Shown here piece by piece: positions 1 to 64,000 of a stretch of DNA of 64,000 bases. Under the pieces are notes generated by a model. The model had not been told where the DNA came from. It searched no databases and worked only from the letters and a program-made list of their open reading frames with translations. The stretch is from positions 1 to 64,000 of the IMG/VR virus record IMGVR_UViG_3300035425_000025; one strand, given 5' to 3'. Position numbers and translations under genes: made by a program. The DNA comes from a virus. Lineage: Duplodnaviria > Caudoviricetes. Numbering within the stretch: position 1 is the first letter of the stretch; each line of letters opens with the position of its first letter.

Positions 1-53
1 TTCTCAACCTTCTTTCTTGGAATTCCCTATACTTGAATTATACAGGAAGCTCC

Positions 54-1583
54 TTATTTCCTTAAAAAGTTTCTCATAATAGTTGCACCGTCCACGGTTT
101 CATCATCAGTATTTAAATTTGAAGCTACATGAACATCATTTTTTGCTTCAGAAGTTTCAACCTCTGCTTCATTTTTCTTATCTACGGATGCAGACAATCT
201 CTCGCCAACAATAGCCATAAGAGATTTCTTATCCAGATTTTCAACATATCCAGAAAACTCTTCTGATTTTTCAATCTCTTCCCTTGTAATCTGACCAGAC
301 TTAACAACAGAAGCAATCAAATCTTCCTTTTTCTGTGCCAATTCAGCAGCTACCTTTTCCTGTTCCATCTGTGTGAATTTTTCTTTATACTGAGACAGTT
401 CAGTATTTTCAGATTTAAGAGAAGTGATTTCAGAACTTGCCTTTACGATTAGATCATCTTTTTCTGCAATCGTCTTTTCATATTCAGCTACTACATCGTT
501 AATTTTTGTTGGCTCAACAGTAAGAGTAACCTTTTCTCCATCTGAAACGGTTACGGTTTCCCCGTTTACCTCGTATGTAAATTTCATAAAGTCTAACTGT
601 GATTTTCTACCACCGTATTCACACCACACGACCTTATCCTCTGGAAACCAAAATGCAATATAACACCAAGATGTATCACCCATTTTTGCATCGCAAGCAG
701 CACCAATACGTCTTCGTAAATCTCTTTCTGTAAGTGCTGATACCTCTGGTGTATTTGCATTGTCATCAGTTTTTGTATTTTCAACATTTCCCTTTGTTTC
801 AGAAGTTTCAGTTTGCGTAGATTCTGCTGTATCTGCAACAGGATTTTCAACAACCGTTTCTTCTTCTGCAACATTAGTTTCAATATTTTTCTGCAAATTA
901 TTTTCCTCCTTTGCTACATTTTCTATATCTAAACCTTGACCTATTATGTCTTGGGATAGAGCTTCTGCAAATTCAACATCATAATTAGTTGATGCTATTT
1001 CTAATAAACCACTTGAATCATAAGCTGGTGACACATCTTTTGCTAAAAGACAATGACCAATAAATCTACCAACTTTAATTATTTTTGTCATCAATCCATC
1101 AACAATTCCTTGTGAAGATTCTTCAATAGAAATTTCCCAGCTCGTATGTAATGTTCCTTCTTTGATTCTTTTGATAATGATTTCACATGCCTTAGAAAAT
1201 CGTTTCCATATTTCACAAGAAGCAACAATATATTCAATGTCATTTATTGTTTCAATTCCAACATCAAAAAAAGTACCAAAGGCATCTGTATCAAATTCAA
1301 CCTCATAATACTCATTTCCATGTTCATCAACTTTTTTGACTTTTTTCATATTATGACTGGTAAAATCATAAGTGCCATCATAGCGTAATTTAATTTTCCC
1401 AACTAAAGGCTTATTTTTTAGTGTAGATAACCACTGATCTATATTATTTCTGTCTAAAGCAACGCCGTTCTTATTTCTTCCAAAATCACATATAATAAAC
1501 TTTGCAATATAAGAATCAGGATTAGAATTATCTTCACTTAAATAAACCTGTGAACTATATAAAACAATATTATCCAGTGTCAT
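54..1583 (-). CDS. Phage head scaffold/maturation protein (SPbeta YonD-like)
   Basis: 509-aa ORF with acidic low-complexity middle and C-terminal coiled coil; lies just downstream of portal in a terminase-portal-scaffold order. Confidence 0.6.
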   Translation of the reverse strand: MTLDNIVLYSSQVYLSEDNSNPDSYIAKFIICDFGRNKNGVALDRNNIDQWLSTLKNKPLVGKIKLRYDGTYDFTSHNMKKVKKVDEHGNEYYEVEFDTDAFGTFFDVGIETINDIEYIVASCEIWKRFSKACEIIIKRIKEGTLHTSWEISIEESSQGIVDGLMTKIIKVGRFIGHCLLAKDVSPAYDSSGLLEIASTNYDVEFAEALSQDIIGQGLDIENVAKEENNLQKNIETNVAEEETVVENPVADTAESTQTETSETKGNVENTKTDDNANTPEVSALTERDLRRRIGAACDAKMGDTSWCYIAFWFPEDKVVWCEYGGRKSQLDFMKFTYEVNGETVTVSDGEKVTLTVEPTKINDVVAEYEKTIAEKDDLIVKASSEITSLKSENTELSQYKEKFTQMEQEKVAAELAQKKEDLIASVVKSGQITREEIEKSEEFSGYVENLDKKSLMAIVGERLSASVDKKNEAEVETSEAKNDVHVASNLNTDDETVDGATIMRNFLRK

Positions 1584-1752
1584 TCACCTCCTCATCCATA
1601 TTTACAATCCCTAATTCAATACCAAAATCATTTGATAATTCATCTTGTGAAATCTTATTTTTATCCAATAAAAAAGCAGTGGCATTACCACTACCATCAA
1701 TAGATATTTCTATTTGTGTGCCACAACAAGGGCAATCAACTGTATAATCCAT
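1570..1752 (-). CDS. Small CxxC (zinc-binding) hypothetical protein
   Basis: 60 aa, DCPCCG motif, overlaps both neighbours (translational coupling). Confidence 0.6.
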   Translation of the reverse strand: MDYTVDCPCCGTQIEISIDGSGNATAFLLDKNKISQDELSNDFGIELGIVNMDEEVNDTG

Positions 1753-3401
1753 TATTGCAATGCCTCCTGTCTGGTTTTATCATATTGCTGCTTGACTTTA
1801 TTGTTAGAATCAGCAGGACGACCGCCCTTATTATCTTCTGGATTCTGTTTCTCAGAATTAGTGTACTGACTTCCATGAGGCTTAAATATTTCATCATATT
1901 TTTTCTCATTTTCCATTGTACGTTTCTGTACTTCGTCATTGATATCCAATCCAAGAATTTCAAAAGCGGTAGCATAAGAACAGTTCATTGTGCTGAATAG
2001 AAGAATAGCCAATGAATGTTTTAATTCCGCTTCTAACTGTTCTGTATCAATAACATTCACATCTGGCGTATAATCTAATGGATATCCATTATCCAAAATA
2101 ATCTGACGATACCACTTCTTCAAAATGTCTTCTAACTGTTCAGATATTGCATTGATTGTACGCATAAGCTGCGTTACAGAAATAGAAGCAGTAGATACAG
2201 ACTGTGATCCACTATCCATCAAAAATTGTATTCCAAGAGTAGATAATACCTTTGAGCGATAGATATTATAAGTATCCTTAGAAGTCATTTCTACTTTTGG
2301 TTCTACATAAGAAATCTCCTCAACAGTAGGAGGAGAAGTAACAACAACGGTATTCTGCTTAAAAGCATCCATAAAGTTAGAGTGCGCATAACTTACTTCT
2401 GGGAAGAAATCTTTATTGTAATCCTGCCCCATAGTTTCCTTACGCATTTTCTGATGAATAATCTTTTTGGCTTTTGCCTTGCTGTTTATCCTGTCTGAAT
2501 CTGCAAAAGTATCAAGCATACTCAAATCTGTATAAGCCCTCAAAATAGGAGAAACACCATATTTACGGTTAAGATTATTGATACGGATAATGCCGGTATA
2601 TTTATTATCTAAAACAGCATAATCTTCTTTATTGATAAATGCTTCATAAACCTCTTTTGGATAACTGTTCTTTACCTCTTCTTCCATATTTTCAAACATA
2701 AGAGGTTTTTTCTTTTTGGTTTTTCGATATACTTTTTGAAGTCTTTTCCGTAATTCTTTGATATTAAACCATATAACAGGCTCTCCATTTATCATTGTTT
2801 CTGTGATTTCACAAACGCCCAATGGGTAAATATCTACTGTATAATTATCTTTATCCTCATGACGCAAATAGGAAATCCAGTTACCCTCAACATAAGAAGT
2901 GGTGATTGCATTTCTAGTCAACTGCTGTACCTTGATAGAAGTATTAAAATCTTTAATAAACCGTTTGCATTCTTCTAACTTCTTTTTCTTATTTCTTCCC
3001 TCATCAACATTTCCGTATGTAAGTTTGATTTTTGTATTGATATTGGTATCAATTGATTCAACTGTCTTTCCAACAATGTCATTTTTGTTAATGAGTTTTC
3101 TGTTATATGCATTTATCCTTAAAACCTTATTCAAATCATTCTGCGTATTAGTGGAAAGTTCTTCGATTTCTTCAACAGATATTGATTTAGATGGTGATAT
3201 ACCTTCATTAAGATATACAGAATACTTTTTATTTTCTGGGTCATACTGGCCTAATGCAAGCTGTAGTTTCTGATCACGAATTGATAATGGGGTAGTAGCA
3301 ACTACTGTACCATTATCTACTTTTGAAACAAAGATAACATCAAAATCTTCATTTGATTGCTCCTGAATATTATCTGTTTCAAATTTCATTTCTTCTGACA
3401 T
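1752..3401 (-). CDS. Portal protein (YonE-like)
   Basis: 549 aa, immediately downstream of terminase; YGVSPI-type portal motif; call rests mainly on synteny and size. Confidence 0.7.
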   Translation of the reverse strand: MSEEMKFETDNIQEQSNEDFDVIFVSKVDNGTVVATTPLSIRDQKLQLALGQYDPENKKYSVYLNEGISPSKSISVEEIEELSTNTQNDLNKVLRINAYNRKLINKNDIVGKTVESIDTNINTKIKLTYGNVDEGRNKKKKLEECKRFIKDFNTSIKVQQLTRNAITTSYVEGNWISYLRHEDKDNYTVDIYPLGVCEITETMINGEPVIWFNIKELRKRLQKVYRKTKKKKPLMFENMEEEVKNSYPKEVYEAFINKEDYAVLDNKYTGIIRINNLNRKYGVSPILRAYTDLSMLDTFADSDRINSKAKAKKIIHQKMRKETMGQDYNKDFFPEVSYAHSNFMDAFKQNTVVVTSPPTVEEISYVEPKVEMTSKDTYNIYRSKVLSTLGIQFLMDSGSQSVSTASISVTQLMRTINAISEQLEDILKKWYRQIILDNGYPLDYTPDVNVIDTEQLEAELKHSLAILLFSTMNCSYATAFEILGLDINDEVQKRTMENEKKYDEIFKPHGSQYTNSEKQNPEDNKGGRPADSNNKVKQQYDKTRQEALQ

Positions 3402-3422
3402 TCTTGTTTATCACCATCCTTT

Positions 3423-5243
3423 CTAAAAATCTATACTTGACGCAAATGTTGGGGCATGTTCAAGACTTGTTTTTTTCTTATTATGATCAGTTAATAAATC
3501 AACTCTTCGTAATCTGGCGAGTGCATAACCACCTTCAGCCATTGTATAAGCATGATCATCATGTCCTTTTTTATCTTTTGCCAATTCATAGGTAACACCA
3601 CCATTAGGAGTGTCATATCGACACATATATGATAATTGCAGCTTTGCAATATGCATTTGTGCTAATGCTACCTGTTCATCTTGTGTAAGCTTTACTGTAT
3701 CAAATCCACCATCTTTATTTTCAACCATTATATAATCCTTGTTTTCATAATTGGCAAATTCTATAAGATTCAGTTTTACCATTTTAGAAATGGCATCATA
3801 CATTATCTTTTTATATCCTTGAGGATCTACAAGATGAACTATTGGCATTGCGTTAGTATATTTTTTCCTTGCAGTTTCATATTGTTTATGGTCTGGGTCT
3901 ATAATTCCTCTATGCTTTCCACCATACTTATCAGTCCAATCATCCATTAGCTGATCGGCAACTGCACTAATTCCACCACCACCGCTTCCGGCATCAATGT
4001 AAAATTCAATATTCTCCCATTCAGCAGCACGCTCTCCATTATATTTAATCATTAAATCCTTAATAATTTCTAACTGCGCTGGCATTGGAAGAGGAGTTTT
4101 GTTTTTAGCATTCTGATCAACCATAGATACGACATTTTCTAGTCGTAATTTATATCCAACGTCTTTATCGTTAATCACTTGGAAAATTGACAAAACACTT
4201 CCATCAAAATTTCGTGCTGGGTCATAACAGAATATAAACTTCTTTTTTCCAGTGTCATTATATAGAAGTGGTTTACGTGTTGTAGAATTTCTTATAAGTT
4301 CATCCATAGTGACAACTGCATTAGAACCGCCGCCTTTTCTGAATTTATTAAATAACTCGACATCTGCATTATCAGGATCTTCTTCTATATCCTTCATAAT
4401 CTTATCTTCGGTAAGATGAGATTTGATAGGAACGCCATCAATAGTAGAGTGATATAAGACATCATAAGCATTTATATCAAAACAGAAATAATTGCTGTTT
4501 CCAACCAACATCTTTTTATAAAATGTTTTGTATTTATCGAAAAATGGATATGTTACATCACCAACACTGGACGTATACAAAATCTGTAACGGCATTTGCT
4601 GTGGTTCAATATACCTTACTTTTTCAGTGGAAGTTGAAAAACTGGAATCTACATTCGCAAAATTTTCTACAACAGCTAATTCTTCAGCGGTTTTCCAAGC
4701 GGTTTCATTAAACCATACAGCTCCACGTTTACCACGAATAGCTTCAAGATTGGAAGATAATGCTTCCATTTTTGAGTTATTATATATTCTAAATTTACAA
4801 GTAGGAGCCTGTAAAAAGCCTGTTTCGCTATTACTGCCAGTCTTATCTACTTCCCTTGCAAATATATCCGTTGCACTTTTAAAATTTGGAATTCTCTTTA
4901 AAGCAATATCACGAAGTTTATTGAAAGATTCTACAGATTGTGCATATGTATTAGAACTGATATATAGACTGTAATCAGGGATTAGCAATAATCTTGTCAT
5001 GAAATAAGCAGCCGCCAAAGTATCTTTTCCTGCACCACGACACTCAGCCCATAATGCATATTGAACTATCCATGTTCGCATAAAGCAATATGCTTGATAA
5101 TCAATTAATTTTAGCCCGAAAAAAGTCTCGCAAAATTTCACGGGATTTTTTCGCCCCCACTGAACTATGTGAGACATCTTAGAATATTCTTCAATTTTTC
5201 GTTGACTTAGTTCTTTAGATGACATTGGTTTATATATTTCCAT
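3423..5243 (-). CDS. terL: Terminase large subunit
   Basis: Walker A-like CRGAGKDT, Walker B-like VWFNE, nuclease motifs YDPAR, IDAGSGG and HDDHAY. Confidence 0.9.
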   Translation of the reverse strand: MEIYKPMSSKELSQRKIEEYSKMSHIVQWGRKNPVKFCETFFGLKLIDYQAYCFMRTWIVQYALWAECRGAGKDTLAAAYFMTRLLLIPDYSLYISSNTYAQSVESFNKLRDIALKRIPNFKSATDIFAREVDKTGSNSETGFLQAPTCKFRIYNNSKMEALSSNLEAIRGKRGAVWFNETAWKTAEELAVVENFANVDSSFSTSTEKVRYIEPQQMPLQILYTSSVGDVTYPFFDKYKTFYKKMLVGNSNYFCFDINAYDVLYHSTIDGVPIKSHLTEDKIMKDIEEDPDNADVELFNKFRKGGGSNAVVTMDELIRNSTTRKPLLYNDTGKKKFIFCYDPARNFDGSVLSIFQVINDKDVGYKLRLENVVSMVDQNAKNKTPLPMPAQLEIIKDLMIKYNGERAAEWENIEFYIDAGSGGGGISAVADQLMDDWTDKYGGKHRGIIDPDHKQYETARKKYTNAMPIVHLVDPQGYKKIMYDAISKMVKLNLIEFANYENKDYIMVENKDGGFDTVKLTQDEQVALAQMHIAKLQLSYMCRYDTPNGGVTYELAKDKKGHDDHAYTMAEGGYALARLRRVDLLTDHNKKKTSLEHAPTFASSIDF

Positions 5244-5248
5244 TCATG

Positions 5249-6445
5249 TCACCTCTTTTTGTTTTCTAAATCAATTATTTGATTTTTAAGATTTCTATTT
5301 TCCTCTTTTAGTCGATCAACTTCTGATTCAAGATTTTTGATAATATCCCTTTGTTCTTTGATAATATCACTGTATTCGTTGTTATCAAGTGTAAGCTGAT
5401 TTGCAATATTCTGATTGCTTATATCATCTATTTGCTTAAAGGCTTCGCTTGTTTTTATATCAAATAGATTCACCTGAATTTCTTGAAAACCATTCTTCTC
5501 CATTTCCTTCATCATAGAAGATATAGAATCTTGTCCTTGATTAGAATTTTTATTGTAATTGGAAGAAATATTGTTATCCTTCGCTATTGTTGCTATAGAA
5601 GATAGGAGAGAAGATTTAGCACTTGTTAGTGAAGTGATTCTTTTTTCGTTAGAATCTGGTTTTGAAAGTTCTGTGTTTAATTCATCTGTAATTTTTCTGC
5701 ATTGACAGTAGGACATAGTTATTTCAATTACACATTGCTTTTTATGTCCGTCTTCTAATATTCCAGGAGTATCAAAGTACCCAGATAATAAATTAAAACA
5801 ATATTTTCTATCAAATTCATCTAATCCAACATCTTCAAATGGATCATAACCAAGTTTAGATATGATATACTTCATATTTTGTTTATCTTCTTTAGTCCAC
5901 TTGACATCTGTATTTTGCTTTTGTTGCTCATTTTGATATGTTTTATTATCTTTTATATCTGCGTATTTTTGAGCGATTTTTTCTTTTGTACTTTGTGGGG
6001 TATTACTTGTTTTATGGACGAAATCATCTTTTTCAGAGTCTTCATATGACTTGTCTCTATCCTGCCTCATGGCTATTAGTCGAAAATATCGTTGTAAAAT
6101 TTCTTTTCCGTAAAATATAACTTTATCATCTTCAACATATGAATGTTCTTTTTTAAATCCATTTATCGCGCTTTCGATTAAGTCTTTATAATATGGACGA
6201 TCAATTTTCTTTAATATCTTATTTAATTCCAATTCATTTACAGTTCCGTCTGCATTTAAAGACTCATTAATTACACAGTCTTTACAAACAGGAACACGAC
6301 AATCCACTGAAAATAATGGACTCTTGCTTATATAAAACTCTGTTAGTTTTTTATGATTGTGGCAAAAGCTACATTCTTTTTCTCCTTTTTGCTGATTGGC
6401 TGGCAACGGTTTATTGCCAGATGATTGTGATTTTTTTCTTGACAT
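5249..6445 (-). CDS. Zn-finger protein upstream of terL (possible small terminase)
   Basis: N-terminal CSFC...CKDC; position directly upstream of terL. Confidence 0.45.
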   Translation of the reverse strand: MSRKKSQSSGNKPLPANQQKGEKECSFCHNHKKLTEFYISKSPLFSVDCRVPVCKDCVINESLNADGTVNELELNKILKKIDRPYYKDLIESAINGFKKEHSYVEDDKVIFYGKEILQRYFRLIAMRQDRDKSYEDSEKDDFVHKTSNTPQSTKEKIAQKYADIKDNKTYQNEQQKQNTDVKWTKEDKQNMKYIISKLGYDPFEDVGLDEFDRKYCFNLLSGYFDTPGILEDGHKKQCVIEITMSYCQCRKITDELNTELSKPDSNEKRITSLTSAKSSLLSSIATIAKDNNISSNYNKNSNQGQDSISSMMKEMEKNGFQEIQVNLFDIKTSEAFKQIDDISNQNIANQLTLDNNEYSDIIKEQRDIIKNLESEVDRLKEENRNLKNQIIDLENKKR

Positions 6446-6702
6446 GTTGCCACCATCCTTTCATTTTCAAAAATATTTGTTCAATTAAAAAAGACAGCCA
6501 TGATGACTGTCTGAAAACACATAGAAAGAGTCGGACTTTCATTTTTCGAGTGGAAGCGAATGTCTCTGTGTTTTGTCAATATGTAAAAATAAAAATTTGT
6601 TTTTATTCAAGAATTACTACAAAATACAATAGATTCAATAAAGATACAGTATTGGAACTAATTAATATCTAATTGAAGCTAACAGGAGGAAAAAAGATAA
6701 TT

Positions 6703-6852
6703 ATGGAAGCAATATATAATGTAATGATTTTATTGATAGAACAGTTGCCGTGGATTTCAATAATGTATACCATTCACAAAACATATGAAAATAAGTTCAA
6801 ACATATAGAAATTAGTTTATTTAATTGTTTTACGTTGAAAGCAGATAAATAA
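6703..6852 (+). CDS. 49-aa hydrophobic small protein, antisense to the late operon
   Basis: AGGAGG RBS at 6684; ATG 6703 to TAA 6852 (MEAIYNVMILLIEQLPWISIMY...); below the ORF-track cutoff. Confidence 0.45.
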   Translation: MEAIYNVMILLIEQLPWISIMYTIHKTYENKFKHIEISLFNCFTLKADK

Positions 6853-6915
6853 TATTAATATAGATATAAGGATAAATATATAAAAAATAATATTTAATGT
6901 TTGAGCAATATCCAA

Positions 6916-6931
6916 TGAAACAATTCATTCA
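6916..6931 (-). repeat. 16-bp palindromic cassette-boundary site
   Basis: Minus strand reads TGAAT-GAATTG-TTTCA then TTGGA. Confidence 0.5.
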
Positions 6932-7010
6932 AGACATAGAGCAGTGGTTAAACTGCTCCTTAAATATTATTTAATTCACAATTTATTCGTTTTCGATAAT
7001 GCTTTAAAAA

Positions 7011-7778
7011 TCAAAAATCTTCAGGTTCTAATTTATAATTTCTATTTAACTCTATAAACCTAAGAGGAATATTATATTTTTCAGAAACATGATATAGATA
7101 ACTCAAATTTTCGCCCTTACAATTTATTCCTGCATATAATGACGTTATACAATTTGTAAGATGTATAAAACGTGAATTACGCGAAATGTCCCTGTTTGAA
7201 TATATAATACGCCATTCTTTTTCATATTTCCAATGTTCATCTTTAACGATTATAGATTCAAGAAGACTTTTCTTCCCAGAAGTATAATATGGATGTTTTG
7301 CTAAATAAAGCACTGGGAAAAGTTGCCCAATAACTAAATCGTATAATTTATATGTATTATATTCTATACAATAACCTTGGTGGTTATTGGCATAGTGACT
7401 CCACATTAAAAAATCATCACAACACTCACAAAAACATGCAATACCTAAATTCCCGCGCATTTTTTCTAATATTTCTAAACGATTATTTACCCAATTATTT
7501 ATTAATGCATAAACGCCATAACCGCCCCATGAGTAAACAGACGGATCGCTATTCTGGTATATTTGAGGCAAACTATCCAATGGATCATTAAAATTGCGTG
7601 GGTTTGATAAAAATACAGTTTCATTAGATATTTCATCATGAGTGTAATCATTAAAACATCTATATCTATATAATTTATTTGGAAGATTATCTTGTATATA
7701 GTGCATAATGTCGTATAATTCATAATTTTTATCTTCTAACATAAGAAAAATATTGTCTTTCCAACTCATATAAATCAC
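7011..7778 (-). CDS. DUF2971-family protein (putative defence, ART-like fold)
   Basis: LYRYR, FLSNPRNFNDPLD, CFCE..D.LMWSHYANNHQGYCIEY, K...W.YEKEWR motifs. Confidence 0.8.
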   Translation of the reverse strand: MIYMSWKDNIFLMLEDKNYELYDIMHYIQDNLPNKLYRYRCFNDYTHDEISNETVFLSNPRNFNDPLDSLPQIYQNSDPSVYSWGGYGVYALINNWVNNRLEILEKMRGNLGIACFCECCDDFLMWSHYANNHQGYCIEYNTYKLYDLVIGQLFPVLYLAKHPYYTSGKKSLLESIIVKDEHWKYEKEWRIIYSNRDISRNSRFIHLTNCITSLYAGINCKGENLSYLYHVSEKYNIPLRFIELNRNYKLEPEDF

Positions 7779-7840
7779 CCTAATAAATTATTTAAAATAA
7801 AAATATCATAAGTGAAATATATTTGCAACATAACTCCCAA

Positions 7841-7856
7841 TGAAATGCTTATTTGA
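7841..7856 (-). repeat. 16-bp palindromic cassette-boundary site
   Basis: Minus strand reads TCAAA-TAAGCA-TTTCA then TTGGGAG, 2 nt past the tRNA-Ser 3' end. Confidence 0.55.
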
Positions 7857-7858
7857 AG

Positions 7859-7952
7859 CGGTGACGGTAGGATTTGAACCCACAGGTCATGTTCTCCATG
7901 ACACATCAGTTTTCAAGACTGCGCCGTTATAACCAGATTTCGGTACGTCACC
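7859..7952 (-). tRNA. tRNA-Ser (anticodon UGA)
   Basis: GGTGACG/CGTCACC acceptor, CTTGAAA anticodon loop, long variable arm, GGTTCAAATCC T-arm, G discriminator, no encoded CCA. Confidence 0.9.
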
Positions 7953-7956
7953 AGAA

Positions 7957-8039
7957 CGCAAAGCAGAACAATCGAAGTCCATTCCTTTCAGAACACATCC
8001 GTTAGCAGCGGAGTCCCAAACCTTATGGGTTTACTTTGC
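7957..8039 (-). tRNA. tRNA-Ser (anticodon GCU), divergent
   Basis: GCAAAGT/GCTTTGC acceptor, CTGCTAA loop, variable arm, TTCGATT T-loop with weak stem. Confidence 0.7.
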
Positions 8040-8047
8040 AAATAATA

Positions 8048-8072
8048 GGAGAGCAGTGTTTGACTGCTCTCC
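8048..8072 (-). terminator. GGAGAG/CTCTCC hairpin (copy 1)
   Basis: 9-bp stem followed by TATTATT on minus strand. Confidence 0.6.
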
Positions 8073-8078
8073 GTAATT

Positions 8079-8381
8079 TTACACATTATCGGAATTCCAA
8101 AGTAAATCTACATCATATTCCTCTAATGATACAGGAACAATTTCAGTTCTATTATATTTATCGAGAAGACTTATACATTTCTGCTCAAATTTTTCTTTGT
8201 CAGATTCTTTATATGATACAGTCTGAAATTTCCCAGTACCTACTAATTCTGTTTCAGTACGAACCTCATGAGTATCAGGATCTTCAACCTCTTTTGGCAC
8301 TTCCTCCATAATCTCTTCCTTAATCTGAAGGAATCTATATATGGATTTGTCGCGTTTGTCCCTAATTAAAATGCTATACAT
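8079..8381 (-). CDS. Hypothetical protein
   Basis: 100-aa ORF with GAGGATG RBS, co-oriented. Confidence 0.7.
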   Translation of the reverse strand: MYSILIRDKRDKSIYRFLQIKEEIMEEVPKEVEDPDTHEVRTETELVGTGKFQTVSYKESDKEKFEQKCISLLDKYNRTEIVPVSLEEYDVDLLWNSDNV

Positions 8382-8410
8382 TTATATCATCCTCTCACAT
8401 TCATTACAAA

Positions 8411-9688
8411 TTATAATTCGTATATATATTCACCTACAAAATCTAAATTTCCATTATTCTTTAAACTAAACTCAGGATCATAATTACACAATCCAATTTC
8501 AGCTCCCTTTTGTAAATATCTATAAATTGTTCCGTATGGGATTTTTAATAACCTTGATATAGTATTTAGATTTTTTGTTTTAGTCATATACAAATGACAA
8601 GCCTCAACAATATTACTTGAGTAAGCTTTTCTATTTATTTCTGTTTTATTTATTTTTGATAAATCAAATAAATCGGACAGAATACTTTTCATGATATTTG
8701 AAAAAATGTAATCATAATCACTGTATAAACAATCTATTCTAATCATGGTTATATTATTTTGCGTTGCAAGAATATCTTTCTTTTTATCTATTTCTTGTAC
8801 CTGTTCTAGTGTTAATTTTGATTTTAAATGAACTTTATTGTGAAAACCACCATCCATTTCAATTACATACTTTATTCCATATAATTCAAAATAGAAATCA
8901 TATTCTGGGGTATAATCTCTACCATTAAATAAAAAACTTTGGTTTGGTATTCTATAATGATTAATAAATTTTACATCCAAATTTGATAATATATTACTCA
9001 TCATTTTTTCTGGATAAGAAAACCCATCCCCACAATATGGACATTGTATATAATTATTTCTTGAAACCACATCAATTTGTTTATGTTTTATCAACGAATG
9101 ACAAAAAGGACATTTCCAATCCACACATTTACCTGAATGCTGAGAATATTTATATCCATCATTAGGATTAGCTAATAACTTAGCCAATTCTGGGTTTGTA
9201 GTCCACATATCATTTACCCCACTCATAATTACTTTATTACTACATACAGGACATCGGTTTCCCATATCTAATTCACATTCCGCAACATTTGTAATATATC
9301 CATCTTTTATACATTTTACTTTATAAGAACGATATGATTTTCCATTTTTCTTTTTTATTCTATTAGTATCTAAAATTTCATATCCATTTATATTTTCTCC
9401 AATAGAATATTTAAACTTTGTTGTTAATAATCCAGTAATAAATCCGATATTACATTTTAACAATCCACTTGTATACATATGATATTCTTGTATATTATCA
9501 GTGAAATATACAATACGATTCATTTGATCATATTGTGTAATTTTAAAACGATAAATAACACCATTATAACGAATAGAAAAGTATTTATTGATACAGTTTT
9601 TCCAAATGATTTTTCCATTTGGAGATAATGATAATTCGTTTTTGAAAAATTTTCTATCTGCAATTTCTTTTAATTTTGACATTAACAC
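8411..9688 (-). CDS. Free-standing Zn-ribbon plus PD-(D/E)XK endonuclease-like protein (homing-endonuclease-like)
   Basis: CPVC, WKCPFC, CPYC ribbons; YDFY...VIEMDGGFH nuclease motif. Confidence 0.7.
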   Translation of the reverse strand: MLMSKLKEIADRKFFKNELSLSPNGKIIWKNCINKYFSIRYNGVIYRFKITQYDQMNRIVYFTDNIQEYHMYTSGLLKCNIGFITGLLTTKFKYSIGENINGYEILDTNRIKKKNGKSYRSYKVKCIKDGYITNVAECELDMGNRCPVCSNKVIMSGVNDMWTTNPELAKLLANPNDGYKYSQHSGKCVDWKCPFCHSLIKHKQIDVVSRNNYIQCPYCGDGFSYPEKMMSNILSNLDVKFINHYRIPNQSFLFNGRDYTPEYDFYFELYGIKYVIEMDGGFHNKVHLKSKLTLEQVQEIDKKKDILATQNNITMIRIDCLYSDYDYIFSNIMKSILSDLFDLSKINKTEINRKAYSSNIVEACHLYMTKTKNLNTISRLLKIPYGTIYRYLQKGAEIGLCNYDPEFSLKNNGNLDFVGEYIYEL

Positions 9689-9711
9689 TACTCCTTAATT
9701 CATTTACTTAT

Positions 9712-9900
9712 TTATTCTCTGTTTGAATAATAATCAGATAATAATTCAAACAATCTTTTTTCCTTTTTAAATTTCCAAGTTGTTATTCCGTTTTTATCTG
9801 TTTTTGCAAACAAAAAAGAGATGCCGTTATCAATTAGATAAAACATCTCTTTTCTATCTTGAGTCCCATATTCCCTATCTATTTTTTTCAAATAATACAC
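9712..9900 (-). CDS. Small hypothetical protein
   Basis: 62 aa, AAGGAG RBS. Confidence 0.7.
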   Translation of the reverse strand: MYYLKKIDREYGTQDRKEMFYLIDNGISFLFAKTDKNGITTWKFKKEKRLFELLSDYYSNRE

Positions 9901-9915
9901 TACTCCTTAATTATT

Positions 9916-10380
9916 TTATAATGTTTCTTCAGTTACAACCTCAAAATCATTAACATTACTACGAGCAATTTCAAGCAATTCCTTGATTCGATTTTTAACT
10001 TTTGTTTCAAAAAGAATAATTTGTGCCTGAGCATATAACTGTTTTGTAGTTAGCATAGTAGAATCCAATAAACCATCGGCAACTTTTGCTGCATCAATTT
10101 CAAGAGAAATCTCTAAATTTTCATCAATTACGAATTCTTTATTATTAATATTATCAATAGTAACTACAACTGCGTTCTCATCTTCACTAAGAATTGGATT
10201 TCCATTAGATACAATAAAACTTCCTTTAAATTCGATATCTGAGTATCTTAGAATCTGTGGCGTGTCTGCTAACATATCAATTTCCTGCTGTGCTGTTCTG
10301 ATACTGTCACCCATCTCTAATGGTCTAATAACTGTTTTGTATTTATTATCTAAAATACTTCTTTCTGGTAAAATTTTCAT
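9916..10380 (-). CDS. Hypothetical protein
   Basis: 154-aa ORF, coupled to upstream ORF. Confidence 0.7.
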   Translation of the reverse strand: MKILPERSILDNKYKTVIRPLEMGDSIRTAQQEIDMLADTPQILRYSDIEFKGSFIVSNGNPILSEDENAVVVTIDNINNKEFVIDENLEISLEIDAAKVADGLLDSTMLTTKQLYAQAQIILFETKVKNRIKELLEIARSNVNDFEVVTEETL

Positions 10381-10673
10381 GTTTCTTGTTCCTCTCTTTC
10401 ATTTGAAACTACTTGGTTGTACGCATTTTTTATCTGAATTGTGAGATCATATAATACATCTTCATTGATCGTACAATCTAAATTTGACATATCAATATTA
10501 GGATCTGAAATTGTAAATTCTAAAGTACCATTATTTTTGGGGACAAATAGAACTTCAACATTGTTACTTAATAGAAGAGTAATAGAATCAATTTTCTTTC
10601 CGTTGTTGGATTTTATAGTTCGTACTTGTCCAACTTTTAGCCGTTCTTCTTCAATAGATAATCTGCTTGCCAA
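10377..10673 (-). CDS. Hypothetical protein (start moved to TTG 10673)
   Basis: The longer ORF-track start overlaps tRNA-Tyr; GGTGA RBS precedes TTG GCA AGC AGA. Confidence 0.65.
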   Translation of the reverse strand: MASRLSIEEERLKVGQVRTIKSNNGKKIDSITLLLSNNVEVLFVPKNNGTLEFTISDPNIDMSNLDCTINEDVLYDLTIQIKNAYNQVVSNEREEQET

Positions 10674-10709
10674 TCTATTCACCAACTTTCTTTTATATTT
10701 TGCATATAG

Positions 10710-10791
10710 TGGATGTTCCTGGACTTGAACCAGGAGTGCCGAAGCCACGATTTTACAGACCGCTGCGATATCCAATTCCGCTCAAACATCC
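10710..10791 (-). tRNA. tRNA-Tyr (anticodon GUA)
   Basis: GGATGTT/AACATCC acceptor, CTGTAAA loop, variable arm, GGTTCAAGTCC T-arm. Confidence 0.9.
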
Positions 10792-10798
10792 ATAAAAA

Positions 10799-10823
10799 TA
10801 GGAGAGTACTGAAGACTCTCCTA
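10799..10823 (-). terminator. GGAGAG/CTCTCC hairpin (copy 2)
   Basis: TAGGAGAGT/ACTCTCCTA stem followed by TTTT. Confidence 0.6.
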
Positions 10824-10824
10824 A

Positions 10825-11240
10825 GAAATAAACTGCCATGTATTCAAATACAGATTTATTGGTCTTTTATCTGTACCTAACATACTGCGTACCAATAGCA
10901 TATGCTTGAATATCTTGTGGCAGGAAGTACACTTTATTGGCAGATTGATGGTCTGCTGCTAGACACTTATCAGGCGACTAACAAATATAAGTATTCAATA
11001 AATGTGCAATGTATAGCATGAAGCGTCCAACTAGCTATAATTGGAATCCGGATGCCCAGTTTTAATAGCTTTGCTATTCGCAAATCAATAAATGTCATCA
11101 TTAACGCAGATATCACGAACCTCTCAACACAGTGTAGGTAGTTGTCAACCTACTACGGATTCAGTTATTGCCGTTGATGCGTGTAAAACTTGATAATGAC
11201 TGCATGGACGTTATCTACAAAACACACATCTGTTTTAATC
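10825..11240 (-). ncRNA. Candidate large structured ncRNA
   Basis: No ORF of 60 aa or more; at least 8 local hairpins plus long-range pairs CGTCCA/TGGACG and CTGCCA/TGGCAG; strand inferred from flanking genes. Confidence 0.5.
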
Positions 11241-11259
11241 GTTGTATTGTTGGAAATAA

Positions 11260-11288
11260 TTGACAATATTTTAGAGATTATGTAGAAT
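11260..11288 (+). promoter_or_regulatory. Sigma-A promoter of type I toxin mRNA
   Basis: TTGACA-17 nt-TAGAAT. Confidence 0.75.
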
Positions 11289-11423
11289 AATAAGTGTAAG
11301 CAGCATCCAACGTTTCATTTAGGCTAGATGGGATGGTAAATTAGGTGGTTTGAGTCACGTCAGGACAGCAATGTTCTGTTTATCGGATAGATACCCTTGC
11401 TAAGAAAGGAGGGTGATAAAGAA

Positions 11424-11555
11424 GTGACATTTTGTGAATTACTAATTTTTACTTTAGTAACTGGCATTGTTAGCGGAGTAATCTCTGCGTACATAGTCAG
11501 ATTTCTTGATAAAAGACGCAAAAATGACCGCCACTCGCCAAAGCACGGTCATTAA
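11424..11555 (+). CDS. Type I toxin, Fst/Ldr-like membrane peptide (43 aa)
   Basis: AAAGGAGGGTG RBS; MTFCELLIFTLVTGIVSGVISAYIVRFLDKRRKNDRHSPKHGH has one TM helix and a basic tail; 5' and 3' UTRs are complementary. Confidence 0.8.
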   Translation: MTFCELLIFTLVTGIVSGVISAYIVRFLDKRRKNDRHSPKHGH

Positions 11556-11652
11556 TGCGTTAATGAATTCAATTTATTAGCCATTTTTGATTATTTGGCT
11601 CAAACCATCTAACGGATGCTGTTTTGCATTTTTATATAGAGTCTTTTCTATA
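11519..11652 (-). ncRNA. Cis-antisense antitoxin RNA
   Basis: Minus-strand TTGACA(11687-11682)-17-TAAGAT; terminator AATGACCG/CGGTCATT followed by U-tract; start estimated. Confidence 0.65.
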
Positions 11653-11774
11653 CTCATTATCTTATATCAAATTTATCATGGTGTCAATAGATTTACTTTT
11701 CATATAGTCTCATACTGTTTCATATCGTGCTATATTGTCATATAGTATATCACAATATAAAGAATAATTTCACT

Positions 11775-11790
11775 TGAAATTGGAGTTTCA
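11775..11790. repeat. Perfect 16-bp palindromic site beside the tyrosine recombinase
   Basis: TGAAA-TTGGAG-TTTCA, 7 bp past the recombinase stop codon. Confidence 0.65.
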
Positions 11791-11797
11791 AAGTGGT

Positions 11798-12811
11798 TTA
11801 TTCAGAAAAACCAAACATTTCATTTATTGTATCATCTGAATGATCCTTGAGATAGGATTGGGTGGTACTAACATCAGAATGGTGAGCAAATACCTGAACC
11901 TGTTCCAATGGATATTTTCTAATATTTCCGTTTTCATCAACTAAACGAGTATCTGTTCCTTGTGCTAGACATTCTAATCTGCTATGTCTCATAGTATGAG
12001 GGAATATATTACATTCTTCACCACGAACTTCTGACAATATTTTAGATATTGAACATACTCTATCATATAAAGCATCGCCTGTAATTGGTTGCTTATCATC
12101 ACCAGAACCTTTAACCCATAATGAATCTATATTATCTTCTCCACGTTCTTCTAAATACCTTCTTATCAATTCTTTAGTATCATCAAGATATACTAAACAG
12201 AATTTTTTGCCACGTTTACCAATAACAATATTTGTTTTATTCCCGTCTAAAAGTCCATGCTTTTCGATTTGAAACAATTCATTTCTACGTCCAGCAGAGT
12301 CAAATCCTATGCTCCATAGGCATGCGTCTTGTAATCTACCTCTTTCTACAAGAATATCTCTTACTTTCATAAATTCATCAAAAGTAAAAAAGAAATTATC
12401 CTCATCATCCTTGACTGGTTTCTTAGGCAGACCTGCGACTTTTTTACTATAATTTACTTCATAATCATAATCATCATCTTCTTCGCAAAAAGTCAACAAA
12501 CTATTGCAAGCACTTTTTAATCTATTTACTCTAGCTGCTGACATTTTACACTCTTCTGAAAAATATAAACTAAGTCCACGAAAATCTTTTTTCTTTAATT
12601 CAAGAATAGAACGGTTCCCTAATTCCTTTAATATGTATATCATCACAATCCTAAGATCATTATAATATCCACTAATCGTTCCTTTTGATTTTTGCCTCTG
12701 TTTATATTCTGCAAGAAAGTCATCAATAATTCTTTTGTTTTCCTTATTTACTTGTTCCCATAATTCAGGAGTGTAAAAATTATTATAAATTCTCCCACGC
12801 ATAAACATCAC
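11798..12811 (-). CDS. Tyrosine recombinase (XerC/integrase family)
   Basis: SAGRRNEL, FPHTMRHSR, HHSDVSTT..Y catalytic signature; N-terminal core-binding domain. Confidence 0.9.
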   Translation of the reverse strand: MMFMRGRIYNNFYTPELWEQVNKENKRIIDDFLAEYKQRQKSKGTISGYYNDLRIVMIYILKELGNRSILELKKKDFRGLSLYFSEECKMSAARVNRLKSACNSLLTFCEEDDDYDYEVNYSKKVAGLPKKPVKDDEDNFFFTFDEFMKVRDILVERGRLQDACLWSIGFDSAGRRNELFQIEKHGLLDGNKTNIVIGKRGKKFCLVYLDDTKELIRRYLEERGEDNIDSLWVKGSGDDKQPITGDALYDRVCSISKILSEVRGEECNIFPHTMRHSRLECLAQGTDTRLVDENGNIRKYPLEQVQVFAHHSDVSTTQSYLKDHSDDTINEMFGFSE

Positions 12812-12847
12812 TTCCTTTCAAATAAAAAAAGAAGTGATAGCAAAATA

Positions 12848-14371
12848 CTAAACAACTTCTTTCTTAGGTCTTGTATTTCTTATTATGTTTTGTGAATAAT
12901 CTAACTCACCAATATTTCTTACTTTTCCCCAGTCAATATTATTTTTATAAAATTTTTCTATTTGATGCTTTTCTTGTAAAGATGGATTATATATGATGTT
13001 TGTAAAATTTTCTTGTGTTAAATCGCATGGAAACAAAATAAAATATTTTAATCCATTATTTTTTAACATAAGTTCTTTTTCTTTTAGTTTTATCCGATAT
13101 TTCTCTTTTGATTTGCTTTTAGATATTTTTCTATTTTCATAATACCAAGTTTTATAATCTGCAATAATCCCAGCAATTTCTATATATAAAATATCGTTTT
13201 GTGTATGTATTACATAATCACAATTCATATTTCCATGATAGTTATTAATAAAATTTGAGTATTTGATATCCCTAAAATAATCTTTATTAAATATAAATCC
13301 ATTTTCTTTCAGAAACTTAGAAAACATATATTCATATTGACTTGCAACATGTTCTTGATCATCAAAATCATAATTAAGTCCCTGCCCTTGATTACCAAAA
13401 ACAATGCCAAAGTTACTAAAATACTTTATAAAATTGACACCATAATATTTTTTACTCATTCTATCTAAAGTACCATAACTCGACCATTGACTACTTTCGT
13501 GAATCTCTCTAGTAGTAGTAAAATTTCTGTTTTCCTTAGCCAAAAAATCTAATATATTTTTTACAGTCGCATCGAAATCTTCTTTAGATAATTGTTTATC
13601 CATCATGCTTTCTTGAACAATTTCTAAACCAAGTTCTTTTTTCATTTTATTTAAAGAACCCCAATATTTTTTAATCATTGTTACACCAATTTCATCCATA
13701 TTAGGATTCTTAAAATCCTTGTATTCTAATGGTCTATTAAATTTTGATTGCATATTCATAATAATATTTACACAATCTTCTTTGGTTAAATTTTTCGATT
13801 GCCCACCACGAGTTCTTATTTCATATTTTTCTGCATTAGATAAACTATATCCACATAGTTCAAGCCAATCTACTAAATCACCGCCAAGATATTGCTCATA
13901 CATTCTTAGTGTTGGCATTTTATTCTCAGGTCTAAAGTCTTTTTTCTTAAATTTTGGATATCCATTCTTTTCTACAAAATCTCTTAATTTTCTTATTAGA
14001 AATTTTTTGATTTTTTCATCATTATTCTTAAAAGTACCAACATTCAATTTTGCGGTTGGCATTACATCAAATTTACAATCTAAACAAAGATAATCATATC
14101 CATATTTTTCTGTATATGATTTGATTCTTGTATATTCCATTTTTGTTATTTGTTCTTTTCTTTTACAAATGTCACATTCACACTCAACTATAAGATTTGA
14201 ATTAGGTTTTAAGTCTTCTACGGATACATCAATAGTCGTTCCGTTGACAATAGAATATGTATTATGTCTTTTATTAAAATATCGAGGTATTTCATATCCT
14301 AATTTTTCATAATATGATGCCATATTTCCGGATACATCAATCTTAACTTTTTGTGGTAATATTAATCCCAT
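12848..14371 (-). CDS. Free-standing homing-endonuclease-like protein
   Basis: CECDIC Zn ribbon, repeated helical units (KKYWGSLNKMKKELGL), CDY.I...YIEIAG PD-(D/E)XK-like C-terminus. Confidence 0.65.
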   Translation of the reverse strand: MGLILPQKVKIDVSGNMASYYEKLGYEIPRYFNKRHNTYSIVNGTTIDVSVEDLKPNSNLIVECECDICKRKEQITKMEYTRIKSYTEKYGYDYLCLDCKFDVMPTAKLNVGTFKNNDEKIKKFLIRKLRDFVEKNGYPKFKKKDFRPENKMPTLRMYEQYLGGDLVDWLELCGYSLSNAEKYEIRTRGGQSKNLTKEDCVNIIMNMQSKFNRPLEYKDFKNPNMDEIGVTMIKKYWGSLNKMKKELGLEIVQESMMDKQLSKEDFDATVKNILDFLAKENRNFTTTREIHESSQWSSYGTLDRMSKKYYGVNFIKYFSNFGIVFGNQGQGLNYDFDDQEHVASQYEYMFSKFLKENGFIFNKDYFRDIKYSNFINNYHGNMNCDYVIHTQNDILYIEIAGIIADYKTWYYENRKISKSKSKEKYRIKLKEKELMLKNNGLKYFILFPCDLTQENFTNIIYNPSLQEKHQIEKFYKNNIDWGKVRNIGELDYSQNIIRNTRPKKEVV

Positions 14372-14412
14372 ATTATCTTTTCCTACTTTCTCACCTACTC
14401 AACTTAAATAAA

Positions 14413-14555
14413 GAAATGGGAGAGAGGTAGGTGACTCTACGTTACTGGGTAGCTACTCCCAATAATCCCATTTCCATAATTCCAATGCAGGCTTCGACAC
14501 CACATTCAACTTCACAAACAGTAAGCTAAACGGATTTTCCCTAAATCGCATTGGA
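14413..14555 (-). ncRNA. Structured leader: tRNA-like cloverleaf plus three-way junction
   Basis: TCCAATGC/GCATTGGA closes three arms (14481-14555); GAAATGGGA/TCCCATTTC closes two hairpins (14413-14474). Confidence 0.45.
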
Positions 14556-14625
14556 CACTATATACTTCTCTAAACAAAAAAGACTTACGCTCAATTTTTG
14601 AACGCAAGTCTTCAGGACATTCAAT

Positions 14626-14772
14626 TCAATCTTCCAACTTCCCAAGCAATTCTTTCACTGTAATTTCCTCTCCAATAGAAGCACACTCATCTAAACGATA
14701 GAAGAGTAGTTCTTTGAGAATTATTAACTCATCGTCTGTGAGGTCTACGGATTTTACAATTTCATCATACAA
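14626..14772 (-). CDS. 48-aa acidic hypothetical protein
   Basis: GGCGGTGA RBS, TTG start, MYDEIVKSVDLTDDELIILKELLF... Confidence 0.6.
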   Translation of the reverse strand: MYDEIVKSVDLTDDELIILKELLFYRLDECASIGEEITVKELLGKLED

Positions 14773-14795
14773 AGTTATTTCACCGCCAGTCTGAA

Positions 14796-15071
14796 TTATA
14801 GTGTCTTAACAGATTTACTAATCGTAAATTTCAATTCATCATGTGCTGGCTTTGTCCATTCCTTGCCTCCTGCAAGAGCAGCAACACCACTTCTCTCAGC
14901 AACATGCCTTACAGAAAACGTACCAATTCCAGGAAGAGGAACCTTTTCATCACGACTCTCGTTCAATGCTCCAAGTAAAAACTTTCCATAGGCATCCATA
15001 ACTGCCTCTGCAACCTTATTTGTAACTTCTGCCTCAGAAGCAACTGCTTTAATCATATCGTTCTTTACCAT
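14796..15071 (-). CDS. HU-family DNA-binding protein (YonN-like)
   Basis: V.LPGIGTFSVRH.AER.G...FTISKS.K HU signature; AAAGGAG RBS before ATG 15071. Confidence 0.9.
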   Translation of the reverse strand: MVKNDMIKAVASEAEVTNKVAEAVMDAYGKFLLGALNESRDEKVPLPGIGTFSVRHVAERSGVAALAGGKEWTKPAHDELKFTISKSVKTL

Positions 15072-15112
15072 TATAAAAATCTCCTTTATTTTCAATGTTT
15101 TTCATCAAAATA

Positions 15113-15133
15113 GGAGAGTAGCATTTACTCTCC
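15113..15133 (-). terminator. GGAGAG/CTCTCC hairpin (copy 3)
   Basis: GGAGAGTA/TACTCTCC stem followed by TATTTT. Confidence 0.6.
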
Positions 15134-15312
15134 AATACATGTGTTTGTGGCCTCGTCAGCCAAATATAATAATCGTCCACTCGTGACGATTTTGCTTGTT
15201 TATAATGACTTGGACTGTCTCTAGTTTATGGCTTTCAGATTTCAATAATATTGACAAGCCTCCCAATTTAATTCTGATACTACAGAAACCATTAAAATTA
15301 GTATTCTATTTG

Positions 15313-16557
15313 TTAATTCAAAATAAATTTATATGTTTCTATGTGTCCGTATGTACTATCAAATCCATATATTTTAACAGCAGCTTTGCTACCTTTCATA
15401 ATAGAATCACTATAAGGATCGCTACCAACGAAAGAAGGACTTACCAATATTTCCGTATCATTACAACATCCTTCAAAACTAGGAATTTCCTTACCAGAAT
15501 GAAAATGTCCTAATAATAGATAGTCAATAAAGCTTCGTCTCATCATACTTAAATCACGTATAGAATTTTCTATATTTTTTAACTGATGGCCATGCATAGC
15601 AATAACTTCATTTCCCATAATTGGAATTTCTATGTATTGTTTGCCTTCTTCAGCCAAATGAACAGAAATTCTTTTATTACCAATACATAAGTCTTTTATA
15701 TAATTTCCAATAAGATATTCTAAATCCTCATCTGCAATTTCACTTGCTTTAGTTCCTAATGGACGTAATTGACTATGATTTGCCGAAGGGGTATGATAGT
15801 ATTCAATTTTTGTATACACAGATAATTCTCTTAAAAATAATGCGATTAACCTACTAATCTCCACAGTAGATCTAACAATTGTAGAATCGTTAATTTTTAA
15901 ATCACTAACACGTAAAATTCCCTGTACCATATCGCCCAATGAAGCTATATAAAGTTTTGTTACTTTATGTTTTTGAATGAATTCAATAACATATCCAGAT
16001 AAATTTTCAAATCGTTCTTTTACGATTTCTGGTGAATATTCATTATTTTCACTTTTAAATTTTGCACCATAATGGATGTCTGCAAGAGACATGATATATC
16101 CTAATTCGTTTTCTGCTGAATCATAATATAGTGGCTGAAATTCTGGAAGTGGAAGAGCGGTACAAACATTACCAACATATTCATAATACATTTCTTGACG
16201 AGATTCATTTCTATCTACACGGTTCCGCTCTATATTGGCAGTCTGCAATTTCATACGTTCTTTTCGCATATCTGCAATTTTCTTATCTAATTCTTTCTCT
16301 CTTGAAAATTCTTCTGGATTGGTATAGATTTGATTTTTAAGATATTCTGTTCTAAACTGACCGCCAAAGATAGTAGAAGATGCCTTGCGAATTGTATCTG
16401 AATTGCAGGTAATATTATATTTTGCTTGGATCTCTACCCAATCAAGATCGTTATTTCCTTCTAATTTATCAGAAATATCCTTACATACCTTTTCATATGT
16501 ATCAGTAGTTAATCCATACTTTGCTAATTCTTCATTAAAATTATACAGAGTAGTCAC
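15313..16557 (-). CDS. Metallophosphoesterase (YonJ-like)
   Basis: ADIHYG, LGDMVQG, ANH, MHGH, GHFH calcineurin-like motifs after an N-terminal coiled coil. Confidence 0.85.
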   Translation of the reverse strand: MTTLYNFNEELAKYGLTTDTYEKVCKDISDKLEGNNDLDWVEIQAKYNITCNSDTIRKASSTIFGGQFRTEYLKNQIYTNPEEFSREKELDKKIADMRKERMKLQTANIERNRVDRNESRQEMYYEYVGNVCTALPLPEFQPLYYDSAENELGYIMSLADIHYGAKFKSENNEYSPEIVKERFENLSGYVIEFIQKHKVTKLYIASLGDMVQGILRVSDLKINDSTIVRSTVEISRLIALFLRELSVYTKIEYYHTPSANHSQLRPLGTKASEIADEDLEYLIGNYIKDLCIGNKRISVHLAEEGKQYIEIPIMGNEVIAMHGHQLKNIENSIRDLSMMRRSFIDYLLLGHFHSGKEIPSFEGCCNDTEILVSPSFVGSDPYSDSIMKGSKAAVKIYGFDSTYGHIETYKFILN

Positions 16558-16563
16558 CTACTT

Positions 16564-16776
16564 TCATTCTTCATCAAACATCGAACTAGAAATTGGAGCA
16601 GCTCCACCCAATTTAAGATCAATAGCCTGTCCAACATACTGTTTAAACATATTTACAATACTAATAGGAGCGTCAAATGCTTCCTCATTCACTAAAACTA
16701 ATTCGCCATTGATTTCCTCAACTCTTGCACCTACAATATTTTCAATTGTTTGGTGTGTATTATCTAATTTTGCCAT
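16564..16776 (-). CDS. Small protein at the YonK position
   Basis: AAAGGAAG RBS before MAKLDNTHQ; identity inferred from SPbeta synteny only. Confidence 0.5.
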   Translation of the reverse strand: MAKLDNTHQTIENIVGARVEEINGELVLVNEEAFDAPISIVNMFKQYVGQAIDLKLGGAAPISSSMFDEE

Positions 16777-16896
16777 TTGAAATCTTCCTTTCATGAATAT
16801 ATTTTTATATCTTGTAACACTTATATTTGCAATTTGCTGGCTGTTAACGAAGAGCCGTGCTACGGAGGACTGTTTGTACAAAACAGACAAAATGAA

Positions 16897-16979
16897 TTGC
16901 TGAAAGCACAGGAGTCGAACCTGTTATCACACAGGTTATGAGCCTGGTATGGTTTATGTATCCGTTCCACTCGCCAGCA
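16897..16979 (-). tRNA. Atypical tRNA-like gene, anticodon CAU
   Basis: Good anticodon arm (CCAGG-CTCATAA-CCTGT) and T-arm (ACAGG-TTCGACT-CCTGT); acceptor elongated or mismatched and D-arm irregular. Confidence 0.55.
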
Positions 16980-16980
16980 G

Positions 16981-17055
16981 TTGGGAATCAGGGACTTGAA
17001 CCCTGGACAAACATGCTTTATAAGAACACCGCTCTACCAACTGAGCTAATTTCCA
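16981..17055 (-). tRNA. tRNA-Ile (anticodon UAU)
   Basis: Canonical TAGCTCAGTTGGTAGAGC D-arm, GTGTT-CTTATAA-AGCAT anticodon arm, CAGGG-TTCAAGT-CCCTG T-arm; one acceptor mismatch. Confidence 0.85.
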
Positions 17056-17565
17056 AAAGAACAAATGACGATACTGCTAGAATAGCAGCACCGCCACCTG
17101 TGACAGAAATGAGAAATAAAATTATGAAATAAAGAATTCTCAAATATCAGATGCTTAAAACAGAACTGGAATATCTTCTGTAATCTCAATCAATTTGTTA
17201 TCAGTAAAATACTGATATGAATTAAATCTATAATTTGAAATTATATTGTTCAAAAATTTTCTTTTACCACTAAAGAAATAATATTTTCAGCTTTCTACTC
17301 ATTTAAGAGATAAAGAATTTTCAGTTCTAATAAAATTAGCATACAAAAACTCCGATTTAATGCCACTACAGGGCAAACTTAGTATGCTGGCATTTGTGCG
17401 ATGCAATATACACACCCTTATGCATTCTTATTTACACAAACAAGTTTTTTACCACAGCCTCATGTGTGTAATTATTATTGGCTGAGGCTTATGACGAAGT
17501 AATTGTGTGCAACAGGACAGTATTCTCAAATCCTGTAATTGACAAAATAGAATAGAAGATAAATT

Positions 17566-17877
17566 TTATTGTCTATCAAACAAATATTGATTAACCTGTC
17601 CATTATAATATTTAGATAAACATGCTTTTACATTTACATGTTCAGGACATTCTATATTTTGAAACATTCCTTTTGAATATTTCTTCTTTTTTATGTATTT
17701 CCTTTTTATGTTGATACCATTTAAAAGTTTTATATTTACTTCTTCAGATGGAGTGATAGAAGACAAGTAGTCAAAAATAATATTCTCTGCCGATTTTAAT
17801 ATCTTACGGACTGTCGCTACATCTATATCTTCTTTTGTTGCTATTTGATTTATTAAAACATCTTGTGTAACATTCAA
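17566..17877 (-). CDS. HU/IHF-like protein
   Basis: N-terminal helices LINQIA...VRKIL..II and beta-arm pattern resemble HU. Confidence 0.55.
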   Translation of the reverse strand: MNVTQDVLINQIATKEDIDVATVRKILKSAENIIFDYLSSITPSEEVNIKLLNGINIKRKYIKKKKYSKGMFQNIECPEHVNVKACLSKYYNGQVNQYLFDRQ

Positions 17878-18020
17878 ATAACTTTTCTACCTCCATTCTG
17901 GTATCGAATTCGATTGTCAAGAATCATATCTTTCTTTGTAAATTTTAACATTTAATACCTCCGTATTTTGTTATATGTGCGATATGATTGTTCTTTCTCT
18001 TATACGCACAAAACTTCTGT

Positions 18021-18073
18021 CGTTATTTACGTCTGAAAAATTTTTTTGTTCATTTTTTCAACCGTAAATAACG
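18021..18073. promoter_or_regulatory. Long hairpin directly after the RNAP gene
   Basis: CGTTATTTACG/CGTAAATAACG plus TGAAAAA/TTTTTCA. Confidence 0.55.
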
Positions 18074-18081
18074 AGTCTATT

Positions 18082-20841
18082 TTATTTTGTCAACTTGGTT
18101 GAATTTTTCTTTTTTTGATACATCTTTTTATTATGTTCTTTTCGTTCTTGCTGCAAACAATCATCACACCTGATTCTTTTACTGTTAGTAAGAACTTCAA
18201 GCCATTCACCGCAATCAATACATTTAATAAATTTAGTCTTCTCCACTTCAATATTTCTTTCCAAATTATTTACAATATATTGTCCATAACAGAACCATAA
18301 TAACTGTTTATATCGTTTTCCTTTACCATATAGATATTCTACTAACATATCTGTGATAGTTTCTTCTGAATATCCAAACATAGCAAATTCTTTTCGTATT
18401 TTACAAGCAATATATCTGAGATTATCTATATATTCATCTTTCATATTGATCATATAACGGTATTGTTTGTTTAACTCATCATATAAATCAGATACCTCTT
18501 TACTACAAATAATTTGGAGATTAGACATCATATGTTTATAATTGATACTATCTAATTTCAAACCACGAGTATTTATAGGCTTATTAGGAATTCTCTCATA
18601 TATCTTATTTACAAAACTTTCATTACGCTTTTTTACTTGTGATTTTTCTTTATCCTTTGCATATTCAAAGAAAGCTGGCAATTTGCAATTTATGTATTTA
18701 GCAATCTGTTCATTTATTTCATGAGGAAATTCTGGTTTATATAAGGTCTTTGCGTAGTCGATCACAAAATTATTTTGACAACATAATCTCTTTACACAAT
18801 CAATTGCTTCCGATTTTTCTGCATCGGTTCCAGAAATAAATACATCATCATTCCATATCTTAGAAATATTATTACTGTAAATACCAATATTCCCACCCGT
18901 AAAAGCAGCATTAAGTCCAGCATAGATATTCTTATTGTTAAGCTGAGTTGGTTCTGCCTTTCGCATATTATAGTAGAGTGGTACAATACCATTCATATTA
19001 CGCTCTGCAATTCTTACAAAATCTTTATCAGCAACAACGAGACTTTTATCTCCGTCAACATCATACATCAAAATTTTACTGATTAGATCATGTGTGCTGG
19101 CATAAATTCCATCAGTAGTAAACCATTCTCTGATATATTTTGACCTGTCTCCATAAACTTCATTGGCAACATTAAAGCGAATTGCGTGTTCCTTGTATAG
19201 ATGAGGACTTCTTAAACAATCCAATTTTTCATATCGCTTAAATAACCAACAGAATACTTCTTTATCACTTAGTAAACCAGTAGGAGTATCAATATGTCCA
19301 AACCAATACTCACAAGCAGCATAGAAATCAGGTAGTAAAAAAGTGTATTTCCCATTTACTTCAAGTTTCCCGCTACGATATTTCTTTAAGAGACTGTTCT
19401 TTACTTCACGGATCACATCTTTGGCATATGAATCATTCAGCAAAGCAGGGTACATTTTAACTGCTTTCTGGAATGCAGTCATATTTGTGTTATACGGTGT
19501 AATGCCCAAAATATCCATCATAGTATCTTTAGAACTACAAACATTGCTGATCCGTTCCGCTGATTTCTGTGTAAGTAAATAAATTTCACCATCAGTAATA
19601 TTTGTAAGCGTCTGAAGCATCTGATAATTTATTTTGGCATTTTTAATCCTATCTTCTTCAACATTACATTTACCGGCACTACAATGATACTTTTTGAAAT
19701 CATCTTTGTACTCATCCCATGAGTCATAATATTTGTACATCTTGAACTGACTTTTCGTAAAGATAACCTGTATATCCTCTTTAATAACATCGTATTCCTG
19801 ACCATAAATGTCTGTAATAATAGGAGAGTAGTTATTAACTTCTATAAACTTCCTAAAATTGAACACACCTAATAATCCCTTAATCCAGGGCGCACGGAAC
19901 ATAAAGTTTTTACTGGAAACTGACGGCAGAATCATACCAGCTCCGTCAGTATGAGGAATTGGCACATAATCAGTTTTTCTTGTAATTGAATAATCAGTCT
20001 CATCTACAAAGTCAAAAGTATCATATACATTAGTCTCAAAATCATCAATGACAATGGATTTATCAATATCAAATTCATTCCACTCATCAGTAGCAGAGTT
20101 TGTTAAAGCCATATAAGCCAGATGCTTATTGACATTGTTTCCACCTTTTGAATTAATTTTATCTATTGTAAGACCACACATAACAGTCTTTTCAATCTCA
20201 TTCCATACAGATTCTTTAACAAATACTGCCTTCTTTTTACGGATCTGTCCTGCTGAAGAAGTAAAATACTTATATTTTTCGCCTTTATATGTAAATCCAT
20301 AAAAGGATATATCCTTAAACACATCAAAATAGTAAACCTGAACCACCATTAGAGCATCAGTTAATTCATCCTGTTTAATACCAATGGTTCTACTGAGAGC
20401 AGAGTCAAACACAGATATTATATTTGTATCATTCAAACTGTCTTTTTTGATTGTACGAGTATGATCTTTTCCATCTGTTAATTCATTCTGATTAACTTTA
20501 TTAGATAAAAGAGTAAGCAACTTTGCTTTTGACTCTTTCGCTTTTTCTCTTTTATGCTTAATTAACCTTGCCCAATGTAAATATTCAGAAACAGTGTCAT
20601 AAGAAGATTCAGTAATATTAACTTCTTCTGTTTTATCATTTTTTAAGTTTTTAATATCATCTTCTGTATATCCAAACTGTTTCAACTGCTTTTCAATTTC
20701 TGGTAATTTATTCTGGACATAATTACGTTCTCTGCGATATTTGCAATTCATATTATGTAAATATTTCTCATGATTGCTGTAAAAATGCCCAGTATCTACA
20801 GAATACATATTATATTGCTTATCAAGTATATATACCACCAC
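18082..20841 (-). CDS. yonO: Single-subunit RNA polymerase, SPbeta YonO-like
   Basis: 919 aa; HTDGAGMI, FRAPWIKG, LRSPHL and catalytic YDVDGD; upstream of HU, phosphoesterase and terminase as in SPbeta. Confidence 0.85.
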   Translation of the reverse strand: MVVYILDKQYNMYSVDTGHFYSNHEKYLHNMNCKYRRERNYVQNKLPEIEKQLKQFGYTEDDIKNLKNDKTEEVNITESSYDTVSEYLHWARLIKHKREKAKESKAKLLTLLSNKVNQNELTDGKDHTRTIKKDSLNDTNIISVFDSALSRTIGIKQDELTDALMVVQVYYFDVFKDISFYGFTYKGEKYKYFTSSAGQIRKKKAVFVKESVWNEIEKTVMCGLTIDKINSKGGNNVNKHLAYMALTNSATDEWNEFDIDKSIVIDDFETNVYDTFDFVDETDYSITRKTDYVPIPHTDGAGMILPSVSSKNFMFRAPWIKGLLGVFNFRKFIEVNNYSPIITDIYGQEYDVIKEDIQVIFTKSQFKMYKYYDSWDEYKDDFKKYHCSAGKCNVEEDRIKNAKINYQMLQTLTNITDGEIYLLTQKSAERISNVCSSKDTMMDILGITPYNTNMTAFQKAVKMYPALLNDSYAKDVIREVKNSLLKKYRSGKLEVNGKYTFLLPDFYAACEYWFGHIDTPTGLLSDKEVFCWLFKRYEKLDCLRSPHLYKEHAIRFNVANEVYGDRSKYIREWFTTDGIYASTHDLISKILMYDVDGDKSLVVADKDFVRIAERNMNGIVPLYYNMRKAEPTQLNNKNIYAGLNAAFTGGNIGIYSNNISKIWNDDVFISGTDAEKSEAIDCVKRLCCQNNFVIDYAKTLYKPEFPHEINEQIAKYINCKLPAFFEYAKDKEKSQVKKRNESFVNKIYERIPNKPINTRGLKLDSINYKHMMSNLQIICSKEVSDLYDELNKQYRYMINMKDEYIDNLRYIACKIRKEFAMFGYSEETITDMLVEYLYGKGKRYKQLLWFCYGQYIVNNLERNIEVEKTKFIKCIDCGEWLEVLTNSKRIRCDDCLQQERKEHNKKMYQKKKNSTKLTK

Positions 20842-20917
20842 CTAACATTCTTTCGATTGTGTCTATCATATTTTGGACATTCTGTTTTTTAAATTCAATA
20901 CTTACGTCTGGATATAT

Positions 20918-21169
20918 CTACTCAGTTTGTATTGTTACATTAAAATAATTGCAAATTTCTCTTATTTTAACGAGAAAATTTTCTTTTTCCTTTGTTATTG
21001 TGAACCGTTTATAAGGAGTTGTATAACAACAATATTCCTTAACAATATCATCAGGCCTAAAGCGTGTTAATTTATGTTTTTTTATTTTTGTTTGAATAAG
21101 ATATTCACAAATAGGAATATAATTTTTCTTTATATTTCCATCCTTTTTACAAAATGTGCAAAGATTCAT
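20918..21169 (-). CDS. Hypothetical protein
   Basis: 83 aa, GGAG RBS contained in a palindromic site. Confidence 0.6.
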   Translation of the reverse strand: MNLCTFCKKDGNIKKNYIPICEYLIQTKIKKHKLTRFRPDDIVKEYCCYTTPYKRFTITKEKENFLVKIREICNYFNVTIQTE

Positions 21170-21184
21170 TTTATATTACTCCAA

Positions 21185-21200
21185 TGAAATTTCTATTCTA
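21185..21200 (-). repeat. 16-bp palindromic cassette-boundary site
   Basis: Minus strand reads TAGAA-TAGAAA-TTTCA then TTGGAG. Confidence 0.55.
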
Positions 21201-21321
21201 TCTAATTCGACAATTCCAATTGTTCTTATCAATAAACCACTCGCTATTCCACCAACATATATAAATACATTGTGGTAGATTATGTATTATTGGAATAATC
21301 CATTTTGGTTTCATCATGACT

Positions 21322-21522
21322 TTATTCTCCCATAGTCTTAATATCAAATCCTATCCACTCTAATAAATCCCTCATACCATGAAAACATTCATAGTGACGA
21401 TACTCACCGTCCAAGTTTTTAATATATTCTTCTCCATCGCAAATTCCATCACCACAAGAAGAGCAGTAGTGTAATGTTTTTCTAGGTGTGTAATTTGGGC
21501 ACATGGAATGACAAGGATTCAT
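21322..21522 (-). CDS. Cys-rich small protein
   Basis: C..C/CSSC/C motifs, 66 aa. Confidence 0.65.
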   Translation of the reverse strand: MNPCHSMCPNYTPRKTLHYCSSCGDGICDGEEYIKNLDGEYRHYECFHGMRDLLEWIGFDIKTMGE

Positions 21523-21539
21523 TTTACATATCTCACAGA

Positions 21540-21974
21540 TTAAGCAACACCTCCCACACCATATTTCTCTATTCGTTCATGTACATATCCGTCATTGGTT
21601 GTATAGTAAATATCTTTAATTCCAAGATCCTTAATTGCTGCCATACAGGAAGGACAAGGACGTGATAATCCAAACGGCTGATCCTTGCGAATCCTATATA
21701 TGTATAACTTGACTTTTGAAAAGTTAATATTCAAATGTCTGATAGAATTTATACAGTTAATTTCTGCGTGTAACTTTGGTAACATATTTTCCGATGGCTT
21801 TCGATACTTATTATATTTTTTCTGTATTGGATGAGTCTTATTACAGTTGCAACCGATGCCAATGATATTGCCTTGATAAACGGACACACATCCAATGTGG
21901 GTTTTATAATAATCAGATATACTGGCAGTCTGTCTTGCCTTGTCAAAATATCTATAATCACTTTTGGTCAACAT
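21540..21974 (-). CDS. Zinc-dependent cytidine/dCMP-type deaminase
   Basis: LHAEINC and RPCPSC motifs. Confidence 0.85.
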   Translation of the reverse strand: MLTKSDYRYFDKARQTASISDYYKTHIGCVSVYQGNIIGIGCNCNKTHPIQKKYNKYRKPSENMLPKLHAEINCINSIRHLNINFSKVKLYIYRIRKDQPFGLSRPCPSCMAAIKDLGIKDIYYTTNDGYVHERIEKYGVGGVA

Positions 21975-22409
21975 TTATCCTGCCAGTCTTTCCTGTTCAA
22001 ATAACTCATTACCACGATCAAAACACGCAAGTTCATATTCGTATCTTTCTACAAAGTAATCAAAATATTTTTTGCCGTTTCCCTTATCGGTGACAGTGGC
22101 ACAATGATGTACAATTCGGCAGATATTCTCTATAATGGACTCTCTAGTTCCTGATATGTATTGTGTATCAACCTTCTTAGAAGATATCTTCATCCGATCC
22201 TCCAAATCGGTACGATTTAACCACATAGAAAGAGCATATTTATCTTCATGTTTATCAAAGTGATACGCACATTCAACAATATAGTTCTCATATCCAAAAT
22301 CAGATAATTCAATCGTAATTGTGTTGCCTTTAAATTGGGGTTGCATCAGTTCTTTTAAGCTTCTCTTCATTAACATTTTTAAACATCCTCCATATTTTAA
22401 GTTGTACAT
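21975..22409 (-). CDS. Hypothetical protein
   Basis: Co-oriented ORF abutting the deaminase. Confidence 0.7.
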   Translation of the reverse strand: MYNLKYGGCLKMLMKRSLKELMQPQFKGNTITIELSDFGYENYIVECAYHFDKHEDKYALSMWLNRTDLEDRMKISSKKVDTQYISGTRESIIENICRIVHHCATVTDKGNGKKYFDYFVERYEYELACFDRGNELFEQERLAG

Positions 22410-22514
22410 TAGATTTTTTAGTATAAAATTTCACAGTCGATAATTTTATCAATAAGTACATTAGAATTTTCTACGCTAATGTACACCATTTGATTCCTGA
22501 CAAATAACGGTATC

Positions 22515-22760
22515 TCAGTTGTATTTACTTGCCTGATATTTTCTCATACGTTCACCAGCAGCAATTTTCTGTTCTTCAGATAGTTCTCTTTTCTTTGCTC
22601 TGAAACTGATCAGAGTCTTATCTTCAACACGATATGTTTTTCCTCTACCTGTATCTGCGATAAGAGAGTATATATCTGGACTTGTCTTGCATAGTTTATC
22701 TAACTTTGTCATATATGTAGTATCTGAGGTATAGATTGTGGCAGAATCTTCATCTCTCAT
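22515..22760 (-). CDS. Hypothetical protein
   Basis: 81 aa, co-oriented. Confidence 0.65.
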   Translation of the reverse strand: MRDEDSATIYTSDTTYMTKLDKLCKTSPDIYSLIADTGRGKTYRVEDKTLISFRAKKRELSEEQKIAAGERMRKYQASKYN

Positions 22761-22862
22761 AAAATTGATACATCTTCCTGTTCTGAAACGGATACTGAAT
22801 TTAATGGTTTTGGTTCTTCAATAGTTATTTCTTCATTTTCATCAATATTTATGTATCCAGAT

Positions 22863-23081
22863 TTACTTGCCATAATTTTTATTCCTTTCAATACCTTCTC
22901 GATTTTTCTTCCAAAGTTTTTCTTCTCTTTGCTTATCTGCTTCTATACGACTTGCTATCTGAGATCCGTTTGTATTATCTTTTCCTCGATAATCCGTGTT
23001 AAAATCTGATGGAAAAATTAATCCTCCAAATTTTGTGTGATCTACTTCATAAATTCCATATCTGTTAGTTGTCTGTGTCAT
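22863..23081 (-). CDS. Hypothetical protein
   Basis: 72 aa, AAGGAG upstream. Confidence 0.6.
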   Translation of the reverse strand: MTQTTNRYGIYEVDHTKFGGLIFPSDFNTDYRGKDNTNGSQIASRIEADKQREEKLWKKNREGIERNKNYGK

Positions 23082-23193
23082 TAGTTACTGTGATTTCTCC
23101 TTTTCTGTTTGTTAATTTTTAATGTAATATGCATGATAATTCTCCTTTTGATTGAAATATTTGTGTTGACATTGTGATATCTACAATATATTT

Positions 23194-24000
23194 CTACATT
23201 TTCTTTTGTGATTCTTCTAAAATATCAAGCTGTTTTTGAATTTCTATTCTGTAATCATAATTAGAATCTATTTCCTGATTCCCTTTTTCGTCTTTTGTAA
23301 AATGCATATAATCAGCAAATACTTTTGGAGTAGTAAGAAACCTATATTTATCATCTTGTTTTTTATATCTGATCCGTTTACCTTCTTGAAACTTGATAAT
23401 ATCCATTACATCTAACATTTCTACAATCCGAGATATGTAGCGTTCTGATAATCCAATATCCTCTGTAATTTTTTGATACAGCCGGTAGCAACACAAGGGT
23501 TTATCTGGATTGCGATTCATATTTACACGAAGATAAGAGAGGAGTAGTAGGATATAAGCTGAAGACATTCGGAGTAAGTCAATTTCCTCATCGTTAATTT
23601 TTACACCTTTTAATTCTTCTTTGAAATTTAGGATCTTTTCTAATTCATCAAAATAGATAATTCCAAAATTATCAGGTATATCAAATTTTTCTGTGTTGAT
23701 TTGGATATTGTAATAATCTGTAGAATTTTTCTTCTCTTTTGCCAGTTTCTCAAAATCAGGATAAGATTTTAAATAATCATAGTGAGAGAGTAGTTCTAGT
23801 ACTTCCAGATATTTATGATTAATCTTTCCATCGTGATAATTAGGTTTTAAGTGTGACCAGTGGCACAGTTCCGAAATACTGAATGCCACTGTATCATCTA
23901 AGGTTCTACGGGAACACAGGTAAGAAAATATGATTACTCGCTTATCACCAAGTTCTTTGTTGTAGATTATTTCTCGTGGTATCTTTACATAGTTAGGCAA
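23194..24000 (-). CDS. Hypothetical DNA-binding protein (possible replication initiator)
   Basis: 268 aa with two winged-HTH-like segments; function is inference. Confidence 0.4.
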   Translation of the reverse strand: MPNYVKIPREIIYNKELGDKRVIIFSYLCSRRTLDDTVAFSISELCHWSHLKPNYHDGKINHKYLEVLELLSHYDYLKSYPDFEKLAKEKKNSTDYYNIQINTEKFDIPDNFGIIYFDELEKILNFKEELKGVKINDEEIDLLRMSSAYILLLLSYLRVNMNRNPDKPLCCYRLYQKITEDIGLSERYISRIVEMLDVMDIIKFQEGKRIRYKKQDDKYRFLTTPKVFADYMHFTKDEKGNQEIDSNYDYRIEIQKQLDILEESQKKM

Positions 24001-24012
24001 GTTATCACCTGC

Positions 24013-24621
24013 CTATGCTACAAACGGATTGATCTCACCATTATCCGTAATTCGCAAATATTCCGTTAATGCTCTACATCTCTCAGGACTAAGAATTCCT
24101 TTATCACGTTTAGAAATCATGCCATTGATACATTCTTTTACATACCAATTAGAAGGTGTCCAATAACTAGCAAATTCTTTTGCTTGCGCATATGTACTAT
24201 TTTCTTCCTCAAACTTTTCCATACTTAAATCATGCCAAGTATCTAAGTCAAAATGAGTTGCTATATCTCCATAAATCTTTTTGAAAAGAAAATGTGAGAA
24301 TAAAACATATTCACAAGAATCTTTATCATGACCGAATAATTCCCATACTCTCGCTTTGCATAATTTATTAAAATTTCTTTTTCTCTTTGAGTGGAATGGT
24401 GAACAAATCACATTGGTATTTTTTTCTAAACTTTCTACTTTTGTTTTTGTTGAATTAATATCACCAGTTAGAATCTCAATTTTTGCGTCTCTTTTCTTAT
24501 TTTGATTGTTTATAATCTTGAGAGCTTCAATTACACCATTTTGAGAATTAGCTAATATCTCATCAATATTGGTACTTTCATTTTCATAGTTATTGTTTTC
24601 GCAATTCATTAAATTTTCCAT
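24013..24621 (-). CDS. ORF6C-domain protein (antirepressor-type)
   Basis: C-terminal IYGDIA.HF....W.DL...FE...A.EF..YW.P pattern. Confidence 0.6.
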   Translation of the reverse strand: MENLMNCENNNYENESTNIDEILANSQNGVIEALKIINNQNKKRDAKIEILTGDINSTKTKVESLEKNTNVICSPFHSKRKRNFNKLCKARVWELFGHDKDSCEYVLFSHFLFKKIYGDIATHFDLDTWHDLSMEKFEEENSTYAQAKEFASYWTPSNWYVKECINGMISKRDKGILSPERCRALTEYLRITDNGEINPFVA

Positions 24622-24637
24622 ATGTAATATCCTTTCT

Positions 24638-25687
24638 TTACTGAGTTTCTACAATATCATCATATCTGTTTGTTAATAGTTTCTTCATTTCATAAGACCA
24701 ATTATCAAGTTTTGTAATAATATCTTCTAAATTACTTACACATACATCACTGGAATCTAAAGTTTCCATACAACGCTTAAATTTAATTGGCGCAAGTTCA
24801 TCTTCTAATAGTTTCTGTAATCTTACAGTTAAACCAGCTAATTCAGTAGCAGAATTTATTTGTCTACCCAAATCTGACTTCTGTTTTGTGAGAAATTCAA
24901 TTTCAGTTTTCAACTTGTTATACTTATCAGATTCTTCTTGATTAAGTTTGACTTTTCTTTCCAATAAACTTTTTTCTGATTTTAAATCAGAAATTTGTCT
25001 TTCTAATTCTTTAACTTTTGGATTATCAGATTCAATCTGTTTGATCTTGTCAATATACTGTTGTACTTCTCTTTTTGTAATCTTTTGTGTAATATCCATA
25101 GATTTAACAAAATCTTCTTGCTCGCTAGGCGACATATACTTAATAAGTGCAATAGCAGTAGTAGGTGCAAGAATACCTGTTTCGACCCAATCCTGTAACT
25201 CTGGAACTAATTCTGTTAATTTCTTATAATTTTGAAGAGTATCTACAGAAATACCAATCATTTCTGCGATGTCTGATTGATATAAGACATCCCCACCCGA
25301 AAGTTTCGGCTCGGATTGACCAGCACTGCCATCTCTAACTCCATAAATTCGTTCCAGCTCCTTAATACATCTACCTAATTTAATGGGATTAGGGTTCCCA
25401 ATACCTCTTTGACGAATATTTGTTTCAATGAGATCCTTTAAAACTTTGTCTTCTTTGTCATACTTACGAATATCAACCATGATAGTTTCAATTCCAAGTT
25501 CTTTAGCAGCTCTTACCCGTTGATGTCCTGATACAATAACCATATTTTGTGTTACTACAATAGGTTCAATAATTCCTGATGATTCGATAGATTCTAAAAA
25601 TGCTTTCCAAGAATCACCTGTAATATCATCAAAAAATTCATTGTTACGTGGATGTGATCTCAATTCATTAATGTTAATCTGTTGCAT
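24638..25687 (-). CDS. ParB/Spo0J-like protein
   Basis: LESIESSGIIEPIVV...SGHQRVRAA..LG ParB box, HTH and coiled coil. Confidence 0.8.
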   Translation of the reverse strand: MQQININELRSHPRNNEFFDDITGDSWKAFLESIESSGIIEPIVVTQNMVIVSGHQRVRAAKELGIETIMVDIRKYDKEDKVLKDLIETNIRQRGIGNPNPIKLGRCIKELERIYGVRDGSAGQSEPKLSGGDVLYQSDIAEMIGISVDTLQNYKKLTELVPELQDWVETGILAPTTAIALIKYMSPSEQEDFVKSMDITQKITKREVQQYIDKIKQIESDNPKVKELERQISDLKSEKSLLERKVKLNQEESDKYNKLKTEIEFLTKQKSDLGRQINSATELAGLTVRLQKLLEDELAPIKFKRCMETLDSSDVCVSNLEDIITKLDNWSYEMKKLLTNRYDDIVETQ

Positions 25688-26193
25688 TTGTAAAAATTCC
25701 TTTCCTTAATTAAAATTGATTTATAGTTACATAGAACAAGTTTTGTTCTAACTTGTATTTCTACATTTCAAATATAAAATCACCTTGATTCTTTTATAAA
25801 ATAATTTTCATATACAATTTCTCTCAAATGCGTTTAGGTCTGCTACTGAAGACCCAAATACAATCCTTTTCTTCATTTGGGTCCGCTGTGGGGGTCATTT
25901 TGTGTAAGTCAATATCTAAATAGACTCATATTATCAAGAGAAGATATATTCGTAACTTATTTCGCTATCGCTTAATAAGTTACTCTCTTAAAACTTTTTG
26001 ATTGTTGTTGGTTAATGATTGATTTTTTATTATTAATTATTGATGATATAGTAGTAGTGGTTATTTATGTATTCTCTTTTCTCGGATATAAAATTCCTTG
26101 TATGTATATAAACCGTATTCATTATGTATTTTTTCTCCTTAATAGTTATTTCTCTATTGAAGATTCCATTTATAGAAAAATCTCTTAGTAAAA

Positions 26194-26382
26194 TCAATCA
26201 AAGTATTCAAGGACTTCAGCAAAAATAGCTGTTAAGTCCTTTTTGATTTCTGCTTTATCTGCTTTGAAGGCATCTATATCTATGGTTACAGTGATTCCAT
26301 GAGATATTGTTTCACCTTTACCATTTTTGATGGTTGGTTTTTCAAATGTAAATTTTTGAGGTATGATAGTTAGTTTTGCCAT
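26194..26382 (-). CDS. Small hypothetical protein
   Basis: 62 aa, AAGGAG RBS. Confidence 0.65.
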   Translation of the reverse strand: MAKLTIIPQKFTFEKPTIKNGKGETISHGITVTIDIDAFKADKAEIKKDLTAIFAEVLEYFD

Positions 26383-26687
26383 AAAACTATTTTCTCCTTT
26401 GATTTTTATAAGTTTTTAGTTCTTGATCATTACTTCTACATTTCGTTTCTGAAAATACTAAAAATTTTGAATCTATATTTTTAGCAAATAGAAGAGTACA
26501 TAACCAATAAATAAAATATGTAAAATATACCCCCTATGTACACGTGATATAATTTTGTGTTTTTTAGAAGAGTGGTATATAGGATATTTATTATTTCTCC
26601 ATTTGAATTGATAAGATTTGTAAGTTTTGAATATTAGATAAAAAAATAAGACAGATGATTTCTCACCTGTCTTTAGAGAACATATGA

Positions 26688-27722
26688 TTATTCTGTTATA
26701 TTTTCTGCCACAAGCCAATTTGATTCTGGTTTTGCTATAAGTCTTGCATCCATATATGCCATTTCCATTGATAGACATGTAGTTGCCTGATAATACCCAT
26801 TTTTCATTAAGTCTAATACTAAGGCAACATTAGGAGTATCATCTTTCCCAAAACATAATGGAACAAGCAGTTGTATTTTATTTTGATAATAGTGTGGAAC
26901 TGCTAATTTATAATTGGCTATTACTTTTTGAATGGCAGTATCTATAACCCCTTTTAAGGTTTCTAATGGTCTATCACTATTTTTTATAGAGTCTGGCAAC
27001 CTTTGTGATGTACTTAAATCATCAAGGATATGTTTATAATTCTTATTTACATTAAGATGCCAATTAAATACTAATCTTGACGGATCAGAAAAGTAATCAG
27101 CTCTTTCTGGAAATTTTTCAATATCAAGATTACCCAACTCATAAGTGTCCTTAAATTCCTTAAAATACCATTTTGCAGAATTTTCAGATACATTTTTATT
27201 AATTTCACCATAAGCATATATTGGTTCATAGTATTTGGAAAATAATCCAGTATCAAAGGCACAATATGTATCAGTTTCTATTACCTTATTTTCTTCCTGT
27301 AATTTTATAAATGTATATTTTAAATAATTCTTTAGAATATAATTATCATTTTTGTCTTCAAAACTCCATTTTTCAGGCAATGCCTTATCTGCTAATTTTT
27401 GAATTTGTAAGTTATAATCTCCCCAGTACATATAGTTATAAATATCAATAATTTCCATGCAGCTACCCTCCGTTGATAAAGATAATGCTTGTTTGATTAT
27501 ATCATATTTTCTGGAAACAGAAAAGAAAGACTCAGAAAAGTTTATCTCTCCTATAAAGAAATCGTATGGAATATCATGATAATTCATTATAGTTATAGGA
27601 ATTAGTCCTTTCTTAATCTTTGCTTTGGAATATGCATCTCTTTCGTTGTTAGCATAGATAACCATAATGTCGGTAAAAATTGATTGATATTCCTTTGTTA
27701 CTGGTACTAAATAAGTATTCAT
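26688..27722 (-). CDS. DUF3825-domain protein
   Basis: FDTGL...YEPIYA, LAVPHYY..KIQLLVPLC, ATTCL..EMAY.DARLI.KP...WL. Confidence 0.75.
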   Translation of the reverse strand: MNTYLVPVTKEYQSIFTDIMVIYANNERDAYSKAKIKKGLIPITIMNYHDIPYDFFIGEINFSESFFSVSRKYDIIKQALSLSTEGSCMEIIDIYNYMYWGDYNLQIQKLADKALPEKWSFEDKNDNYILKNYLKYTFIKLQEENKVIETDTYCAFDTGLFSKYYEPIYAYGEINKNVSENSAKWYFKEFKDTYELGNLDIEKFPERADYFSDPSRLVFNWHLNVNKNYKHILDDLSTSQRLPDSIKNSDRPLETLKGVIDTAIQKVIANYKLAVPHYYQNKIQLLVPLCFGKDDTPNVALVLDLMKNGYYQATTCLSMEMAYMDARLIAKPESNWLVAENITE

Positions 27723-28539
27723 AATTTTTATCTCCTTTGCTCACTTTTTATATCTTTATATTCTCTGTATGGATGAAATTTTTATTAAAAATTTTTGTGA
27801 TGAGATAAATTGAATATGATGTAAAAATTTTATGAGTTCGGTGAGAGAGTAGTTTTGATATGTTGATGGAATGTAAAAGTACTGATTTTACTGGATATTT
27901 TAAGATTTTGATGAATGATTTTTAAGTGTGATTTTGTATAAAATTTCTTTCAGGAAATGCAATTTTAGAGCAAGTTCGGAATAATGCTTATTTTTCAAGG
28001 GTTTTGGAAGATTTTTGGGTTGTATTTTTGAGTTTTGGAGAGGGATTAAATTGTCAGAAAATTTATATTATATTGATTTGTAAGGATTTTGAGAAATGGC
28101 ACCGAATAAGTTTCCGAATTGATTTTATGAATTGTTTGTGTTTCGGACACAATTTTTAAAGGTGACGTATGGATGGAATAGATAGGGGCTTTTTGGTAAA
28201 TGGGTATTTATTTGAAAATGTAAACCCACCGGGGCTATAAAACATACAGTAATAGTATAGTATTATGATATGTTTAAGTTACACTTTGCCCATTTTTGCA
28301 ACTTAATACAAACATATATTCTGTCAAGTAAAAATACTTTACAATGATATTGTCTAGGCATCTGTCAAGTAATTTTGCTTGACGAGTTCGATGCATAAAA
28401 TTAAATATATCAAAATGCTATTTTATATACCATAATGCTACTTCCATATTATCCAACATTATCACAATATCACCATTAAAAATATATCATAATGCTATCT
28501 AATATATCAAAATGCCACACAACCATGTTACATTTATTA

Positions 28540-28755
28540 TTAATCCTTTTTCCCCTGAATATATCCGTCTCTTTCCAGCTTCTCAACGATTGCGGTAGTA
28601 GTCCATCTATTCCGGTTCATGCCACTATCAGCCATAGCTTTTTCAACTTCCCGATATATCTCAATAGGGTACTTTACGCTGTATTGTTTCATGTTCTCAG
28701 CGTCATATTTTGCCTGATATTCACTTTGTTTCTTTCTATTTGACATATTATACAT
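28540..28755 (-). CDS. Ribbon-helix-helix (Arc/CopG-like) regulator
   Basis: QYSVKYP.E.Y.EV..A.....MNRN.W...AI pattern; AAAAGGA RBS. Confidence 0.65.
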   Translation of the reverse strand: MYNMSNRKKQSEYQAKYDAENMKQYSVKYPIEIYREVEKAMADSGMNRNRWTTTAIVEKLERDGYIQGKKD

Positions 28756-28792
28756 TCCTTTTCTAAAATCGTCTTAAATCGCATTTTAGCAC

Positions 28793-28923
28793 GTATTACC
28801 TAAGTTGTCAATCAATCAGTAAATTGCACAAAAATAACTAGGTAATACCTGAAATAATTGCGTATAATTTTGCTATAAAAATCTAGGTATTACGTTGACA
28901 ATCTAGGTAATACGTGTTATAAT
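28793..28923 (+). promoter_or_regulatory. Consensus sigma-A promoter with repeated CTAGGTA(A/T)TAC operators
   Basis: TTGACA(28895)-17-TATAAT(28918); operator copies near 28793 (inverted), 28847, 28883, 28903. Confidence 0.8.
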
Positions 28924-29011
28924 CTATACATAAGTTAAAGATAAAACAAAGCACCAAAACAAAGAAGTATATAGCAGCACACAACCACAAAACGAAAGGC
29001 AGGTACACAAC

Positions 29012-29272
29012 ATGAAATTATATGAATGCATAGTAGATGATGGGCAAAACGTATTCAAGACCTTGACAGCTTCTAAAAGTAAAAAAGAACTTCTTTCAGT
29101 TTATGGCGGTAATGGTTCTTTTGAAAAAATTACCGATGTAACAAAAGATTATTTTACCAATGAATCCTCTGATAAATTAGTTTCTGATTTACAAAAATGT
29201 GGTTGGGGTAAAGGTGAAGTTGAATTAATAAGGGCATTATTAGAAGAACATATAGACAAATTAAATAAATAA
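29012..29272 (+). CDS. First early hypothetical protein
   Basis: 86 aa, AGGCAGGT RBS downstream of the promoter. Confidence 0.75.
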   Translation: MKLYECIVDDGQNVFKTLTASKSKKELLSVYGGNGSFEKITDVTKDYFTNESSDKLVSDLQKCGWGKGEVELIRALLEEHIDKLNK

Positions 29273-29332
29273 ATCCCCTGAAGAGTCTTTGAAAATTAAG
29301 ACGAAACTACCCAAAACAAGGGTAGTCGGGAT
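29273..29332 (+). ncRNA. Hammerhead ribozyme, type I
   Basis: ATCCC-CTGAAGA-GTCTT(loop)AAGAC-GAAA-CTACCC(loop)GGGTAG-TC-GGGAT: complete core and three stems; predicted GUC cleavage after 29327. Confidence 0.9.
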
Positions 29333-29448
29333 AGCAATACAACCCAAACAAGCACCTTGATAATTGAATAGACTTTGCACCTAAGTTGTGATATACTTAT
29401 TCTGTAGCAATACAAAGCACAATCACAACATAGAAAGTAGGTGATTAT

Positions 29449-29640
29449 ATGCCAACAAGTATAGAAGTAGCAAAACAAGCACTTGACGATTTTGCAAAGA
29501 TACAAAGACATATGTTAATTGCAAAAGAAGAGGGGGCAACAAAGACTTATGCAAGTCTTAAAAAAGAATATCTGACAATAAAAGCATTACTTAATGTTTC
29601 TGGTGTAAATCTTACAGATATTGATGAAATAAAAGAATAA
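29449..29640 (+). CDS. 63-aa hypothetical protein
   Basis: TAGACT-17-TATACT promoter, AGGTGA RBS, downstream terminator. Confidence 0.8.
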   Translation: MPTSIEVAKQALDDFAKIQRHMLIAKEEGATKTYASLKKEYLTIKALLNVSGVNLTDIDEIKE

Positions 29641-29659
29641 TAACGAAACATATCGCAAT

Positions 29660-29706
29660 CAAAAGGTGTAAAGTCTATTGAACTATTAAGGCTTTACACC
29701 TTTTTA
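29660..29706 (+). terminator. Intrinsic terminator
   Basis: AAAAGGTGTAAAG/CTTTACACCTTTT. Confidence 0.75.
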
Positions 29707-29773
29707 ATGTAGAAATAATCTGGTATAATGAAATAATCTAAATCAGTATATCAGGTTATAGGAAGGTGATCAC

Positions 29774-29986
29774 ATGGCAATAAAAACAAATAAAGAGTTA
29801 TCACAGGCAATAGAAGAGATAATAGAAAATAATGGTATTAAAAAAATATGGTTATCTGAAAAGGTGGGTATAGCTAATCAAAATCTAAATAGATTACTTT
29901 CTAAAAAAAGTTTATCACTTGACGATGCTAACAAAATTCTAAAGGCACTTGGATATCATGCAGAAATAATAATCGAAAAAGATTAA
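29774..29986 (+). CDS. XRE-family HTH regulator
   Basis: WLSEKVGIANQNLNRLLSKK..SLDDANKIL.ALG. Confidence 0.85.
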   Translation: MAIKTNKELSQAIEEIIENNGIKKIWLSEKVGIANQNLNRLLSKKSLSLDDANKILKALGYHAEIIIEKD

Positions 29987-30004
29987 AAAAATTATCAAAA
30001 GTGA

Positions 30005-30033
30005 TTGACAAGTAAAGGCAAATAGTCTATAAT
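30005..30033 (+). promoter_or_regulatory. Perfect sigma-A promoter
   Basis: TTGACA-17 nt-TATAAT. Confidence 0.85.
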
Positions 30034-30039
30034 AATACT

Positions 30040-31025
30040 TGTAAGGAACACAAGGGAAATCAAAAATCGGTATCACGGCAGCATCAATAAGTCCAGGAGC
30101 GATAAAAGAAAAATCCCCGTTCCAAACGAAACAGGGAAATTTCGGAAAAGCGTATAAAACACTTTTACCCTAGACAAGTAAAGTGTAACGCATTTCTGAT
30201 AATCTGTCAATCGGCAGATATTTCCCAAAACAAAGTAACTATTAACGTCCTGTAAAGTGGAGTGCTAACAGGATCGTAACTAAGGCAAAGCAACAAGAGA
30301 TTGCAAACGAGGTTAGAGAAAAGATAATTGATCATCTAATCATCCCAATAGGGAAAACGTGAAAAGAGATACCAGCGTAAAAATGGACTATGGTTCCGGC
30401 CATCTGACTACATCGTGGAAAACAGGGGATACAAACCTGTTTAGACGTAGCAGCGAATGCCATCGCAAACCGGAAAAACTACATTATGTGTCTGAAAATG
30501 ACAAGAGTTTGTCAAGTGCTGATTCTGAACTTGTGATCTGTGATAGCGTGGTGCTAGTAGCGGAAGTGAGAGACAGTGACTTTCACATTGGAATTAGCAT
30601 ATGTCTGTATCTTAGCGGTGCAGTAGGTAGGGACACGGTGAAAAAGGGCGTATGATAAACCATTAAATAGACAGTTATTGTAAACCATGGAAAGAGCCGA
30701 GTATAAAAGAATCGGTGATTATCGGTGCAGATAATTAATTTTAGAACGGATAAAACCTTAGAGAGTGTCAAGTAACAATGGCACTCTCTTCATTATTAAA
30801 AGCGGTCAACTGCTTTTCAAAAAGGAATGTGATGTTCAAGCGAAAAATAAGAAGCAACAAAAGCAATACATAGTTTTATTATTTACCATACCCATAAAAA
30901 CAGAATCAAACGTGAGGCGGTGCGGAAAGCTGGTAAACCAACGGGTAACAACCGGGACATAGCCATTAAAGCCGGAAGCATTTAGCCATATCCCTTGAAA
31001 AGTCTCTTTTGTGGGCATGGATAAG
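30040..31025 (+). ncRNA. Candidate large ornate ncRNA (about 1 kb)
   Basis: Follows a consensus promoter, no convincing CDS, more than 15 hairpins and domain-closing pairs (GGGAAAT/ATTTCCC, TCCGG/CCGGA, TGCTGATTC/GAATTAGCA). Confidence 0.6.
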
Positions 31026-31094
31026 TAATAAAAAGGTTTTAAATGATTCAATAATCTGTTATAATTAGAATATCAATAGAAAAGTTGGTGTAAA

Positions 31095-31409
31095 ATGATA
31101 ACGATAGAACAGTTAAAGGCAATAAATAAACCTGAAAACATAGCAGTAACAGAACATGCTAGAATCCGTCTTTATGAACGAAATATTAGCATTGATGATA
31201 TTGTAAATGGTATAAATACAGGCGAAATTATAAAACAGTATCCAGACGATAAACCACTAGCAAGTTGTTTGGTATTGGGATTTTCTGTTAAATCACAGTA
31301 TATTCATATAGTAGTAAGTTGTGATACAGATTTTATATATCTTATAACTGCATATTTTCCCGATCCTGATATGTGGGAAAGTGATTTTAAGACAAGAAAG
31401 GGGCGTTAA
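31095..31409 (+). CDS. DUF4258 (RelE-like) toxin
   Basis: TEHARIRLYERNI...GEIIKQYPDDKP..SCLVLG...IHIVV...ITAY.PD..W. Confidence 0.8.
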   Translation: MITIEQLKAINKPENIAVTEHARIRLYERNISIDDIVNGINTGEIIKQYPDDKPLASCLVLGFSVKSQYIHIVVSCDTDFIYLITAYFPDPDMWESDFKTRKGR

Positions 31410-31411
31410 TT

Positions 31412-31639
31412 ATGGTATGTATGGAATGCGGAGCAAAAGCCGAAAAGGGATATACAACAAGCGTAACAGATTTAGGGAACCGCCTTTTAATCGTGCGGAA
31501 TGTCCCTTGTTATAAGTGTACAGAATGTAATGAGGTTATCTATACAGGGGATGTTATTAAAAGATTGGAGCAGATCACAGAACAGGCGAAACAATTTACA
31601 CAGGAAATTTCTATTGTAAATTATAGTAGTGCTGCATGA
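31412..31639 (+). CDS. YgiT/MqsA-type zinc-finger antitoxin
   Basis: CMECG...VRNVPCYKCTECNE. Confidence 0.8.
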   Translation: MVCMECGAKAEKGYTTSVTDLGNRLLIVRNVPCYKCTECNEVIYTGDVIKRLEQITEQAKQFTQEISIVNYSSAA

Positions 31640-31746
31640 TGGGATTGTAAGGAAATAAGTATGGACAGTATAAAAGGATTGGTTTTTCCAGTCCTTTTTG
31701 TTTTGAAAATAAATAATAAAAAGCATTAAAAATATAAAAATAGTGC

Positions 31747-31775
31747 TTGACAATGCACTGTTAATACACTATAAT
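31747..31775 (+). promoter_or_regulatory. Perfect sigma-A promoter with AGTGC/GCACT operator
   Basis: TTGACA-17-TATAAT. Confidence 0.8.
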
Positions 31776-31799
31776 AGAAAATGTAAGGAGGGTTAGCGA

Positions 31800-31955
31800 A
31801 TGGCAAAACCGAAACAGAATACCCAACGGTTAGTCGTTTATATATCTCCTGAGTTAGAAAAATCATTGCAAGATGAAGCCGAAAAGAAAGGCACTAATGT
31901 TTCAAATCTAGTAAGGATGATTTTAACAAAAAGAGAAGAAAAAAAGGCTAACTAA
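31800..31955 (+). CDS. CopG/RHH regulator (51 aa)
   Basis: AAGGAGG RBS; RLVVYISPEL...L...AEKKG.NVSNLVRMIL. Confidence 0.8.
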   Translation: MAKPKQNTQRLVVYISPELEKSLQDEAEKKGTNVSNLVRMILTKREEKKAN

Positions 31956-32109
31956 ATGTGGAAGCTGTCAACGACCGCAAATCATAGAACAGCTCCCACG
32001 CAACCGCCAAACGCTGCAAACGTAGGCTTTAAACCTACTCACGATTGGACAATCTTATTATATCAGTTCTTTCAAGATTATTCAATCAAAAATCCACTTT
32101 ACAGATTGA

Positions 32110-32345
32110 ACCTTGACAATTTCATAGGTAATGCGTAAAGCATCAAGATCACTTGCCTAAAAGAAGTGGTTAAGGTAGTTGCAGACTTTCCGAAACAACC
32201 GGAGAAGCAACAGAGCATTAACAGGCTGCTGAGACTCCCTATAATGGAAAGAAGTGGGAATAACTGTTAAAGTCTCTACAAGAAAATGAGACTAAATAAA
32301 CACATATTGATATTAAGGGCTTGCATCCGTCAAAAGTTGCAAGCT
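32110..32345 (+). ncRNA. Candidate structured RNA or leader
   Basis: Run of about 7 hairpins, e.g. TTAACAG/CTGTTAA, AGTCTC/GAGACT, GCTTGCA/TGCAAGC. Confidence 0.4.
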
Positions 32346-32380
32346 CATTTCAAGAAAATGGAGAAAGTGAGGATGATAGT

Positions 32381-32674
32381 ATGGCGAGAAAATCAGCGTG
32401 GGATAAATTCTTTGATGATACAGAAGACATCCAATGTATTTCTTGTTTGGATGCTTATGTATTGAAATATTTCATTGATAATTGCTGTGTACAAATAGAC
32501 AGACATTCAAGTGATAAGGATAGCAAATTTACGCTTAGTATAAGAGGATATGACGAAGAAAATAAGAAAGATTTATATGAAAGTGATTTCAGTAGGGAAT
32601 GGAAAGAAAGGAATGTTTACAATCAGGCATTAGTTAAGAAGTTTGTAAGCGGATATTTCTTTTATTTGCAATAA
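32381..32674 (+). CDS. Hypothetical protein
   Basis: GAGGA RBS before MARKSAWDKFF. Confidence 0.7.
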   Translation: MARKSAWDKFFDDTEDIQCISCLDAYVLKYFIDNCCVQIDRHSSDKDSKFTLSIRGYDEENKKDLYESDFSREWKERNVYNQALVKKFVSGYFFYLQ

Positions 32675-32702
32675 AACAATTATTTGAAAGGAGAATAAAA
32701 AA

Positions 32703-32996
32703 ATGACTAAAAAAGAAGTAAAACAATTATTGCCATTTAACACGATAACAAAATGTGAAAAAGAATACCACAGGCTTGTGAAAGAAAGTCTCAATTTTGG
32801 TGGATTTGATGCGAAATCATATGAGACACTTATATCTTGTGTAATATGCATATATTCAAGTTTGAAAAATGACAGTGTGGCACAACTAGAAAAGTTCTTT
32901 GCCGGTAAGGAAAGCAGAAGAAAAAGTTATTATGCTTGTTTATTTGCAAGTGAAGAAGACAAAAGAAAAGCGATAAAAGAATTATTATTTGTTTAG
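32703..32996 (+). CDS. Hypothetical protein
   Basis: 97 aa, AAAGGAG RBS. Confidence 0.7.
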   Translation: MTKKEVKQLLPFNTITKCEKEYHRLVKESLNFGGFDAKSYETLISCVICIYSSLKNDSVAQLEKFFAGKESRRKSYYACLFASEEDKRKAIKELLFV

Positions 32997-33055
32997 GGAA
33001 TAACGCAATGAAAGGGATATTTAAAGGCAGATGGAAAATAAAACCGTCTGCCTTA

Positions 33056-33130
33056 CTTGTTATAATGCAGCCTGAAAGCCTGATCAACTTTCAGACAGTC
33101 CACAGTCTGTAAAATGCAGATGGTAACAAG
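33056..33130 (+). ncRNA. Twister ribozyme, type P1
   Basis: P1 CTTGTTA/TAACAAG, T^AA, P2 TGC/GCA, AGC, P3, P4 ACAG/CTGT with loop TCCACAGT; T1 pseudoknot CA/TG; one conserved loop A is a C. Confidence 0.75.
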
Positions 33131-33185
33131 AAAATAATAGAGAAATAGTTATTGCTACATAGACAATCAAAGAAAGGTTAAAACG

Positions 33186-33725
33186 GTGGAAATTATGTTA
33201 AGAATCTATTTAACAAACTTAGGCAAGTACAATGAAGGTCAGTTAATCGGTGAATGGGTAGAATTTCCATGTACAGATGATGAACTGGAAGAAGCTAAAG
33301 AAAGAATCGGGATCAGCGATGAACCAGACGAAAACGGAAACTATTATGAAGAGTGGTTTATTACAGATTATGAAACCGACATTCACGGCTTGACAGTTGG
33401 CGAGTATGACAATTTAGACGAATTAAACGAACTTGCGGAAACTTTAGACGATCTGGACGAGTACGAGCGAGAAATTGTAGAAGCTATGATTTCTGAAGGT
33501 TATTCTTTAGAAGACGCAATCAACAAAAAAGAAGATTGTATGATTTATTATAACTGTGAAGATATGGAAGACGTGGCAAGAGAATATGTAGAGGAAACAG
33601 GACTTCTTGATAGTATTCCAGAAAATCTGCAAAGTTATTTTGATTTTGAGGCATATGGGCGCGATATGAGTTTTGAAGGACATTTTGTATTTACTAATAA
33701 AGGAAATTGTGTGCAGATTTTATGA
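33186..33725 (+). CDS. ardA: ArdA antirestriction protein
   Basis: IYLTNLGKYNEG.L.GEW, EEWFITDYE, YFDFEAYGRD; highly acidic. Confidence 0.92.
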   Translation: MEIMLRIYLTNLGKYNEGQLIGEWVEFPCTDDELEEAKERIGISDEPDENGNYYEEWFITDYETDIHGLTVGEYDNLDELNELAETLDDLDEYEREIVEAMISEGYSLEDAINKKEDCMIYYNCEDMEDVAREYVEETGLLDSIPENLQSYFDFEAYGRDMSFEGHFVFTNKGNCVQIL

Positions 33726-33765
33726 TCTGTACACAATGAAATTGTAATTTGAAGGGAGAAAATGC

Positions 33766-33969
33766 ATGAACACAATACCACGATACATGAAAGAATATGC
33801 CAATGCACAGCGGAAAAGTTATGTAGATAATGAATTGATGCAGAAAAAGTATAAAGATGCAGCCGTGGAAATTATAGAGCGTATTTTGAAAAATACAGAA
33901 CATGGATTGATTACAATTAATGAAGGAATGAAAGCGTTATGTGATCCAATTGATGGAATAGTTTTGTAG
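33766..33969 (+). CDS. Hypothetical protein
   Basis: 67 aa, GGGAG RBS. Confidence 0.7.
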   Translation: MNTIPRYMKEYANAQRKSYVDNELMQKKYKDAAVEIIERILKNTEHGLITINEGMKALCDPIDGIVL

Positions 33970-34057
33970 GCAGTTAGAACGGCTATGGAGAATATAAGGC
34001 TATAGCCGTTTTATAGTGCTTATAAAGGCAAATAAAGTATTGTAAGGAGTAAAAGCA

Positions 34058-34483
34058 ATGAATGATATTAGGCTTAGTTATAAAATGGCTCTAAAACTTG
34101 AAATGTATATGGAGAAAGAGATTGAAGAAATTGCTCAGGATTTTCAGAGTCTATCATGGAATTACAATGAAACATACGAGTATAAAAAAGATATGAAGGC
34201 AGGTAAAAGATCTTTTCATACTGACTATGGAATTGATAAAACATCTTATGATGACAGAGTAAAAAATTTAAGAATCCGTCAATATGAATTGTATCTTGAA
34301 TTGGAAAATTTAATAAAAGATTGTAAAGAACAGAATGACGGAAAGCCATATCTTCCATATAGTATGCATTTAAAAAGGCAATTAATTTGTATCAATCCAT
34401 CTTATGATAATGTAGCTGAGGAATTAAGAAGATTAAAAGGAACGGAGGAAAATCATGATGATAACATACAGTGGTGGATCTGA
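34058..34483 (+). CDS. Hypothetical protein
   Basis: 141 aa, AAGGAG RBS. Confidence 0.7.
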   Translation: MNDIRLSYKMALKLEMYMEKEIEEIAQDFQSLSWNYNETYEYKKDMKAGKRSFHTDYGIDKTSYDDRVKNLRIRQYELYLELENLIKDCKEQNDGKPYLPYSMHLKRQLICINPSYDNVAEELRRLKGTEENHDDNIQWWI

Positions 34484-34631
34484 AGCAATCGAAACAGTTT
34501 ACACATATGAAGAATGGCTTAAAGAATACAACCGCCAAGAAACGAAACGGAGAATTAGACAGAGGACAGAACATCTATATTATATAAAACAACGTCTATC
34601 TGGCACTATCATGGCAGCGATTGGAGGTTGA
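34455..34631 (+). CDS. 58-aa hypothetical protein
   Basis: GGAGG RBS, MMITYSGGSEAIET...; below the ORF-track cutoff. Confidence 0.55.
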   Translation: MMITYSGGSEAIETVYTYEEWLKEYNRQETKRRIRQRTEHLYYIKQRLSGTIMAAIGG

Positions 34632-34634
34632 AGA

Positions 34635-34823
34635 ATGGAAAATATTATAAACAAAATGTTAGAGCGTATCAATTTTAAAATCAGATATGCACAGGAAAAT
34701 TTTACAGAGTGGAACGCTGCACACGATAGACGGATGGCAGAAATTGACGGTATGATTGATATGTTATCAATAGTTACTGGTAAAGAATATGTTATCACAG
34801 AAAATGGACTGGAAGAAAGATGA
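34635..34823 (+). CDS. Hypothetical protein
   Basis: 62 aa, GGAGGT RBS. Confidence 0.7.
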   Translation: MENIINKMLERINFKIRYAQENFTEWNAAHDRRMAEIDGMIDMLSIVTGKEYVITENGLEER

Positions 34824-34826
34824 AAA

Positions 34827-35024
34827 TTGAGGTTAAAAATGAAAAAATACGGATTCAAAAAATTAAATAATGGATGGCGTTTTAAAATTGGTGGGACTTC
34901 TGGGGAACCGTTTGGAATTACACTAAGATATTTTAATAAATGTGGCTTCCGGCTTCTTATAAATTTCAATACGGATTTTCTTATAAATCTTTTTGGATTC
35001 AATCAAAAAATCATTGGCGTTTAA
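34827..35024 (+). CDS. Hypothetical protein
   Basis: GAGGT RBS before the internal ATG (MKKYGFK). Confidence 0.55.
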   Translation: MRLKMKKYGFKKLNNGWRFKIGGTSGEPFGITLRYFNKCGFRLLINFNTDFLINLFGFNQKIIGV

Positions 35025-35205
35025 ATCGCATACAAGCCCATTTAAAGCCTTAAATCAGTGCATATACAAATATGTATGTGCGTTGCATTAAGTCCTTAAA
35101 TAAGGCAAATAAACAGTATAGAAAGAGAAGTATAGAGCAAGCGACAAGTGGAAATGTTGCTTGCTTTTATTATTTGTAAAATCAAATAGAATGGAGGAAA
35201 ATTTT

Positions 35206-35850
35206 ATGCGTACAGTAACAGAAATTTATAATGTATATACTTATCCTGAGTTGTCAGAAGAAGCAAAAGAAAAAGTAAATCAGTGGTATCTTGATGATCC
35301 GTGCAGAAATGACGAATTTTTGGAAATTTACACAGAGGATTTACACAATATTTTTTCTAACAGCAACTTAAAGATGCAATATTCTTTAGGATATTGTCAG
35401 GGAGACGGTGTAAACATTTATGGAGAACTTGATTTGATGGACGTATTCAAGGCAATCCGTGACAAGTCATATTGTGGGGAAACATTCAAAGATTTTTGGG
35501 ACGCTATGACAGAACATGAGCAGAAAGCCATAGAGGCATACATGGAAGTTTGCGGAAGAAGTGTTGCATTGCCTTACAATGACGGACATTACAATTATTG
35601 TGTGTCTGATAAGACGGATTTTGCAGAAGAATGGATAGAAGAATTAGAGTATCAGCAATATAAAAATATCCAGGTTGATACAATTCGTAAAATGGAAAAA
35701 TTAGTTGCTGATATATTTGTAATGCTTGCTAAACAGTATGAAGAATATGGTTACAAGTATTTCTATGAAGTGGACGATGAAGAGATAACAGAAACTTGCG
35801 AAGCTAATGGATGGGAGTTTCTGGAGGACGGAACATTTTACGCAGCATGA
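35206..35850 (+). CDS. Acidic early phage protein (YTY.ELSEEAKEK family)
   Basis: GGAGG RBS before ATG 35206; acidic; function unknown. Confidence 0.7.
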   Translation: MRTVTEIYNVYTYPELSEEAKEKVNQWYLDDPCRNDEFLEIYTEDLHNIFSNSNLKMQYSLGYCQGDGVNIYGELDLMDVFKAIRDKSYCGETFKDFWDAMTEHEQKAIEAYMEVCGRSVALPYNDGHYNYCVSDKTDFAEEWIEELEYQQYKNIQVDTIRKMEKLVADIFVMLAKQYEEYGYKYFYEVDDEEITETCEANGWEFLEDGTFYAA

Positions 35851-35862
35851 GGAGGGCAAGAC

Positions 35863-36093
35863 ATGAGTACAAACGACTACATAAGGCAATCAGCACAAAA
35901 ATATCATTGGCACAAATATTATTCTGTTATGCGCCCTGTAAGCATCGGAACACACCCTAAAAATGGCATGATGGATTTTATCAACTATGACACCAGAACG
36001 GAAGTAAACGGGCATATGGTATGGGCTGAGTTGTACTATAGCAGGGAATTAACACAGAAGGAAATGGAAGATTTTGAGATGGAGAAAGGATAG
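35863..36093 (+). CDS. DarA C-terminal-like (defence-against-restriction) domain protein
   Basis: YYS..RPVSIGT.PK.G...F.NYD.R...WAEL.Y.RELT..E..DFE. Confidence 0.65.
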   Translation: MSTNDYIRQSAQKYHWHKYYSVMRPVSIGTHPKNGMMDFINYDTRTEVNGHMVWAELYYSRELTQKEMEDFEMEKG

Positions 36094-36102
36094 GGAGTAA
36101 AT

Positions 36103-36279
36103 ATGAAAGCGGACATTTTTAGACATGGAATAAATTGGTTTATTGAATTTTATAACGAAAACGGCAATCATATGGAACATTGTGGAGAATGTATTTCAGG
36201 ATTTAATGACAATCCTTTAAAAAGAGCCGTTGAACGTGCAAAATGGTGGAATTGCAAGAGTATTTGTATAGTATTTTAA
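36103..36279 (+). CDS. 58-aa hypothetical protein
   Basis: GGGAG RBS, MKADIFRHGINWFIEFY... Confidence 0.6.
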   Translation: MKADIFRHGINWFIEFYNENGNHMEHCGECISGFNDNPLKRAVERAKWWNCKSICIVF

Positions 36280-36315
36280 GGCGATGAAAGAATCATTTGG
36301 TCAGGAGGGAATGCG

Positions 36316-36558
36316 ATGGAAACAAAAATAAAAGTATTGCATGATGATTATGGACACACAGCGACAATTTGTGAAAGAATGGCGCTGATGCATAAAGGGG
36401 ACGTAGAAAGAAGGAAAGTTTATATATTATCATTAACAGCGGATTATGATAATGATTTTATGTATTTTAAATCAGAATTTAGAAGTATGGATGCATTAAA
36501 TGCAAAATTGAAGACTACAAGGGTAAAGTGGAAAGAAGAAGTAGCCAAAGGAGATTAA
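36316..36558 (+). CDS. Hypothetical protein
   Basis: 80 aa, AGGAGG RBS. Confidence 0.7.
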   Translation: METKIKVLHDDYGHTATICERMALMHKGDVERRKVYILSLTADYDNDFMYFKSEFRSMDALNAKLKTTRVKWKEEVAKGD

Positions 36559-36560
36559 TT

Positions 36561-36842
36561 ATGGAAATGATAAATGAAATTATTGAAAAATGTAATAATT
36601 TATGTGGAAATGAAAAATTGAGAGTAGAAGATTTTGGAAAGAATAAAGATTTAACTTTATATATACAAAAAGATTGTGACTACAATCCAGAAATTGATAA
36701 AGATAAATGGAACATTGTCAGTATTACAACGGTGCAAAATTACACATATGTTGATGATACAGAAGATATATATGTTAATGATGGCTCTTTGTACAAAGAA
36801 CTAGAAAGAATATATAACTATAAAGATTTTGAACTTTTATAA
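36561..36842 (+). CDS. Hypothetical protein
   Basis: AAGGAG RBS before MEMINE. Confidence 0.7.
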   Translation: MEMINEIIEKCNNLCGNEKLRVEDFGKNKDLTLYIQKDCDYNPEIDKDKWNIVSITTVQNYTYVDDTEDIYVNDGSLYKELERIYNYKDFELL

Positions 36843-36859
36843 ATGGAGATGGAAAAACT

Positions 36860-37093
36860 ATGTGGAAAAATCAATATTGGGATAATGAAGGCGAATTGTT
36901 TAGAGATTTAGACAGAGAGGATGATGGAACACCAATTGAAGAAATGGGAAGGTATGAAATTGTATTTGATTTTTCAGAACAGAGGTATTATTGCTTTGTA
37001 AATGCAATTAATATGGAAGAGGCTTTAGGTATCTTCTTCGCGAACCATGATAATGTAATGTATAAACATATTATAGAACACATAGAAATTTAG
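36860..37093 (+). CDS. Hypothetical protein
   Basis: 77 aa, acidic. Confidence 0.7.
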   Translation: MWKNQYWDNEGELFRDLDREDDGTPIEEMGRYEIVFDFSEQRYYCFVNAINMEEALGIFFANHDNVMYKHIIEHIEI

Positions 37094-37135
37094 GCATGAA
37101 AACATATTTGATTAGGAAGGAATCATGTTAGTATA

Positions 37136-37327
37136 ATGAAAGCAATAATTAAAGAAACTCAAAATGGCTTTATAGAAGAAACAGTGATTGAAGATGTTTG
37201 TATAGTAGAACATGGGTATTCATATGGAATAAATGGTAATTATGAATACTTAGAATTATGGAAAAATTCTGTTAGACCATATGTAAGAGTAAAATTGAAT
37301 GGGAAAACAGAAATAATACTTAAATAA
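37136..37327 (+). CDS. Hypothetical protein
   Basis: 63 aa. Confidence 0.6.
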   Translation: MKAIIKETQNGFIEETVIEDVCIVEHGYSYGINGNYEYLELWKNSVRPYVRVKLNGKTEIILK

Positions 37328-37359
37328 AGGATCGCTTTATCAAAGAGAGGGAAACGATT

Positions 37360-37839
37360 ATGAATAAAAAATATTATGAGTTTGATAATAGACTGGAATT
37401 AAATAGACGCTTAAAATATTGGTCAAATGCTTGTGGTGAATTGCATCATCATGGGGAATATGATTTAAAGGATGTTTCAGAACTTCCACAAGAATTACTG
37501 AGGGCATATAATGAACTTTGGGAACAAGGAAACGGTTGTTTTGAATACTTAGTTGAGTATGATGGAAAGTATTATATTGCTCTTATAAGTGAATTTGACA
37601 ATACTTTTGCAGAAGATAGTAATGTATTAATGGAAGAACTGCATGAAATAGCTAAACAAAACGCGTTAGAATTATTTCATCAAGATTTATTCAAAGACAC
37701 TATTTTGATTATTGGAAAAGACACTGGTTTTAACGAGTGTCATGAGATTATTTTTCTTATTCCAGCAATGGAATCTAAAAATGTATATGATGAAATAGAG
37801 GACACTATATATTTGAATATTTGGAAAATGGACAAATAG
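37360..37839 (+). CDS. Hypothetical acidic protein
   Basis: 159 aa, bounded by palindromic sites. Confidence 0.75.
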   Translation: MNKKYYEFDNRLELNRRLKYWSNACGELHHHGEYDLKDVSELPQELLRAYNELWEQGNGCFEYLVEYDGKYYIALISEFDNTFAEDSNVLMEELHEIAKQNALELFHQDLFKDTILIIGKDTGFNECHEIIFLIPAMESKNVYDEIEDTIYLNIWKMDK

Positions 37840-37872
37840 AATCGGAATTTTATCCGGAGAAAGGAAAAAATT

Positions 37873-38100
37873 ATGAATAGATACACAATGGAAATAAAAC
37901 AAAAAACAGGCGTGTGTTCATCAGAATTATGGAAATTTATTGTTGTTTCAGGTGATACGATTGAACTTGTTACATCTTTAATTCTTGAAGCACAAAAAGA
38001 ATTTAAATTTGAATCGCCTGTAGAACTTATGGATTATGTTTGTGATGTATATGGCTGGAAATGGGAAGATTTTGAGTATGATATTGAAATAGAAATGTAG
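37873..38100 (+). CDS. Hypothetical protein
   Basis: 75 aa, bounded by palindromic sites. Confidence 0.7.
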   Translation: MNRYTMEIKQKTGVCSSELWKFIVVSGDTIELVTSLILEAQKEFKFESPVELMDYVCDVYGWKWEDFEYDIEIEM

Positions 38101-38102
38101 CT

Positions 38103-38384
38103 TTGAATCTCGTATTTCAACAGGAGGTAAATAAAGTGGTGACATGTAATAAATGCAGAAGAGAATGTGAATACAGGAATAAAAAATTTAAAGATGTTTC
38201 CTTATACTGTGACACTCATTGTACCTATGATTTTAAGATAGAATGTGATAAAATAGCGACAGATGATTTTCGGAAAGTAATTCAAGAATTAAAAGATGGA
38301 AATTTTTCTAATGCTGCCGTTACAGGAATATTAAAACAAGCGCAGTGCATTTTAAATGTTGCTGATAACATTATGGAGGAATGA
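38103..38384 (+). CDS. Cys-rich hypothetical protein
   Basis: CNKC...C..HC; true start probably GTG near 38138 after GGAGGT. Confidence 0.65.
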   Translation: MNLVFQQEVNKVVTCNKCRRECEYRNKKFKDVSLYCDTHCTYDFKIECDKIATDDFRKVIQELKDGNFSNAAVTGILKQAQCILNVADNIMEE

Positions 38385-38590
38385 TAACTATGAGATTGGC
38401 TCTTAATCAGAAATATTTGTATTCAAACATAGCCAAGATTGGAAGACAATGTAAAAGAACAAAGAAAGAAGAAATTGTTACATATATCGGATCAGAAGAT
38501 GATAAAGAGATTTTTCAGAAAGAATCTGGAACAGAATTATTAGTACATAAATCTGATATTGATAAGTTTATAAAGGAAATTTCACGATGA
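38381..38590 (+). CDS. Hypothetical protein
   Basis: 69 aa. Confidence 0.65.
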   Translation: MITMRLALNQKYLYSNIAKIGRQCKRTKKEEIVTYIGSEDDKEIFQKESGTELLVHKSDIDKFIKEISR

Positions 38591-38683
38591 AATGTACCTT
38601 TTCAGTCCTTTTAATTGGACACAAATAATAGTATAATGGAAACATAAACAAACAGATCAAAGTCCTACATAGTAGGCAGAAAG

Positions 38684-38899
38684 GTGGAATATATGGAAAC
38701 TTTACTTGGATTGATTTTTCTCTTTTGTGTATTTGGATTACCAGCAATCATAAGAAATTACAAATTTGATAATAGTCTTCCTCCAGAAGGATATCAAACA
38801 GACTGGGCAGCTATGAATCGTGATTTAGCGATGGGAAAATCAAAGACAGAAGTAATAAATAAATCAAACAGAGGAGAGTATTACGTTAAAAAGAAATAG
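38684..38899 (+). CDS. Small membrane-anchored protein
   Basis: N-terminal TM helix LLGLIFLFCVFGLPAII. Confidence 0.7.
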   Translation: MEYMETLLGLIFLFCVFGLPAIIRNYKFDNSLPPEGYQTDWAAMNRDLAMGKSKTEVINKSNRGEYYVKKK

Positions 38900-38936
38900 A
38901 ATGAACGAAGAGTAGAAGCCACTGGAAAATAATCTG

Positions 38937-39152
38937 GTGGCTTTTATAGTGGAGAAAATAAGGAAAGAAGGACAAAATAGAATGGATAAGAATACATACA
39001 CACTTGGAAAGAAATTTGAATGTTGCGGAAAGACTATGGTAACTGTTATAATTAAAGGCAGAGCAGCTTGTGTTATGCCTGAGTTGGAATACAATAGGAT
39101 TATTGAGACTGAGCGGAAATATCTACAGAGAAATAATAAGAGGGTGGCATAA
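38937..39152 (+). CDS. Hypothetical protein
   Basis: Likely starts at internal MDKNTYTLG. Confidence 0.6.
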   Translation: MAFIVEKIRKEGQNRMDKNTYTLGKKFECCGKTMVTVIIKGRAACVMPELEYNRIIETERKYLQRNNKRVA

Positions 39153-39346
39153 TGGTTGTACGTGGGAAAATAAATGGGTTTATATCATGGAACGGCTGGT
39201 ATTATGGATATATAAAATTAAAGCGTGAAAATAAGTATTACAGATCAAAAAATGTTAGGTTTGATGATACTTGTGGTGGAACAGAAGAATGTACTGAAGA
39301 GCAATATCATGAAGCGGCAGAAAAATATGCTAAAATATTTAGATGA
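39152..39346 (+). CDS. Hypothetical protein
   Basis: 64 aa, coupled. Confidence 0.65.
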   Translation: MVVRGKINGFISWNGWYYGYIKLKRENKYYRSKNVRFDDTCGGTEECTEEQYHEAAEKYAKIFR

Positions 39347-39906
39347 ATGGATTATTTCATTGGAAAAGATTGGAGGAAAATATGGAAAAGTATAAGAGCA
39401 TTGGAATTTATGAAAAAGGTGATGTGATTATGTGTGATAATATACTATTGGACGATGTTGTATGGGAAATAGCATTGATTCGAGAAATTAAGGGAGAACC
39501 ATTAGGAAGATTAAACTTGGTTAATGTTCCAGTTTATGACATAAATAGTGTAGATTGTGATATTGTTAATATATTTTCTGTAGAGGCTTGGAAAAAAATA
39601 TACGAAAGCGATTTGCTTCAAGATGCAGGATATGATGGCAGTATTTTAAATTGGTTAATTAAGCAGAAGAGAGAAATTCCTGAAGACCTTTTGGATTATG
39701 TGAGAGACCATTTTGAAGGTGACACAAGAAACCTTTTGTCTGATGCAGGTAATTTATCAAATGCCAAGTGGTTATATAAAAATGGAGCTATCTTAGAACC
39801 TGAAGGCCGCGAAAGTTCTGTAAAAGAATGGTGGGGAATGTGGCGGGATAAAAATCATGTTGAGATGTACGAATACTTTTTTGGTAAAAATGGGATATGT
39901 GCTTAA
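39343..39906 (+). CDS. Hypothetical protein with ankyrin-like C-terminal segment
   Basis: AGNLSNAKWLYKNGA. Confidence 0.55.
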   Translation: MNGLFHWKRLEENMEKYKSIGIYEKGDVIMCDNILLDDVVWEIALIREIKGEPLGRLNLVNVPVYDINSVDCDIVNIFSVEAWKKIYESDLLQDAGYDGSILNWLIKQKREIPEDLLDYVRDHFEGDTRNLLSDAGNLSNAKWLYKNGAILEPEGRESSVKEWWGMWRDKNHVEMYEYFFGKNGICA

Positions 39907-40866
39907 TTGGATGAAATGATTGCTCTATTTAAAATATTTTGGAGGAAAACATTTATGAAAATTGTAATAGAGAATATGGAAGAATTATCTAAGCGTTTAA
40001 AATATTTTTCTCAATTAAAAACAGATCAATTAAAAGAAATTTTATTATTGACATTTGAAGAAGCAAATTTTTTATTAAATGAAAAAGAAAATGGTGAGTA
40101 TACTTTTTATTTTGATGATGATAGTTGGATAAAACCAGAAAAAAATGGTATATATGTTAAAATTGGTTTTCGTAGTGACTTTATACAAGGGTTTAAGTTT
40201 CGTATGGACTTTATACAAGGTTTTATGTTTCGGGATTTTTTTTGTTGTAGTGTAAAATGGATTTATCTTTTTGATGAAAAAGGTAAATATGATATCGGTG
40301 ATTATGAGATTGAGTTTTCAAACATTTTAACTTCAAAATATAATGTATTAATGAAAAAATGGTTTGGAAAAGATTATATTATAGATTTGTTACATGCTCG
40401 TTTCCCATACGAATTTTCAGTAGATTCTTTGATTGGTTTAAAAGAAGAAACGTTAAATTATATATTCAATGATAGAAATGATAAAATGATGAATAGGGAA
40501 AAGAAAACATTAGATAAGAGGGATAATATATTTAAAAATATAAATGGACAAAGTATAGAAATGAAGTCTTTTTCAAACATTGAAACTGAATTATATAGAA
40601 AAATAGATAATTTTAGAAATTCTGATTGTTTTATATTATATGTCAGTGATGAAGTGGAAAATACTAATATTATTAAATTTAATTTTACATTAGATGAAGA
40701 TAGTGAAAAAGTATTAATAATAAAAACAAATTGTAATAAAAATGAAATTTTGTTAAGGGTAGGAAAGAACAGTGATTTTTTTGAAAATTGGCCCACATTG
40801 AAAGAAGAAATTATAAAATTTATTTCTGATTATATTCCATATGATAAATTTTATTATTTATGTTAG
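39907..40866 (+). CDS. Hypothetical protein
   Basis: About 300 aa, very AT-rich; likely start MKIVIEN after GGAGG. Confidence 0.7.
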   Translation: MDEMIALFKIFWRKTFMKIVIENMEELSKRLKYFSQLKTDQLKEILLLTFEEANFLLNEKENGEYTFYFDDDSWIKPEKNGIYVKIGFRSDFIQGFKFRMDFIQGFMFRDFFCCSVKWIYLFDEKGKYDIGDYEIEFSNILTSKYNVLMKKWFGKDYIIDLLHARFPYEFSVDSLIGLKEETLNYIFNDRNDKMMNREKKTLDKRDNIFKNINGQSIEMKSFSNIETELYRKIDNFRNSDCFILYVSDEVENTNIIKFNFTLDEDSEKVLIIKTNCNKNEILLRVGKNSDFFENWPTLKEEIIKFISDYIPYDKFYYLC

Positions 40867-41119
40867 TATATAAATTTTTTTCTAAAAAAGCCACATTTGT
40901 TTATGTGATTGAACACGACAAAAGTTTAAATGCTGCTATTGAAGAAGCTATTGGAAATATGGTCAGAGTGTAGGAGGCTGAAAGACTAAAGTATTATTTA
41001 CAGTTAAAATAATAGATTCATCCAGTGTGTTGAGGAATGGAATCGTGTAAAAGCGATTCTTTTTCTTTACATATTATTTAGAATGTGATAACATATAAAT
41101 AGAAAGGATGTGATAACAA

Positions 41120-41698
41120 GTGTCAAAAGATGATTACATTCGTTTTAGATGCTCTACTGCATTGAAAGAATTGGCAGGAAAACAAGCAGAAGAAAAAGGA
41201 ATGAATATAACTGATTATATGGAATATCTGATAAGAAAGGATGGAAATAATATGATGTATGTTTACAATACAGAGAAAATGACTGATGATATAAAAGAAA
41301 AAATTATCAATAATGGATTGGCGGTTATTATAAATGAGGTCAACTTGCTGTCAAAAGTTGACGAACTTGTAATTGATGGAAATGTAATAAAAAGCAGTTA
41401 TTCTCTTGATGAATATATTGAGATGTTTGATGGCGGAGACTATATCAAATTAGCAGGTGTTGAAGTGACAATGTTGGAGTCAATTCAAATGTTACTGGAA
41501 GAATTATACCAGCCTTGCAATAATGAAGGAATAATATATGCAGAAAGAATTTATAATTCTGATAATCCTTATGTAGAAATTAGAAAACTTATTAATGAAT
41601 TTCTTTTAATAAGAATTGATAGTGTAATGACGGAAATTCAAATGAAAATTGATCTTGTTAAAAAAGGTATAGAAGATGGAACGTTTGAATGGGGATGA
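41120..41698 (+). CDS. RHH-domain protein
   Basis: YIRFRCS..LKE.A...AEEKGMNITDYMEYLIRKD; ATGTGATAACA repeated twice upstream. Confidence 0.65.
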   Translation: MSKDDYIRFRCSTALKELAGKQAEEKGMNITDYMEYLIRKDGNNMMYVYNTEKMTDDIKEKIINNGLAVIINEVNLLSKVDELVIDGNVIKSSYSLDEYIEMFDGGDYIKLAGVEVTMLESIQMLLEELYQPCNNEGIIYAERIYNSDNPYVEIRKLINEFLLIRIDSVMTEIQMKIDLVKKGIEDGTFEWG

Positions 41699-42680
41699 AA
41701 TATATGATGAAATAGAAGTGTTCGATATGGTTAGAAAGGGAGAATTAAAAAGATACCCACATAGTTTCTGGAGTCTTGCTGATGGGAAAATTCGTGCCAT
41801 TAATATTTTAAAATATGTACTAGAAAATATTTTGAATTGGAATGATGAGGATATTGTTCAAAATTATGATGTAAATGTTTTTGGTAAATATAAAATTAGG
41901 GGGATATTGAGTCGTGTATTCAATAATTCTCCATTTGAAGCATTAAATGCTGTTTATCCCAACAAATTTAAAATATGGCAGTTTAGAGTTCCTAATAATT
42001 ATTGGAAAGAGAATGACCATGTTATAGAAGCTGTAAGGGATATTTATGAAAATAAATTAGGAATAAAAAGTATATCAGACATTTATAAAATTACGAATCA
42101 TGAAGATATTTTTGAAAAGTATGGATTGGATGCTATACCTAGAGTTCAGAAAAAATCAATTCATGATGTTATAGGAATGGCATATGCTGGATTAGAAGAA
42201 GAAAAATTTTTAAAATCAAGCGCATCTCATTATGATTTGGATAAACAAATAGAAATATTTAAACAAAAAAATAGTGATGATAATTTGACTCATGATGATA
42301 TAATACAAATGACAGCAGAACAATTTAGAAATAGTGATTTGTTTTCGGTTGCTGTAAAAAAACATCATTTAGGAATTTATGAAATAGTTGAACTGGCATA
42401 TCCGGGAGAGTATAAACCCTGGGAATTTTCTTATATTGGAAAGGGATTTTGGAAGAATGAAGAAAATATTGTGAAGGCAATTAAATGGTTATTTGAAGAA
42501 AGATTGCATATTGATCCAAAAACTACAGTACGGATTTCAAAGGAAGATTTTTATAAAAATAGTCTTGGAAGTTTAATTACTTATGGGAATATTAATCGTA
42601 TTGGAGTGAAAGAGTTAATAAGAATAGCTTATCCTGATTGCGATATTATTTTCAAGAAGAAAAAATTGGATAAAATCTAA
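41676..42680 (+). CDS. DUF4046-like repeat protein
   Basis: Repeated SP.EAL.A.YP.K.K.W.F..P..YW units. Confidence 0.7.
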   Translation: MERLNGDEIYDEIEVFDMVRKGELKRYPHSFWSLADGKIRAINILKYVLENILNWNDEDIVQNYDVNVFGKYKIRGILSRVFNNSPFEALNAVYPNKFKIWQFRVPNNYWKENDHVIEAVRDIYENKLGIKSISDIYKITNHEDIFEKYGLDAIPRVQKKSIHDVIGMAYAGLEEEKFLKSSASHYDLDKQIEIFKQKNSDDNLTHDDIIQMTAEQFRNSDLFSVAVKKHHLGIYEIVELAYPGEYKPWEFSYIGKGFWKNEENIVKAIKWLFEERLHIDPKTTVRISKEDFYKNSLGSLITYGNINRIGVKELIRIAYPDCDIIFKKKKLDKI

Positions 42681-42707
42681 GTTTTAAGTATAAAATGGAG
42701 AATAAGA

Positions 42708-43319
42708 ATGAGAGAAAGTAAATTATTTATTTCTTTGGGGATAGAATATGCTTCAAACTTATTCAAACAACCTAAAAATAGAAATATTTATGAAGATACA
42801 AATTTTCCGCCAACGAAGCCAATTATGGGTGGATTTTGGGGATCTACGTATTTGAGGACTGGAAATTTTAAATCGTACTGGGAGAAATATATTTATGAGA
42901 AACTGAATGTTAAAATGTTTGAACATAAACTTAATCATTCTTCTACAATATTTTCACTGAAAGAAAGTGCAAATATATTGTTTTTGGATAGCTTTCAAGA
43001 TATATGGATAGATATGAAATTGCAACAATCAAATTTACCACTTAGACTTGTTAAGATTGCAGGAAATGTGCCTAAACAATATGAAAATCATATGTTTTTG
43101 AATTTTGAAGATTGTGTATATGATGCAATATATGTAAGTCAAAATTTTGTGGAATGTGTAGATTATGTATTGAAAGAGTTTGAACGAAGGATATTATCTA
43201 ATGAAAATGCGGATGATTTAGCTCAAGCATTATATTTTGCGGAGATGTTTGAGGATTGGAATGTGGATTCAGTATTAGTGTTAAATAAGGATATTATTAA
43301 TGTGATTGATACTCAATAA
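42708..43319 (+). CDS. Hypothetical protein (KP.GG.W.S family; ART-like fold is a guess)
   Basis: KPIMGGFWGST, YDAIY, WNVDS.LVLN; bounded by sites. Confidence 0.5.
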   Translation: MRESKLFISLGIEYASNLFKQPKNRNIYEDTNFPPTKPIMGGFWGSTYLRTGNFKSYWEKYIYEKLNVKMFEHKLNHSSTIFSLKESANILFLDSFQDIWIDMKLQQSNLPLRLVKIAGNVPKQYENHMFLNFEDCVYDAIYVSQNFVECVDYVLKEFERRILSNENADDLAQALYFAEMFEDWNVDSVLVLNKDIINVIDTQ

Positions 43320-43384
43320 AATTAGATATTTAAGTATAAAATTAGTTATATGGACATATACTTTAAAGAATAGGGGGTGGTATA

Positions 43385-43636
43385 GTGCCTGTAGTATCTG
43401 AACTTTCTGAAATGAATACAGAAGATATATTGGAATTAATCAATGAAGTATATGAATATGAACATAATAGCATTGATATAGAAAATTTTCCGAAACTAAA
43501 TGCATTATATACAAGTAGAGATTTTCATAGTGAGCGTGTAATGATAAATTCTTATGTAATACCAGAAGCAGAACGAAGGTTTCACAAAATAGTTCCAATA
43601 TTGTTAAAACATAATATAAATGAATATCTGAAATAA
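43385..43636 (+). CDS. Hypothetical protein
   Basis: 83 aa, GGGGTG RBS. Confidence 0.6.
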   Translation: MPVVSELSEMNTEDILELINEVYEYEHNSIDIENFPKLNALYTSRDFHSERVMINSYVIPEAERRFHKIVPILLKHNINEYLK

Positions 43637-43727
43637 TTAGTCAAAATATTTTAGATTGTAAAGGCATTTGGAAAATAAAAATCCAGATGCTTTTTATTAT
43701 ACAAAAAATTAAAATAAAAAGGAGAAA

Positions 43728-44678
43728 ATGATTATGAAACAGAAACAAAATGGCACAGAAAACAAGAAAAATGAAGTATGTGGAATGACAAAAGATCAGA
43801 TGATTGAACTGATGGAGAAAATCAACAGAGGACGCAAGGATAATTTAGAAAGTCGCAAGAGTGCATTAAATACTCTTGTTGGCGCATTTCCAGTAGGTGG
43901 AAAGGTATTTGCGGTGGTAGCCTTGGATGAATTACATATTGATGAATCTTATCAGCGGCCATTGCAGAATCATGTAAAAATTATTGCTAGAGACTGGAAT
44001 CCTACAAAGTGTGATCCGCTGAAGATTAATTTCCGCGAGGATGGAAATCTTTATGTGTGGGATGGACAGCACCGTTTAGAAGCAGCGCGATTGCGTGGAA
44101 TTAAATATTTGTTATGCGATATTACGGTTGGTCTTACTCAAGAGCAGGAAGCAGAATTGTTTGGTTGTCAAGGAATGGGAATTAAGAAGCCTGATCCGTA
44201 TGATATTTTCAAAGCTAATGTGTGTGCTGGCGAGGAAATTGACACAGCTATCAAGAATATGTGTGACAATTATAATTTACTGGTCAGCAGAAACAATAAG
44301 AAGGCAGGGAATTTATCTTGCCTGACACTTGCTAGAGACATTTTTAAAAGAGGGGATAAAGAATATTTTGAGTGGGTATTGGAATTGCTGCATAAAGCAA
44401 GGTGGAATGAATTTCCTCAGTCTCATTGCCATCGGATAGTTAATTCTTTGTATGAAATAAGGAAATCCTCTGAAGAACAGAATGAATTTGTACAGCGGAA
44501 ATTGATTGCATATTTGAAGAAAACTAATCCGGACGACCTACTGATTAATGCTACTATTAAATACCCACAGTTTAAAGATGAGAGTAAAAAGTTGAAATTA
44601 TTCTTGTTGGATATAGTGAACGGAGATAGCGATCCTGCTGGAGAAGTAGTTGGAAAACAGAATAGATTTATTGCATAA
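43728..44678 (+). CDS. ParB/Srx-fold protein (DUF6551-like)
   Basis: IDESYQRPL, VWDGQHRLEAA. Confidence 0.75.
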   Translation: MIMKQKQNGTENKKNEVCGMTKDQMIELMEKINRGRKDNLESRKSALNTLVGAFPVGGKVFAVVALDELHIDESYQRPLQNHVKIIARDWNPTKCDPLKINFREDGNLYVWDGQHRLEAARLRGIKYLLCDITVGLTQEQEAELFGCQGMGIKKPDPYDIFKANVCAGEEIDTAIKNMCDNYNLLVSRNNKKAGNLSCLTLARDIFKRGDKEYFEWVLELLHKARWNEFPQSHCHRIVNSLYEIRKSSEEQNEFVQRKLIAYLKKTNPDDLLINATIKYPQFKDESKKLKLFLLDIVNGDSDPAGEVVGKQNRFIA

Positions 44679-44794
44679 TACATATTACGGTTGCTGACTT
44701 TCATCGGTTAGTAGCCGATTTATTCCACGCTGTAGAGTGTTGGATTGTGCTCTATATTTCTCCACGAAAAAGAGAAGTAGTTTATATAAAATGA

Positions 44795-45121
44795 TTGGAG
44801 GAAAATAGAATGAAATCAATAAATATGGTAAAAGAATTAGGAATTGAACTAATGAAATTGAGTGACACCATTGATTCGCAAGAATTGATTATTGAAAGAT
44901 ATCGGTTAAAGACAGCAATGTATAAGGCTTCTTTTTTCCATAGAAATGATTTAGCAATAAAAATTCAACAACAGATTATAGAAAATAATGATGCTGAAAC
45001 AGGAGAATTTGATGGATTTTGTTATGCTTCATGGAGGTCAAATGCAATATATAGGACTTTGGAAGATCTGATTGAACAAAGAATAATTTCAAAAGAAGAA
45101 TATAATTTTTGTAACGAATAG
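44795..45121 (+). CDS. Hypothetical protein
   Basis: GGAGG RBS. Confidence 0.7.
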   Translation: MEENRMKSINMVKELGIELMKLSDTIDSQELIIERYRLKTAMYKASFFHRNDLAIKIQQQIIENNDAETGEFDGFCYASWRSNAIYRTLEDLIEQRIISKEEYNFCNE

Positions 45122-45157
45122 CTTGAAATCATCGTTTCAACTCACGGAGGGAAAACA

Positions 45158-45469
45158 ATGAGGAAAATACTCAAAAATAATAATAAATCAAAAAGGATCA
45201 ACGGAACAGCTAAAGGTAAAATCGGAGCACCACTAAATATAATGGATAAGTATATGAACAATTTAACTATAGGTGATGAGATTAAGTATGGCGAATATAA
45301 GGGGATTCTTTTATATAACCATTATTACGATCAGTATGGTGTGGCTTTAGATTATAGTATGTGGTACGGAAATGATAAATACAATATAGATTCATACGGA
45401 AAATTTATTGAAATTCCTATGGATAATGGAGCGAGGATGGAGATTGAGTTGATAAATCATGCAAAATAA
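45158..45469 (+). CDS. Hypothetical protein
   Basis: 103 aa. Confidence 0.7.
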   Translation: MRKILKNNNKSKRINGTAKGKIGAPLNIMDKYMNNLTIGDEIKYGEYKGILLYNHYYDQYGVALDYSMWYGNDKYNIDSYGKFIEIPMDNGARMEIELINHAK

Positions 45470-45758
45470 AATTGGAGGTGTATTTATGGAATATAAAATT
45501 ACTCATGTTTGGGATGACAGTATAAACAATGTTCATCATATCACTATTGAATATAATGGAAATTCTTACAGTGTTATTTTTGGAAGATATATCAATGGTG
45601 GATTTTTTAGTGTCCCTAATTGGGGTGTTGGAGGAGAACTTGGACAGTTCTGTGATACATTTTGGAATGAGGAATCTTTATACAGAGTATTGAAAAGTAA
45701 AAGAGCAGCTAAAGTTATCGCATTAGCAATTGCAGAGTTTGGAGAGATGGAGGAATAA
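45459..45758 (+). CDS. Hypothetical protein (DUF6618-like)
   Basis: I.Y.GNSYSVIFGRY.NG.F..VPNWGVG.EL. Confidence 0.6.
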   Translation: MQNKIGGVFMEYKITHVWDDSINNVHHITIEYNGNSYSVIFGRYINGGFFSVPNWGVGGELGQFCDTFWNEESLYRVLKSKRAAKVIALAIAEFGEMEE

Positions 45759-45760
45759 TT

Positions 45761-46621
45761 ATGGGAAATAAAACAAAGCAAATAGGTAAAACAGAAGTGT
45801 ATCCGTTCTGGGATATGGAAGATATTAAGAACATGATGGACTACTTTAAGATGAAAGAGATGTGGCATTGGTATTTAGTATTTAACTTTGGATTGCTTCT
45901 GGGGAGACGCATAAGTGACACACTTTCGCTAAAATGGTCTGATTTTTTCTATGAAAATAGAAGATTGAAGGATGAGACAGATATAGTGGAATGGAAAACA
46001 GGGAAGACTGTCAGACTATATATTTGTCCAGCTTGTCAAGAAGCATTGAAATTATATATTGATAAAACTGGCACAGACCCGATGGATAATTATAACGATT
46101 TTGTTTATGGAACTGCTCAAATGTCACAGTTATTAGAAAATAAAGAAGAGTATCCTGAAGAAGATTGGAAGGAACTAATGATGAAAGCAATACAAAGTCA
46201 TGCTGCAGCATTTAGAAAACAGTTTAAGTTAGCAGCAGATGCCTGTAATATACAATATGCGACTTCGACTCATAGTCTTAGGAAAAATTTTGGATACTGG
46301 TCAGTTAAACTTCATCCATATGATGTGACAACTGTAGACAAATTGCAAGGGATATTTTCACATTCTGATCGCAATACAACTCTTCGCTATATCGGAATTT
46401 CAAGAGAAGATGAAAAGAAATTATATTGTGATATGGGAGATTTTATCACTGATATTTCTAACGGTAAAAAGCCTGTAATAAAGAATAGTCCTGTATTGGC
46501 AATAAAATCAGAAGACGCAAGAGAATTATTTAGCAAGTGCTTTGATATGGCAAAAGACGGAGAAGAGAAGTTTGAAGTTATAAACAGAATTCTTGGTATG
46601 GCAGAGAAATGTATGGTATAA
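45761..46621 (+). CDS. Tyrosine recombinase/integrase
   Basis: LGRRISDTLSLKW, STHSLRKNFG, FSHSD.NTT.RYIG; no arm-binding N-domain. Confidence 0.9.
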   Translation: MGNKTKQIGKTEVYPFWDMEDIKNMMDYFKMKEMWHWYLVFNFGLLLGRRISDTLSLKWSDFFYENRRLKDETDIVEWKTGKTVRLYICPACQEALKLYIDKTGTDPMDNYNDFVYGTAQMSQLLENKEEYPEEDWKELMMKAIQSHAAAFRKQFKLAADACNIQYATSTHSLRKNFGYWSVKLHPYDVTTVDKLQGIFSHSDRNTTLRYIGISREDEKKLYCDMGDFITDISNGKKPVIKNSPVLAIKSEDARELFSKCFDMAKDGEEKFEVINRILGMAEKCMV

Positions 46622-46797
46622 TATGGGAGGACAATTCTATGACAAAATTGGATTATAGACAATATCTTATTAACAAACAAAAAGATATATCGGAAGAAGG
46701 AAAAAATGTTAGAGAGCCTATGGCAGCAATTACATATCGATGTCTTATAAATCTTTTAGAAGATGTTTTGGAAAAATTTGATAGTATAAAAGATTGA
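46609..46797 (+). CDS. Hypothetical protein
   Basis: GGGAGG RBS before MTKLD. Confidence 0.6.
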   Translation: MYGIIWEDNSMTKLDYRQYLINKQKDISEEGKNVREPMAAITYRCLINLLEDVLEKFDSIKD

Positions 46798-47624
46798 TTT
46801 TATTGGAGGATATTATGGGAAAGAAAAAAATAGAAAAAGAATTGACTAAAGAGGAAAAATTACAACAGGAAAAGGAAAGAGGAATAGAGCAAATACAGAT
46901 GGAACTGCCTTTTATAAATACGCCATCATATTTTTTTAATGTGGGTGATAAAGTAAGTTATGGTGCGATTAAAGAAAGTGTTGTTGAAGATATTTTGTAT
47001 GATGGAAAAGTATATGTTTTAAAGTGCGTTGCGACTAATAATAATTATGGACGTCCTTATGATTATGAAACTTACCGTGTTACATCATGGACAAATGTAA
47101 GACCGATTTGTCCTGATAATGATACTAATTTCTCTGAAAACCAGGATGTACGATTGGACTACTATAACTCAACTATAGAAAGTCTGTTGAGAAGGAATTA
47201 TGTTTTTGGAATAGACTTTGATCCAGATTATCAGAGAGGATATGTTTGGGATGTGAAGGACAAGGAAATGTTATTAGATAGCATTTTTAAAAATATAGAT
47301 ATTGGAAAGTTTGTATTGATTCATATATCAGATGAAGAATGGCATAAGAGAGGATTAAGTTATGAAATACTTGATGGAAAGCAGCGTTTAAGCACTCTCA
47401 TTGAGTTTTATGAGAACAAATTAGCATACAAAGGGAAGTATTATAATGATTTGAGTGGAATGGATAAGAGGACTTTTACAGAACATCAAGTTGCTGTCGC
47501 AGAAGTAAGGGAAACGGACAAGAAGACAGTATTAAAATATTTCCTGATGCTCAACAGAACTGGAAAATCTATGGATGAATCGCATCTGTTAGAAGTAGAA
47601 AAGATGCTGGATAGTATGAAATAG
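46794..47624 (+). CDS. DUF262 (GmrSD N-terminal/ParB-fold) protein
   Basis: FDPDYQRGYVW, EILDGKQRL. Confidence 0.8.
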   Translation: MILLEDIMGKKKIEKELTKEEKLQQEKERGIEQIQMELPFINTPSYFFNVGDKVSYGAIKESVVEDILYDGKVYVLKCVATNNNYGRPYDYETYRVTSWTNVRPICPDNDTNFSENQDVRLDYYNSTIESLLRRNYVFGIDFDPDYQRGYVWDVKDKEMLLDSIFKNIDIGKFVLIHISDEEWHKRGLSYEILDGKQRLSTLIEFYENKLAYKGKYYNDLSGMDKRTFTEHQVAVAEVRETDKKTVLKYFLMLNRTGKSMDESHLLEVEKMLDSMK

Positions 47625-47636
47625 GCAGTTGAAAAC

Positions 47637-48107
47637 TTGATTTTATTGGAGGTTTTAATGGAAGATAATTATACTGGCGATATGATTCTGATAGATAGAT
47701 TATCAGAATTTTATCCTGTTAATAGTTGGTCATGGAATGAAGGCGAGGTTGTAGAACTTGATGACATTGCTTGTGCAATTCATGAAGGACATCCAGAGGA
47801 ATCAGAGCCGTTTGGTGATACATGGAAACATCCTTGTATGGAGAATAAATCTACTGAGTGGCATATAGGAAGGATTTTATATTTTATAAAACATCCAGAG
47901 GAAATTAGAGATATAGAGGTTGATAATCTATACAGTGGAGATTATATTTTCCCTGTACCTTCAATCATTGATGGAAACCATAGATTCATGGCAGCTATGT
48001 GGTTACAGGATCAAGGAAAGATGGGAAAAGTTCATTGTAGATATGGTGGTAGAATGGATTTGTTGGATTATCTGGTTGGGAAAACTGATGTGTGCCCTGA
48101 TGAATAG
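47637..48107 (+). CDS. ParB-like fold hypothetical protein
   Basis: IIDGNHRF.AA; likely start MEDNY after GGAGGT. Confidence 0.6.
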   Translation: MILLEVLMEDNYTGDMILIDRLSEFYPVNSWSWNEGEVVELDDIACAIHEGHPEESEPFGDTWKHPCMENKSTEWHIGRILYFIKHPEEIRDIEVDNLYSGDYIFPVPSIIDGNHRFMAAMWLQDQGKMGKVHCRYGGRMDLLDYLVGKTDVCPDE

Positions 48108-48120
48108 GCGAGGTGGTTAT

Positions 48121-48306
48121 ATGGATTATAAGGAATGGGAATCTTTAAAAACTGGAGATAGAGTAAAAAGACTTTTTGAAGGCGCAGGAACCATTATCGC
48201 AAGTTGTGGCATTGGACGTGTGGTTAGATTTGATAGTGGAAAAGTAGAAAGAATATCTGATGGAGATTTACATAAGATAGTCAGTCGAAAGAAAGGTGAC
48301 GATTAA
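48121..48306 (+). CDS. SH3-like small protein
   Basis: GAGGTG RBS; LKTGDRVK...G.GTI...VRFDSG. Confidence 0.6.
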   Translation: MDYKEWESLKTGDRVKRLFEGAGTIIASCGIGRVVRFDSGKVERISDGDLHKIVSRKKGDD

Positions 48307-48489
48307 ATGAAAGTATTATATTGTGATTGTTGTAAGCGTAAAATTGGAGACTATGAACAGGTGTATTCTATTGAAATAAAACATGGAGTTGATAATGAAT
48401 TTATATTAGATGATGTTTGCGATGAGTGTTATGAAAAATTCAAAGATATTATAGAAAATGCTGAAAGATGGAGACAAAATAGGCAATAA
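48307..48489 (+). CDS. Small Zn-finger protein
   Basis: CDCC...CDEC. Confidence 0.7.
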   Translation: MKVLYCDCCKRKIGDYEQVYSIEIKHGVDNEFILDDVCDECYEKFKDIIENAERWRQNRQ

Positions 48490-48553
48490 ATGTCTGATTT
48501 TATAGATATAGAAAAAGTATTATTGTATATTTTTGAACTAAGGAGTTAAATCT

Positions 48554-49261
48554 ATGAAAAAGTACACAGATTTGGATAAAGAATTAAAAAAAATAAGGCA
48601 TAAATGGGAATATGATTTATATGAAGTGAACTTAGAATCTCAGAATATAATTGATAAGTTTTATAAAGAAGATATTTCTGAAAATGATATGATGTGTAGA
48701 AAATATCAATTAGAATTATACCTTAATAGAAGAAATATTTTATTCTTCCCAATTATAATAACTATAATTTTTGGACTTTTGGTAAATCTAGTTTTTAATA
48801 AAATTAGTAGTATTCCTAATTTTATTGAAATGTTTCAAAAATTACAGTCCATACCTACTACGCCAGAAAATATGTTTGAACTCATAAAGTTATATGCTGT
48901 GTTAATTATTTTGTTTATTTTGGTGGTGCTTGTTTTTGTTTCTGTATTTTTTATCCCCTTCCCGCCACTTTATTTTGTGATTGAACTTGGAGAGAATAAG
49001 GTACATCAGAGGGAATACGAACTAAAAATTTTAGGGGATAAAATAAATAAAAAATTAGAAGAAAATAAAAATGGGAAAGAATATAGTTCAGATATCAGAA
49101 AAAAACCGAAAATCAAATTTATTTTTTTATCCATTTTTATGATAATCATATCTATTGTAATTGGTATATATTGGAGATTGACATTGGATAAAATATTATT
49201 AATAGATTTATTTGGCATTATGTGTGGATATTTCATAACAAAGATAGATATAGATAAATAG
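48554..49261 (+). CDS. Multi-pass membrane protein
   Basis: About 4 hydrophobic segments; bounded by sites at 48487 and 49259. Confidence 0.7.
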   Translation: MKKYTDLDKELKKIRHKWEYDLYEVNLESQNIIDKFYKEDISENDMMCRKYQLELYLNRRNILFFPIIITIIFGLLVNLVFNKISSIPNFIEMFQKLQSIPTTPENMFELIKLYAVLIILFILVVLVFVSVFFIPFPPLYFVIELGENKVHQREYELKILGDKINKKLEENKNGKEYSSDIRKKPKIKFIFLSIFMIIISIVIGIYWRLTLDKILLIDLFGIMCGYFITKIDIDK

Positions 49262-49286
49262 AATTCGATTTTCATTAGGAGGTTTT

Positions 49287-49556
49287 ATGGAAGAATTATT
49301 ACAAAGCAAAGGATTTAGTCTCAATACTTATCCAGAAGGAAAGTTTTGGGAGCTAACAGTTGAAGACAATGAGAATTTAAAATTGAAAATCTGTAAGATA
49401 TTCAATGCAGAAATTGAAGTAACTGTAAACGGATCAGATATAGAAACACTCATCTTACAATGTGCAGAGGATTTTACAAAATGTATTTTCTATTATGACT
49501 GTAATCCATTTGATATGGAAACTGATGATTTTATGAAGTGTGTGAAGAAGATATAG
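49287..49556 (+). CDS. Hypothetical protein
   Basis: AGGAGG RBS inside the site's 3' extension. Confidence 0.7.
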   Translation: MEELLQSKGFSLNTYPEGKFWELTVEDNENLKLKICKIFNAEIEVTVNGSDIETLILQCAEDFTKCIFYYDCNPFDMETDDFMKCVKKI

Positions 49557-49577
49557 TTGAAATGAAGGAGATAGATT

Positions 49578-49781
49578 ATGATAACAGGAGATAGAAAGTT
49601 AGGGTTTCAATATAGAGATTTAATTATTGAGCAACTTAAAAAAGAAATAAATCCAAGTGAAGAAAGACTACAAAAGATGATTAATAGACTTAATAATGCT
49701 TCTTCTGATGAATTAGAAAGAGTCTATGAAGCATTTGATAGATTTGGTGTGCAATCAATTATGGATGCAGTTTGTGAGTAA
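49578..49781 (+). CDS. Hypothetical protein
   Basis: 67 aa, AAGGAG RBS. Confidence 0.7.
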   Translation: MITGDRKLGFQYRDLIIEQLKKEINPSEERLQKMINRLNNASSDELERVYEAFDRFGVQSIMDAVCE

Positions 49782-49797
49782 GATTGGAGAAAATATT

Positions 49798-49950
49798 ATG
49801 AATAATGAATTGTATAGAGTAATATATAAAGGAGTAAATGGATGATTCCAGTTAAGTGATGATATGGATTTTGATGCAGCGTGTCAATTTAGAAACAAAT
49901 GTTTAAACATTGGATATGACACCGCTTATGTAATTCAGATTGTGGAGTGA
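49798..49950 (+). pseudogene. 50-codon ORF interrupted by in-frame TGA
   Basis: MNNELYRVIYKGVNG*FQLSDDMDF...; TGA at 49843-49845, frame continues to TGA 49950. Confidence 0.5.
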
Positions 49951-50261
49951 TAGTAGATATGATGGAGATGAATTATAAACCTAAATTTTATGATTGTATA
50001 TTAAATGGAATAAGAACGGAAGGAAGTAAGCACTTATTTCATTTAACAGAAAAAAACACTGATGAAAAAAATCAAATGCAGATTGAGGTGGATCAGCCAT
50101 CAGATTTGATTTTAGAAAGAATGAAGGAATGCATTCTTGGGAAAAGAAAAATACTATATTTAACCAATGGAATGAGAGATATTGATGTATCTTATCTTGG
50201 AGATAATAAATGGCAGTTATTTGATGAGTTTGATATTTTTGAGTTTGAGATGAGTGTATAA
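49947..50261 (+). CDS. Hypothetical protein
   Basis: 104 aa. Confidence 0.7.
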   Translation: MIVDMMEMNYKPKFYDCILNGIRTEGSKHLFHLTEKNTDEKNQMQIEVDQPSDLILERMKECILGKRKILYLTNGMRDIDVSYLGDNKWQLFDEFDIFEFEMSV

Positions 50262-50293
50262 GAGCAGATAATTTTTAGAGGTGATGGTTAAAA

Positions 50294-50455
50294 ATGATTA
50301 CTTGGAAATGTTTATATAAGTTGGATAAAGAAGAATTGTCAGGAATTGTAAATGACATTAAGAACGGTGAAAGTTATACTATTTTTGGTTGGGAAGATAC
50401 ATATCCGACAGATGATGATATTTTGAAGTATGCTGCTAGATGTGGGGTGAGGTGA
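50294..50455 (+). CDS. 53-aa hypothetical protein
   Basis: GAGGTG RBS; MITWKCLYKLDKEE... Confidence 0.6.
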   Translation: MITWKCLYKLDKEELSGIVNDIKNGESYTIFGWEDTYPTDDDILKYAARCGVR

Positions 50456-50460
50456 TTGAT

Positions 50461-50616
50461 ATGAATAGAAAAATGAATAATCCTTCTTGGTGCTGTGATA
50501 AGATAGAAGAATTGCTACAAGAATATAAAAATAAGCAAGAAGATTCTCATGATCCAGCAGAATATGAGACATATAAAGAAGTTATTGAAGATTTGGAGAA
50601 GATTTTATATGAATGA
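50461..50616 (+). CDS. 51-aa hypothetical protein
   Basis: GAGGTG RBS; MNRKMNNPSWCCDKIEE... Confidence 0.6.
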   Translation: MNRKMNNPSWCCDKIEELLQEYKNKQEDSHDPAEYETYKEVIEDLEKILYE

Positions 50617-51012
50617 TTGGAGAATGTGAGTATGGATAAGAAATTCAAACATGGAGATAGAGTTTATCACAGAAATTTGAAGCAATATGGATTCTTTATT
50701 GGATATGCATGGGAATCTGAGGAAGAATGCGATGTGGATTTTGAAACAGAAGATGGAGAAATTGAGCAGAAACACGTAAGTGTTAGTTGGTTGGAACCAG
50801 CGCAGAAAACATACAATAAAGAAGTTATGGAAGCTCTTAGACAGCGCAGAGGATTAGAACCTGGCGATGCATCACAGGATGCAGAAATTATGAGTATGGC
50901 GAAACAGGATATATTTAATGAATATTGCCAGTGGAATGGGTTACTTGGTGGATATGGATATTTGTTATTGAATGTTGTGGAAAATATTTATGATATAAAT
51001 TTGCAACAGTAA
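50617..51012 (+). CDS. Hypothetical protein (SH3-like N-terminus)
   Basis: KFKHGDRVYH...G. Confidence 0.7.
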   Translation: MENVSMDKKFKHGDRVYHRNLKQYGFFIGYAWESEEECDVDFETEDGEIEQKHVSVSWLEPAQKTYNKEVMEALRQRRGLEPGDASQDAEIMSMAKQDIFNEYCQWNGLLGGYGYLLLNVVENIYDINLQQ

Positions 51013-51021
51013 ATTTTTAGA

Positions 51022-51402
51022 TTGGAGGATATCATGCTTGATGTTGGATTAGATAATGGTAAATATACTTCGTGTTTAAATTGTAACGAGAAGCAAGATG
51101 AATATAGAAAAATATATTCAATTACTATAGGAAATTTGAATCCATTAAAAATAAATTTATGTACCGAATGCATGGGCGTGTTGGTTTCTAAAATGACATA
51201 TGCGTTTAATATGGAATTTCCAAATAATGATAAGACAGATTACGATACTGAATTGGAAATTGAAAGCAAATTAAGAATTTTACTTAATAAGAAAATTTCT
51301 GGAACTTGGAATGAAGATTGTCAAAAGGAATTAGATTCTCTTAACGAAGAAAAAATGTGCAATTCTCATAGATTGCTTTATAGAGATGTTTGTAATTGGT
51401 AA
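51022..51402 (+). CDS. Zn-finger hypothetical protein
   Basis: CLNC...LCTEC. Confidence 0.7.
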   Translation: MEDIMLDVGLDNGKYTSCLNCNEKQDEYRKIYSITIGNLNPLKINLCTECMGVLVSKMTYAFNMEFPNNDKTDYDTELEIESKLRILLNKKISGTWNEDCQKELDSLNEEKMCNSHRLLYRDVCNW

Positions 51403-51449
51403 ATGATAGTCTTGAAATCCGGTTTTCATTTGTATAGGGGGATAAAAAT

Positions 51450-52220
51450 ATGTTAGGAAAATTTGAATTTAATATACAAGAATATATCAGCATAAGAAGT
51501 GAAATGTGTCAGCGAATATCAGTAATTAATGCACAATCTCATACGGCTATATTAACAATAATTACTGCTTTTGGAGCAGGAATCACGCTGAACTATAACG
51601 CACAAGTTGATAAAATTGACAATATGACTGGTTTTATTTCGTTAAATATTATTCGTTGCCTTATTTTTATTATACCAATATTGTATTTATTTCCGTTAGC
51701 AGTAAAGAGTGGAGAGAATTTAATTCAGATAGCATCCTTATCTGCATATATAAGAGTTTTTTATGATTATATATCGAATGACAATAATAAGATGAATTGG
51801 GAAACATCAAATAATATTTTGAGTAATGCCAATATTGACAGAGGGAAAAGAAGTTTTTATATGAAATTTTATAATGAAGAATATACAGTATTAGCATGTA
51901 TTTCTTTTGTTTTGTATATTATATTTTCAATTATATCTATTATTATACTTGATCCAGTTATTGAGAGAAAATATTTGATTATTATTATTGCAACTTATAT
52001 TATTCTTGGAGCTGGATTAATAGAAATAATAGTGGCTATACATAAAAGTTCTGGAATGAAAAATACATTGATGAAGTATACACCTATTTATATAGAGGGT
52101 TACATTAAAAGAGCAATAGAAATGGGGATTATAAAGAATACTGATATTGAAGTAGTAAAGGAAGAACTTAATCCTTATAAAGAAATAGAAATTGGGTTTT
52201 GGAAAAGAACCAATATATAA
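51450..52220 (+). CDS. Multi-pass membrane protein (candidate defence or exclusion)
   Basis: About 4 TM segments; flanked by perfect sites at 51413 and 52229. Confidence 0.7.
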   Translation: MLGKFEFNIQEYISIRSEMCQRISVINAQSHTAILTIITAFGAGITLNYNAQVDKIDNMTGFISLNIIRCLIFIIPILYLFPLAVKSGENLIQIASLSAYIRVFYDYISNDNNKMNWETSNNILSNANIDRGKRSFYMKFYNEEYTVLACISFVLYIIFSIISIIILDPVIERKYLIIIIATYIILGAGLIEIIVAIHKSSGMKNTLMKYTPIYIEGYIKRAIEMGIIKNTDIEVVKEELNPYKEIEIGFWKRTNI

Positions 52221-52258
52221 TTATAACATGAAATGTTGCTTTCAAGAGGAGAAAAATT

Positions 52259-52474
52259 ATGATTTGCTTGGATTGTGGTAATATGGATATTAGATATGAT
52301 GAAAAAGAAAAATCGTATCATTGTAATAATTGTGGTTCTCGTAATTTAGGAAAAAGAAAAGATGGGTGTATGCATATGAGAGATAATGGATTATGTGGTA
52401 AAAATCCGGCTGCCACATCATCAGGAGAGTGTGAGGCTCCTTGTAGTTATTATGAAAGCGGTTTTAGATCATAA
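52259..52474 (+). CDS. Cys-rich Zn-ribbon protein
   Basis: CLDC...CNNC. Confidence 0.7.
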   Translation: MICLDCGNMDIRYDEKEKSYHCNNCGSRNLGKRKDGCMHMRDNGLCGKNPAATSSGECEAPCSYYESGFRS

Positions 52475-52556
52475 ATTTTGTTGACTTGTATATAATAACG
52501 ACATATAATATAAGTACAATAATCAGTACGGTTTTAAGTACGGAAAGAGGTGCGTT

Positions 52557-52814
52557 ATGATTGCAACGAAACAGATGGATGTAAGAGCAAATATAAAAAA
52601 ATATTTTGATATGGCATTTGATGGGGAACCAGTGATTGTTTCCCGTAAAGAGAATAGAAATGTTGTTATAATATCTGAAGCAGAATATAACGAATTAGCA
52701 AAAGCTAAAAAGAATGCTGAATATTTAGCGAAATTAAATAGAGCAGACGAACAGATTAAAAATGGACAGGTAGTAACAAAAACTATGGATGAACTTCTGG
52801 CAATGGAGGAATAG
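52557..52814 (+). CDS. yefM: Phd/YefM antitoxin
   Basis: EPVIVSRKENRNVVIISEAEYN...NAEYL; own promoter with GTACGG repeats. Confidence 0.85.
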   Translation: MIATKQMDVRANIKKYFDMAFDGEPVIVSRKENRNVVIISEAEYNELAKAKKNAEYLAKLNRADEQIKNGQVVTKTMDELLAMEE

Positions 52815-52817
52815 TCT

Positions 52818-53081
52818 ATGAAAATCACTTTTGCAGAAGAAGGATGGAGTGAATATCTCTATTGGCAGACTCAGGATAAGAAAATAGTAAAGAAAATAAA
52901 CCAGTTGTTACAAAGCATAGAACGTGATGGAGTATTACAGGGAATAGGTAAGCCAGAGCCATTAAAATACGGAAAGTCTGGTTCATTCAGTAGGCGAATA
53001 GATGAAGCAAATCGCTTGGTTTATGAAGTTTCTGATGACCAAATTATTGTAAAATCTTGTAAGGGACATTATAATGACTGA
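52818..53081 (+). CDS. yoeB: Txe/YoeB toxin
   Basis: W.EYLYWQ.QDKK..KKIN.L...GIGKPEPLKY...SRRIDE.NRLVY...GHY. Confidence 0.92.
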   Translation: MKITFAEEGWSEYLYWQTQDKKIVKKINQLLQSIERDGVLQGIGKPEPLKYGKSGSFSRRIDEANRLVYEVSDDQIIVKSCKGHYND

Positions 53082-53191
53082 TATAGGGGTTGAGATAATC
53101 AATCCCTATAGTTAAAATCGGAGAAGCAAAATAGGATTTAAAATGCTGTTTTTTTGGAATATAGATAAAAATATTTGTACATAAATGAGGT

Positions 53192-54082
53192 ATGAGAATG
53201 ATATGGGAATATGAAATTAATGACGATGATAAAGAATTTATAGAGAAAAATTCAAAATCCATTGAAATAAAATTAAATGGAAACAGACCTTATTTTATAG
53301 AAGATTATAAAAATCAACTAGGAGGAAGAGATTATTATTTTTCAGAGGTGAATGAAAGGCGTTGTGGAGTGGCATTTGCTTGTATCAAAAATGATACTAT
53401 ATCTAATCCATATAATAGAACGAATAGTTTAAACAAGAGATATCAAATACATTCTAAACCATCAGGATTTCCGAAATCAAAGGAAGAGAATACTGTAAAT
53501 AAAAAATTGATATTTCAACGTTGTCATTTGATTGGATATAATTTGTATAAAATAAGGAATGATAAGGGTGAAGAAAATGCGAATTTAAAAAAGATTTTTA
53601 CTGGCACACGTTTTATGAATAATGTGATGTATTATTATGAAAAAAGGATTTATAATTATGTGTACAACACAGAAAATAAAGTTTTATATCGTGTGACACC
53701 TTATTTTAAAGAGAGTAACAAACGTGACAAGCTTGTGTTTGGTGTTCAAATGGAGGCAATGTTCATTAATGAAAATGGTAATGAAGATGAAGATTTATCA
53801 TTTAACGTTTTTGTGTATAATAAGCAACCAGATATTCTTTTTGAATATGGAACTGGGGAAATTTTAAAAGATGAATCAATAAATTTAATAGAAAAAATGT
53901 CAAAAATAGATCGCAAATATATTATTAATAAAAAAAGTAAAAGGTTTCATTTAGAGTGTTGTGCTAGCGTTGGTTCTATAGACAAGGAGAAGATGCAAGA
54001 GTTTTGTGGAAAACGAGAGGAACTTAATAATTTAGAGTTTAAGTGTTATCCATGTAAAATATGTGATTCTGGTACTAAATGA
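53192..54082 (+). CDS. His-Me DNA/RNA non-specific endonuclease with C-terminal Zn module
   Basis: FQRCHLIGY, FTGTRFMN, LYRVTPYF, GVQMEA, FNVFVYN.QP; no signal peptide seen. Confidence 0.75.
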   Translation: MRMIWEYEINDDDKEFIEKNSKSIEIKLNGNRPYFIEDYKNQLGGRDYYFSEVNERRCGVAFACIKNDTISNPYNRTNSLNKRYQIHSKPSGFPKSKEENTVNKKLIFQRCHLIGYNLYKIRNDKGEENANLKKIFTGTRFMNNVMYYYEKRIYNYVYNTENKVLYRVTPYFKESNKRDKLVFGVQMEAMFINENGNEDEDLSFNVFVYNKQPDILFEYGTGEILKDESINLIEKMSKIDRKYIINKKSKRFHLECCASVGSIDKEKMQEFCGKREELNNLEFKCYPCKICDSGTK

Positions 54083-54116
54083 AAGGCTGGTTTTATCTAA
54101 TCGGATTGGAGGGTGT

Positions 54117-54260
54117 ATGAAGTGTTTGTTAAAAATATTTGGTATATTAACAATAAATGAAATCGTTCCATATAGAGAACATCCAAACCCCAAATTTGCA
54201 TATGTTTATTACGGAAAAGGATGGCATACTGTGCCGATTGAAGATATAAAAATATTGTAA
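54117..54260 (+). CDS. 47-aa hypothetical protein
   Basis: GGAGGG RBS; bounded by sites at 54080 and 54261. Confidence 0.6.
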   Translation: MKCLLKIFGILTINEIVPYREHPNPKFAYVYYGKGWHTVPIEDIKIL

Positions 54261-54304
54261 TGAAATTCTAGTTTGATGGTTTATGGACAGAAAAGAGGTG
54301 TGAT

Positions 54305-55039
54305 ATGAGTAACGATAAAGAATTCTTAAAGTTTCTTCTGGAACGATCTAAAATTGAAAGAGAACGATTTGACAGATCTGGAGTGTATGCGTATACTCAA
54401 CGCCTACTTGCTTATAACTCAAATAAGATTGAAGGTAGCACACTTACCGAGGAGCAAACAGCTTCTTTGTTTGATAATGGAACTTTGCCAAAATCAGATG
54501 ATTATTACAGAGCAAAAGATGTTGAGGAGATGAATGGTCATTTCCTAATGTTCAATAAGATGTTGGATGCATTGGATGAGTCGTTATCACAGGAACTGAT
54601 AAAGCAATTCCATTATGAGCTAAAGTCTGGAGTATTTGAAGATAGGGCTAATGGATATGCTATCGGCGATTATAAGCAGCGTCCTAATATGATTGGTATG
54701 TATCAAACTGTAAGACCTGAGAATGTTACACAACAAATGTATATACTTATGGATTGGTATAATAACCAGGAAGTAGATATTTCTGTATTGGCTGAATTTC
54801 ATGCTAGGTATGAGAGTATTCACCCTTTTCAAGATGGAAATGGTAGAACAGGCAGATTGATTCTTTTTAGAGAGTGTATGAAGAATGGTATCGTACCGAT
54901 TGTGATTGAATATGCGAATAGAAATGAGTATCTGGAGGCCATAAAAGAATATAGAGAAGAAAAAGCTCTGAGTAAACTGATAAGTTTGTTTGAAAAAGAG
55001 CAACAATTCTATTTAGAAAAGTGTAAATATTTTATGTAG
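54305..55039 (+). CDS. Fic-domain protein
   Basis: HPFQDGNGRTGR; YNSNKIEG. Confidence 0.92.
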   Translation: MSNDKEFLKFLLERSKIERERFDRSGVYAYTQRLLAYNSNKIEGSTLTEEQTASLFDNGTLPKSDDYYRAKDVEEMNGHFLMFNKMLDALDESLSQELIKQFHYELKSGVFEDRANGYAIGDYKQRPNMIGMYQTVRPENVTQQMYILMDWYNNQEVDISVLAEFHARYESIHPFQDGNGRTGRLILFRECMKNGIVPIVIEYANRNEYLEAIKEYREEKALSKLISLFEKEQQFYLEKCKYFM

Positions 55040-55059
55040 AATATATTGGAGGTGATAAA

Positions 55060-55338
55060 GTGGTAAAATTAAAAGTTGGAAGAAATGTATTTGATATAGA
55101 TAATAATGATTTAATTCTTGATAATGGTGCTTGTTATCAAATTATAACTAAAGAAATTAGAAAAGGTTTTGATAGAATTACTCCTAAAATAAGTAGTAAA
55201 TTATTTAATGATTTAAAAAAGTATGAATTGATATTTACAAGTGAAGAATTAAGACAAGTTGCAATTGAAAAGTATGGAAATTTTGTAGTGACATTTTGGA
55301 AATTTAATATCGATCAAATGCAGAAAATGGGTTATTAG
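55060..55338 (+). CDS. Hypothetical protein
   Basis: GGAGGTG RBS. Confidence 0.7.
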   Translation: MVKLKVGRNVFDIDNNDLILDNGACYQIITKEIRKGFDRITPKISSKLFNDLKKYELIFTSEELRQVAIEKYGNFVVTFWKFNIDQMQKMGY

Positions 55339-55375
55339 CAGATGAATGTTCAGCTTTATTTGGAGATAAATATTT

Positions 55376-56281
55376 ATGGAAAAATTAATAAATACAATTG
55401 AAGATTTTTTGAAAGCATCTTTTCAGATACAAGAATATATAGAATTATACAACAATGATTGGAAAGCTACTCATCATAAGGGATTAGCTTTTAGGGGTCA
55501 ATCAAATAAAAGCTATGAATTAGTTCCATCCATCGGAAGAGATAGAAAATTTTCTTGTGATGTTTCTATTTTAAATCAAGAGCGAAATTTAATAGAAATG
55601 GCAAAATATAAATTGCCGCATATATTTCGATCAGATTTATTGCCGATTGATTTATTATCTTTGTTGCAACATTATGGAATACCTACGAGATTATTAGATG
55701 TAACTTCAAATCCATTAGTATCACTATATTTTGCTTCTATGGATGATAATGAAGATGGAGAAGTAGTTGTTTTTGAGTATAATGATAGTGATAGAGCTAA
55801 TTACCCAATTATTAATGCAATTTCTGAATCGTATAAATTTGCATTTGGAACATTTAATCCTCTTTCTTTGTTTTTTAATGACGCAATTAAGCAACCATAT
55901 TTTTCAGAGCAAATAAGTTTTCTTAGTAATGAGGATAATAAAGCTGGCGGGCGTTGGGTAAAGGAATGTTGTAGTGATTTGATTTTTGTGAATGCAACTG
56001 AACAGATAGAGCGACAAAAATTACAGCAAGGATTTTACATATTATTTCCTAATGAAATAACTGAATATGGAAACGATGACTATTGTTTCAATAAAATAAT
56101 TGAGCCAATTGATAAAAACAATAAACAGATTAAAGAAAGACTGATTATTAAAAAAGAAGGCAAGAAAGAGATCCGTAAAAAATTAGAATTTTTAGGGATT
56201 TGTGAAGCAACATTATTTGCTGACAATACAGATATCGTATGTAAAAGCATAGTAAATCAATGTAAAAAGATACGGTATTAA
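55376..56281 (+). CDS. FRG-domain protein
   Basis: AFRGQS...LVPSIGR, LLQHYGIPTRLLDVTSNPLV.LYFA. Confidence 0.9.
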   Translation: MEKLINTIEDFLKASFQIQEYIELYNNDWKATHHKGLAFRGQSNKSYELVPSIGRDRKFSCDVSILNQERNLIEMAKYKLPHIFRSDLLPIDLLSLLQHYGIPTRLLDVTSNPLVSLYFASMDDNEDGEVVVFEYNDSDRANYPIINAISESYKFAFGTFNPLSLFFNDAIKQPYFSEQISFLSNEDNKAGGRWVKECCSDLIFVNATEQIERQKLQQGFYILFPNEITEYGNDDYCFNKIIEPIDKNNKQIKERLIIKKEGKKEIRKKLEFLGICEATLFADNTDIVCKSIVNQCKKIRY

Positions 56282-56316
56282 AAGTGAAATTTAATTGGTA
56301 CTGAAGGAGAAAATAA

Positions 56317-57327
56317 ATGGAAAATACTAATATATTAGTTATAGGCAATGGATTTGATTTATATCATGAATTAAAAACAAGTTACACAGATTTTGTCAGA
56401 TTTTGTGAAGAAATATTAAAGACAGAAAAAGGAACCAAGGGCAGAAAGTGGGCTATAAGTAATTCTTTTGTAAATTGTTTTATAAAGGTGGCTTCCGAAA
56501 ATCAAAAGTGGATTGATTGTGAGAGAGAAATAGAAAAAATTGTAACTATGTTTTTGAAAATAATGCATGATAGAAATGTTTTTGATATCATTCCTCATTA
56601 TATAGATAAGGACAATACTACGCTTGAACCGTATGAGTTTGATATACTAAGATTAATGAATAGGTTTTGTGAAATGTCAAATATACAGAAAATAAAGATA
56701 CGAGATGATTACTTTAAAACTTATGAGGGAATTAATAAAAAATTAGTGATGGAAAAACTAAAAGATGATTTAAATGATTTAATTAATCTGTTTAAGTATT
56801 ATTTGGAGGAGAAAGTAATAAACCAACCAGTTAAAAAGTTTTCTAAACAAATAGAAAAAATAAACCCGGATTATGTTATAAATTTTAATTATACTAATAC
56901 ATGTGAAAAATATGGTGTAAATAAGCAGGACATATGTTATATACATGGATCAGTACAGGATAATAATATGGTGTTGGGAATAAGAGATATTGATGAAAAG
57001 GATATAAATTCCATATATTTTAAAAAATTTTTTCAAAGGATACAAAAGCATACAGATACAATTCAATGGAATAGGTTCGGAGAAAATCGAAGTCATACTG
57101 AAACAACGAGAGAAGCTACTACATATTTTTTTGGTCATTCTTTAAGTAATACAGATGGTGATATAATACGAAGTATATTTGAAAACTCATGTAAAATAAT
57201 CATCTTTCATTTATATGGGAAAAAAGATTATGAAGAAAAGGTTATTAATCTTATAGACACACTGGGAAAAGAAAATGTTATACAAGGAATATATTCTGGG
57301 CGTATTGAACTTGTTCCAATAAAATAA
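56317..57327 (+). CDS. AbiH-family abortive-infection protein
   Basis: ILVIGNGFDL.H.LKTSY.DF, INFNYT, YIHG, FFGHSL..TD. Confidence 0.85.
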   Translation: MENTNILVIGNGFDLYHELKTSYTDFVRFCEEILKTEKGTKGRKWAISNSFVNCFIKVASENQKWIDCEREIEKIVTMFLKIMHDRNVFDIIPHYIDKDNTTLEPYEFDILRLMNRFCEMSNIQKIKIRDDYFKTYEGINKKLVMEKLKDDLNDLINLFKYYLEEKVINQPVKKFSKQIEKINPDYVINFNYTNTCEKYGVNKQDICYIHGSVQDNNMVLGIRDIDEKDINSIYFKKFFQRIQKHTDTIQWNRFGENRSHTETTREATTYFFGHSLSNTDGDIIRSIFENSCKIIIFHLYGKKDYEEKVINLIDTLGKENVIQGIYSGRIELVPIK

Positions 57328-57341
57328 CTATTTTGCCATAT

Positions 57342-57378
57342 AAAAAATGAGAGGACTGAAAGAAATCAGTCCTCTTTT
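57342..57378. terminator. Bidirectional terminator
   Basis: GAGGACTGA/TCAGTCCTC with A- and T-tracts. Confidence 0.7.
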
Positions 57379-57611
57379 TGATGAAGAACAGGATCGTTTG
57401 TACGCCCAACAAGATAATCAATTGAAACATCAAAATAGTCAGCAAGTTTGATTAACATATCTAAGCTTGGTTTTTTGTTTCCGTTTTCAAAATTACCAAT
57501 AGTACCCCTTGTGGTTTCAATTTCTTTACCAAGCTGCTCCATAGTAAGTTTTTTGGAAGTCCTTAATTCTTTTAGTCTTTCAGAAAAACTAGGGAAAAAG
57601 AAAAAAAACAT
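57366..57611 (-). CDS. XRE-family repressor (CI-like)
   Basis: FSERLKELR...TMEQLG...GTIGNFENG.KKPSLDML.KLADYFDVS.DYL.GR; GAGGTG RBS before ATG 57611. Confidence 0.9.
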   Translation of the reverse strand: MFFFFFPSFSERLKELRTSKKLTMEQLGKEIETTRGTIGNFENGNKKPSLDMLIKLADYFDVSIDYLVGRTNDPVLHQKED

Positions 57612-57695
57612 AAAATCACCTCTTGACAAAAGTATTCTGATAGAATACAATAAATATGTATTCAAACGGAATACATAACTGGAAAGGAGATAATT

Positions 57696-57911
57696 ATGAC
57701 CCAGCTAAAACAAATCCGTTTGAAGAATAAATGGACTCAACAGTATGTGGCTGATAGAATTGGAATTACAAAGTCAGCATATTCAAACATTGAAAATCAA
57801 AATAGGAATCCATCATTAAAAGTAGCCTTACAATTACAAAAATTGTTTGGTTTATCAATTGAAAAACTAATGGAAAATGAGAATAGCAACTCTTCACCGA
57901 CCAAAGTTTAG
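57696..57911 (+). CDS. XRE-family Cro-like regulator
   Basis: WTQQYVAD.IGITKSAYSNIEN..R.PSL; divergent from the repressor. Confidence 0.9.
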   Translation: MTQLKQIRLKNKWTQQYVADRIGITKSAYSNIENQNRNPSLKVALQLQKLFGLSIEKLMENENSNSSPTKV

Positions 57912-57986
57912 AAGTTGCCATTCGCCAAATGATTTGAACTAAGTCCTAATCTTTTTTATTTTATCGTACTTTCTGGACTATTTCAA
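57875..57986 (-). ncRNA. Candidate antisense sRNA plus its promoter
   Basis: TTGAAA(57986)-17-TAAAAT; hairpin 57881-57923. Confidence 0.5.
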
Positions 57987-58125
57987 GTCGAATTTTCAAA
58001 AATCGTACCTTGATAATTTAATATTGAGTATCGCAAGTATAATTTTAGAAAAAATGTGAAAAGTTTTGTAGAAATAGTTAGTGGAACTATTGATCAAAAC
58101 TTATTTACAGAAAGGAAATGATAGA

Positions 58126-59091
58126 ATGAGAATTAAAGAGAAACAAAACGAAAACATTATTGCTGATAGGAGTATTAGAGATAAGTGTGCAGAGCATTAT
58201 GAGGTATTAGAAAAAGTCAAAGAGTTGTTACTTATTTCAGGAACAGATTTTGCAGTAATTGCACAGGTTGCAGATTATTATGGAACTGGCTTAGAGGCAA
58301 TAGCTTCATTGGTAAAAGATAATCGAGAAGAACTTTTGGAAGATGGATTGGTTAATGCTTCTGGGCAAGAAACGAAAGAAATTTTAGCAAAGTCCTCAAA
58401 GAACTTTGCTAATGAGAGAGGCTATTTTGTATGTGATGGAATTAAATTTAATCATAGAAATAACTTATTATTTCCTCGTAGAGCGATTTTACGTGTAGGA
58501 ATGTTGCTTAGAGATTCTGAAGTTGCAAAGGAAGTTCGGACACAGTTACTAAATATAGAAGAAAAAGCTTCTGATGAAACTAAGACACAAGATATTGACG
58601 AAGAACAGAGTCTTATGTTATCGGTAGGAATGGCAGTTGCAAGTGGTGACGCAACGGCAGTAGCAGTGGCTTCTGCAAAGTTGGTAGAATTTAAAAATCG
58701 CCACATCCAGAAATTAGAAAATGATAACAAAGCTCTTGCTGAAGGAATTCTTGAATGGAAAGACAGGAATAAACTTAACGCTGGTATCAGGAAGCTTGCT
58801 GCTGTGACAGGAATTCATTTTAGCAAGATGTGGAATGAATTATATAAGAATCTTCAGTATAAGTATGGGATCTGTGTAAAGCAGAGAGGAGGTACTCCAT
58901 ATATACAGTGGATTGACGAGTCTGAGTGGGCTGATGTAATGAAAACATTTTGTGCTATGTGTGAAGCATATGAACAGTCGCCAACAGAGATGTTACAACA
59001 GAGTACACCATTACAAAATTTAAAGCAAAATGATAAGCTAAAGGGTATGGCAGCTTTGAATGATTTAAAAGCAAGGCGGATAAGTGTTTAA
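58126..59091 (+). CDS. Antirepressor-like protein
   Basis: AAAGGA RBS; QVADYY, FPRRAILRVGMLLRDSEVAKEVRTQLL; position after cro. Confidence 0.6.
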   Translation: MRIKEKQNENIIADRSIRDKCAEHYEVLEKVKELLLISGTDFAVIAQVADYYGTGLEAIASLVKDNREELLEDGLVNASGQETKEILAKSSKNFANERGYFVCDGIKFNHRNNLLFPRRAILRVGMLLRDSEVAKEVRTQLLNIEEKASDETKTQDIDEEQSLMLSVGMAVASGDATAVAVASAKLVEFKNRHIQKLENDNKALAEGILEWKDRNKLNAGIRKLAAVTGIHFSKMWNELYKNLQYKYGICVKQRGGTPYIQWIDESEWADVMKTFCAMCEAYEQSPTEMLQQSTPLQNLKQNDKLKGMAALNDLKARRISV

Positions 59092-59099
59092 AATTACAT

Positions 59100-59131
59100 A
59101 TGGTCAGTATGTATAAAAGCATACTGACCAA
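59100..59131. terminator. Strong hairpin terminator
   Basis: TGGTCAGTATG/CATACTGACCA. Confidence 0.75.
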
Positions 59132-59135
59132 TATA

Positions 59136-59308
59136 GAAACCATAATTTTATCTTTGATATTAGCCAGTTTAGCATAGAAAAATCCTTATTTCTATACTAA
59201 AAATATGGAAGCAATGGATAAAACTGTAATATGATCAACCATCTAAAAGCACAAAAGTGTATAAAATAGGTATTTCTGCACATGAAGACAAGATAAAATT
59301 ATGGTTTC
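59136..59308. repeat. 173-bp segment bounded by perfect 19-bp inverted repeats
   Basis: GAAACCATAATTTTATCTT (59136-59154) and AAGATAAAATTATGGTTTC (59290-59308); each carries an AAA-N6-TTT site. Confidence 0.85.
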
Positions 59309-59346
59309 ATTTTACCAGTACTGTTTATTGTACAGTAAAAACTGTA

Positions 59347-59568
59347 TTATTTAGAAGTAGTATCACTTTTATTTATTTCAATTTTAAGATCAAGAGCATT
59401 GCATATATCAACTAGAGTATTACAGTTGGGGTTTCCATTATTAAAATATTGGCTAACAGATTGTTGTGATTTATGAATACGAACAGCTAAATCTTTAACT
59501 TGAATATCATCTATATCCATATATTTTTTGATTTCTGCTAATATTTCTTTTGAAGTTTGATGCAGCAT
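59347..59568 (-). CDS. XRE-family HTH regulator
   Basis: DLAVRIHKSQQSVSQYF.NGNP..NTL.DIC.ALD. Confidence 0.85.
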   Translation of the reverse strand: MLHQTSKEILAEIKKYMDIDDIQVKDLAVRIHKSQQSVSQYFNNGNPNCNTLVDICNALDLKIEINKSDTTSK

Positions 59569-59748
59569 ATGTCACCTCTTGATTAATGTTTGAGATGATT
59601 ATACAATATAAACAATGATTATACAATATTTTTGTTGAAAATTATATAAATATATATATTGTAATTACAATATATATATTGTATAATATGAAGTATCAAA
59701 GGCAAAAATGTAAGATTTTACATAACTCAGAGGGAAGGAGGATGCGAT

Positions 59749-60099
59749 ATGGAAGTTAAACGATATGATATAGTACAAGCTGACTTGAGTGGAAGTATTG
59801 GGTCAGAACAGGGTGGTATACGCCCAGTACTTGTCATTCAAAATGATATTGGCAATTTACATAGTTCAACAACTATTGTAATGCCGTTTTCCACAAAAAT
59901 ATTTAAAAATCCTAATCAGCCAACGCATACTCTTATAAAGAAAAGTGATAAGACTGGCTTAAAAATGGATTCGATATTACTTGGAGAACAAATGCGTGTT
60001 ATTAGTAATGAACGTATTAAGAAAAAAATTGGATCGGTGACAGATGTAAAAGAACAAAATGAAATTCGCAGAGTATATGCGGCTAATTTCGGAGAATAA
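59749..60099 (+). CDS. mazF: PemK/MazF-family endoribonuclease
   Basis: RYDIV.ADL...GSEQGGIRPVLVIQNDIGN.HS.TTIV, EQ.R.IS.ER. Confidence 0.9.
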   Translation: MEVKRYDIVQADLSGSIGSEQGGIRPVLVIQNDIGNLHSSTTIVMPFSTKIFKNPNQPTHTLIKKSDKTGLKMDSILLGEQMRVISNERIKKKIGSVTDVKEQNEIRRVYAANFGE

Positions 60100-60119
60100 T
60101 ATAAAGGAGATTACTTTTT

Positions 60120-60395
60120 ATGCGATATATTGAGATGTCCGTAGAAGAAGCAATAAAAAAATGTAAGAAAAATGCAAAGATTTTGGTTGCTATACAAGAT
60201 TTAGCAGATGAGAATGTAGATACTGTATTCGTCCAAAAAAAAGGGAGTGATTATAAGGAAGTTTTTGAAGATGTAAAAACTGTAGCTTCTTTATGTGATG
60301 ATTTTATTTCGCAACTTAAATTATTTACTGAGAAACAGGATATAAGACAGATTCGACCATATGGTATTCAAAGAACTGTATTGTTGAGAGAATAA
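60120..60395 (+). CDS. Hypothetical protein
   Basis: AAAGGAG RBS. Confidence 0.7.
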   Translation: MRYIEMSVEEAIKKCKKNAKILVAIQDLADENVDTVFVQKKGSDYKEVFEDVKTVASLCDDFISQLKLFTEKQDIRQIRPYGIQRTVLLRE

Positions 60396-60434
60396 AACTG
60401 GAATAAAATAGAACATGCGTTCCTGTTTTTCCTA

Positions 60435-60463
60435 TTGACAAATACAAACACATGTTCTATACT
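60435..60463 (+). promoter_or_regulatory. Sigma-A promoter upstream of the tRNA pair
   Basis: TTGACA-17-TATACT. Confidence 0.8.
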
Positions 60464-60678
60464 TATCATTGTCAGGAACAACTAAACAAAAAGACCCATC
60501 CTCAAACGGTGCTGCAACACCATCGGACAGGTCTTATGTATACATACAAATTCATTTTATGAATTTGATTGAGCAGAAACGCTCACTTGTATTATTACAT
60601 ATTTGAAACATTTTGGTCAAGTGGTAATTTCAAGCGATTCTGCACAGATTCAAAACTAGAATAATTTAATAAAGATAT

Positions 60679-60749
60679 AGGGGTATCGCCAAATGGTAAG
60701 GCATAGGATTTTGGTTCCTATATTGCAGGTTCGAATCCTGCTACCCTTG
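60679..60749 (+). tRNA. tRNA-Gln (anticodon UUG)
   Basis: AGGGGTA/TACCCTT acceptor, TAGGA-TTTTGGT-TCCTA arm, GCAGG-TTCGAAT-CCTGC. Confidence 0.9.
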
Positions 60750-60753
60750 CTGC

Positions 60754-60827
60754 GGATCATTAGTTCAGTTGGTTAGAGCAACTGGCTCATAACCAGTTGG
60801 TCATCTGTTCAAGTCAGATACGATCCA
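60754..60827 (+). tRNA. tRNA with CAU anticodon (Met or lysidine-type Ile2)
   Basis: ACTGG-CTCATAA-CCAGT arm, canonical D-arm, ATCTG-TTCAAGT-CAGAT. Confidence 0.85.
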
Positions 60828-60900
60828 TTAAATCAGTGTTTTAAGTACACTGTATTTTTTATACCCATTTTTAGGGAATTTTATAGGAAAGGAAGAAAAA

Positions 60901-61518
60901 ATGGACTATGTAATTAAAAATCATAAAGGGGTGTATATAAGGCTAAATCAAAATGGTGCCCCTGTTACATGTGCGGAACATGAAAAAACATTATTTGAGC
61001 AGTCAAAAGCAAAGAATATTTTTGATAGTTTGCCAAAAACATTGAAAAGATTAAATTTTAAGGTAGAACCTATTTTGGATGTTGGGCAAAATAAATTAAA
61101 TTCATCCGAGGATAGAAAAACAATAAAAAATGAAAATTACATAATTCCTGATCAAATCACACAATGGATTGAGAAATTTGGAATATGTGATGACATATTG
61201 AAAGAAGCGCAAAAGAGAAAAGAAGAACTGGTCAGATTATTATCTGATGCAGATAAAGAATTTAGTAATATGGTACATAAAGTTGAACTCGAAGAAAAAA
61301 TAGATATGTACGGTGCTTGGGAAGAGAGAAATAAGTGGAGAAAGAATAGAAGAAAGAGAAGAGAAATAAAAGATGAGTTACTAATTATTTCAAATGTATT
61401 GAAAATGGATTTTAGAAATCTTGATAGAAGTACCATTGATAAAGTTGTTAGAGGACTAGCAAAAAGAAAATTTACATATCGAGTAGTCGAAGAGGAGGAA
61501 ACAGAAAATGTTGTGTAA
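60901..61518 (+). CDS. Hypothetical coiled-coil protein
   Basis: 205 aa, AAAGGA RBS. Confidence 0.75.
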   Translation: MDYVIKNHKGVYIRLNQNGAPVTCAEHEKTLFEQSKAKNIFDSLPKTLKRLNFKVEPILDVGQNKLNSSEDRKTIKNENYIIPDQITQWIEKFGICDDILKEAQKRKEELVRLLSDADKEFSNMVHKVELEEKIDMYGAWEERNKWRKNRRKRREIKDELLIISNVLKMDFRNLDRSTIDKVVRGLAKRKFTYRVVEEEETENVV

Positions 61519-61690
61519 AAGATGTATGACTGTAATGGCAACTGGCACTACATATGAGCAAAGAAGAGATGGTAAATCTTCAGCAAGAAGGTTTCACGAA
61601 TGTAAAAGGTGTCATGATAAGGTTTATACAAAAGAACCAAATTTTCAGGAATGTATGAATAAGACATCAGATAGATGTAGAAATAAATAA
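61508..61690 (+). CDS. Small Zn-finger protein
   Basis: CKRC...CKRC. Confidence 0.7.
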   Translation: MLCKRCMTVMATGTTYEQRRDGKSSARRFHECKRCHDKVYTKEPNFQECMNKTSDRCRNK

Positions 61691-61717
61691 TACATAATTA
61701 TTGAGAGGTGTATCAAT

Positions 61718-62296
61718 ATGGATGAGATATTAATTACATATTATTCAAACAATGCAAAAAAACTTCATAAGATAGTTGATAGGATTTTATTAAAATTTGG
61801 CGGTTTATCAGACAAAGATTTGGATGATTTTTATTCATTGGCAAATGAAGTGTTTGTAGATGTAATGGCAAGATACGATGATTCCCAGTCATTTGATGCC
61901 TTTCTGTATTCATGCTTATTAAATAAGGTTAAGACAGAAATGACAAGAAGAAATTGTGAAAAACGTAAAGCAGATAGAATGTCGATTTCAATTGATGCAC
62001 CGATTGGTGATGATGAAAATTCTACTATAGGAGATATTATTGCATCTGATTTCTCTATTGAGAAAGAATTATTTGAAAAAGATAAAAGAGAAGAATGGAG
62101 TGAAGAGGCAAATAGGTATCTTGATAGTTTATCTCCTTTACAGAGGAAAATAGCTTTTCTCTTGTCGGATAACAATACTCCTAATGAAATATGTGAAGAA
62201 TTACATATTACACTAAAACATTTCGAAAATTCTATGAAAAGAATTTTGGCAGATGAGCGAATTAAGTCACTTAGACCATTAGTAGAAAGGATATAA
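61718..62296 (+). CDS. Phage sigma-70-family factor
   Basis: Region 2-like DDFYSLANEVF...F.AFLY; SISIDAPI; region 4-like LSPLQRKIA.LL....EICEELHI. Confidence 0.8.
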   Translation: MDEILITYYSNNAKKLHKIVDRILLKFGGLSDKDLDDFYSLANEVFVDVMARYDDSQSFDAFLYSCLLNKVKTEMTRRNCEKRKADRMSISIDAPIGDDENSTIGDIIASDFSIEKELFEKDKREEWSEEANRYLDSLSPLQRKIAFLLSDNNTPNEICEELHITLKHFENSMKRILADERIKSLRPLVERI

Positions 62297-62301
62297 GAAT
62301 C

Positions 62302-63753
62302 ATGAAATTATTAAGAGATAAAATTAAAAGAGATACATACATGGTATCTAAACTTTCTGGAATGATTAATAGGGGAGATTTAAGGGATAATCATCCTCAA
62401 CAAAGAAAATCAGGGCAGTGGGATAATAATACTCGTGATAATTTCATTGTTACGGTTATTAAAAATGAAGATTTTGATCCAATTAAGATATGTGAGCAAC
62501 TTACAGATCAAGGTGTTGTACTTTGGCTAATTGATGGTCTTCAGCGTTCTACTACTATTGCTAATTATAAAGCTGGGAAATTCGCTTTGGGGAGGAAAAT
62601 AGACCCATATATAATTGAATACCAAGAGGCAATAAAGGGAAAAGATGGAGAGATTGTATATCAAAATGTTTCTTACGATTTACGTGGAAAGGGATATAAA
62701 GAACTTCCAGATAAATTAAAAGAAGATTTTGATAACTGCCCTGTAGATATTGTAAAGCATTTGGATTGTACTGACGAAGAAGTTGGGCGACACATTGTCA
62801 GATATAATTCTGGAAGACCTATGGTCACGGCTCAAAAAATATCTGCTTATATGCATAATACGGCAAAATATGTAAAAGAGTTATCTGGGCACGCATTCTT
62901 TAATGATTGTGCAAATTATTCAGAAAATGCAGATAGAAATGGAACTGTGGATAAAGTTGTATCAGAGGCAATTATGGGATTGAATTTTTTTGATTCATGG
63001 AATAAGCAGGCACAAAAAATTGGAAAACATTTAAATGATAACGCAACAAAAGAAATGTTTGATAATTTTGGCTCTTACTTAGACAGGCTGCTTAATGTAA
63101 TAACTCCTCAAACGGGGAAATTGTTCTCAACTAAAAATGCACTTATTTGGTTTATGCTCTTTGAAAGATTTAGTAAAAGAGAATTGAAAGATAATGTCTT
63201 CCAGATGTTTTTAGAGAATTATGAAGAATTTAAAAGAATAAAAGTAAAAATTGACCGTGAATATGAATTAGTAAAAGGGAGTGGGGAATACACAAATAAT
63301 CTTTCCTTTGCAGAACTTGATGGATGTAAATCTACAAAAGATAAAGGGATAATCGAGGATAAATTACATATTTTAGAAGTTGTTATGGACGATTTTATAC
63401 AAAATAATTGTATCAGTGAAGAAGGTGATATAGAAAATCAAACAATTACGGCAAAAGATATTATTAAAGAATATGTGAATGGCAATGTGGATGATGATGA
63501 AATTGAGTTATATGAAATGATGACAGATGACTTTTCGGAAGTCATAGAAGACATTAATTCTGATTTTTTATCTGATGTAAATAGACCATCATTTGTTGCA
63601 CTGGTTGGATATGCTGATCAATTAGGGAAGAGTGAATTATTAAATGAGTGGCTACCTAAGTTTGAAAAAGATCAGAATTTAATTATGAATCAAAAACGTA
63701 ATTTTATACATATGAAAAAGGATTTTGAGCAGTATCTTAAAAAATGTGCATAG
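62302..63753 (+). CDS. DUF262/ParB-fold protein
   Basis: HPQQRKSGQW, LIDGLQRSTT, RYNSG.PM. Confidence 0.7.
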   Translation: MKLLRDKIKRDTYMVSKLSGMINRGDLRDNHPQQRKSGQWDNNTRDNFIVTVIKNEDFDPIKICEQLTDQGVVLWLIDGLQRSTTIANYKAGKFALGRKIDPYIIEYQEAIKGKDGEIVYQNVSYDLRGKGYKELPDKLKEDFDNCPVDIVKHLDCTDEEVGRHIVRYNSGRPMVTAQKISAYMHNTAKYVKELSGHAFFNDCANYSENADRNGTVDKVVSEAIMGLNFFDSWNKQAQKIGKHLNDNATKEMFDNFGSYLDRLLNVITPQTGKLFSTKNALIWFMLFERFSKRELKDNVFQMFLENYEEFKRIKVKIDREYELVKGSGEYTNNLSFAELDGCKSTKDKGIIEDKLHILEVVMDDFIQNNCISEEGDIENQTITAKDIIKEYVNGNVDDDEIELYEMMTDDFSEVIEDINSDFLSDVNRPSFVALVGYADQLGKSELLNEWLPKFEKDQNLIMNQKRNFIHMKKDFEQYLKKCA

Positions 63754-63767
63754 AGGAGGATGGGTAA

Positions 63768-63899
63768 ATGGCGGTTATTATTAATTTCCAGAAATATGTT
63801 AATTCAAGAAAAAAGAAAGGTGAAGATGTAAAAGTAAACAAAACTTCAAAAGAAATGTGTGAAATTATTTATTTTAACAAGGAGGATGTTAGTTTATGA
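63768..63899 (+). CDS. 43-aa hypothetical protein
   Basis: GAGGAGG RBS; MAVIINFQKY... Confidence 0.55.
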   Translation: MAVIINFQKYVNSRKKKGEDVKVNKTSKEMCEIIYFNKEDVSL

Positions 63900-64000
63900 G
63901 ATACATAAGTGATGATGGTAAGGTTTTTAACACAGAGCAGGAATGCTGTGAATATGAACGGGGAATTGAAGTAGAAAAAGTAAAAAGAGAAAAGTTAGAA
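63896..64000 (+). CDS. Hypothetical protein, truncated by the window edge
   Basis: AAGGAGG RBS; MRYISDDGKVFNTEQECCEYE... Confidence 0.6.
   Translation, partial: MRYISDDGKVFNTEQECCEYERGIEVEKVKREKLE

Follow-up and report, generated by a model that had tools for sequence, protein, structure and literature searches.

A putative cassette-boundary element in large gut phages that carry a conserved Xer-like tyrosine recombinase

Background

To our knowledge, the mechanisms that place the joints in mosaic phage genomes are mostly unknown, and the documented cases known to us are bacterial integrons and the PeSLs of T4-type phages. Several described systems pair a recombinase with short, repeated or palindromic DNA sites. 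Tyrosine recombinases require matching centres for strand exchange. Xer/dif systems have one site per replicon, with arms of ~11 bp around a 6-bp centre, and the sites of Cre, FLP and Xer have arms of 11-13 bp. Integron attC sites are imperfect repeats of 57-141 nt. In laboratory cassette exchange with heterospecific lox or FRT sites, the arms are the same and the centres differ, and a site recombines only with a same-centre partner. A limited literature search found no description of a natural system of heterospecific-site cassette exchange. PeSLs are presented in PMC2839356 as mobile regulatory cassettes of T4-type phages that consist of a strong promoter and a terminator stem-loop and whose copies recombine by homology. 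A tyrosine-recombinase fold can also be put to regulatory use: the account of SPbeta in PMC10516654 describes MrpR (YopR) as a protein of this fold that binds the repeated intergenic element SPBRE, keeps three of seven catalytic residues and works through a 15-bp motif in some ten promoter regions.

The window analyzed here is the whole stretch of 64,000 nt that makes up positions 1 to 64,000 of IMG/VR record IMGVR_UViG_3300035425_000025 (G000; 74,102 nt), which belongs to the Caudoviricetes. It carries a tyrosine recombinase gene (rec) with a palindrome beside it, and copies of the palindrome's arms lie elsewhere in the genome. We describe the family of elements to which this palindrome belongs, the genes that change places at these elements, and the two recombinase-family genes that may act on them.

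Results

The element (A)TGAAA-N6-TTTCA(T) is sequence-specific, clade-wide and mostly intergenic. In the record, TGAAA-N6-TTTCA occurs six times (at 11775, 16778, 45124, 51413, 52229 and 55410) against 0.63-0.75 expected, a count reached in 0 of 100 shuffles, and TGAAA is the most over-represented of the 1024 five-base arms at spacing 6. Observed and expected counts were 26 and 1.54 in G009 and 31 and 1.57 in G007, both of them complete relatives, 13 and 1.47 in G008, and 6 and 0.72 in G005. Set against a reversed control pattern, the element gave 21 matches versus 0 in G011, 8 versus 0 in G012, 9 versus 3 in G013, 5 versus 0 in G014 and 2 versus 0 in G010, while 188 kb of host-like DNA held one copy, with 0.95 expected. 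All of the genomes compared carry rec, and copy number among them ranges from 2 to 31. Spacing is strict, with 26 and 31 copies at N6 in G009 and G007 versus 0-1 at N5 or N7, and none of 15 compensatory arm variants was clearly enriched in either genome. Within a genome the centres are all distinct (26/26 in G009 and 31/31 in G007).

Outside ORFs of at least 80 aa lie 21 of the 26 copies in G009 and 24 of the 31 in G007, commonly in the order stop codon of one gene, element, ribosome-binding site of the next. In a strict test for a ribosome-binding site with a start codon, 9 of the 26 perfect sites of G009 and 12 of the 31 of G007 passed. Among 47 plus-strand copies, A stands at -1 in 41 and T at +1 in 33, and G is the commonest base at +4 to +8. 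The stem consists of 5-6 A/T-rich pairs with no T run, only 5-6 bp of the arm being conserved, and a wobble-asymmetry comparison of one-mismatch variants for RNA pairing stood at 9 versus 6, with no clear lean. The window copies that stand between a stop codon and a ribosome-binding site of plus-strand genes, and a second recombinase-family gene, are as follows.

38104..38119, plus strand: one-mismatch family element TGAATCTCGTATTTCA, between a stop codon and AGGAGG
45124..45139, plus strand: family element TGAAATCATCGTTTCA, between a stop TAG and GGAGGG-ATG
45761..46621, plus strand: rec2, second recombinase-family gene, 286 aa, catalytic domain only (PF00589, E 2.8e-10)
51413..51428, plus strand: family element TGAAATCCGGTTTTCA, with a stop codon before and a ribosome-binding site after it
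52229..52244, plus strand: family element TGAAATGTTGCTTTCA, with a stop codon before and a ribosome-binding site after it

The initial annotation of this DNA had spoken of a motif separating early genes, and the early operons of the clade are indeed punctuated by a palindrome with 6 bp at its centre; the site adjacent to rec is no exact copy of it.

In comparisons between genomes the motifs behave like cassette boundaries, being identical sites amid unrelated flanks. G009 and G007 have 11 identical 16-mers in common, versus 0.25-0.38 expected; the 60-nt flanks of these are both at background identity in five cases and both homologous in three. Five common copies are colinear in the two genomes, and of the four intervals between them, the first three have neither DNA nor protein similarity and the fourth has a 206-nt stretch in common. 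G010, G012 and G013 carry the same 16-mers in unrelated flanks. At one site of the near-identical pair G009 and G011, identity is 1.00 in the upstream flank and 0.60 in the downstream flank. Identity at common sites is limited to 16-19 nt. Where flanks are homologous, centres have drifted at G009 64077 versus G007 8469 and at G009 113200 versus G007 85232. Ends of homology blocks lay near sites in 5 of 116 cases versus 1.13 expected, an expectation that ignores the preference of block ends for intergenic DNA. The early region had just short patches of 70-93% identity with that of an integrated relative, G001, a pair too diverged for breakpoints. The centre TCATCG of the window also occurs in G011, in the opposite orientation to transcription and in unrelated flanks, which may be chance.

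The features around rec are given below.

10795..11773, no strand: variable cargo downstream of rec, with modules shuffled among relatives
11772..11777, no strand: recurrent mosaic breakpoint, where homology ends and independent-run contigs are joined
11774..11791, no strand: 18-bp palindrome TTGAAA-TTGGAG-TTTCAA, TTGAAATTGGAGTTTCAA
11775..11797, minus strand: conserved 3' flank of rec, kept in close relatives
11798..12811, minus strand: rec, tyrosine recombinase gene (337-aa ORF; PF00589, catalytic residues, Xer-like matches)
12848..14371, minus strand: 507-aa gene in a second variable slot upstream of rec (weak PF18780 match, homing-endonuclease-associated repeat, below cut-off)
14796..15095, minus strand: HU-type DNA-binding protein (PF00216, E 1.9e-14; synteny)
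15313..16557, minus strand: exonuclease (phrog_284), member of the conserved block by synteny

As a member of the clade-wide family, the palindrome beside rec is atypical. It had been placed 7 bp past the stop of the gene; the palindrome is real, and because it ends at 11791 and the stop codon occupies 11798-11800 in the ORF list, the gap is 6 nt. It had also been called a perfect copy of the early-gene motif, which does not hold, since the 18-mer is unique in the record, only the arms recur and all centres differ. The 18-mer stays single in the 74,102 nt at up to two mismatches, a position-weight-matrix scan for the site gave one strong match in 74 kb, and allowing three mismatches adds one match in the window (38103-38120, with three). 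TTGAAA-N6-TTTCAA is found at 11774 and again at 45123, each time around a different centre (0.07 copies expected; two or more in 1 of 100 shuffles). Perfect 6+6+6 inverted repeats are in themselves not rare, with 40 in the window and 367 once spacers of 3-10 are allowed. No ribosome-binding site follows the palindrome on either strand, and its hairpin with flanks folds at -9 kcal/mol (z -2.45). A terminator role was rejected on the lack of a T run, absence from the terminator-scan list and the weak fold. In an Rfam scan only five tRNAs passed the gathering threshold; a Gut-1 match at 11712-11793 on the minus strand was treated as chance, since its score of 21.7 bits falls short of the threshold (50) and the palindrome forms no stem in it. 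Taken as a possible dispersed site, the conserved block AWCTCCAATTTCA had, at up to one mismatch, 19 matches in five relatives versus 2 for a control; none of the 19 was exact and none lay near rec.

What relatives preserve at this site is the flank of the gene. Eight of the ten relatives with at least 85% protein identity have the block CTCCAATTTCA (read on the gene strand from 11785 to 11775) with no more than one mismatch, and it is absent from the other two. The palindrome is degenerate in all eight that retain the block, with 3-4 of 5 left-arm positions, and in locus L067, with 99.6% identity across 2.5 kb, each arm carries a mismatch. In the window, the perfect symmetry is an accident of this lineage that arose on a conserved 3' flank. 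In six of nine close relatives (L067, L065, L066, L044, L041 and L068), DNA homology stops where the palindrome has its outer edge (11772-11777), and contigs from an independent run have joints linking 11577 with 11775 and 11670 with 11774. The site marks the exact joint of a conserved rec unit with interchangeable cargo, the modules of which span 11578-11773, 11260-11577, ~10929-11085 and 10795-10830. In close relatives, at least six different downstream sequences take over at a single shared position after the site. In nine loci, the distal end of the cargo had no consistent second copy of the core CAATTTCA. On the upstream side of rec there is an equally sharp boundary at ~12862, without such a site; homology with other relatives picks up again at ~12817-12862, and the independent-run contigs have a loose end at 12862.

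Two terms of the initial annotation fare differently in the light of these comparisons. Its cassette-type site stands, given the identical sites in unrelated flanks and the common homology breakpoint at the edge of the site adjacent to rec. Its attI-like arrangement fails, because the motif-richest complete relatives, G009 and G007, have no site within ~10 kb of their rec orthologue; moreover, no integron-integrase model matches rec and the cargo lacks a second site.

The product of rec is an intact two-domain Xer/Cre-type tyrosine recombinase without an arm-binding domain. Its start is probably the ATG at 12802, since the resulting 334 aa is the length of most homologues. Residues 157-323 match PF00589 (E 3.1e-7; 30.8 bits, cut-off 27.1). 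In an alignment of 11 sequences, R175, H272 and R275 are invariant and K199, K202, H310, H311 and Y320 nearly so, and the R, K and HxxRH of rec line up with a Xer-type chain. The gene had been annotated as a tyrosine recombinase with intact residues, which the alignment and the above-threshold domain match bear out; PF00589 membership is established by the catalytic residues together with the core-binding/catalytic fold. The top NCBIfam matches are XerC, XerA and XerD, and all three equivalog cut-offs were missed (58.3 of 335, 53.5 of 220 and 30.6 of 330 bits, respectively); judged by these scores, rec would not be classed as a XerC, XerD or XerA orthologue. A profile built from the rec family retrieves XerA and XerD from the PDB, in which direct sequence searches gave nothing useful for either rec or rec2. 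An AlphaFold2 model (mean pLDDT 70.5, pTM 0.51) was ranked by Foldseek closest to XerA, followed by lambda Int, SroF, IntI, XerH, XerD, Cre and YopR/MrpR, with a probability of 1.00 for XerA, lambda Int, IntI, XerH, XerD and Cre and low TM-scores of 0.3-0.44. Against the integron-integrase models TIGR02249 and PRK15417, rec had no match at E <= 0.1, and rec2 reached only 16-17 bits.

We find rec to be a strongly conserved core gene in a clade of 125-205 kb gut Clostridia phages. It has 1409 homologues at E <= 1e-3, identity to it is 63-93% in 38 of 39 viral loci, and it holds 71-82% identity where the adjoining exonuclease has only 23-41%. Just one 20-nt block (located in G009) contains 15-mers common to at least five of six genomes, and it lies inside the rec orthologue. 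The gene sits mid-genome in a replication-type block with the conserved order exonuclease-HU-rec. No convincing long inverted repeats of an invertible segment flank rec, and no lox-/dif-like site is conserved in six whole genomes. Apart from the ribosome-binding region GAAAGGAAGTGA, no noncoding 11-16-mer outside rec is common to many of the 39 loci and the window. The only inverted repeat (arms of at least 8 nt, spacer 4-9) common to at least four of the six genomes, AGGAGAGT...ACTCTCCT, was set aside as a terminator hairpin.

The second gene, rec2, is situated in the plus-strand early region that carries the copies of the site followed by a Shine-Dalgarno sequence, and genes of its type occur at ~26.0-26.8 kb in G009 and ~169.5-170.3 kb in G007. 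As a candidate enzyme for the element it is at least as good as rec, and the closeness of a single site to rec is no evidence for either enzyme; rec, which the initial annotation had named the prime candidate, is one of the two. Separate canonical integrases with strong PF00589 scores are present in four of five large relatives. In a MAG contig the related phage G001 is apparently integrated, and the junction bears a PF00589 gene other than rec.

Discussion

The described systems each resemble this locus in part. As in Xer/dif, inverted arms surround a 6-bp centre, and the nearest sequence and fold matches of the two-domain rec product, which has no arm-binding domain, are Xer proteins. It differs in having 6-31 sites per genome, each with a different centre and a conserved arm of 5-6 bp, and in a recombinase that scores far under the orthologue cut-offs. 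Integrons likewise combine a tyrosine recombinase with short palindromic sites bounding promoter-less gene cassettes; the sites here are 16-18 bp without a conserved GTT crossover triplet, and we found neither an IntI-type integrase, nor an attI kept beside the gene, nor cassettes bounded by attC-type repeats. With PeSLs the elements have in common that short intergenic stem-loop motifs are repeated in plastic regions rich in small genes, and that the motif delimits the insertions, deletions and replacements that set relatives apart. Unlike PeSLs, they have no promoter, for which 16-18 nt leaves no room, their stem is 5-6 A/T pairs rather than a terminator, and the strict 6-nt centre is unique to each site, with 16-19 nt of identity. 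MrpR/YopR and phi3T SroF are among the fold matches of rec, which differs from them in retaining all catalytic residues; the element copies are mostly intergenic between genes, not in mapped promoters. A further link to SPbeta is that the window phage has a YonO-type RNA polymerase signature (PF05183) and a distant YomM-like match (27% identity); a limited literature search gave no relevant paper on yomM. Heterospecific lox/FRT sites are similar in that the DNA flanked by two different sites can be exchanged without loss of register, and differ in being an engineered use.

Our leading explanation, held tentatively and at somewhat less than even confidence, is that the elements may be recombination linkers at cassette junctions, with a geometry that fits the core sites of tyrosine recombinases. 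Two inverted arms of 5-6 bp enclose a rigid 6-bp centre, which would serve as the overlap region, and gene cassettes would be exchanged in register at the elements between co-infecting relatives. The centre differs at every site of one genome and is identical at matching sites of others, and recombination would be restricted to sites of equal centre, so that gene order would be kept. Either rec or the rec2-type gene is a candidate for the enzyme. A bolder version, which we regard as doubtful, is a natural address-coded cassette exchange: dozens of Xer-like core sites would have ATGAAA/TTTCAT arms in common and a unique 6-bp overlap each, and the conserved recombinase would join a given site only to its counterpart in a co-infecting relative. 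Genes bounded by a pair of sites would then change places with their order undisturbed, the phage's own genome would undergo neither deletion nor inversion, and rec would be the most conserved DNA of the clade because it must stay compatible with all sites clade-wide. Several observations count against the linker reading, namely the conserved arm of just 5-6 bp, the copy number of 2-31 among genomes that all carry rec, the drift of centres where flanks are homologous, and an identity of 16-19 nt, which could also sustain rare homologous exchange. A role at the level of RNA or translation would directly explain the ribosome-binding site a few bases downstream of many copies and the G at +4 to +8.

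It is possible, and nearly as likely as the linker reading, that the element is first a regulatory signal in the manner of PeSLs, for example a protein-bound RNA or DNA hairpin before the ribosome-binding site, and becomes a boundary only as the sole short identity for homologous or annealing recombination. On this view the recombinase would serve some other purpose, for instance replicon-multimer resolution or genome circularisation. A consensus followed directly by purine-rich sequence (+4 to +8) and the intergenic position of 21/26 and 24/31 sites favour such a signal, a protein-recognised hairpin would suit specific arms and a fixed loop size, and the block of rec with an exonuclease and HU is one of replication and recombination, with no site near rec in motif-rich relatives. 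However, 16-19 nt of identity is very short for homologous exchange, the element has neither a promoter nor a terminator-grade stem, the six genomes have no conserved lox-/dif-like single site for a resolvase to use, and the standing of rec as the most conserved DNA of the clade is left unexplained. PeSLs of T4-type phages, for their part, are described as mediating modular shuffling by recombination between copies (PMC2839356).

The remaining two explanations are less probable. That the palindrome is a chance or vestigial hairpin without function and rec a lysogeny integrase is unlikely: 40 perfect 6+6+6 inverted repeats in the window, a symmetry confined to this lineage, a weak hairpin and a related phage apparently integrated in a MAG contig would agree with it, but the junction of that phage has another PF00589 gene, four of five large relatives have separate integrases, rec is far more conserved than usual integrases and lies mid-genome in a replication-type block, and neither the recurrent breakpoint at the site nor the clade-wide enrichment of the core is chance. 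Very unlikely, in our view, is an integron-like platform in which the recombinase captures cassettes at an attI-like site by its own gene, with the early-gene motifs as attC-like partners. Strand exchange of the adjacent site with early-region sites is ruled out by their differing centres. The missing integron-integrase match, the degenerate site in 8/8 block-keeping relatives and the absence of the block in 2/10, the lack of a site near rec in G009 and G007, the cargo not bounded by a repeat of the site (a single strong match in the matrix scan), and the equally sharp boundary upstream all stand against the at least six continuations from the same nucleotide and the joints at 11774/11775 in the independent run that would suit capture. 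Phage genomes have been reported to hold integron parts (PMC9892861).

Conclusions

The junction element described here is short, sharply defined and countable, with specific arms, a strict 6-bp centre, a conserved order of centres and unrelated genes between them, and it is found in widespread large gut phages that all have an unusually conserved Xer-like recombinase. Its recurrence at swapped gene blocks hints at built-in gene exchange. If the recombinase acts on the sites, nature would have its own version of the heterospecific-site cassette exchange used in the laboratory, and genes would have a new way of moving among gut phages. Otherwise the elements would still serve as a clean model for the setting of mosaic breakpoints in phages by short regulatory signals.

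A clade-wide intergenic element

The pattern TGAAA-N6-TTTCA was found in six copies in the virus under study where 0.63 were expected (0 of 100 shuffles reached six), and among all 1024 five-base arms with this spacing TGAAA shows the strongest over-representation in the 74-kb record. Three copies (45124, 51413 and 52229) and a further one with a single mismatch (38104) are placed after a stop codon and before the ribosome-binding site of the plus-strand gene that follows, and every centre (N6) in the window is different. The pattern was counted in related phages with complete or near-complete genomes of 149-205 kb (G005, G007, G008, G009, G012 and G013) and in less complete records of 125-182 kb (G006, G010, G011 and G014), as well as in a possible integrated relative, G001.

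Copies of TGAAA-N6-TTTCA in related phage genomes
G009 (176 kb): 26 observed, 1.54 expected
G007 (205 kb): 31 observed, 1.57 expected
G008: 13 observed, 1.47 expected
G005: 6 observed, 0.72 expected
Integrated relative (phage part of G001): 3 observed, 0.76 expected

Five more records bearing the recombinase gene described below (G011, G012, G013, G014 and G010) hold 21, 8, 9, 5 and 2 copies, against 0, 0, 3, 0 and 0 of a reversed control pattern, and the host-like DNA of the MAG contig (188 kb) has 1 copy where 0.95 were expected. Spacing is strict: G009 and G007 have 26 and 31 copies at N6, but only 0-1 when the spacer is N5 or N7. Arm sequence is likewise specific: TGAAA alone is strongly enriched in these two genomes, and none of 15 compensatory variants is clearly so. 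Centres are distinct within each genome (26/26 and 31/31), as chance alone would give. Although ATG-ORFs of at least 80 aa cover 77-80% of G009 and G007, 21 of 26 and 24 of 31 copies fall outside any such ORF. Among 47 plus-strand copies, A stands at -1 in 41, T at +1 in 33 and T at +2 in 27, and G is the commonest base at +4 to +8. This gives the fuller form (A)TGAAA-N6-TTTCA(T)(T), commonly followed within a few bases by a ribosome-binding site.

Behavior of the element at junctions

Eleven identical 16-mers are common to G009 and G007, where the base composition of the centres predicts 0.25-0.38. Judged against unrelated 60-mers (mean identity 0.53, maximum 0.60), both 60-nt flanks are homologous in three of the eleven (0.87-1.00). 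Two others combine an upstream flank at 0.97 with a downstream one that is either at background (0.55) or only partly alike (0.72), one shows weak downstream likeness (0.70), and in the remaining five both flanks are at background (0.50-0.63). Five common copies are colinear (G009 21617, 23130, 24300, 25288 and 25912; G007 164658, 165296, 166878, 167594 and 169390). The intervals between them differ in length, BLASTN aligns only the sites and a few short patches, and TBLASTX over the first three intervals found no protein similarity. The same 16-mers recur in the more distant G010, G012 and G013 with unrelated flanks on either side. At one site in the near-identical pair G009 and G011, the upstream flank is 1.00 and the downstream flank 0.60 identical. 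BLASTN blocks end within 25 nt of a site in 5 and 6 of 116 cases against about 1.1 expected, a generous comparison in that block ends favor intergenic DNA in any case.

At sites with homologous yet diverged flanks, the centres drift and the arms are retained, as read by eye (G009 64077 versus G007 8469; G009 113200 versus G007 85232). Slow drift therefore cannot explain identical centres in unrelated flanks, which point to exchange at the sites.

The recombinase and its adjacent palindrome

The palindrome TTGAAATTGGAGTTTCAA occupies 11774-11791 of the window, and a tyrosine recombinase gene, termed rec, is the sole long ORF adjoining it. Two recombinase-family genes are of concern here:

11798..12811, minus strand: rec, 337 aa
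45761-46621, plus strand: rec2, 286 aa, PF00589, limited to the catalytic domain, in which R, K, HxxR, H and Y are all retained, plus a C-terminal extension

With the rec stop codon at 11798-11800, the gap to the palindrome is 6 nt; the initial annotation rightly set the site past the stop, at a spacing of 7 bp that needs correcting. Its claim that the palindrome is a perfect copy of the early-gene motif was not borne out, since the 18-mer is unique and all element centres differ. The exact 18-mer is single-copy in the window and in the whole 74,102-nt virus record, whose first 64 kb make up the window, and in the window up to three mismatches add only 38103-38120, with three. TTGGAG, the centre of the rec-adjacent copy, occurs elsewhere mostly within ribosome-binding sites (ATTGGAGG), which may be the source of the supposed identity. 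When the centre is left free, the 6-bp arms are found at 11774 and 45123, two copies where 0.07 would be expected. Perfect 6+6+6 inverted repeats are common, with 40 in the window and 367 when spacers of 3-10 are counted. The rec-adjacent copy is atypical in having T at -1, A at +1 and a ribosome-binding site on neither strand.

That rec is an intact recombinase was upheld, its catalytic residues being present and conserved: in an 11-sequence alignment R175, H272 and R275 are invariant and K199, K202, H310, H311 and Y320 nearly so. The protein matches PF00589 at 30.8 bits (cut-off 27.1), its N-terminal SAM-like domain is below threshold, and its best PHROG matches are phrog_36816 (unknown function; N-terminal half) and phrog_1 ('integrase'). 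XerC, XerA and XerD rank highest in NCBIfam, all far under orthologue cut-offs, and the NCBIfam integron-integrase models gave no match. A direct sequence search of PDB returned nothing; a profile of 11 homologues found XerA (5hxy) and XerD (1a0p), its top match being a chain labelled RaiA, which the shared Arg, Lys and HxxRH motifs align as a recombinase of Xer type. The structure predicted by AlphaFold2, moderate in quality (pLDDT 70.5, pTM 0.51), is closest to XerA, followed by lambda Int, phi3T SroF, IntI, XerH, XerD, Cre and YopR/MrpR, all at low TM-scores (0.3-0.44). Rec is of the simple Xer/Cre type, lacking an arm-binding domain, and adds a new member to a known family, being neither a XerC/D/A orthologue nor an integron integrase.

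A recurrent breakpoint beside rec

The perfect palindrome had no match across rec-bearing loci L002-L044 (338,822 nt) and was in none of 86 loci searched over the first 70 nt beyond the rec stop. Locus L067, with a protein identical to rec and DNA 99.6% identical over 2,537 nt, carries TTGAATCTCCAATTTCAT, with one mismatch per arm; its left-arm change, T11786A, is also present in a contig of metagenome run X8. This version has the typical element context, but its left arm is imperfect. Instead, a block that reads CTCCAATTTCA along the gene strand is conserved, being found in 8 of 10 relatives at 85% identity or more (one mismatch allowed) and missing from L042 and L082. Scanning the 74-kb record with a weight matrix of this block gave a single strong match.

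DNA homology stops at 11772-11777 in six of nine close relatives (L067, L065, L066, L044, L041 and L068); L002 and L069 run on into the same variable cargo, and L042 homology stops at the stop codon. At least six different continuations follow the conserved block, that of L067 being a ribosome-binding site and a small Cys-rich ORF. Contigs of run X15, from a different study, join 11577 to 11775 and 11670 to 11774. No second core copy bounding the cargo was found. The palindrome itself is not conserved, yet its location is special as a recurrent breakpoint.

The cargo, from rec to tRNA-Tyr, consists of shuffled modules. Upstream of rec is another variable slot with a sharp edge: homology restarts at about 12817 or 12862, and a loose end is present at 12862 in run X8. 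A 507-aa gene there is present in only some relatives; L065, L066, L041 and L044 lack it and have about 1 kb of other DNA instead. Two large genes in the variable slots around rec have homing-endonuclease-type matches (PF18780, below cut-off; phrog_4538 and phrog_9084):

12848-14371, minus strand: the 507-aa gene
8411-9688, minus strand: the second such gene

Within the cargo, 11260-11577 (plus strand) holds a hydrophobic ORF as small as 43-52 aa, which runs from a GTG near 11424 to 11555. It is preceded by a promoter close to consensus, TTGACA-17-TAGAAT, and by AAAGGAGG as its ribosome-binding sequence. An opposing promoter, TTGACA-17-TAAGAT at 11687-11659 (minus strand), converges on it, an arrangement that resembles a type I toxin-antitoxin module. 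The segment moves between relatives as one unit, being 97% identical but elsewhere positioned in L065, with contig joints at 11577. On the minus strand, the roughly 290 nt of 10795-11085 contain no ORF, end in a terminator hairpin (10823-10799) right before tRNA-Tyr and are 78-83% conserved in L067, L002 and L069, with L067 having its own TTGACT...TATAAT promoter ahead; they probably represent a small RNA gene. An Rfam search of this stretch gave no match. Folding of 10795-11660 exceeds that of shuffles on both strands (z about -5.7). The Gut-1 RNA motif of Rfam scores weakly at 11712-11793 (minus strand; 21.7 bits where the threshold is 50, with E 0.21 over 1.3 kb) on the strength of four UGAAA repeats, and this match is probably due to chance.

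Distribution and genomic context of rec

Rec has 1409 homologues at E <= 1e-3, and related loci were found on 39 viral contigs, 53 metagenome contigs and four MAG contigs titled Lachnospiraceae, Eubacteriales, Aminipila and Clostridiaceae. The window stretch is present in mouse-gut metagenome runs of 12 studies. Cultured phages contribute 152 records, every one below 60% identity, including Enterococcus, Staphylococcus, Lactobacillus and Bacillus phages and SPbeta YomM at 27%. Six loci (L040, L109, L110, L111, L112 and L113) have rec homologues of 36-38% identity with 3-4 in-frame TAG codons at conserved positions, verified directly in L040, L109 and L113, which suggests that these phages read TAG as an amino acid.

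Other window genes include a terminase, five tRNAs, and HU and exonuclease genes adjoining rec. An exonuclease and/or HU homologue lies within 3 kb upstream of rec in 25 of 39 viral loci, and rec retains 71-82% identity at loci where the exonuclease falls to 23-41%. The only 15-mers common to at least five of six genomes form one 20-nt block within rec. The following gene is probably a YonO-type single-subunit RNA polymerase, linking the clade to SPbeta-like phages, whose YonO polymerase is treated in a review (PMC8270828):

18082-20841, minus strand: 919-aa protein, RdRP family PF05183 (E 2.3e-10), phrog_8308

Just downstream of it, a 103-aa ORF is bracketed by an 18-nt inverted repeat (17539-17556 / 18076-18093; 94% complementary, containing TTGACA, 519 nt between arms).

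G+C in the 262-kb MAG contig 1 of G001 is about 0.40 before and about 0.29 after a point near 188 kb, where synteny with the window record begins. At the junction (locus L059 8000-9800), host-like ion channel and low-molecular-weight phosphatase genes are followed by a 232-aa PF00589 ORF without an N-terminal domain, a PemK toxin gene and then synteny. This is suggestive of an integrated relative, the alternative being a chimeric MAG contig. Other PF00589 genes with strong scores occur in four of five large relatives, and no large serine recombinase domain was found among the same five. Because a different PF00589 gene stands at the G001 junction and others occur in the large relatives, we infer that rec is not the lysogeny integrase.

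Window positions 60433-60650 are 76% identical to DNA around the start of the junction integrase ORF and continue into tRNA-Gln and tRNA-Met. A perfect 26-bp palindrome (ATATATATTGTAATTACAATATATAT, 59652-59677), with further ACAATAT repeats, is probably an operator; it lies in the divergent region between ORFs 59347-59568 (minus) and 59749-60099 (plus), upstream of a PemK/MazF-type toxin gene.

Mechanism and comparison with known systems

In tyrosine recombinases, the overlaps of two partner sites have to match. Site-specific exchange by such an enzyme, with the element centre as overlap region, would account for the strict spacing, the limitation of identity to the 16-mer and the order-preserving exchange, and additionally for the unusual conservation of rec; we regard it as a tentative explanation, short of probable. 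Rec would be only one candidate enzyme. The plus-strand early region holding the site and ribosome-binding-site copies also includes rec2, a distant homologue of which directly follows a site in G009 (about 26.0-26.8 kb) and G007 (about 169.5-170.3 kb). Alternatively, a regulatory hairpin or protein-binding site may provide the sole short homology for general recombination, as with the PeSLs of T4-type phages, regulatory elements that serve as homology for recombination (PMC2839356). This would explain the purine-rich stretch and the frequent ribosome-binding site right after the element, and we consider it nearly as likely as site-specific exchange. The attI-like adjacency proposed initially fails as an argument for rec, since motif-rich genomes lack any site closer to it than about 10 kb; of that interpretation, the intact recombinase and the cassette-boundary element remain, and the perfect copy and the adjacency do not.

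The element shares a 6-bp centre with Xer sites, placement at cassette boundaries with attC sites, and modular shuffling in plastic regions with PeSLs. In an SPbeta-type phage, the repeated element SPBRE is bound by the recombinase-fold protein MrpR (PMC10516654); by analogy, the present element is likewise repeated in phages with recombinase-fold proteins, their binding to it being putative. Integron parts have been reported from phages (PMC9892861) and are of the classical IntI/attC kind, unlike this element. The defining features of Xer sites, attC, PeSLs and SPBRE/MrpR are in no case all found in it, and a limited literature search turned up no published description. A recombinase adjoining a palindrome is, by itself, ordinary; a clade-wide junction element is not, and we infer that these elements would serve as linkers at which related phages exchange cassettes.

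Follow-up and report, generated by a model that had tools for sequence, protein, structure and literature searches.

Does a kilobase of phage DNA in which no protein-coding gene can be recognized form a functional unit, and if its product is RNA, how is that RNA organized and what might it do? We addressed this for a locus near the middle of a 64-kb window, the whole stretch of viral DNA analysed here and the first part of a 74-kb IMG/VR virus record. An earlier note, made from the sequence of the region, had read the locus as a single large ornate RNA of about 1 kb, possibly of a new class, expressed from a perfect sigma-A promoter beside anti-defence genes. The locus sits at the switch from leftward to rightward genes, where a non-coding unit heads a plus strand gene run. 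A leftward protein of 919 aa matches the RdRP family, presumably as expected for a YonO-like polymerase, and this match fits the label of an SPbeta-like phage.

A gene-free unit and its distribution

The reported lack of a credible coding sequence over about 1 kb was confirmed. Between 29990 and 31095 all six frames carry 12-31 stops each, with TAA, TAG and TGA in every frame, so that no stop-codon reassignment could open a gene. A recoded coding sequence is ruled out by these stops and by the five phage tRNAs, all of which are ordinary, with no suppressor. The GC content is indeed raised (0.38-0.45 in the unit versus 0.27-0.33 in the flanks), and the promoter matches the consensus at 12/12 positions, as claimed. 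Against shuffles, the minimum free energy has a z-score of -4.6 for the plus strand versus -2.7 for the minus strand, and the transcript would be purine-rich. A group I or group II intron was rejected, since Rfam gave no match, the genes on either side are complete (the HTH gene with its stop, the DUF4258 gene with its own start) and the unit has its own promoter. The features of the locus are as follows.

29774-29986, plus strand: 70-aa XRE/Cro-type HTH gene (Pfam HTH_26, 2.3e-6, and HTH_3)
30005-30033, plus strand: sense promoter, TTGACA-17-TATAAT (12/12), predicted start about 30039-30041
30040-30240, plus strand: leader, with SD-like GUAAGGAA at its start, one copy of a 35-nt module and a hairpin at 30159-30186
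30104-30210, minus strand: predicted antisense RNA gene (promoter and terminator scan), RNA of ~70 nt starting at about 30175
30245-30691, plus strand: conserved RNA body of ~447 nt (about 14 distinct homologues, covariation, RNAalifold)
30760-30789, plus strand: 11-bp hairpin GAGAGTGTCA/TGGCACTCTC with UCAUUAUUAA after it, together a possible weak terminator for the body transcript
30875-31034, plus strand: 3' domain of ~160 nt, with a long closing stem around AAAACAGAAUCAAACGUGAG, GGGACAUA and AUAUCCCUUGAAAA
31038-31065, plus strand: next promoter, TTTAAA-16-TATAAT with TG, heading the DUF4258 toxin-like and zinc-ribbon genes
31095-31409, plus strand: DUF4258 toxin-like gene (domain match)
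31412-31639, plus strand: zinc-ribbon gene (domain match)

The position beside anti-defence genes also holds, in that the unit lies in an accessory early region, close to toxin-antitoxin genes and 2.2 kb to the left of ArdA. Farther right are integrase, GmrSD_N, AbiH and nuclease-like genes.

Homologues were collected in two ways. The 70-aa HTH gene used as a query identified nine viral loci with homologues at 42-100% identity, and by BLAST and an HMM some of these loci have a homologous non-coding stretch. The 26-nt invariant joint AAACGAGGTNANAGAAANNNTAATTG, used as a pattern, recovered 10 viral, 8 metagenomic and 3 genomic stretches. After removal of duplicates and three chance matches (L077, L085 and L088), about 14 distinct members remained, drawn from IMG/VR, from metagenomes and from three genomes; mouse-gut Lachnospiraceae are among the sources. 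Of the sources that bear a name, two are MAGs, one from an uncultured Lachnospiraceae and one labelled Tenericutes, and the third is the isolate 'Bacterium 1xD42-87'. The exact pattern gave three hits in a set with one genome for each of 185,579 species, and a DNA search of the family of G001 matched 1 of 401 genomes, the seed G001 itself. BLAST of the region against 50,697 GenBank phages returned no match. Pattern GGTTCCGGCCATCTG gave mostly chance matches and one new homologue, while CTGATTCTGAA..GAGAGAC gave 54 stretches, among which the only new homologous locus (L126) is the continuation of L080; further pattern scans added no viral members. Each of five genomes or records searched has a single copy, and one 15-kb viral contig has two; in L092/L078 two bodies are in tandem, with a promoter and a small gene between them.

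The gene upstream is nearly everywhere a small XRE-type HTH gene of one of two subfamilies, with an RHH-like gene before the second copy in L078. It ends tens of bases before the RNA promoter in the window, L002, L004, L092, L005 and L094, and no other gene co-occurs with the body. In three HTH-bearing relatives (L008, L010 and L011), the 1-1.5 kb behind the same consensus promoter contain no plus strand ORF of ≥50 aa. These stretches do not match R1, a model of the 5' half of the body, and are putatively other bodies behind the same control design.

A conserved RNA body and a separable 3' domain

What all members have in common is the segment 30240-30700, at 72-100% identity. Helices were drawn by eye from segmented sequences and with RNAalifold, and the members were realigned with two covariance models, a step that the earlier note had proposed. 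The resulting model of the body has at least 13 helices and one pseudoknot, with the following elements, all on the plus strand.

30247-30274: helix P1
30285-30304: helix P2
30305-30330: invariant joint AAACGAGGU..UAAUUG
30344-30353: helix P4
30372-30386: helix P5
30390-30403: helix P6
30396-30473: pseudoknot between the P6 loop CCGG (30396-30399) and the CCGG of AAACCGGAA (30470-30473), supported by covariation
30404-30414 with 30444-30453: helix P7
30421-30441: helix P8
30454-30465: helix P9
30513-30533: helix P11
30537-30564: helix P12
30616-30638: helix P13
30566-30576 with 30678-30690: long-range helix P14, closing the 3' subdomain

Pairs were counted against slid controls and 500 shuffles. 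In the 5' third (P1, P2, P4 and P5), 90.6% of cells are paired versus 26-39% in slid controls, with double changes in 11 of 24 pairs and no shuffle scoring as high (0/500). The middle (P6, the pseudoknot, P7, P8 and P9) is 97.4% paired versus 26-46%, with double changes in 17/27 pairs, and the 3' part (P11, P12 and P14) 98.6% versus 26-46%, with double changes in 9/18; again 0/500 shuffles reached these values. Over the whole body, compensatory changes were found in 37 of the 69 tested pairs and 91-99% of cells are paired versus 26-46% when slid, although six members are one close subgroup of a small set and many covarying cells trace to few mutational events. A P3 hairpin after UAAUUG is present in every member in shifted registers and was left out of the counts, and P10 (CAA/UUG) is invariant, hence uninformative on covariation.

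The replacements differ between lineages. P7 occurs as CUAC/GUAG, CAAC/GUUG, UCAC/GUGA, CUGC/GCAG and CCAC/GUGG, and P6 as AUGG/CCAU, GUGU/ACAC and AUGU/ACAU. Cells of the pseudoknot are 97.9% paired, and in other lineages it is formed by CUGG with the CCAG of AAACCAGAA, one pair having changed from C-G to U-A in step. P14 links GUG..ACAG (30566-30576) to UUGU..CAU (30678-30688). P8 tolerates a 120-nt insertion in L086. Several loops and joints are near-invariant, namely AAGUGGNGUGCU, GCGUAAAAA, AURCCA, CUGAUUCUGAA, GAGAGAC and UGUAAACC. By this comparative evidence the body is a conserved RNA fold of an uncatalogued family, its predicted helices maintained by compensatory mutations.

Several pairings proposed earlier reappear in this model. 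TCCTGT/ACAGGA corresponds to P1 and AAACAGG/CCTGTTT to P8, both with covariation in homologues. TCCGG/CCGGA covaries as well and is really the pseudoknot rather than the closing stem of a domain. Two others did not survive comparison: the first arm of TGCTGATTC/GAATTAGCA lies at 30527-30535, not at 30497, and its pairing is absent from the L092 and L094 groups, and the TCTGTATC/GGTGCAGA pairing is not kept in other lineages. We also rejected a contact between the P11 loop UGAUUCUG and CAGAAUCA of the 3' domain (30899-30906). These are perfectly complementary in the window and unsupported elsewhere; L004 alters both sides without restoring pairing, and L092/L078 have no such site within the DNA examined.

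Beyond the body, 30750-31033 is common to some relatives at 85-93% identity. The hairpin GAGAGTGTCA/TGGCACTCTC, listed before as one of many hairpins, is present at 30760-30789 and reads as terminator-like with a weak U-tract; it is kept in L002, L091 and L089. The fold of the 3' domain is conserved, with compensatory changes in 12 of 47 predicted pairs and a closing stem rebuilt from different sequence in L004. This domain is separable, as insertions of ~400 nt part it from the body in L094 and L082, and a part of it is also found in L006, a locus without a match to the 5' half of the body (model R1).

The layout is thus one of four modules (leader, predicted antisense RNA gene in the leader, body and 3' domain) and not one 1-kb fold. 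What stands of the large ornate RNA proposed earlier is a conserved, structured, non-coding and uncatalogued RNA; the single fold of ~1 kb gives way to a variable leader, a conserved body of ~450 nt and a separable 3' domain. We conclude that the gene-free kilobase is a real non-coding unit with a promoter and conserved structure, from which transcription is predicted. With ends as predicted, the candidate lengths of the sense RNA are ~1 kb and ~750 nt.

A variable leader with a predicted antisense RNA gene

In nine loci a promoter matching the consensus at 10-12/12 positions lies 240-350 nt 5' of the body motif. The leaders between them fall into four unrelated types (window, L004, L092 and L005), which have in common the start motif, the predicted antisense gene and a ..UCCCAAAAC before the body. 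The start motif is an SD-like GU(U)AAGGRAA without a start codon behind it. The ~200-nt leader of the window is common to one subgroup only and is replaced by unrelated sequence in L004, L092/L078/L086 and L005. The 35-nt module is absent from L089, single in the window and present twice in L002, L094, L091 and L082. ORFs of 89-101 aa in the L092 and L078 leaders look spurious, since they are alike only where they overlap conserved RNA.

In the leader of the window, the earlier leader hairpin ACACTTT/AAAGTGT (30159-30186) is borne out by covariation in homologues. GGGAAAU (30054-30060) can pair with AUUUCCC (30220-30226) in a leader-closing helix, also noted before; one compensatory variant occurs, in L005, where the leader ends are able to pair as AAGGAAAU/AUUUCCUU.

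The earlier reading had missed a convergent antisense RNA gene overlapping the leader, which we predict from its signals. Its promoter is TTGACA-17-TACACT (-35 at 30210-30205, -10 at 30187-30182), and ~60 nt beyond it lies a terminator whose GC-rich stem of 10 bp (30137-30114) precedes UUUUUCUUUU, the U-tract occupying 30113-30104. A script identified a minus strand promoter (10-12/12) and terminator 55-70 nt apart in 9/9 loci with a known sense promoter, and these loci span all four unrelated leader types. The same antisense layout occurs in L009 and L010, where the downstream RNA does not match body model R1. Relative to the sense start, the antisense 3' end lies at +17 to +27 in short leaders and at about +70 to +105 in the window group. 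The minus strand forms two hairpins in the predicted fold (-28.9 kcal/mol, z -5.6), versus -14.3 for the complementary sense segment, which is less stable because wherever the minus strand has a G-U pair the plus strand has a C-A mismatch. The unrelated antisense sequence of L004 adopts the same two-hairpin shape. The only Rfam match at E<0.1, L10_leader (minus strand, 30099-30232), merely detects the antisense terminator.

Known RNAs and possible roles

To our knowledge, few bacterial or phage non-coding RNAs longer than 400 nt have complex conserved folds (OLE, GOLLD, ROOL, HEARO and a few others), and we know of no phage-borne RNA of that large class with an established function. The Rfam scan suggested earlier was run and gave no match at gathering score, none on the plus strand at E≤10 (29700-31300) and none at E≤1 in seven homologous loci. 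The body resembles the ornate RNAs ROOL, GOLLD and OLE (Weinberg et al., 2017, PMC5737381), of which cryo-EM structures have been reported (bioRxiv 10.1101/2024.12.08.627333), in being a non-coding RNA of several hundred nt, above the 400-nt mark, with many covarying helices and conserved loops. Carriage by phages is a further likeness to ROOL and GOLLD, which are found in phages or prophages of Firmicutes (PMC5737381). Unlike these RNAs, to which it has no sequence or structure match (cmscan, E≤10 for the window and E≤1 for the seven loci), the body RNA is not beside tRNA genes, has a dedicated leader with an antisense gene and is much rarer. Our literature search found no description of it. 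About 8,500 candidate structured RNAs have been catalogued from IMG/VR, all of them motifs of 29-151 nt (PMC10690425), among which pieces of the body RNA could be present. Judged from sequence, the unit is a new class of large phage RNA with a putative antisense gate.

As to what it does, we give about an even chance to a 'non-coding moron', an accessory unit that stands alone, encodes no protein and belongs to an SPbeta-like temperate phage of gut Clostridia; in it the body would act in trans and the antisense pair would set the level of the body. The consensus sigma-A promoter would start a transcript without a conserved ORF, and the folded body would be the product, acting as a protein-binding scaffold or as a decoy against a host factor. 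The convergent promoters and the antisense RNA would set the amount of full-length RNA by transcriptional interference, by an RNA duplex or by both; the duplex might open the leader-closing helix or trigger decay, and the body RNA would be low in one phage state and high in the other. We infer action in trans because the complexity of the body goes far beyond what a regulatory leader requires, different genes follow it in different phages, other non-coding stretches replace it behind the same leader design, and it is duplicated in one phage. The unit has handles that other large phage RNAs lack, namely a defined promoter, a predicted antisense regulator built into it, modules that allow duplication of the body or its exchange for a non-matching stretch, and a lysogen in culture (the mouse-gut isolate from which L094 comes). 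These handles make its function open to genetic test.

A bolder form of this reading, which we consider unlikely though worth stating, is that the exchangeable bodies are RNA effectors, aptamer-like decoys or scaffolds that neutralize host proteins such as immune sensors and nucleases and are swapped like protein anti-defence genes, with the antisense pair providing a switch between lysogeny and the lytic state. Swapping of bodies behind one control module is behaviour typical of accessory and anti-defence cassettes. If this is true, the accessory and anti-defence repertoire of phages would gain an RNA layer.

The best-surviving alternative is that the unit is a cis-acting leader of the rightward early genes, in which the antisense RNA would determine, by countertranscript attenuation or as a prgQ/Anti-Q-type switch, how far transcription or the survival of the RNA extends into these genes, or in which the folded RNA would alter RNA polymerase for antitermination. 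The antisense gene lies inside the leader and the unit heads the plus strand gene run, as such a leader would. The likeness to pCF10 prgQ/Anti-Q and to pIP501/pT181 extends to face-to-face promoters ~135 bp apart, a layout known for switch-like behaviour, to a small countertranscript on a nascent leader and to carriage on a Firmicute mobile element. No strong terminator precedes the next promoter, and by eye L004 has no terminator-like hairpin from the body to the 3' domain; together with the poor U-tract at 30760-30789, this makes read-through into the downstream genes possible. However, an intrinsic attenuator is missing after the antisense target: the sole hairpin there in the sense leader (30201-30218) is followed by AUUUCCC, the L004 leader has no U-run at all, and the terminator scan reported no plus strand terminator in 30040-30245. 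Instead of a regulated ORF, a 450-nt folded RNA follows, and about 800 nt pass without a conserved ORF; no regulated protein gene was found right after the leader, and the window and the seven homologous loci have no Rfam ctRNA match. The downstream genes vary by locus (DUF4258 and zinc-ribbon genes in the window and L091, a HigB/HigA-like pair in L004 and L089, an RHH gene and others elsewhere) and have their own promoters (10-12/12). Moreover, known attenuators or put/EAR-type elements need far less than 450 nt, a pseudoknot and 13 or more covarying helices, and in L092/L078 a promoter and small gene separate the tandem bodies. Overall, we regard a cis-acting leader as distinctly improbable.

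More doubtful still is a ColE1-like primer, in which the long RNA would stay hybridized to DNA and prime phage or prophage replication while the antisense RNA controlled initiation in the manner of RNA I. The architecture is the same as that of RNA II/RNA I, with a strong promoter, a structured sense RNA of 500-750 nt and, from a convergent promoter, a short multi-hairpin antisense RNA whose complement lies in the 5'-proximal part of the sense leader (9/9 loci), although the antisense RNA here would have two hairpins in ~70 nt where ColE1 RNA I has three in 108 nt. A purine-rich transcript and the position of the unit, 2.5 kb from the turn in cumulative GC skew and from the gene-orientation divergence, would also suit a primer. 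Yet this turn coincides with the gene-orientation switch and is no mark of an origin by itself, nothing else marks an origin, no replication genes are among the 10 ORFs scanned to the right, and neither an AT-rich unwinding element nor iterons were noticed after the body. The unit is phage-borne with tandem, exchangeable bodies, two of them in one phage, and related phages have sequences in its place that do not match the body. Nor is there a match to Rfam RNAI or to plasmid countertranscript families.

The 98-aa ORF, whose conservation in place of the pairing would by the earlier note have counted against an RNA, is found in just two members, the window and a relative 91% identical to it, and its product has no Pfam match. 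Since this ORF is not conserved while pairing is, the comparison supports an RNA rather than a protein. ORFs from a conserved GUG run for 3, 11, 23, 40-45 or 98 codons among members, their peptides are not hydrophobic and are unrelated past the first eight residues, and the common nucleotides fall in different frames; L004 has no plus strand ORF longer than 41 aa at this place. We therefore give next to no credence to coding DNA, either decayed (the remnant of a pseudogene) or cryptic (a type I toxin-antitoxin locus with an antisense-repressed toxin ORF), for although a sense/antisense pair is typical of such loci and most members have a short ORF from the GUG, no conserved small hydrophobic toxin ORF was found in the sense RNA, and compensatory changes across the whole body point to selection on RNA structure.

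To return to the trans-acting unit that we favour, the SD-like 5' motif, behind which no start codon stands, may act as a 5' stabilizer by recruiting 30S subunits. STAB-SD 5' stabilizers are SD-like motifs on Bacillus mRNAs such as cryIIIA; as in these, a GGA-rich SD-like motif stands in the first 10-20 nt with no start codon behind it, and it is kept in all leader types. Unlike STAB-SD, the same promoter and SD module here drives a real gene in L007, and for this reason the motif may simply have been inherited from a common accessory-gene promoter cassette.

Possible alternative bodies behind a shared promoter

Four related loci (L008, L009, L010 and L011) have the small XRE-type HTH gene followed by the consensus promoter, as in the window, and then an ORF-poor stretch of 0.8–1.5 kb:

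L008:4235-5195, ORF-poor stretch after the promoter
L010:4221-5379, ORF-poor stretch after the promoter
L009:4221-5014, ORF-poor stretch after the promoter
L011:4218-5768, ORF-poor stretch after the promoter

Within these four stretches we found no plus-strand ORF of at least 50 aa (at least 52 aa in L009) and no match to R1, the covariance model of the 5′ half of the RNA body. The antisense promoter and terminator are also found in L009 and L010. The four stretches look like alternative RNA bodies.

Modules of the leader and 3′ end

The 3′ domain (AAAACAGAAUCAAAC and the long closing stem) also occurs in the related locus L006 (2638-2800), where it is positioned behind a 279-aa ORF and where the 5′ half of the body has no match. 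The 3′ domain thus forms an independent module.

The leader includes a module of ~35 nt with the 3′ end GGCAGYRUCAAUAAG (window 30061-30095; L002:775-1058). A single copy lies in the window, each of the related loci L002, L094, L091 and L082 has two, and L089 has none. In another related locus (L007:4244-4300), the promoter of the RNA unit and the GUUAAAGGAG start motif drive a gene that codes for a second HTH paralogue, so the Shine-Dalgarno-like start of the RNA unit may have originated from a common accessory-gene promoter cassette.

Tandem and decaying copies

One 15-kb viral contig (represented by L092, L078 and L018) carries two tandem RNA bodies, ~1 kb apart:

L092:3760-4340, RNA body copy 1, preceded by an XRE HTH gene and a promoter
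L078:807-1356, minus strand, RNA body copy 2, preceded by a promoter with a 12/12 match and an RHH-like gene of 60 aa

Copy 2 lacks the UGUAAACC end motif at its usual position. The copy in a Lachnospiraceae MAG (L093:5697-6055) is probably that of a decaying prophage: unrelated sequence replaces the body 3′ of helix P10, and only 46 aa of the HTH gene upstream of it remain.

Ribozyme-like matches and accessory genes

Matches to hammerhead models are located directly 3′ of the first early gene:

Window 29260-29332, plus strand, RAGATH-1-hammerhead, 25.9 bits, E 0.022, sub-threshold
Window 29260-29332, plus strand, Hammerhead_1, 20.2 bits, E 0.019, sub-threshold
L005:1340-1422, RAGATH-1-hammerhead in a related locus, 31.5 bits, sub-threshold

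Because every score in the window and in L005 is below the gathering score, the hammerhead ribozyme that the earlier note had proposed is plausible but unproven. Five tRNAs were the sole Rfam matches at gathering score across the whole window, and that scan returned no twister ribozyme upstream of ardA (33056-33185). The rightward accessory region encodes genes that are phage-borne and of defence type:

Window 46794-47624, GmrSD_N-like gene
Window 56317-57327, AbiH-like gene
Window 45761-46621, tyrosine-recombinase gene

Follow-up and report, generated by a model that had tools for sequence, protein, structure and literature searches.

A predicted type-P1 twister ribozyme upstream of phage ardA and its sibling copies before other genes

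The ardA leader and its twister fold

The window, by which we mean the whole 64,000-nucleotide stretch analyzed here, covers positions 1 to 64,000 of a 74-kb IMG/VR virus record (IMGVR_UViG_3300035425_000025) whose completeness is estimated at ~40%. Its minus strand encodes the large terminase subunit and an integrase, and from ~28.9 kb onward small genes run rightward. The product of the plus-strand gene at 33195..33725 is beyond doubt the antirestriction DNA-mimic protein ArdA (176 aa): it matches Pfam PF07275 with 147.6 bits (cut-off 27; E 5.8e-43), PHROG 2059 and, over residues 2-170, the structure of ORF18 ArdA (PDB 2W82; E 1.4e-37). Although the listed open reading frame begins at GTG 33186, ATG 33195 is the likelier start, because an SD sequence (GGTGG, 33185-33189) precedes it and relatives are called as 176-aa proteins. 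Upstream, a 97-aa ORF ends at the stop at 32996, and the genes before the twister are co-directional with the gene after it. The interval from 32996 to ardA contains, in order, a palindrome, a hairpin, a 75-nt twister element and a 64-nt A-rich stretch. Phage GenBank records gave no blastn match to positions 32000-35000 of the window.

A promoter scan found no site between 32996 and ardA. The nearest same-strand matches upstream of the gene lie at 32218-32245 (11/12) and 31747-31775 (12/12), and the next terminator-like site 3' of ardA in the terminator scan is at 35134. Because the promoter scan is empty between 32996 and the gene, ardA is most likely an internal cistron, and we infer that it is transcribed as part of a unit starting at the promoter match near 32218-32245.

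The sequence and its homologs identify 33056..33130, on the plus strand, as encoding a genuine type-P1 twister ribozyme with P3, for which self-cleavage is predicted from family membership. The Rfam model RF03160 aligns end to end with 33059-33127 in cmscan, scoring 48.4 bits with zero non-canonical pairs; the E-value is 4.9e-10 for a local 301-nt stretch and 1e-7 when the whole window is searched on both strands with all 4227 families. This score falls below the RF03160 gathering score of 67.2 bits. At gathering thresholds Rfam reports only tRNAs in the window, and the twister is seen with E-value reporting. The minimum-free-energy (MFE) fold of 33050-33140 contains the same four helices as the Rfam model (z -2.57). 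Thus, the full P1-type layout claimed in the preliminary description lies where it had been placed, and the matches of the twister to RF03160 and of ArdA to its profile and structure confirm a type-P1 twister in the ardA leader. The 55-nt spacing given there holds when counted to GTG 33186; from the likelier ATG 33195, the distance from the end of P1 is 64 nt.

P1 pairs CTTGTTA (33056-33062) with TAACAAG (33124-33130), P2 pairs UGCA (33066-33069) with 33115-33118, P3 joins 33072-33078 with 33088-33094, and P4 pairs ACAG (33095-33098) with CUGU (33107-33110). The L4 loop, UCCACAGU at 33099..33106, supplies the T1 strand (33100-33102), the T2 strand (33105-33106) and a non-consensus C33103. In the T1 pseudoknot, CCA at 33100-33102 pairs with UGG at 33121-33123 (C33100-G33123, C33101-G33122 and A33102-U33121), the UGG lying within the L1 3' strand, GAUGG (33119..33123), where U33121 makes the compensatory pair with A33102. 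T2, which had been described as GC with GT, is indeed kept through a G33070.U33106 wobble and a C33071-G33105 pair between the GC after P2 and L4. Cleavage is predicted between U33063 and A33064, and U33063, A33064 and A33065 are invariant in all copies of the element that we found. The predicted general acid is A33064; the general base is G33119, followed by A33120. G33119, A33120 and A33104 (position 6 of L4) are present and invariant, and G33105 is present too. When window residues are mapped onto Osa-1-4 numbering (PMC5113685), all four essential twister residues (G13, G30, A46 and G48) are kept.

The window copy thus shares with the type-P1 class, attributed to Roth et al. 2014 in the citing text of PMC5113685 and PMC6765202, its P1, P2 and P4 helices, the optional P3, the U/AA cut site, both pseudoknots, the general-acid A, the general-base G, an 8-nt L4 and a siting near phage genes in Clostridia-type genomes. 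It departs from consensus at three points: the third T1 pair is A-U rather than C-G, the next L4 base is C rather than A, and the first T2 pair is G.U rather than G-C. Accordingly, L4 reads UCCACAGU against the RF03160 consensus UCCCAAGC, and the L1 3' strand reads GAUGG against GAGGG. The A-to-C loop change that had been noticed earlier is real and corresponds to C33103 at L4 position 5; we infer that the A.A pair of the class corresponds here to this base and A33120 of L1. By analogy with published variants, all three departures belong to classes reported as tolerated. Twisters tolerate a Watson-Crick swap in T1 and a C31U-type wobble (PMC5113685), and in an assay of ~2600 natural candidates, of which ~94% cleaved, pseudoknot wobbles were tolerated and activity was not significantly affected when the trans A.A pair of the longer pseudoknot carried an A-to-C change (PMC11662667). 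Imperfections in both pseudoknots at once were poorly tolerated in the same work (PMC11662667), and the window copy joins its T2 wobble with a C.A in T1. We consider the window copy quite probably active and expect a still higher likelihood of cleavage for its consensus-type siblings. The homologs described below carry C instead of A at L4 position 5 in seven of 16 distinct sequences. As this 'CCACAG' form of L4 occurs in several flank types and its partner position is always U, the distribution argues for a maintained form of the loop rather than a decaying one.

Two further parts of the intergenic region flank the twister. Immediately upstream, a stable hairpin at 33024..33054 consists of an 11-bp stem (AAGGCAGAUGG at 33024-33034 with CCGUCUGCCUU at 33044-33054) and a 9-nt loop; its centroid energy is -17.6 kcal/mol (z -3.55), and it occurs once within the window. 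It had been called terminator-like. The hairpin itself stands, but as an intrinsic terminator it was rejected, as it has no proper U-tract and does not appear in the terminator-scan list. An 8-nt segment of its 5' arm (33026-33033, GCAGATGG) is identical to the P2-3'/T1 strand of the twister at 33116-33123, and the hairpin 3' arm could therefore pair with the 3' strand of the ribozyme in an alternative, inactive fold; in GAGGG-type siblings this match is broken. Downstream, the A-rich leader with its SD (33131..33194) has no significant fold, and because its z score is only 0.16 we discarded the notion that another structured RNA follows the twister.

Copies of the twister before different genes

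A near-exact twister pattern found no matches in viral contigs, and a looser, degenerate pattern of the twister core was therefore used. Including five ardA loci and 17 loci found by this pattern search, the lineage has 22 further copies, with 16 distinct sequences. The pattern-found copies lie in four viral contigs (three of them 129-162 kb), a 190-kb scaffold of Roseburia sp. 1XD42-69 and 12 metagenome contigs. Siblings score 48-68 bits with Rfam, with covariance-model E-values down to 1e-17; one (L032) reaches 67.9 bits, above the RF03160 gathering score, and the rest fall at 48-64 bits.

Pairing was counted in an alignment (A1) of the 16 distinct sequences against the full structure, including both pseudoknots. 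In A1, 97% of paired cells can pair, compared with 28-45% after the 3' partners are slid by 1-3 columns, and the value for each helix is 95-100%. The outermost P1 pair is C-G in ten sequences, U-A in one and U.G in one; the first T2 pair is G-C in 14 of 16, G.U (the window type) in one and A.C in one. The T1 covariation proposed in the preliminary description is borne out. Sibling T1 strands are CCC/GGG or CCA/UGG, and the third T1 pair (column pair 49-69) is A-U in seven of the 16 sequences, C-G in seven, C.U in two (the type of L004 and L043) and A.G in none. This is the sole two-sided core change in A1, and it sits exactly on a predicted tertiary pair. However, the sequences are closely related, with a mean column identity of 93%, and recombine, and the covariation may therefore reflect few independent events, perhaps only one or two.

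ArdA relatives number in the thousands. We compared the DNA around seven ArdA clusters with 72-95% identity to the window protein, together with one locus (L002, 67%) from a scan of viral contigs. The twister lies upstream of ardA in five of these loci (L003-L006 and L009), whose ArdA proteins are 89-95% identical to that of the window and whose twisters score 48-62.5 bits. The gene upstream is of four kinds, and in L005 homology starts exactly at P1. No twister was found at ardA loci whose ArdA is at most 84% identical, as judged by Rfam for L002 and eight representatives among L010-L029 and by pattern only for the others. A back-translation scan of viral contigs for ArdA returned a single relative, the L002 gene, which has its own promoter and no twister. 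A linkage between the ribozyme and ardA, which the preliminary description had suggested surveying, therefore holds in the sub-lineage with ArdA at least 89% identical; it was not found at 84% or below, and the same twister precedes at least eight other kinds of gene.

At none of the 17 pattern-found loci is the twister clearly followed by ardA. The gene in that position encodes a 557-aa protein in six loci, a 131-aa protein in two and a 133-aa protein in three, one of the last with an inserted 62-aa ORF; other loci have a HicA-like protein, a 48-aa protein, an HTH-like protein, a small Cys-rich ORF or a possibly ArdA-like ORF with an in-frame stop. Searches of Pfam, PHROG and the protein atlas found no function for the 557-, 131- and 133-aa proteins. 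Overall, at least eight kinds of gene follow the twister, which in most cases brings its A-rich leader, SD and ATG along, and at least eight upstream contexts lie before it. In the possibly ArdA-like case (L043:559-639, minus strand), the ORF after the cassette starts with MTIKIYLSNL, resembling the ArdA N-terminus, and meets an in-frame TAA after 23 codons; contig coverage is 1.9x, and the stop may be an error or mark a pseudogene.

The boundaries of homology are sharp. On the 5' side, P1 is the exact starting point of homology in roughly half of the loci; in 11 of the 23 loci homology begins instead at a TGAAA-N6-TTTAA palindrome, read from the window sequence as TGAAA-GGGATA-TTTAA at 33009..33024, which is where the conserved module opens in hairpin-type contexts. 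The hairpin corresponding to 33024-33054 is likewise kept in 11 of the 23. On the 3' side, the shared sequence stops either at the ATG or immediately past P1. Most loci keep the leader, SD and ATG, such that the same leader runs up to the start codon of different genes and divergence starts just past it. Three sequence variants in four loci (L031, L036/L038 and L040) instead diverge right after P1 and continue with a consensus TTGAAA-16-TATAAT promoter. Because this promoter is directly 3' of the twister, the ribozyme cannot cap the 5' end of the main downstream mRNA in these loci, and such variants are more readily explained by a ribozyme that acts at the end of the upstream unit than by a 5' cap.

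The 918-aa protein of the window was not found in four large records that carry sibling twisters, and we therefore claim a shared cassette only, not close overall kinship of the phages. The Roseburia sp. 1XD42-69 scaffold (L034, NZ_RAZG01000001.1) comes from a cultured isolate and carries the twister cassette before a 131-aa gene; its cassette and compared flanks are identical in a viral contig (L030) of IMG/VR class 'provirus'. The sequences thus point to Roseburia or other Lachnospiraceae as hosts for this cassette. One 129-kb viral contig carries two plus-strand twisters 1.3 kb apart (L031:797-865 and 2093-2161; 48.1 and 59.8 bits), the first of which is directly followed by a consensus promoter and then the HicA-like ORF.

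Possible roles of the cassette

We consider it rather likely that the twister is part of a portable intergenic cassette, comprising palindrome, hairpin, twister, A-rich leader, SD and ATG, which is carried by large Lachnospiraceae-associated phages and processes or insulates the downstream cistron. Such a cassette would sit between small early genes of these phages. The twister would fold co-transcriptionally and, as its family membership suggests, cut itself at U33063/A33064, just before ardA in the polycistronic RNA. The upstream fragment would then end in the 11-bp hairpin, capping its 3' end, and a 2',3'-cyclic phosphate, and the ardA message would start with a 5'-OH, after which would come the compact double-pseudoknot fold of P2, P3 and P4 and then the SD-bearing leader, constant and unstructured. 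Such an arrangement would probably be of use as insulation, in the sense that the 5' end and the context of translation initiation would be the same whatever gene lies upstream, which would explain why the cassette is retained while genes on both sides are exchanged. Among possible functions, gene-independent processing or insulation would best fit a retained cassette with changing neighbors.

The same cleavage could, by contrast, shut down the message that follows it. If RNase J were to degrade the 5'-OH product in the 5'-to-3' direction, as it does once glmS has been cleaved, the twister would serve as a read-through insulator or decay trigger, and the outcome would be limited read-through expression of the next gene, or its uncoupling from upstream transcription, with no boost. 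In Bacillus subtilis, the 5'-OH end of cleaved glmS is a substrate for RNase J1 and destabilizes the mRNA (PMC3328962, in a passage citing Collins 2007), and the Roseburia genome with a sibling twister encodes RNase J (637.7 bits). Both observations run contrary to the earlier proposal that a 5'-OH end shields ardA mRNA from RNase J. A role in decay would also suit the hairpin-bearing loci (11 of 23) and the variants in which a consensus promoter directly follows the twister, leaving it as the 3' end of the preceding unit. Most copies, however, are fused to a conserved leader, SD and ATG without an intervening promoter, and destroying each downstream message would silence the gene; moreover, only two unpaired nucleotides would precede the double-pseudoknot fold after the cut, which might hinder a 5' exonuclease. 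We judge this role unlikely. We also doubt that the twister is dedicated to ardA and, within an anti-defense ribozyme program, stabilizes the ardA mRNA through a 5'-OH end to allow an early burst of anti-restriction protein. The ribozyme does lie only 64 nt before the ardA ATG and stays with ardA in five relatives that have three further upstream genes, and hammerheads occur beside ardA in Agrobacterium and Legionella, where the authors suggest that ribozyme action matters for this gene (PMC3088659). Yet no twister was found at ardA loci at or below 84% identity or at L002, the same twister and leader precede the 557-, 131- and 133-aa proteins and others that lack anti-defense annotation, and the premise of a protective 5'-OH conflicts with the RNase J1 precedent as reported in the glmS passage of PMC3328962. 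The preliminary view of the twister as an ardA-specific device is thus too narrow, given the spread of the cassette over at least eight other kinds of gene and the confinement of the linkage to one sub-lineage.

A reading at the level of DNA appears very improbable to us. An extended -10-like sequence, TGTTATAAT (33058..33066, plus strand), lies inside P1 and the cleavage site and could act as a promoter after a terminator-like hairpin, in the manner of the PeSLs of T4-type phages, in which case the twister-like fold would be incidental or a relic. The TGnTATAAT motif is invariant in 23 of 23 copies, even where upstream DNA differs; recombination junctions flank the twister element; and hairpin-plus-promoter cassettes that mediate gene shuffling are known (PMC2839356, PMC4122927). 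However, the twister itself dictates this invariance through P1, UAA and P2. No -35 element matches, and 33058-33066 is absent from the promoter-scan calls. A transcript starting near 33073 would lack P1, the cut site and the 5' strand of P2, and yet the full fold is conserved, with compensation in T1 and P1. Covariance-model E-values down to 1e-17, and the three variants that have a separate consensus promoter right after the twister, further argue against a promoter as the conserved function. PeSLs resemble the cassette in being short intergenic stem-loop elements that bound exchangeable accessory genes at recombination junctions (PMC2839356, PMC4122927), but they consist of an early promoter and a terminator without a ribozyme, whereas the conserved core here is a predicted catalytic-RNA fold with no -35.

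Processing or insulation by a portable cassette also has a more ambitious form, which we put forward tentatively: the palindrome-hairpin-twister-leader-SD-ATG unit may be a natural mobile, self-processing expression cassette, the phage equivalent of RiboJ. If so, large Lachnospiraceae phages recombine the cassette before interchangeable early genes, ardA among them, and each newly acquired gene is freed from its polycistron, its translation then starting from a uniform 5' end capped by the ribozyme. In RiboJ, as in this model, a ribozyme in the 5' UTR removes variable upstream RNA to give a constant 5' end and leader (PMC6206723). RiboJ, however, is an engineered hammerhead-plus-hairpin part tested in Escherichia coli, whereas it is only modularity that suggests insulation by the natural cassette.

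The closest natural precedent is the set of prophage hammerheads of Perreault et al. 2011 (PMC3088659). These clustered ribozymes flank single prophage genes and cleave in vitro and in vivo; they flank ardA in Agrobacterium and precede it in Legionella. In both systems a self-cleaving ribozyme lies immediately upstream of ardA among co-directional small phage genes, and the proposal is the same, namely that long phage transcripts are cut into gene-length mRNAs. The systems differ in ribozyme class (hammerhead versus twister) and in setting (Agrobacterium and Legionella versus a Lachnospiraceae-type gut phage), and the twister here, unlike the hammerheads, travels between genes together with a conserved leader, SD and ATG to which it is joined. 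The twister class, its siting near phage genes, its co-occurrence with hammerheads and the idea of polycistron processing have also been published (PMC6765202). Thus, of the earlier suggestion that ribozymes program the processing of anti-defense mRNA, the processing of phage polycistrons is an idea already in print (PMC3088659, PMC6765202), and the searches of Pfam, PHROG and the protein atlas speak neither for nor against the view that all twister-led genes serve anti-defense. The class itself and, for hammerheads, the adjacency of a ribozyme to ardA (2011, PMC3088659) are known already; new here are the documented modularity of this twister lineage and its natural T1 series.

More broadly, the purpose of bacterial and phage twisters is an open question (PMC6765202), and this lineage constitutes a natural experiment in which a ribozyme of almost constant sequence, whether or not a fixed leader accompanies it, precedes at least eight different genes. 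It includes three variants with a promoter after the twister, and C-G, C.U and A-U states at a single pseudoknot pair. With these natural variants, insulation, stabilization and a decay trigger can be compared directly using few reporter constructs.

Other ribozymes and RNAs near the twister and ardA

A candidate type I hammerhead occupies 29273..29332 on the plus strand, beginning immediately 3' of the stop codon that ends the first early gene (29012-29272). Its core (CUGAAGA / GAAA / GUC) is complete and three stems are present, as read from the sequence, but its Rfam scores are below threshold: 20.2 bits for RF00163 (gathering 34; E 0.001 per genome) and 25.9 bits for RF03152 (gathering 56.3). 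A RAGATH-1-hammerhead search of five phage records returned only this sub-threshold site in the window. The preliminary description had placed hammerhead and twister in one early operon. The two are 3.7 kb apart, and because two 12/12 promoter matches, one 11/12 match and two terminator-like hairpins intervene, a single operon is not supported; the candidate hammerhead probably belongs to a different transcription unit from the twister.

Other RNA classes occur in related neighborhoods. A Pistol ribozyme lies at L022:2066-2135 on the plus strand (RF02679; 64.6 bits against a gathering score of 34.5), and an ardA of 74% identity without a twister follows it at a distance of ~870 nt. A third ribozyme class is thus present in relatives of the ardA neighborhood. 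A search of five phage records for Pistol ribozymes gave no match. In addition, Skipping-rope RNA (RF02924; gathering 36.7) is found at L030:4709-4787 (79.6 bits) and L040:1911-1991 (77.7 bits), in both cases on the minus strand of the contig, which is the strand of the sibling twisters, and ~0.8 kb upstream of them.

Follow-up and report, generated by a model that had tools for sequence, protein, structure and literature searches.

Palindromic 16-bp sites at the gene junctions of an SPbeta-like prophage look like numbered joints for slot-by-slot gene swapping

A palindrome of 16 bases, T(G/A)AA(A/T)-N6-(A/T)TT(C/T)A, was found just 3' of the stop codon in about 25 gene units of an SPbeta-like prophage of mouse-gut Lachnospiraceae, and homology between related phages breaks within a few bases of these sites. 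On comparison of the sequences, the copies look like numbered joints for slot-by-slot gene swapping. A preliminary description of the 64,000-nucleotide stretch analysed here (the window) had reported palindromic sites at gene junctions and had read them as an integron-like array of gene cassettes. The observation was confirmed and is stronger than had been said, and the interpretation as a whole was partly supported.

Form, frequency and placement of the sites

The perfect motif occurs 14 times in the window against 4.08 copies expected from shuffled sequences, none of 100 shuffles reaching 14; the earlier estimate of one perfect chance match per 15-20 kb agrees with this expectation. Copies with one mismatch number 82 window-wide against 71 expected, which is chance level, so that only their placement gives them weight. 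The gap of six bases was specific, with nine perfect copies in the right half of the window as against 0-4 at other gaps. The perfect copy at 55410 falls within a gene, probably by chance.

Between 32.6 and 56.3 kb, the motif (with up to two mismatches) was present in about 17 of 19 plus-strand intergenic spacers of 25-48 nt, where it adjoins the ribosome-binding site on the upstream side. The site starts no more than 11 nt from the upstream stop in 21 of 24 cases, and at nine of the 24 the left arm is itself that stop codon, which bears out what had been described as a frequent arrangement. As these stop-to-start spacers must also hold the next ribosome-binding site, a promoter has no room, in support of the earlier proposal that the units are promoterless; each carries 0-3 genes. 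Cargo genes in this window include ArdA, GmrSD-like, Fic, FRG, AbiH and nuclease genes.

Across five genomes, 83 of 98 perfect sites lay at gene junctions; junctions account for about 20% of the sequence. Site density was at least 25 per 25 kb, with up to 75 junction copies per genome when one arm mismatch was tolerated. Information content fell to background beyond 5 bp of each arm, and the arms were conserved from Bacillus to Lachnospiraceae phages. The same site architecture was present in the Bacillus phages SPbeta and phi3T; SPbeta contains 58 perfect sites at gap 6, as against 14-27 at the other gaps tried from 2 to 9 and 42 at gap 10.

All eight perfect copies listed previously (42671, 45124, 47630, 51413, 52229, 54080, 11775 and 59294) were present, and all ten one-mismatch copies were found where they had been placed. 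Among four weaker copies, those at 38588, 36285 and 55343 were supported by relatives, while the one at 37325 was without such support. Sites at 32672, 39344, 39912, 41005 and 46787 had been overlooked.

Position-specific centres and homology breaks

The six-base centres differ between sites, as had been noted, and no centre was duplicated within any genome. This contig and a 150-kb provirus have 29 centres in common, in identical order, against 0-1.4 in controls. Shared centres were collinear in all genome pairs compared among the five genomes (29 of 29 for G000-G001, 33 of 34 for G001-G004), while reversed centres gave 0 and letter-shuffled centres 0.3-1.8 shared cases. Identical ordered centres were also found in prophages of cultured Lachnospiraceae, and SPbeta and phi3T share 34 centres, 15 of them with one or both flanks unrelated, the homology between these two phages also breaking at the sites. 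Same-centre pairs were picked by their centre, so that their 100% centre identity is partly ascertainment and the argument rests on the collinearity statistics instead. Slot-specific conservation was limited to the 6-nt centre, the R/Y arm positions being about 0.54 identical within a slot and 0.42-0.48 between slots. It had been proposed that a spacer conserved as for an operator would speak against recombination. The centres are indeed kept per slot between genomes, but they differ between sites, which is contrary to what an operator would show and is in keeping with a crossover region whose sequence must be the same in both partners.

The sites from 32672 to 59309 all lie on the plus strand. 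The first, at 32672..32687 (centre caatta, one mismatch), has the stop codon as its left arm and recurs with the same centre in a collinear place in G001. The centre at 33737..33752 (ttgtaa) is kept in G001 and G002, and L004 homology begins at 33736; the degenerate site at 36285..36300 (gaatca, two mismatches) has a one-base variant centre, gaatcg, in the same two genomes. At 37837..37852 (tcggaa) a TAG left arm is the stop codon and the centre is kept in G001, G002 and G003; that at 38104..38119 (ctcgta) is kept in G002 and G003. The right arm of the site at 38588..38603 (tgtacc) has decayed, and L003 homology begins at 38587. G001-G003 all retain the centres of the site at 39344..39359 (ggatta) and of the degenerate site at 39912..39927 (tgattg).

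Breaks in metagenome contigs appear from the site at 41005..41020 (taatag), with contigs of X7 and X9 starting at 41007 and contigs of both ending at 43332, the last base of the site at 43317..43332 (ttagat). The perfect site between them, at 42671..42686 (tctaag), coincides with a joint in X7 (42688>43312). At the perfect site 45124..45139 (tcatcg) both flanks are unrelated in G001, and X9 has a joint (45119>46786) by which 1868 nt are replaced. L008 homology begins at 46786, next to the perfect site at 46787..46802 (gattga), whose centre is kept in four of four relatives, and ends at 48502, with the site at 48487..48502 (gtctga); the perfect site at 47630..47645 has the centre acttga. A further X7 joint (48506>49262) leads to the site at 49259..49274 (ttcgat), which has a TAG left arm as stop codon and a centre kept in 4/4 relatives.

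Further right, L003 homology ends at 51429 and an X7 contig starts at 51428, both at the perfect site 51413..51428 (tccggt). The centre of the perfect site at 52229..52244 (tgttgc) is kept in all four relatives, its arms occurring in five combinations. This site is followed by the site at 53139..53154 (tgctgt), the perfect site at 54080..54095 (ggctgg), with a TGA left arm as stop codon, and the site at 54261..54276 (ttctag), near which an X9 contig ends (54278). L004 homology begins at 55342, one base before the degenerate site at 55343..55358 (gttcag). The site at 56279..56294 (gtgaaa) has a joint, 56292>57343, in both X7 and X9, and an X6 contig ends at 56294. The span previously described closes with the site at 57320..57335 (taacta); beyond it, the perfect site at 59294..59309 (ttatgg) keeps its centre in G001. 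Two perfect sites to the left, recorded without strand, lie at 11775..11790 (ttggag; centre kept in G001 at 30664 and G002 at 42378) and 16778..16793 (tcttcc, minus-strand arm; G001 at 34379, G002 at 47334).

Gene gain, loss and replacement among related phages were thus marked by the sites, in the breakpoint comparison that the preliminary description had itself proposed. Each of the 37 recent one-sided events has its break in the range -8 to +19 relative to a site. Of all BLAST block ends, 18% were no more than 3 nt away from a site, compared with 1.5% of random and 6.7% of intergenic positions. The same sites are break points in contigs of other, independent mouse-gut metagenomes, with four joints, of which that at 56292>57343 comes from two studies. 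Inter-site segments were without homology even by tblastx in 112 cases and near-identical in 29, with only 2 matching at the protein level only; that nearly all are either unrelated or near-identical indicates replacement and not divergence. Neither 80-nt flank was homologous in 161 of 190 same-centre pairs.

Proposed exchange of slots and rival explanations

We give about an even chance to the reading that these 16-bp sites serve SPbeta-like phages as fixed recombination joints, each coded with its own address. Each follows a gene unit at its 3' end and consists of a position-unique 6-bp centre between inverted arms, TRAA(W) and (W)TTYA, that are conserved and could be bound by a dimeric protein. 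In a cell shared by two related phages, crossing over within or at a site would pair it with the same-centre site of the other genome, for which a matching centre would be required. One crossover would exchange everything on one side in register and two would replace a single slot, so that the order and spacing of the array would be preserved as its cargo turns over.

The catalyst could be a tyrosine recombinase or short-homology recombination. On the reading given above it would be a site-specific recombinase of the former kind, acting like Cre, FLP or Xer on heterospecific sites, with as candidates the two tyrosine recombinases already recognised in the window, both of which were confirmed and have intact R-K-HxxR-H-Y residues. 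P0001 (45761..46621, plus strand) has 286 amino acids and consists of a catalytic domain only, with a C-terminal tail of about 75 residues (Pfam PF00589; PHROG integrase). Its gene is conserved inside the array, its catalytic residues are conserved in homologues at 35-90% identity, and it showed no significant similarity to YopR. P0002 (11798..12808, minus strand; PHROG integrase) is a full-length homologue of SPbeta YomM, of 336 amino acids (27% identity, E=6e-24), with the perfect site at 11775 located 7 nt past the stop of its gene. Counting against the recombinase reading, homologues of both proteins also occur in a phage group without the motif around the P0001 homologue, and 5 conserved bp per arm is short for a tyrosine-recombinase binding arm.

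The arms were also informative. Identity at the variable arm positions was 0.97/0.98 where both flanks were homologous and 0.54/0.53 where neither was; it was 0.78/0.67 with only the left flank homologous and 0.65/0.85 with only the right, giving about 0.82 on the near side against 0.66 on the far side and a baseline of 0.5. Had crossovers fallen cleanly at the edges of the centre, each arm should be linked almost completely to the flank beside it and not at all to the opposite one; the linkage found was only partial. Among the recent events, 31 of 37 are compatible with the arm staying by its own flank, and 6 of 37 have an arm mismatch on the homologous side.

Breakpoints were spread over the whole 16-mer and its edges, beyond the centre, and this favours a somewhat unlikely but credible alternative, in which the palindrome serves chiefly to bind a regulatory protein, for example as one of many small, stoperator-like operators that silence or punctuate a long early transcription unit. 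Gene swapping would then be a by-product of a phage Sak4/RecT-type annealing protein, host RecA or template switching, with short-homology recombination resolving at the sites because they are the sole sequences common to unrelated cassettes. SPbeta does encode a Sak4-like annealing protein, a RecJ-like nuclease and a Holliday-junction resolvase, and in MrpR, which binds SPBRE, it already has a repressor of recombinase fold that acts at many sites (PMC10516654); the PeSL-mediated shuffling of T4-type phages likewise runs by homologous recombination (PMC2839356, PMC4122927). However, an operator leaves unexplained why the 6-nt centre is kept per slot and the R/Y arm positions are randomised, homologous recombination would have only 12-16 bp of identity, a very short stretch, to act on, and both recombinase-fold proteins retain catalytic residues, unlike MrpR.

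An integron-like system, with an adjacent integrase that captures individual cassettes, cut out as circles, at a dedicated site and so shuffles their order, is improbable. It would account for promoterless units bounded by sites and for the perfect site at the 3' end of a recombinase gene. Against it, and against the shuffling proposed in the preliminary description, slot order was fixed, with centres collinear in the five genomes and in the isolate prophages checked. Neighbouring sites differ in their centres, none of which recurs in a genome, no cassette was seen at two slots in the genomes compared, and the metagenome joints are replacements or slot deletions and not reorderings. The integron analogy also fails in that the 16-bp sites have negligible hairpin energy, unlike structured attC, and no attI-type single entry point was seen. 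An RNA hairpin that acts in the processing, stabilisation or termination of the polycistronic transcript or in coupling its translation would suit complementary arms between a stop codon and the next ribosome-binding site but is highly improbable, as predicted folds of 0 to -3.3 kcal/mol were no better than shuffles (z-scores -1.85 to +0.56), positions 2/15 and 5/12 were without covariation (A-C, G-G, A-A and T-T combinations being common), per-slot loop identity has no RNA rationale and no Rfam family matched at the sites.

Comparison with known systems

No description of the motif was found in the literature searched. Integron attC sites, which fold into structured single strands, are imperfect inverted repeats with a length of about 57-141 bp, and their mostly promoterless cassettes enter at a single attI site beside intI, in an order set by capture history. 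The array resembles an integron in its promoterless gene units between putative recombination sites and its nearby tyrosine recombinase gene, and differs in the lack of attC structure, attI or Pc and in an order that is not changed by capture.

The heterospecific lox and FRT sites of recombinase-mediated cassette exchange are man-made, with 13-bp arms and an 8-bp centre, and we know of no natural array of dozens of such sites. As proposed here, the array would share with them identical arms, differing centres and the replacement of segments in register by recombination of like-numbered sites only. Cre, FLP and Xer core sites likewise have inverted arms and a crossover region of 6-8 bp that matches between partners, as the centres conserved per slot would.

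Stoperators of phage L5 are asymmetric 13-mers. They and the SPBRE sites have in common with the present ones many intergenic copies of a short motif in a large temperate phage. The SPBRE motif, 15 bp long and fully conserved, occurs in about ten SPbeta promoter regions and is bound by the catalytically dead MrpR, which has a tyrosine-recombinase fold (PMC10516654). In contrast, the sites described here are found at stop codons, vary in their centre and occur together with recombinases whose active sites are intact; they do not classify as SPBRE/MrpR operators.

The pdif sites of Acinetobacter plasmids, of 28 bp with 11-bp XerC and XerD arms, are served by host Xer (PMC6449649). As in pdif/dif modules, many palindromic sites with a 6-bp centre flank accessory-gene modules that are mobile between replicons. 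Unlike pdif, only 5 bp per arm are conserved here, with no 11-bp XerC/XerD arms and no slot-independent conservation in the site flanks, and the array is ordered with position-specific centres.

PeSLs of T4-type phages are mutually similar promoter and terminator units that recombine by homology, also between positions via mini-circles (PMC2839356, PMC4122927). Like PeSL cassettes, the sites are short elements repeated in the intergenic spaces of hyperplastic regions, where they separate accessory genes, and they mark exchange points of unrelated genes between related phages. They are only 16 bp, without a sigma-70 early promoter, for which there is no room, and without a stable terminator stem, and as no two centres are identical within a genome, the copies are not alike as PeSLs are. 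As each copy has its own centre, kept per position, exchange would stay in register, unlike that of PeSLs.

The junction motif and its genome setting

The window covers the first 64 kb of a parent IMG/VR contig of 74,102 bp, which is estimated to be about 40% complete. Genes up to about 27.5 kb lie on the minus strand, among them those for the terminase, the structural proteins, a ParB-like protein and a tyrosine recombinase. Beyond about 27.5 kb (GC skew) the genes are on the plus strand and form a long series of small genes, which include ArdA, DUF4046, DUF6551, DUF6618, a short tyrosine recombinase, GmrSD_N, an NS-type nuclease, Fic, FRG, AbiH and MazF. The layout is SPbeta-like. Prophages of Lachnospiraceae from the mouse gut are close relatives, among them those of Acetatifactor muris DSM 23669, bacterium 1xD42-87 and strains A4 and MD308; a 17-kb region gave no megablast match in the phage collection. 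In the packaging and structural region there is a homing-endonuclease-like gene (8411-9682, minus strand; PHROG 9084/7140). At the other end of the window, an XRE-type HTH gene (59347-59568, minus strand) faces a MazF/PemK toxin gene, and a 91-aa ORF comes next (59749-60395, plus strand). SPbeta YopM is reported to work via MazE/MazF (PMC10516654), and by analogy the XRE-MazF/PemK locus may contribute to the control of lysogeny or abortive infection.

Perfect copies of the 16-bp palindrome number 14 in the window against 4.08 expected, a count that no shuffle reached. Copies with one mismatch were at chance level window-wide (82 against 71 expected), so position is what matters. The perfect and one-mismatch copies of the preliminary description were all recovered; its weaker copy at 37325 found no support, and copies at 32672, 39344, 39912, 41005 and 46787 had been overlooked. 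The 6-nt gap, here called the centre, is specific in the window, and information content falls to background beyond the arms of the consensus, TRAAW-N6-WTTYA. There was no generic excess of inverted repeats, only this motif standing out. As had been claimed, the right arm leads into the ribosome-binding site, the motif lying directly upstream of it in 17 of the roughly 19 short spacers (25-48 nt) that separate plus-strand genes between 32.6 and 56.3 kb, with up to two mismatches allowed. The site is also tied to the end of the upstream gene, since 21 of 24 start within 11 nt of the stop codon and in 9 of 24 the left arm is itself that codon, as noted before. One perfect copy, at 55410, falls inside a gene.

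Scanned as a whole against Rfam at gathering thresholds, the window returned five tRNAs only, namely Ser-tga (7858-7952), Tyr-gta (10709-10791) and Ile-tat (16980-17055) on the minus strand, and Gln-ttg (60679-60750) and Met-cat (60754-60827) on the plus strand. The hammerhead and twister ribozymes proposed for 29273-29332 and 33056-33185 thus find no support at these thresholds. A motif-like match at 60828 (TTAAA tcagtg TTTTA) directly adjoins the 3' end of tRNA-Met; as it abuts the tRNA and the DNA around it is conserved in relatives, it is probably no junction site.

Centres as slot addresses

Relatives were fetched via the short tyrosine recombinase embedded in the array (P0001, 45761-46621), and four related phage contigs bear the motif at gene junctions. 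Across the five genomes, 83 of 98 perfect copies fall in junction DNA, which makes up about 20% of the sequence, bearing out the junction clustering first proposed. The window's genome and a 150-kb provirus (G001) have 29 centres in common, all collinear, and G001 and a further contig (G004) have 34, of which 33 are collinear over more than 60 kb; controls gave 0 for reversed centres and 0.3-1.8 for letter-shuffled ones. Prophages of cultured isolates show the same centres in the same order. Within a genome, centres were not significantly more unlike one another than chance.

The DNA between common sites behaves quite differently. In 190 same-centre pairs, neither 80-nt flank was homologous in 161, the left only in 9, the right only in 15 and both in 5. 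Segments between consecutive common sites were near-identical in 29 cases, partly so in 23 and dissimilar even by tblastx in 112, with only 2 similar at the protein level alone, and this bimodality points to replacement rather than divergence. The slots so delimited carry 0-3 genes, which vary widely in size. In pairs with unrelated flanks, slot-specific conservation was limited to the centre, identity at R (position 2) and Y (position 15) being about 0.54 within a slot against 0.42-0.48 between slots. Nothing in a slot, then, is constant apart from its centre; the arms vary.

A second Lachnospiraceae phage clade, in which the array recombinase is about 40% and the terminase only 23% identical to that of the first, shares the arms and has collinear centres of its own. 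Several of these are one base off first-clade centres, in the same order. The inter-clade collinear chain of 6 gave P=0.0035 with shuffled letters and P=0.06 with permuted order, and a noisier version of the centre-order test was not significant; address homology between the two clades is, on these sequence comparisons, suggestive only. In a third group, with a recombinase about 32% identical, the 10 kb on each side of the P0001 homologue contained no motif.

SPbeta (NC_001884) contains 58 perfect copies at gap 6, mostly TAAAA-N6-TTTTA, against 14-27 at the other gaps from 2 to 9, and in many copies the upstream gene's stop codon serves as the left arm. The relaxed motif is also frequent in SPbeta at gap 10 (42 copies), which may reflect A/T-tract periodicity or a second spacing class. 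SPbeta and phi3T have 34 centres in common against 1.95 in the control. At fifteen of the 34, at least one flank is unrelated; examples lie after yoqD, around yorS/yorT/mtbP, within yosC-yosG and ahead of yotB/yotC. The motif goes unmentioned in an SPbeta review and in the MrpR paper (PMC10516654), and a literature search that reached few subscription journals, and not the SPbeta genome paper of 1999, gave no account of it in SPbeta-like or Lachnospiraceae phages.

Exchange joints at the sites

The idea that breakpoints of gene gain and loss fall at the sites held when the window was compared with its relatives, as the ends of BLAST blocks coincided with site edges (raw starts or ends at 33736, 38587, 46786, 48502, 51429 and 55342). 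Over all genome pairs, 18% of block ends lay within 3 nt of a site, against 1.5% for random and 6.7% for random intergenic positions. Recent events, defined by one identical and one unrelated flank, numbered 37 after de-duplication, and all 37 break between -8 and +19 of a site. Of the 19 with an identical left flank, in 18 the match extends across the left arm and centre and is lost at position 13-14 or just beyond the site.

An independent test used contigs from other mouse-gut metagenome studies against positions 40000-59900, with datasets X1-X4 excluded as they may be the source sample. Joints were found at 42688>43312 and 48506>49262, at 56292>57343 in two studies, and in dataset X9 at 51013>51411 (305 nt replaced) and 45119>46786 (1868 nt replaced between sites 45124 and 46787). 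In the last of these, 1868 other bases take the place of a whole slot, comprising P0001 and its three upstream genes, and thus the candidate enzyme's own gene behaves as exchangeable cargo. Contig ends at 41007, 43332, 51428, 54278, 56294 and 57343 were all site edges. Metatranscriptome contigs (X16) cover parts of 41-53 kb, and RNA ends or processing are not readable from them. A degenerate site at 51004-51019 (CAACA gtaaat TTTTA), kept in G001, coincides with the X9 joint 51013>51411; decayed sites may still mark exchange points.

Identity of the left arm (position 2) and right arm (position 15) was 0.97 and 0.98 with both flanks homologous, 0.78 and 0.67 with the left only, 0.65 and 0.85 with the right only, and 0.54 and 0.53 with neither. 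This dependence on the homologous flank indicates that the arms travel partly with the cargo on the same side, which is what many crossovers between the arms would produce. Linkage is not complete, with 6 of the 37 recent events differing in the arm on the homologous side. These observations fit exchange at any point inside or at the borders of a 12-16 bp common core, whether by tyrosine-recombinase crossover or by short-homology recombination.

Candidate enzymes and readings of the sites

The two tyrosine recombinases of the preliminary description are indeed encoded, and both have the catalytic residues. P0001 is a 286-aa protein without the N-terminal core-binding domain and with a tail of about 75 aa; its R-K-HxxR-H-Y residues are present and conserved down to 35% identity, and it lies within the array in all genomes of the first clade. 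Its AlphaFold model is poor (pLDDT 61), and it showed no significant similarity to SPbeta YopP or YopR. The second enzyme (P0002, 11798-12808) is a full-length YomM-family protein of 336 aa with intact active-site residues, 27% identical to SPbeta YomM (E=6e-24), and a perfect site lies 7 nt beyond its stop codon and is conserved in relatives. PDB sequence searches with either protein gave no match. Homologues of P0001 at about 40% identity accompany the motif, the group at about 32% is without it for 10 kb to each side of the P0001 homologue, and P0002/YomM homologues occur in both groups; co-occurrence ties neither enzyme to the sites.

The sites are real, family-wide and mark in-register exchange points. 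A centre that is kept per slot and differs from site to site speaks for a crossover region in which the two partners have to agree. We tentatively propose, as a possibility short of an even chance, a natural recombinase-mediated cassette exchange in SPbeta-like phages from Bacillus subtilis to gut Lachnospiraceae, in which a dedicated phage tyrosine recombinase would act on about 40-75 sites per genome. These would form an ordered array of heterospecific sites with common 5-bp arms and a unique 6-bp centre each, the enzyme would be P0002 of the YomM family or the array-embedded P0001, and co-infecting relatives would swap defence and counter-defence genes slot by slot with genome order undisturbed.

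The strongest rival is short-homology recombination at the sites in place of such a crossover, and it remains plausible, as SPbeta has genes for a Sak4-like annealing protein, a RecJ-like nuclease and a resolvase. A repressor operator, suggested earlier, is argued against by the per-slot conservation of centres that differ between sites. The same conservation speaks against an RNA element, and the processing hairpin once considered is rejected, its predicted stems being 0 to -3.3 kcal/mol and no better than shuffled sequence, with pairs 2/15 and 5/12 often A-C, G-G, A-A or T-T without compensation. The integron analogy does not hold, given the structure of the sites, their fixed order and the lack of any capture site.

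If cassette exchange is true, recombination would be channelled to numbered joints, giving a mechanistic handle on phage mosaicism whereby large temperate phages renew accessory genes, in the window including anti-restriction, abortive-infection, Fic, nuclease and toxin genes, and keep their architecture. It would also give YomM, a conserved and unexplained tyrosine recombinase, a candidate function, and under the recombinase model the sites would provide a natural set of orthogonal recombination sites that engineering could use. The proposal is directly testable, since SPbeta and phi3T also carry the sites and both phages are amenable to genetics in Bacillus subtilis. The closest described systems are the PeSL cassettes (PMC2839356, PMC4122927) and the pdif modules (PMC6449649), relative to which the ordered array of heterospecific sites is new.
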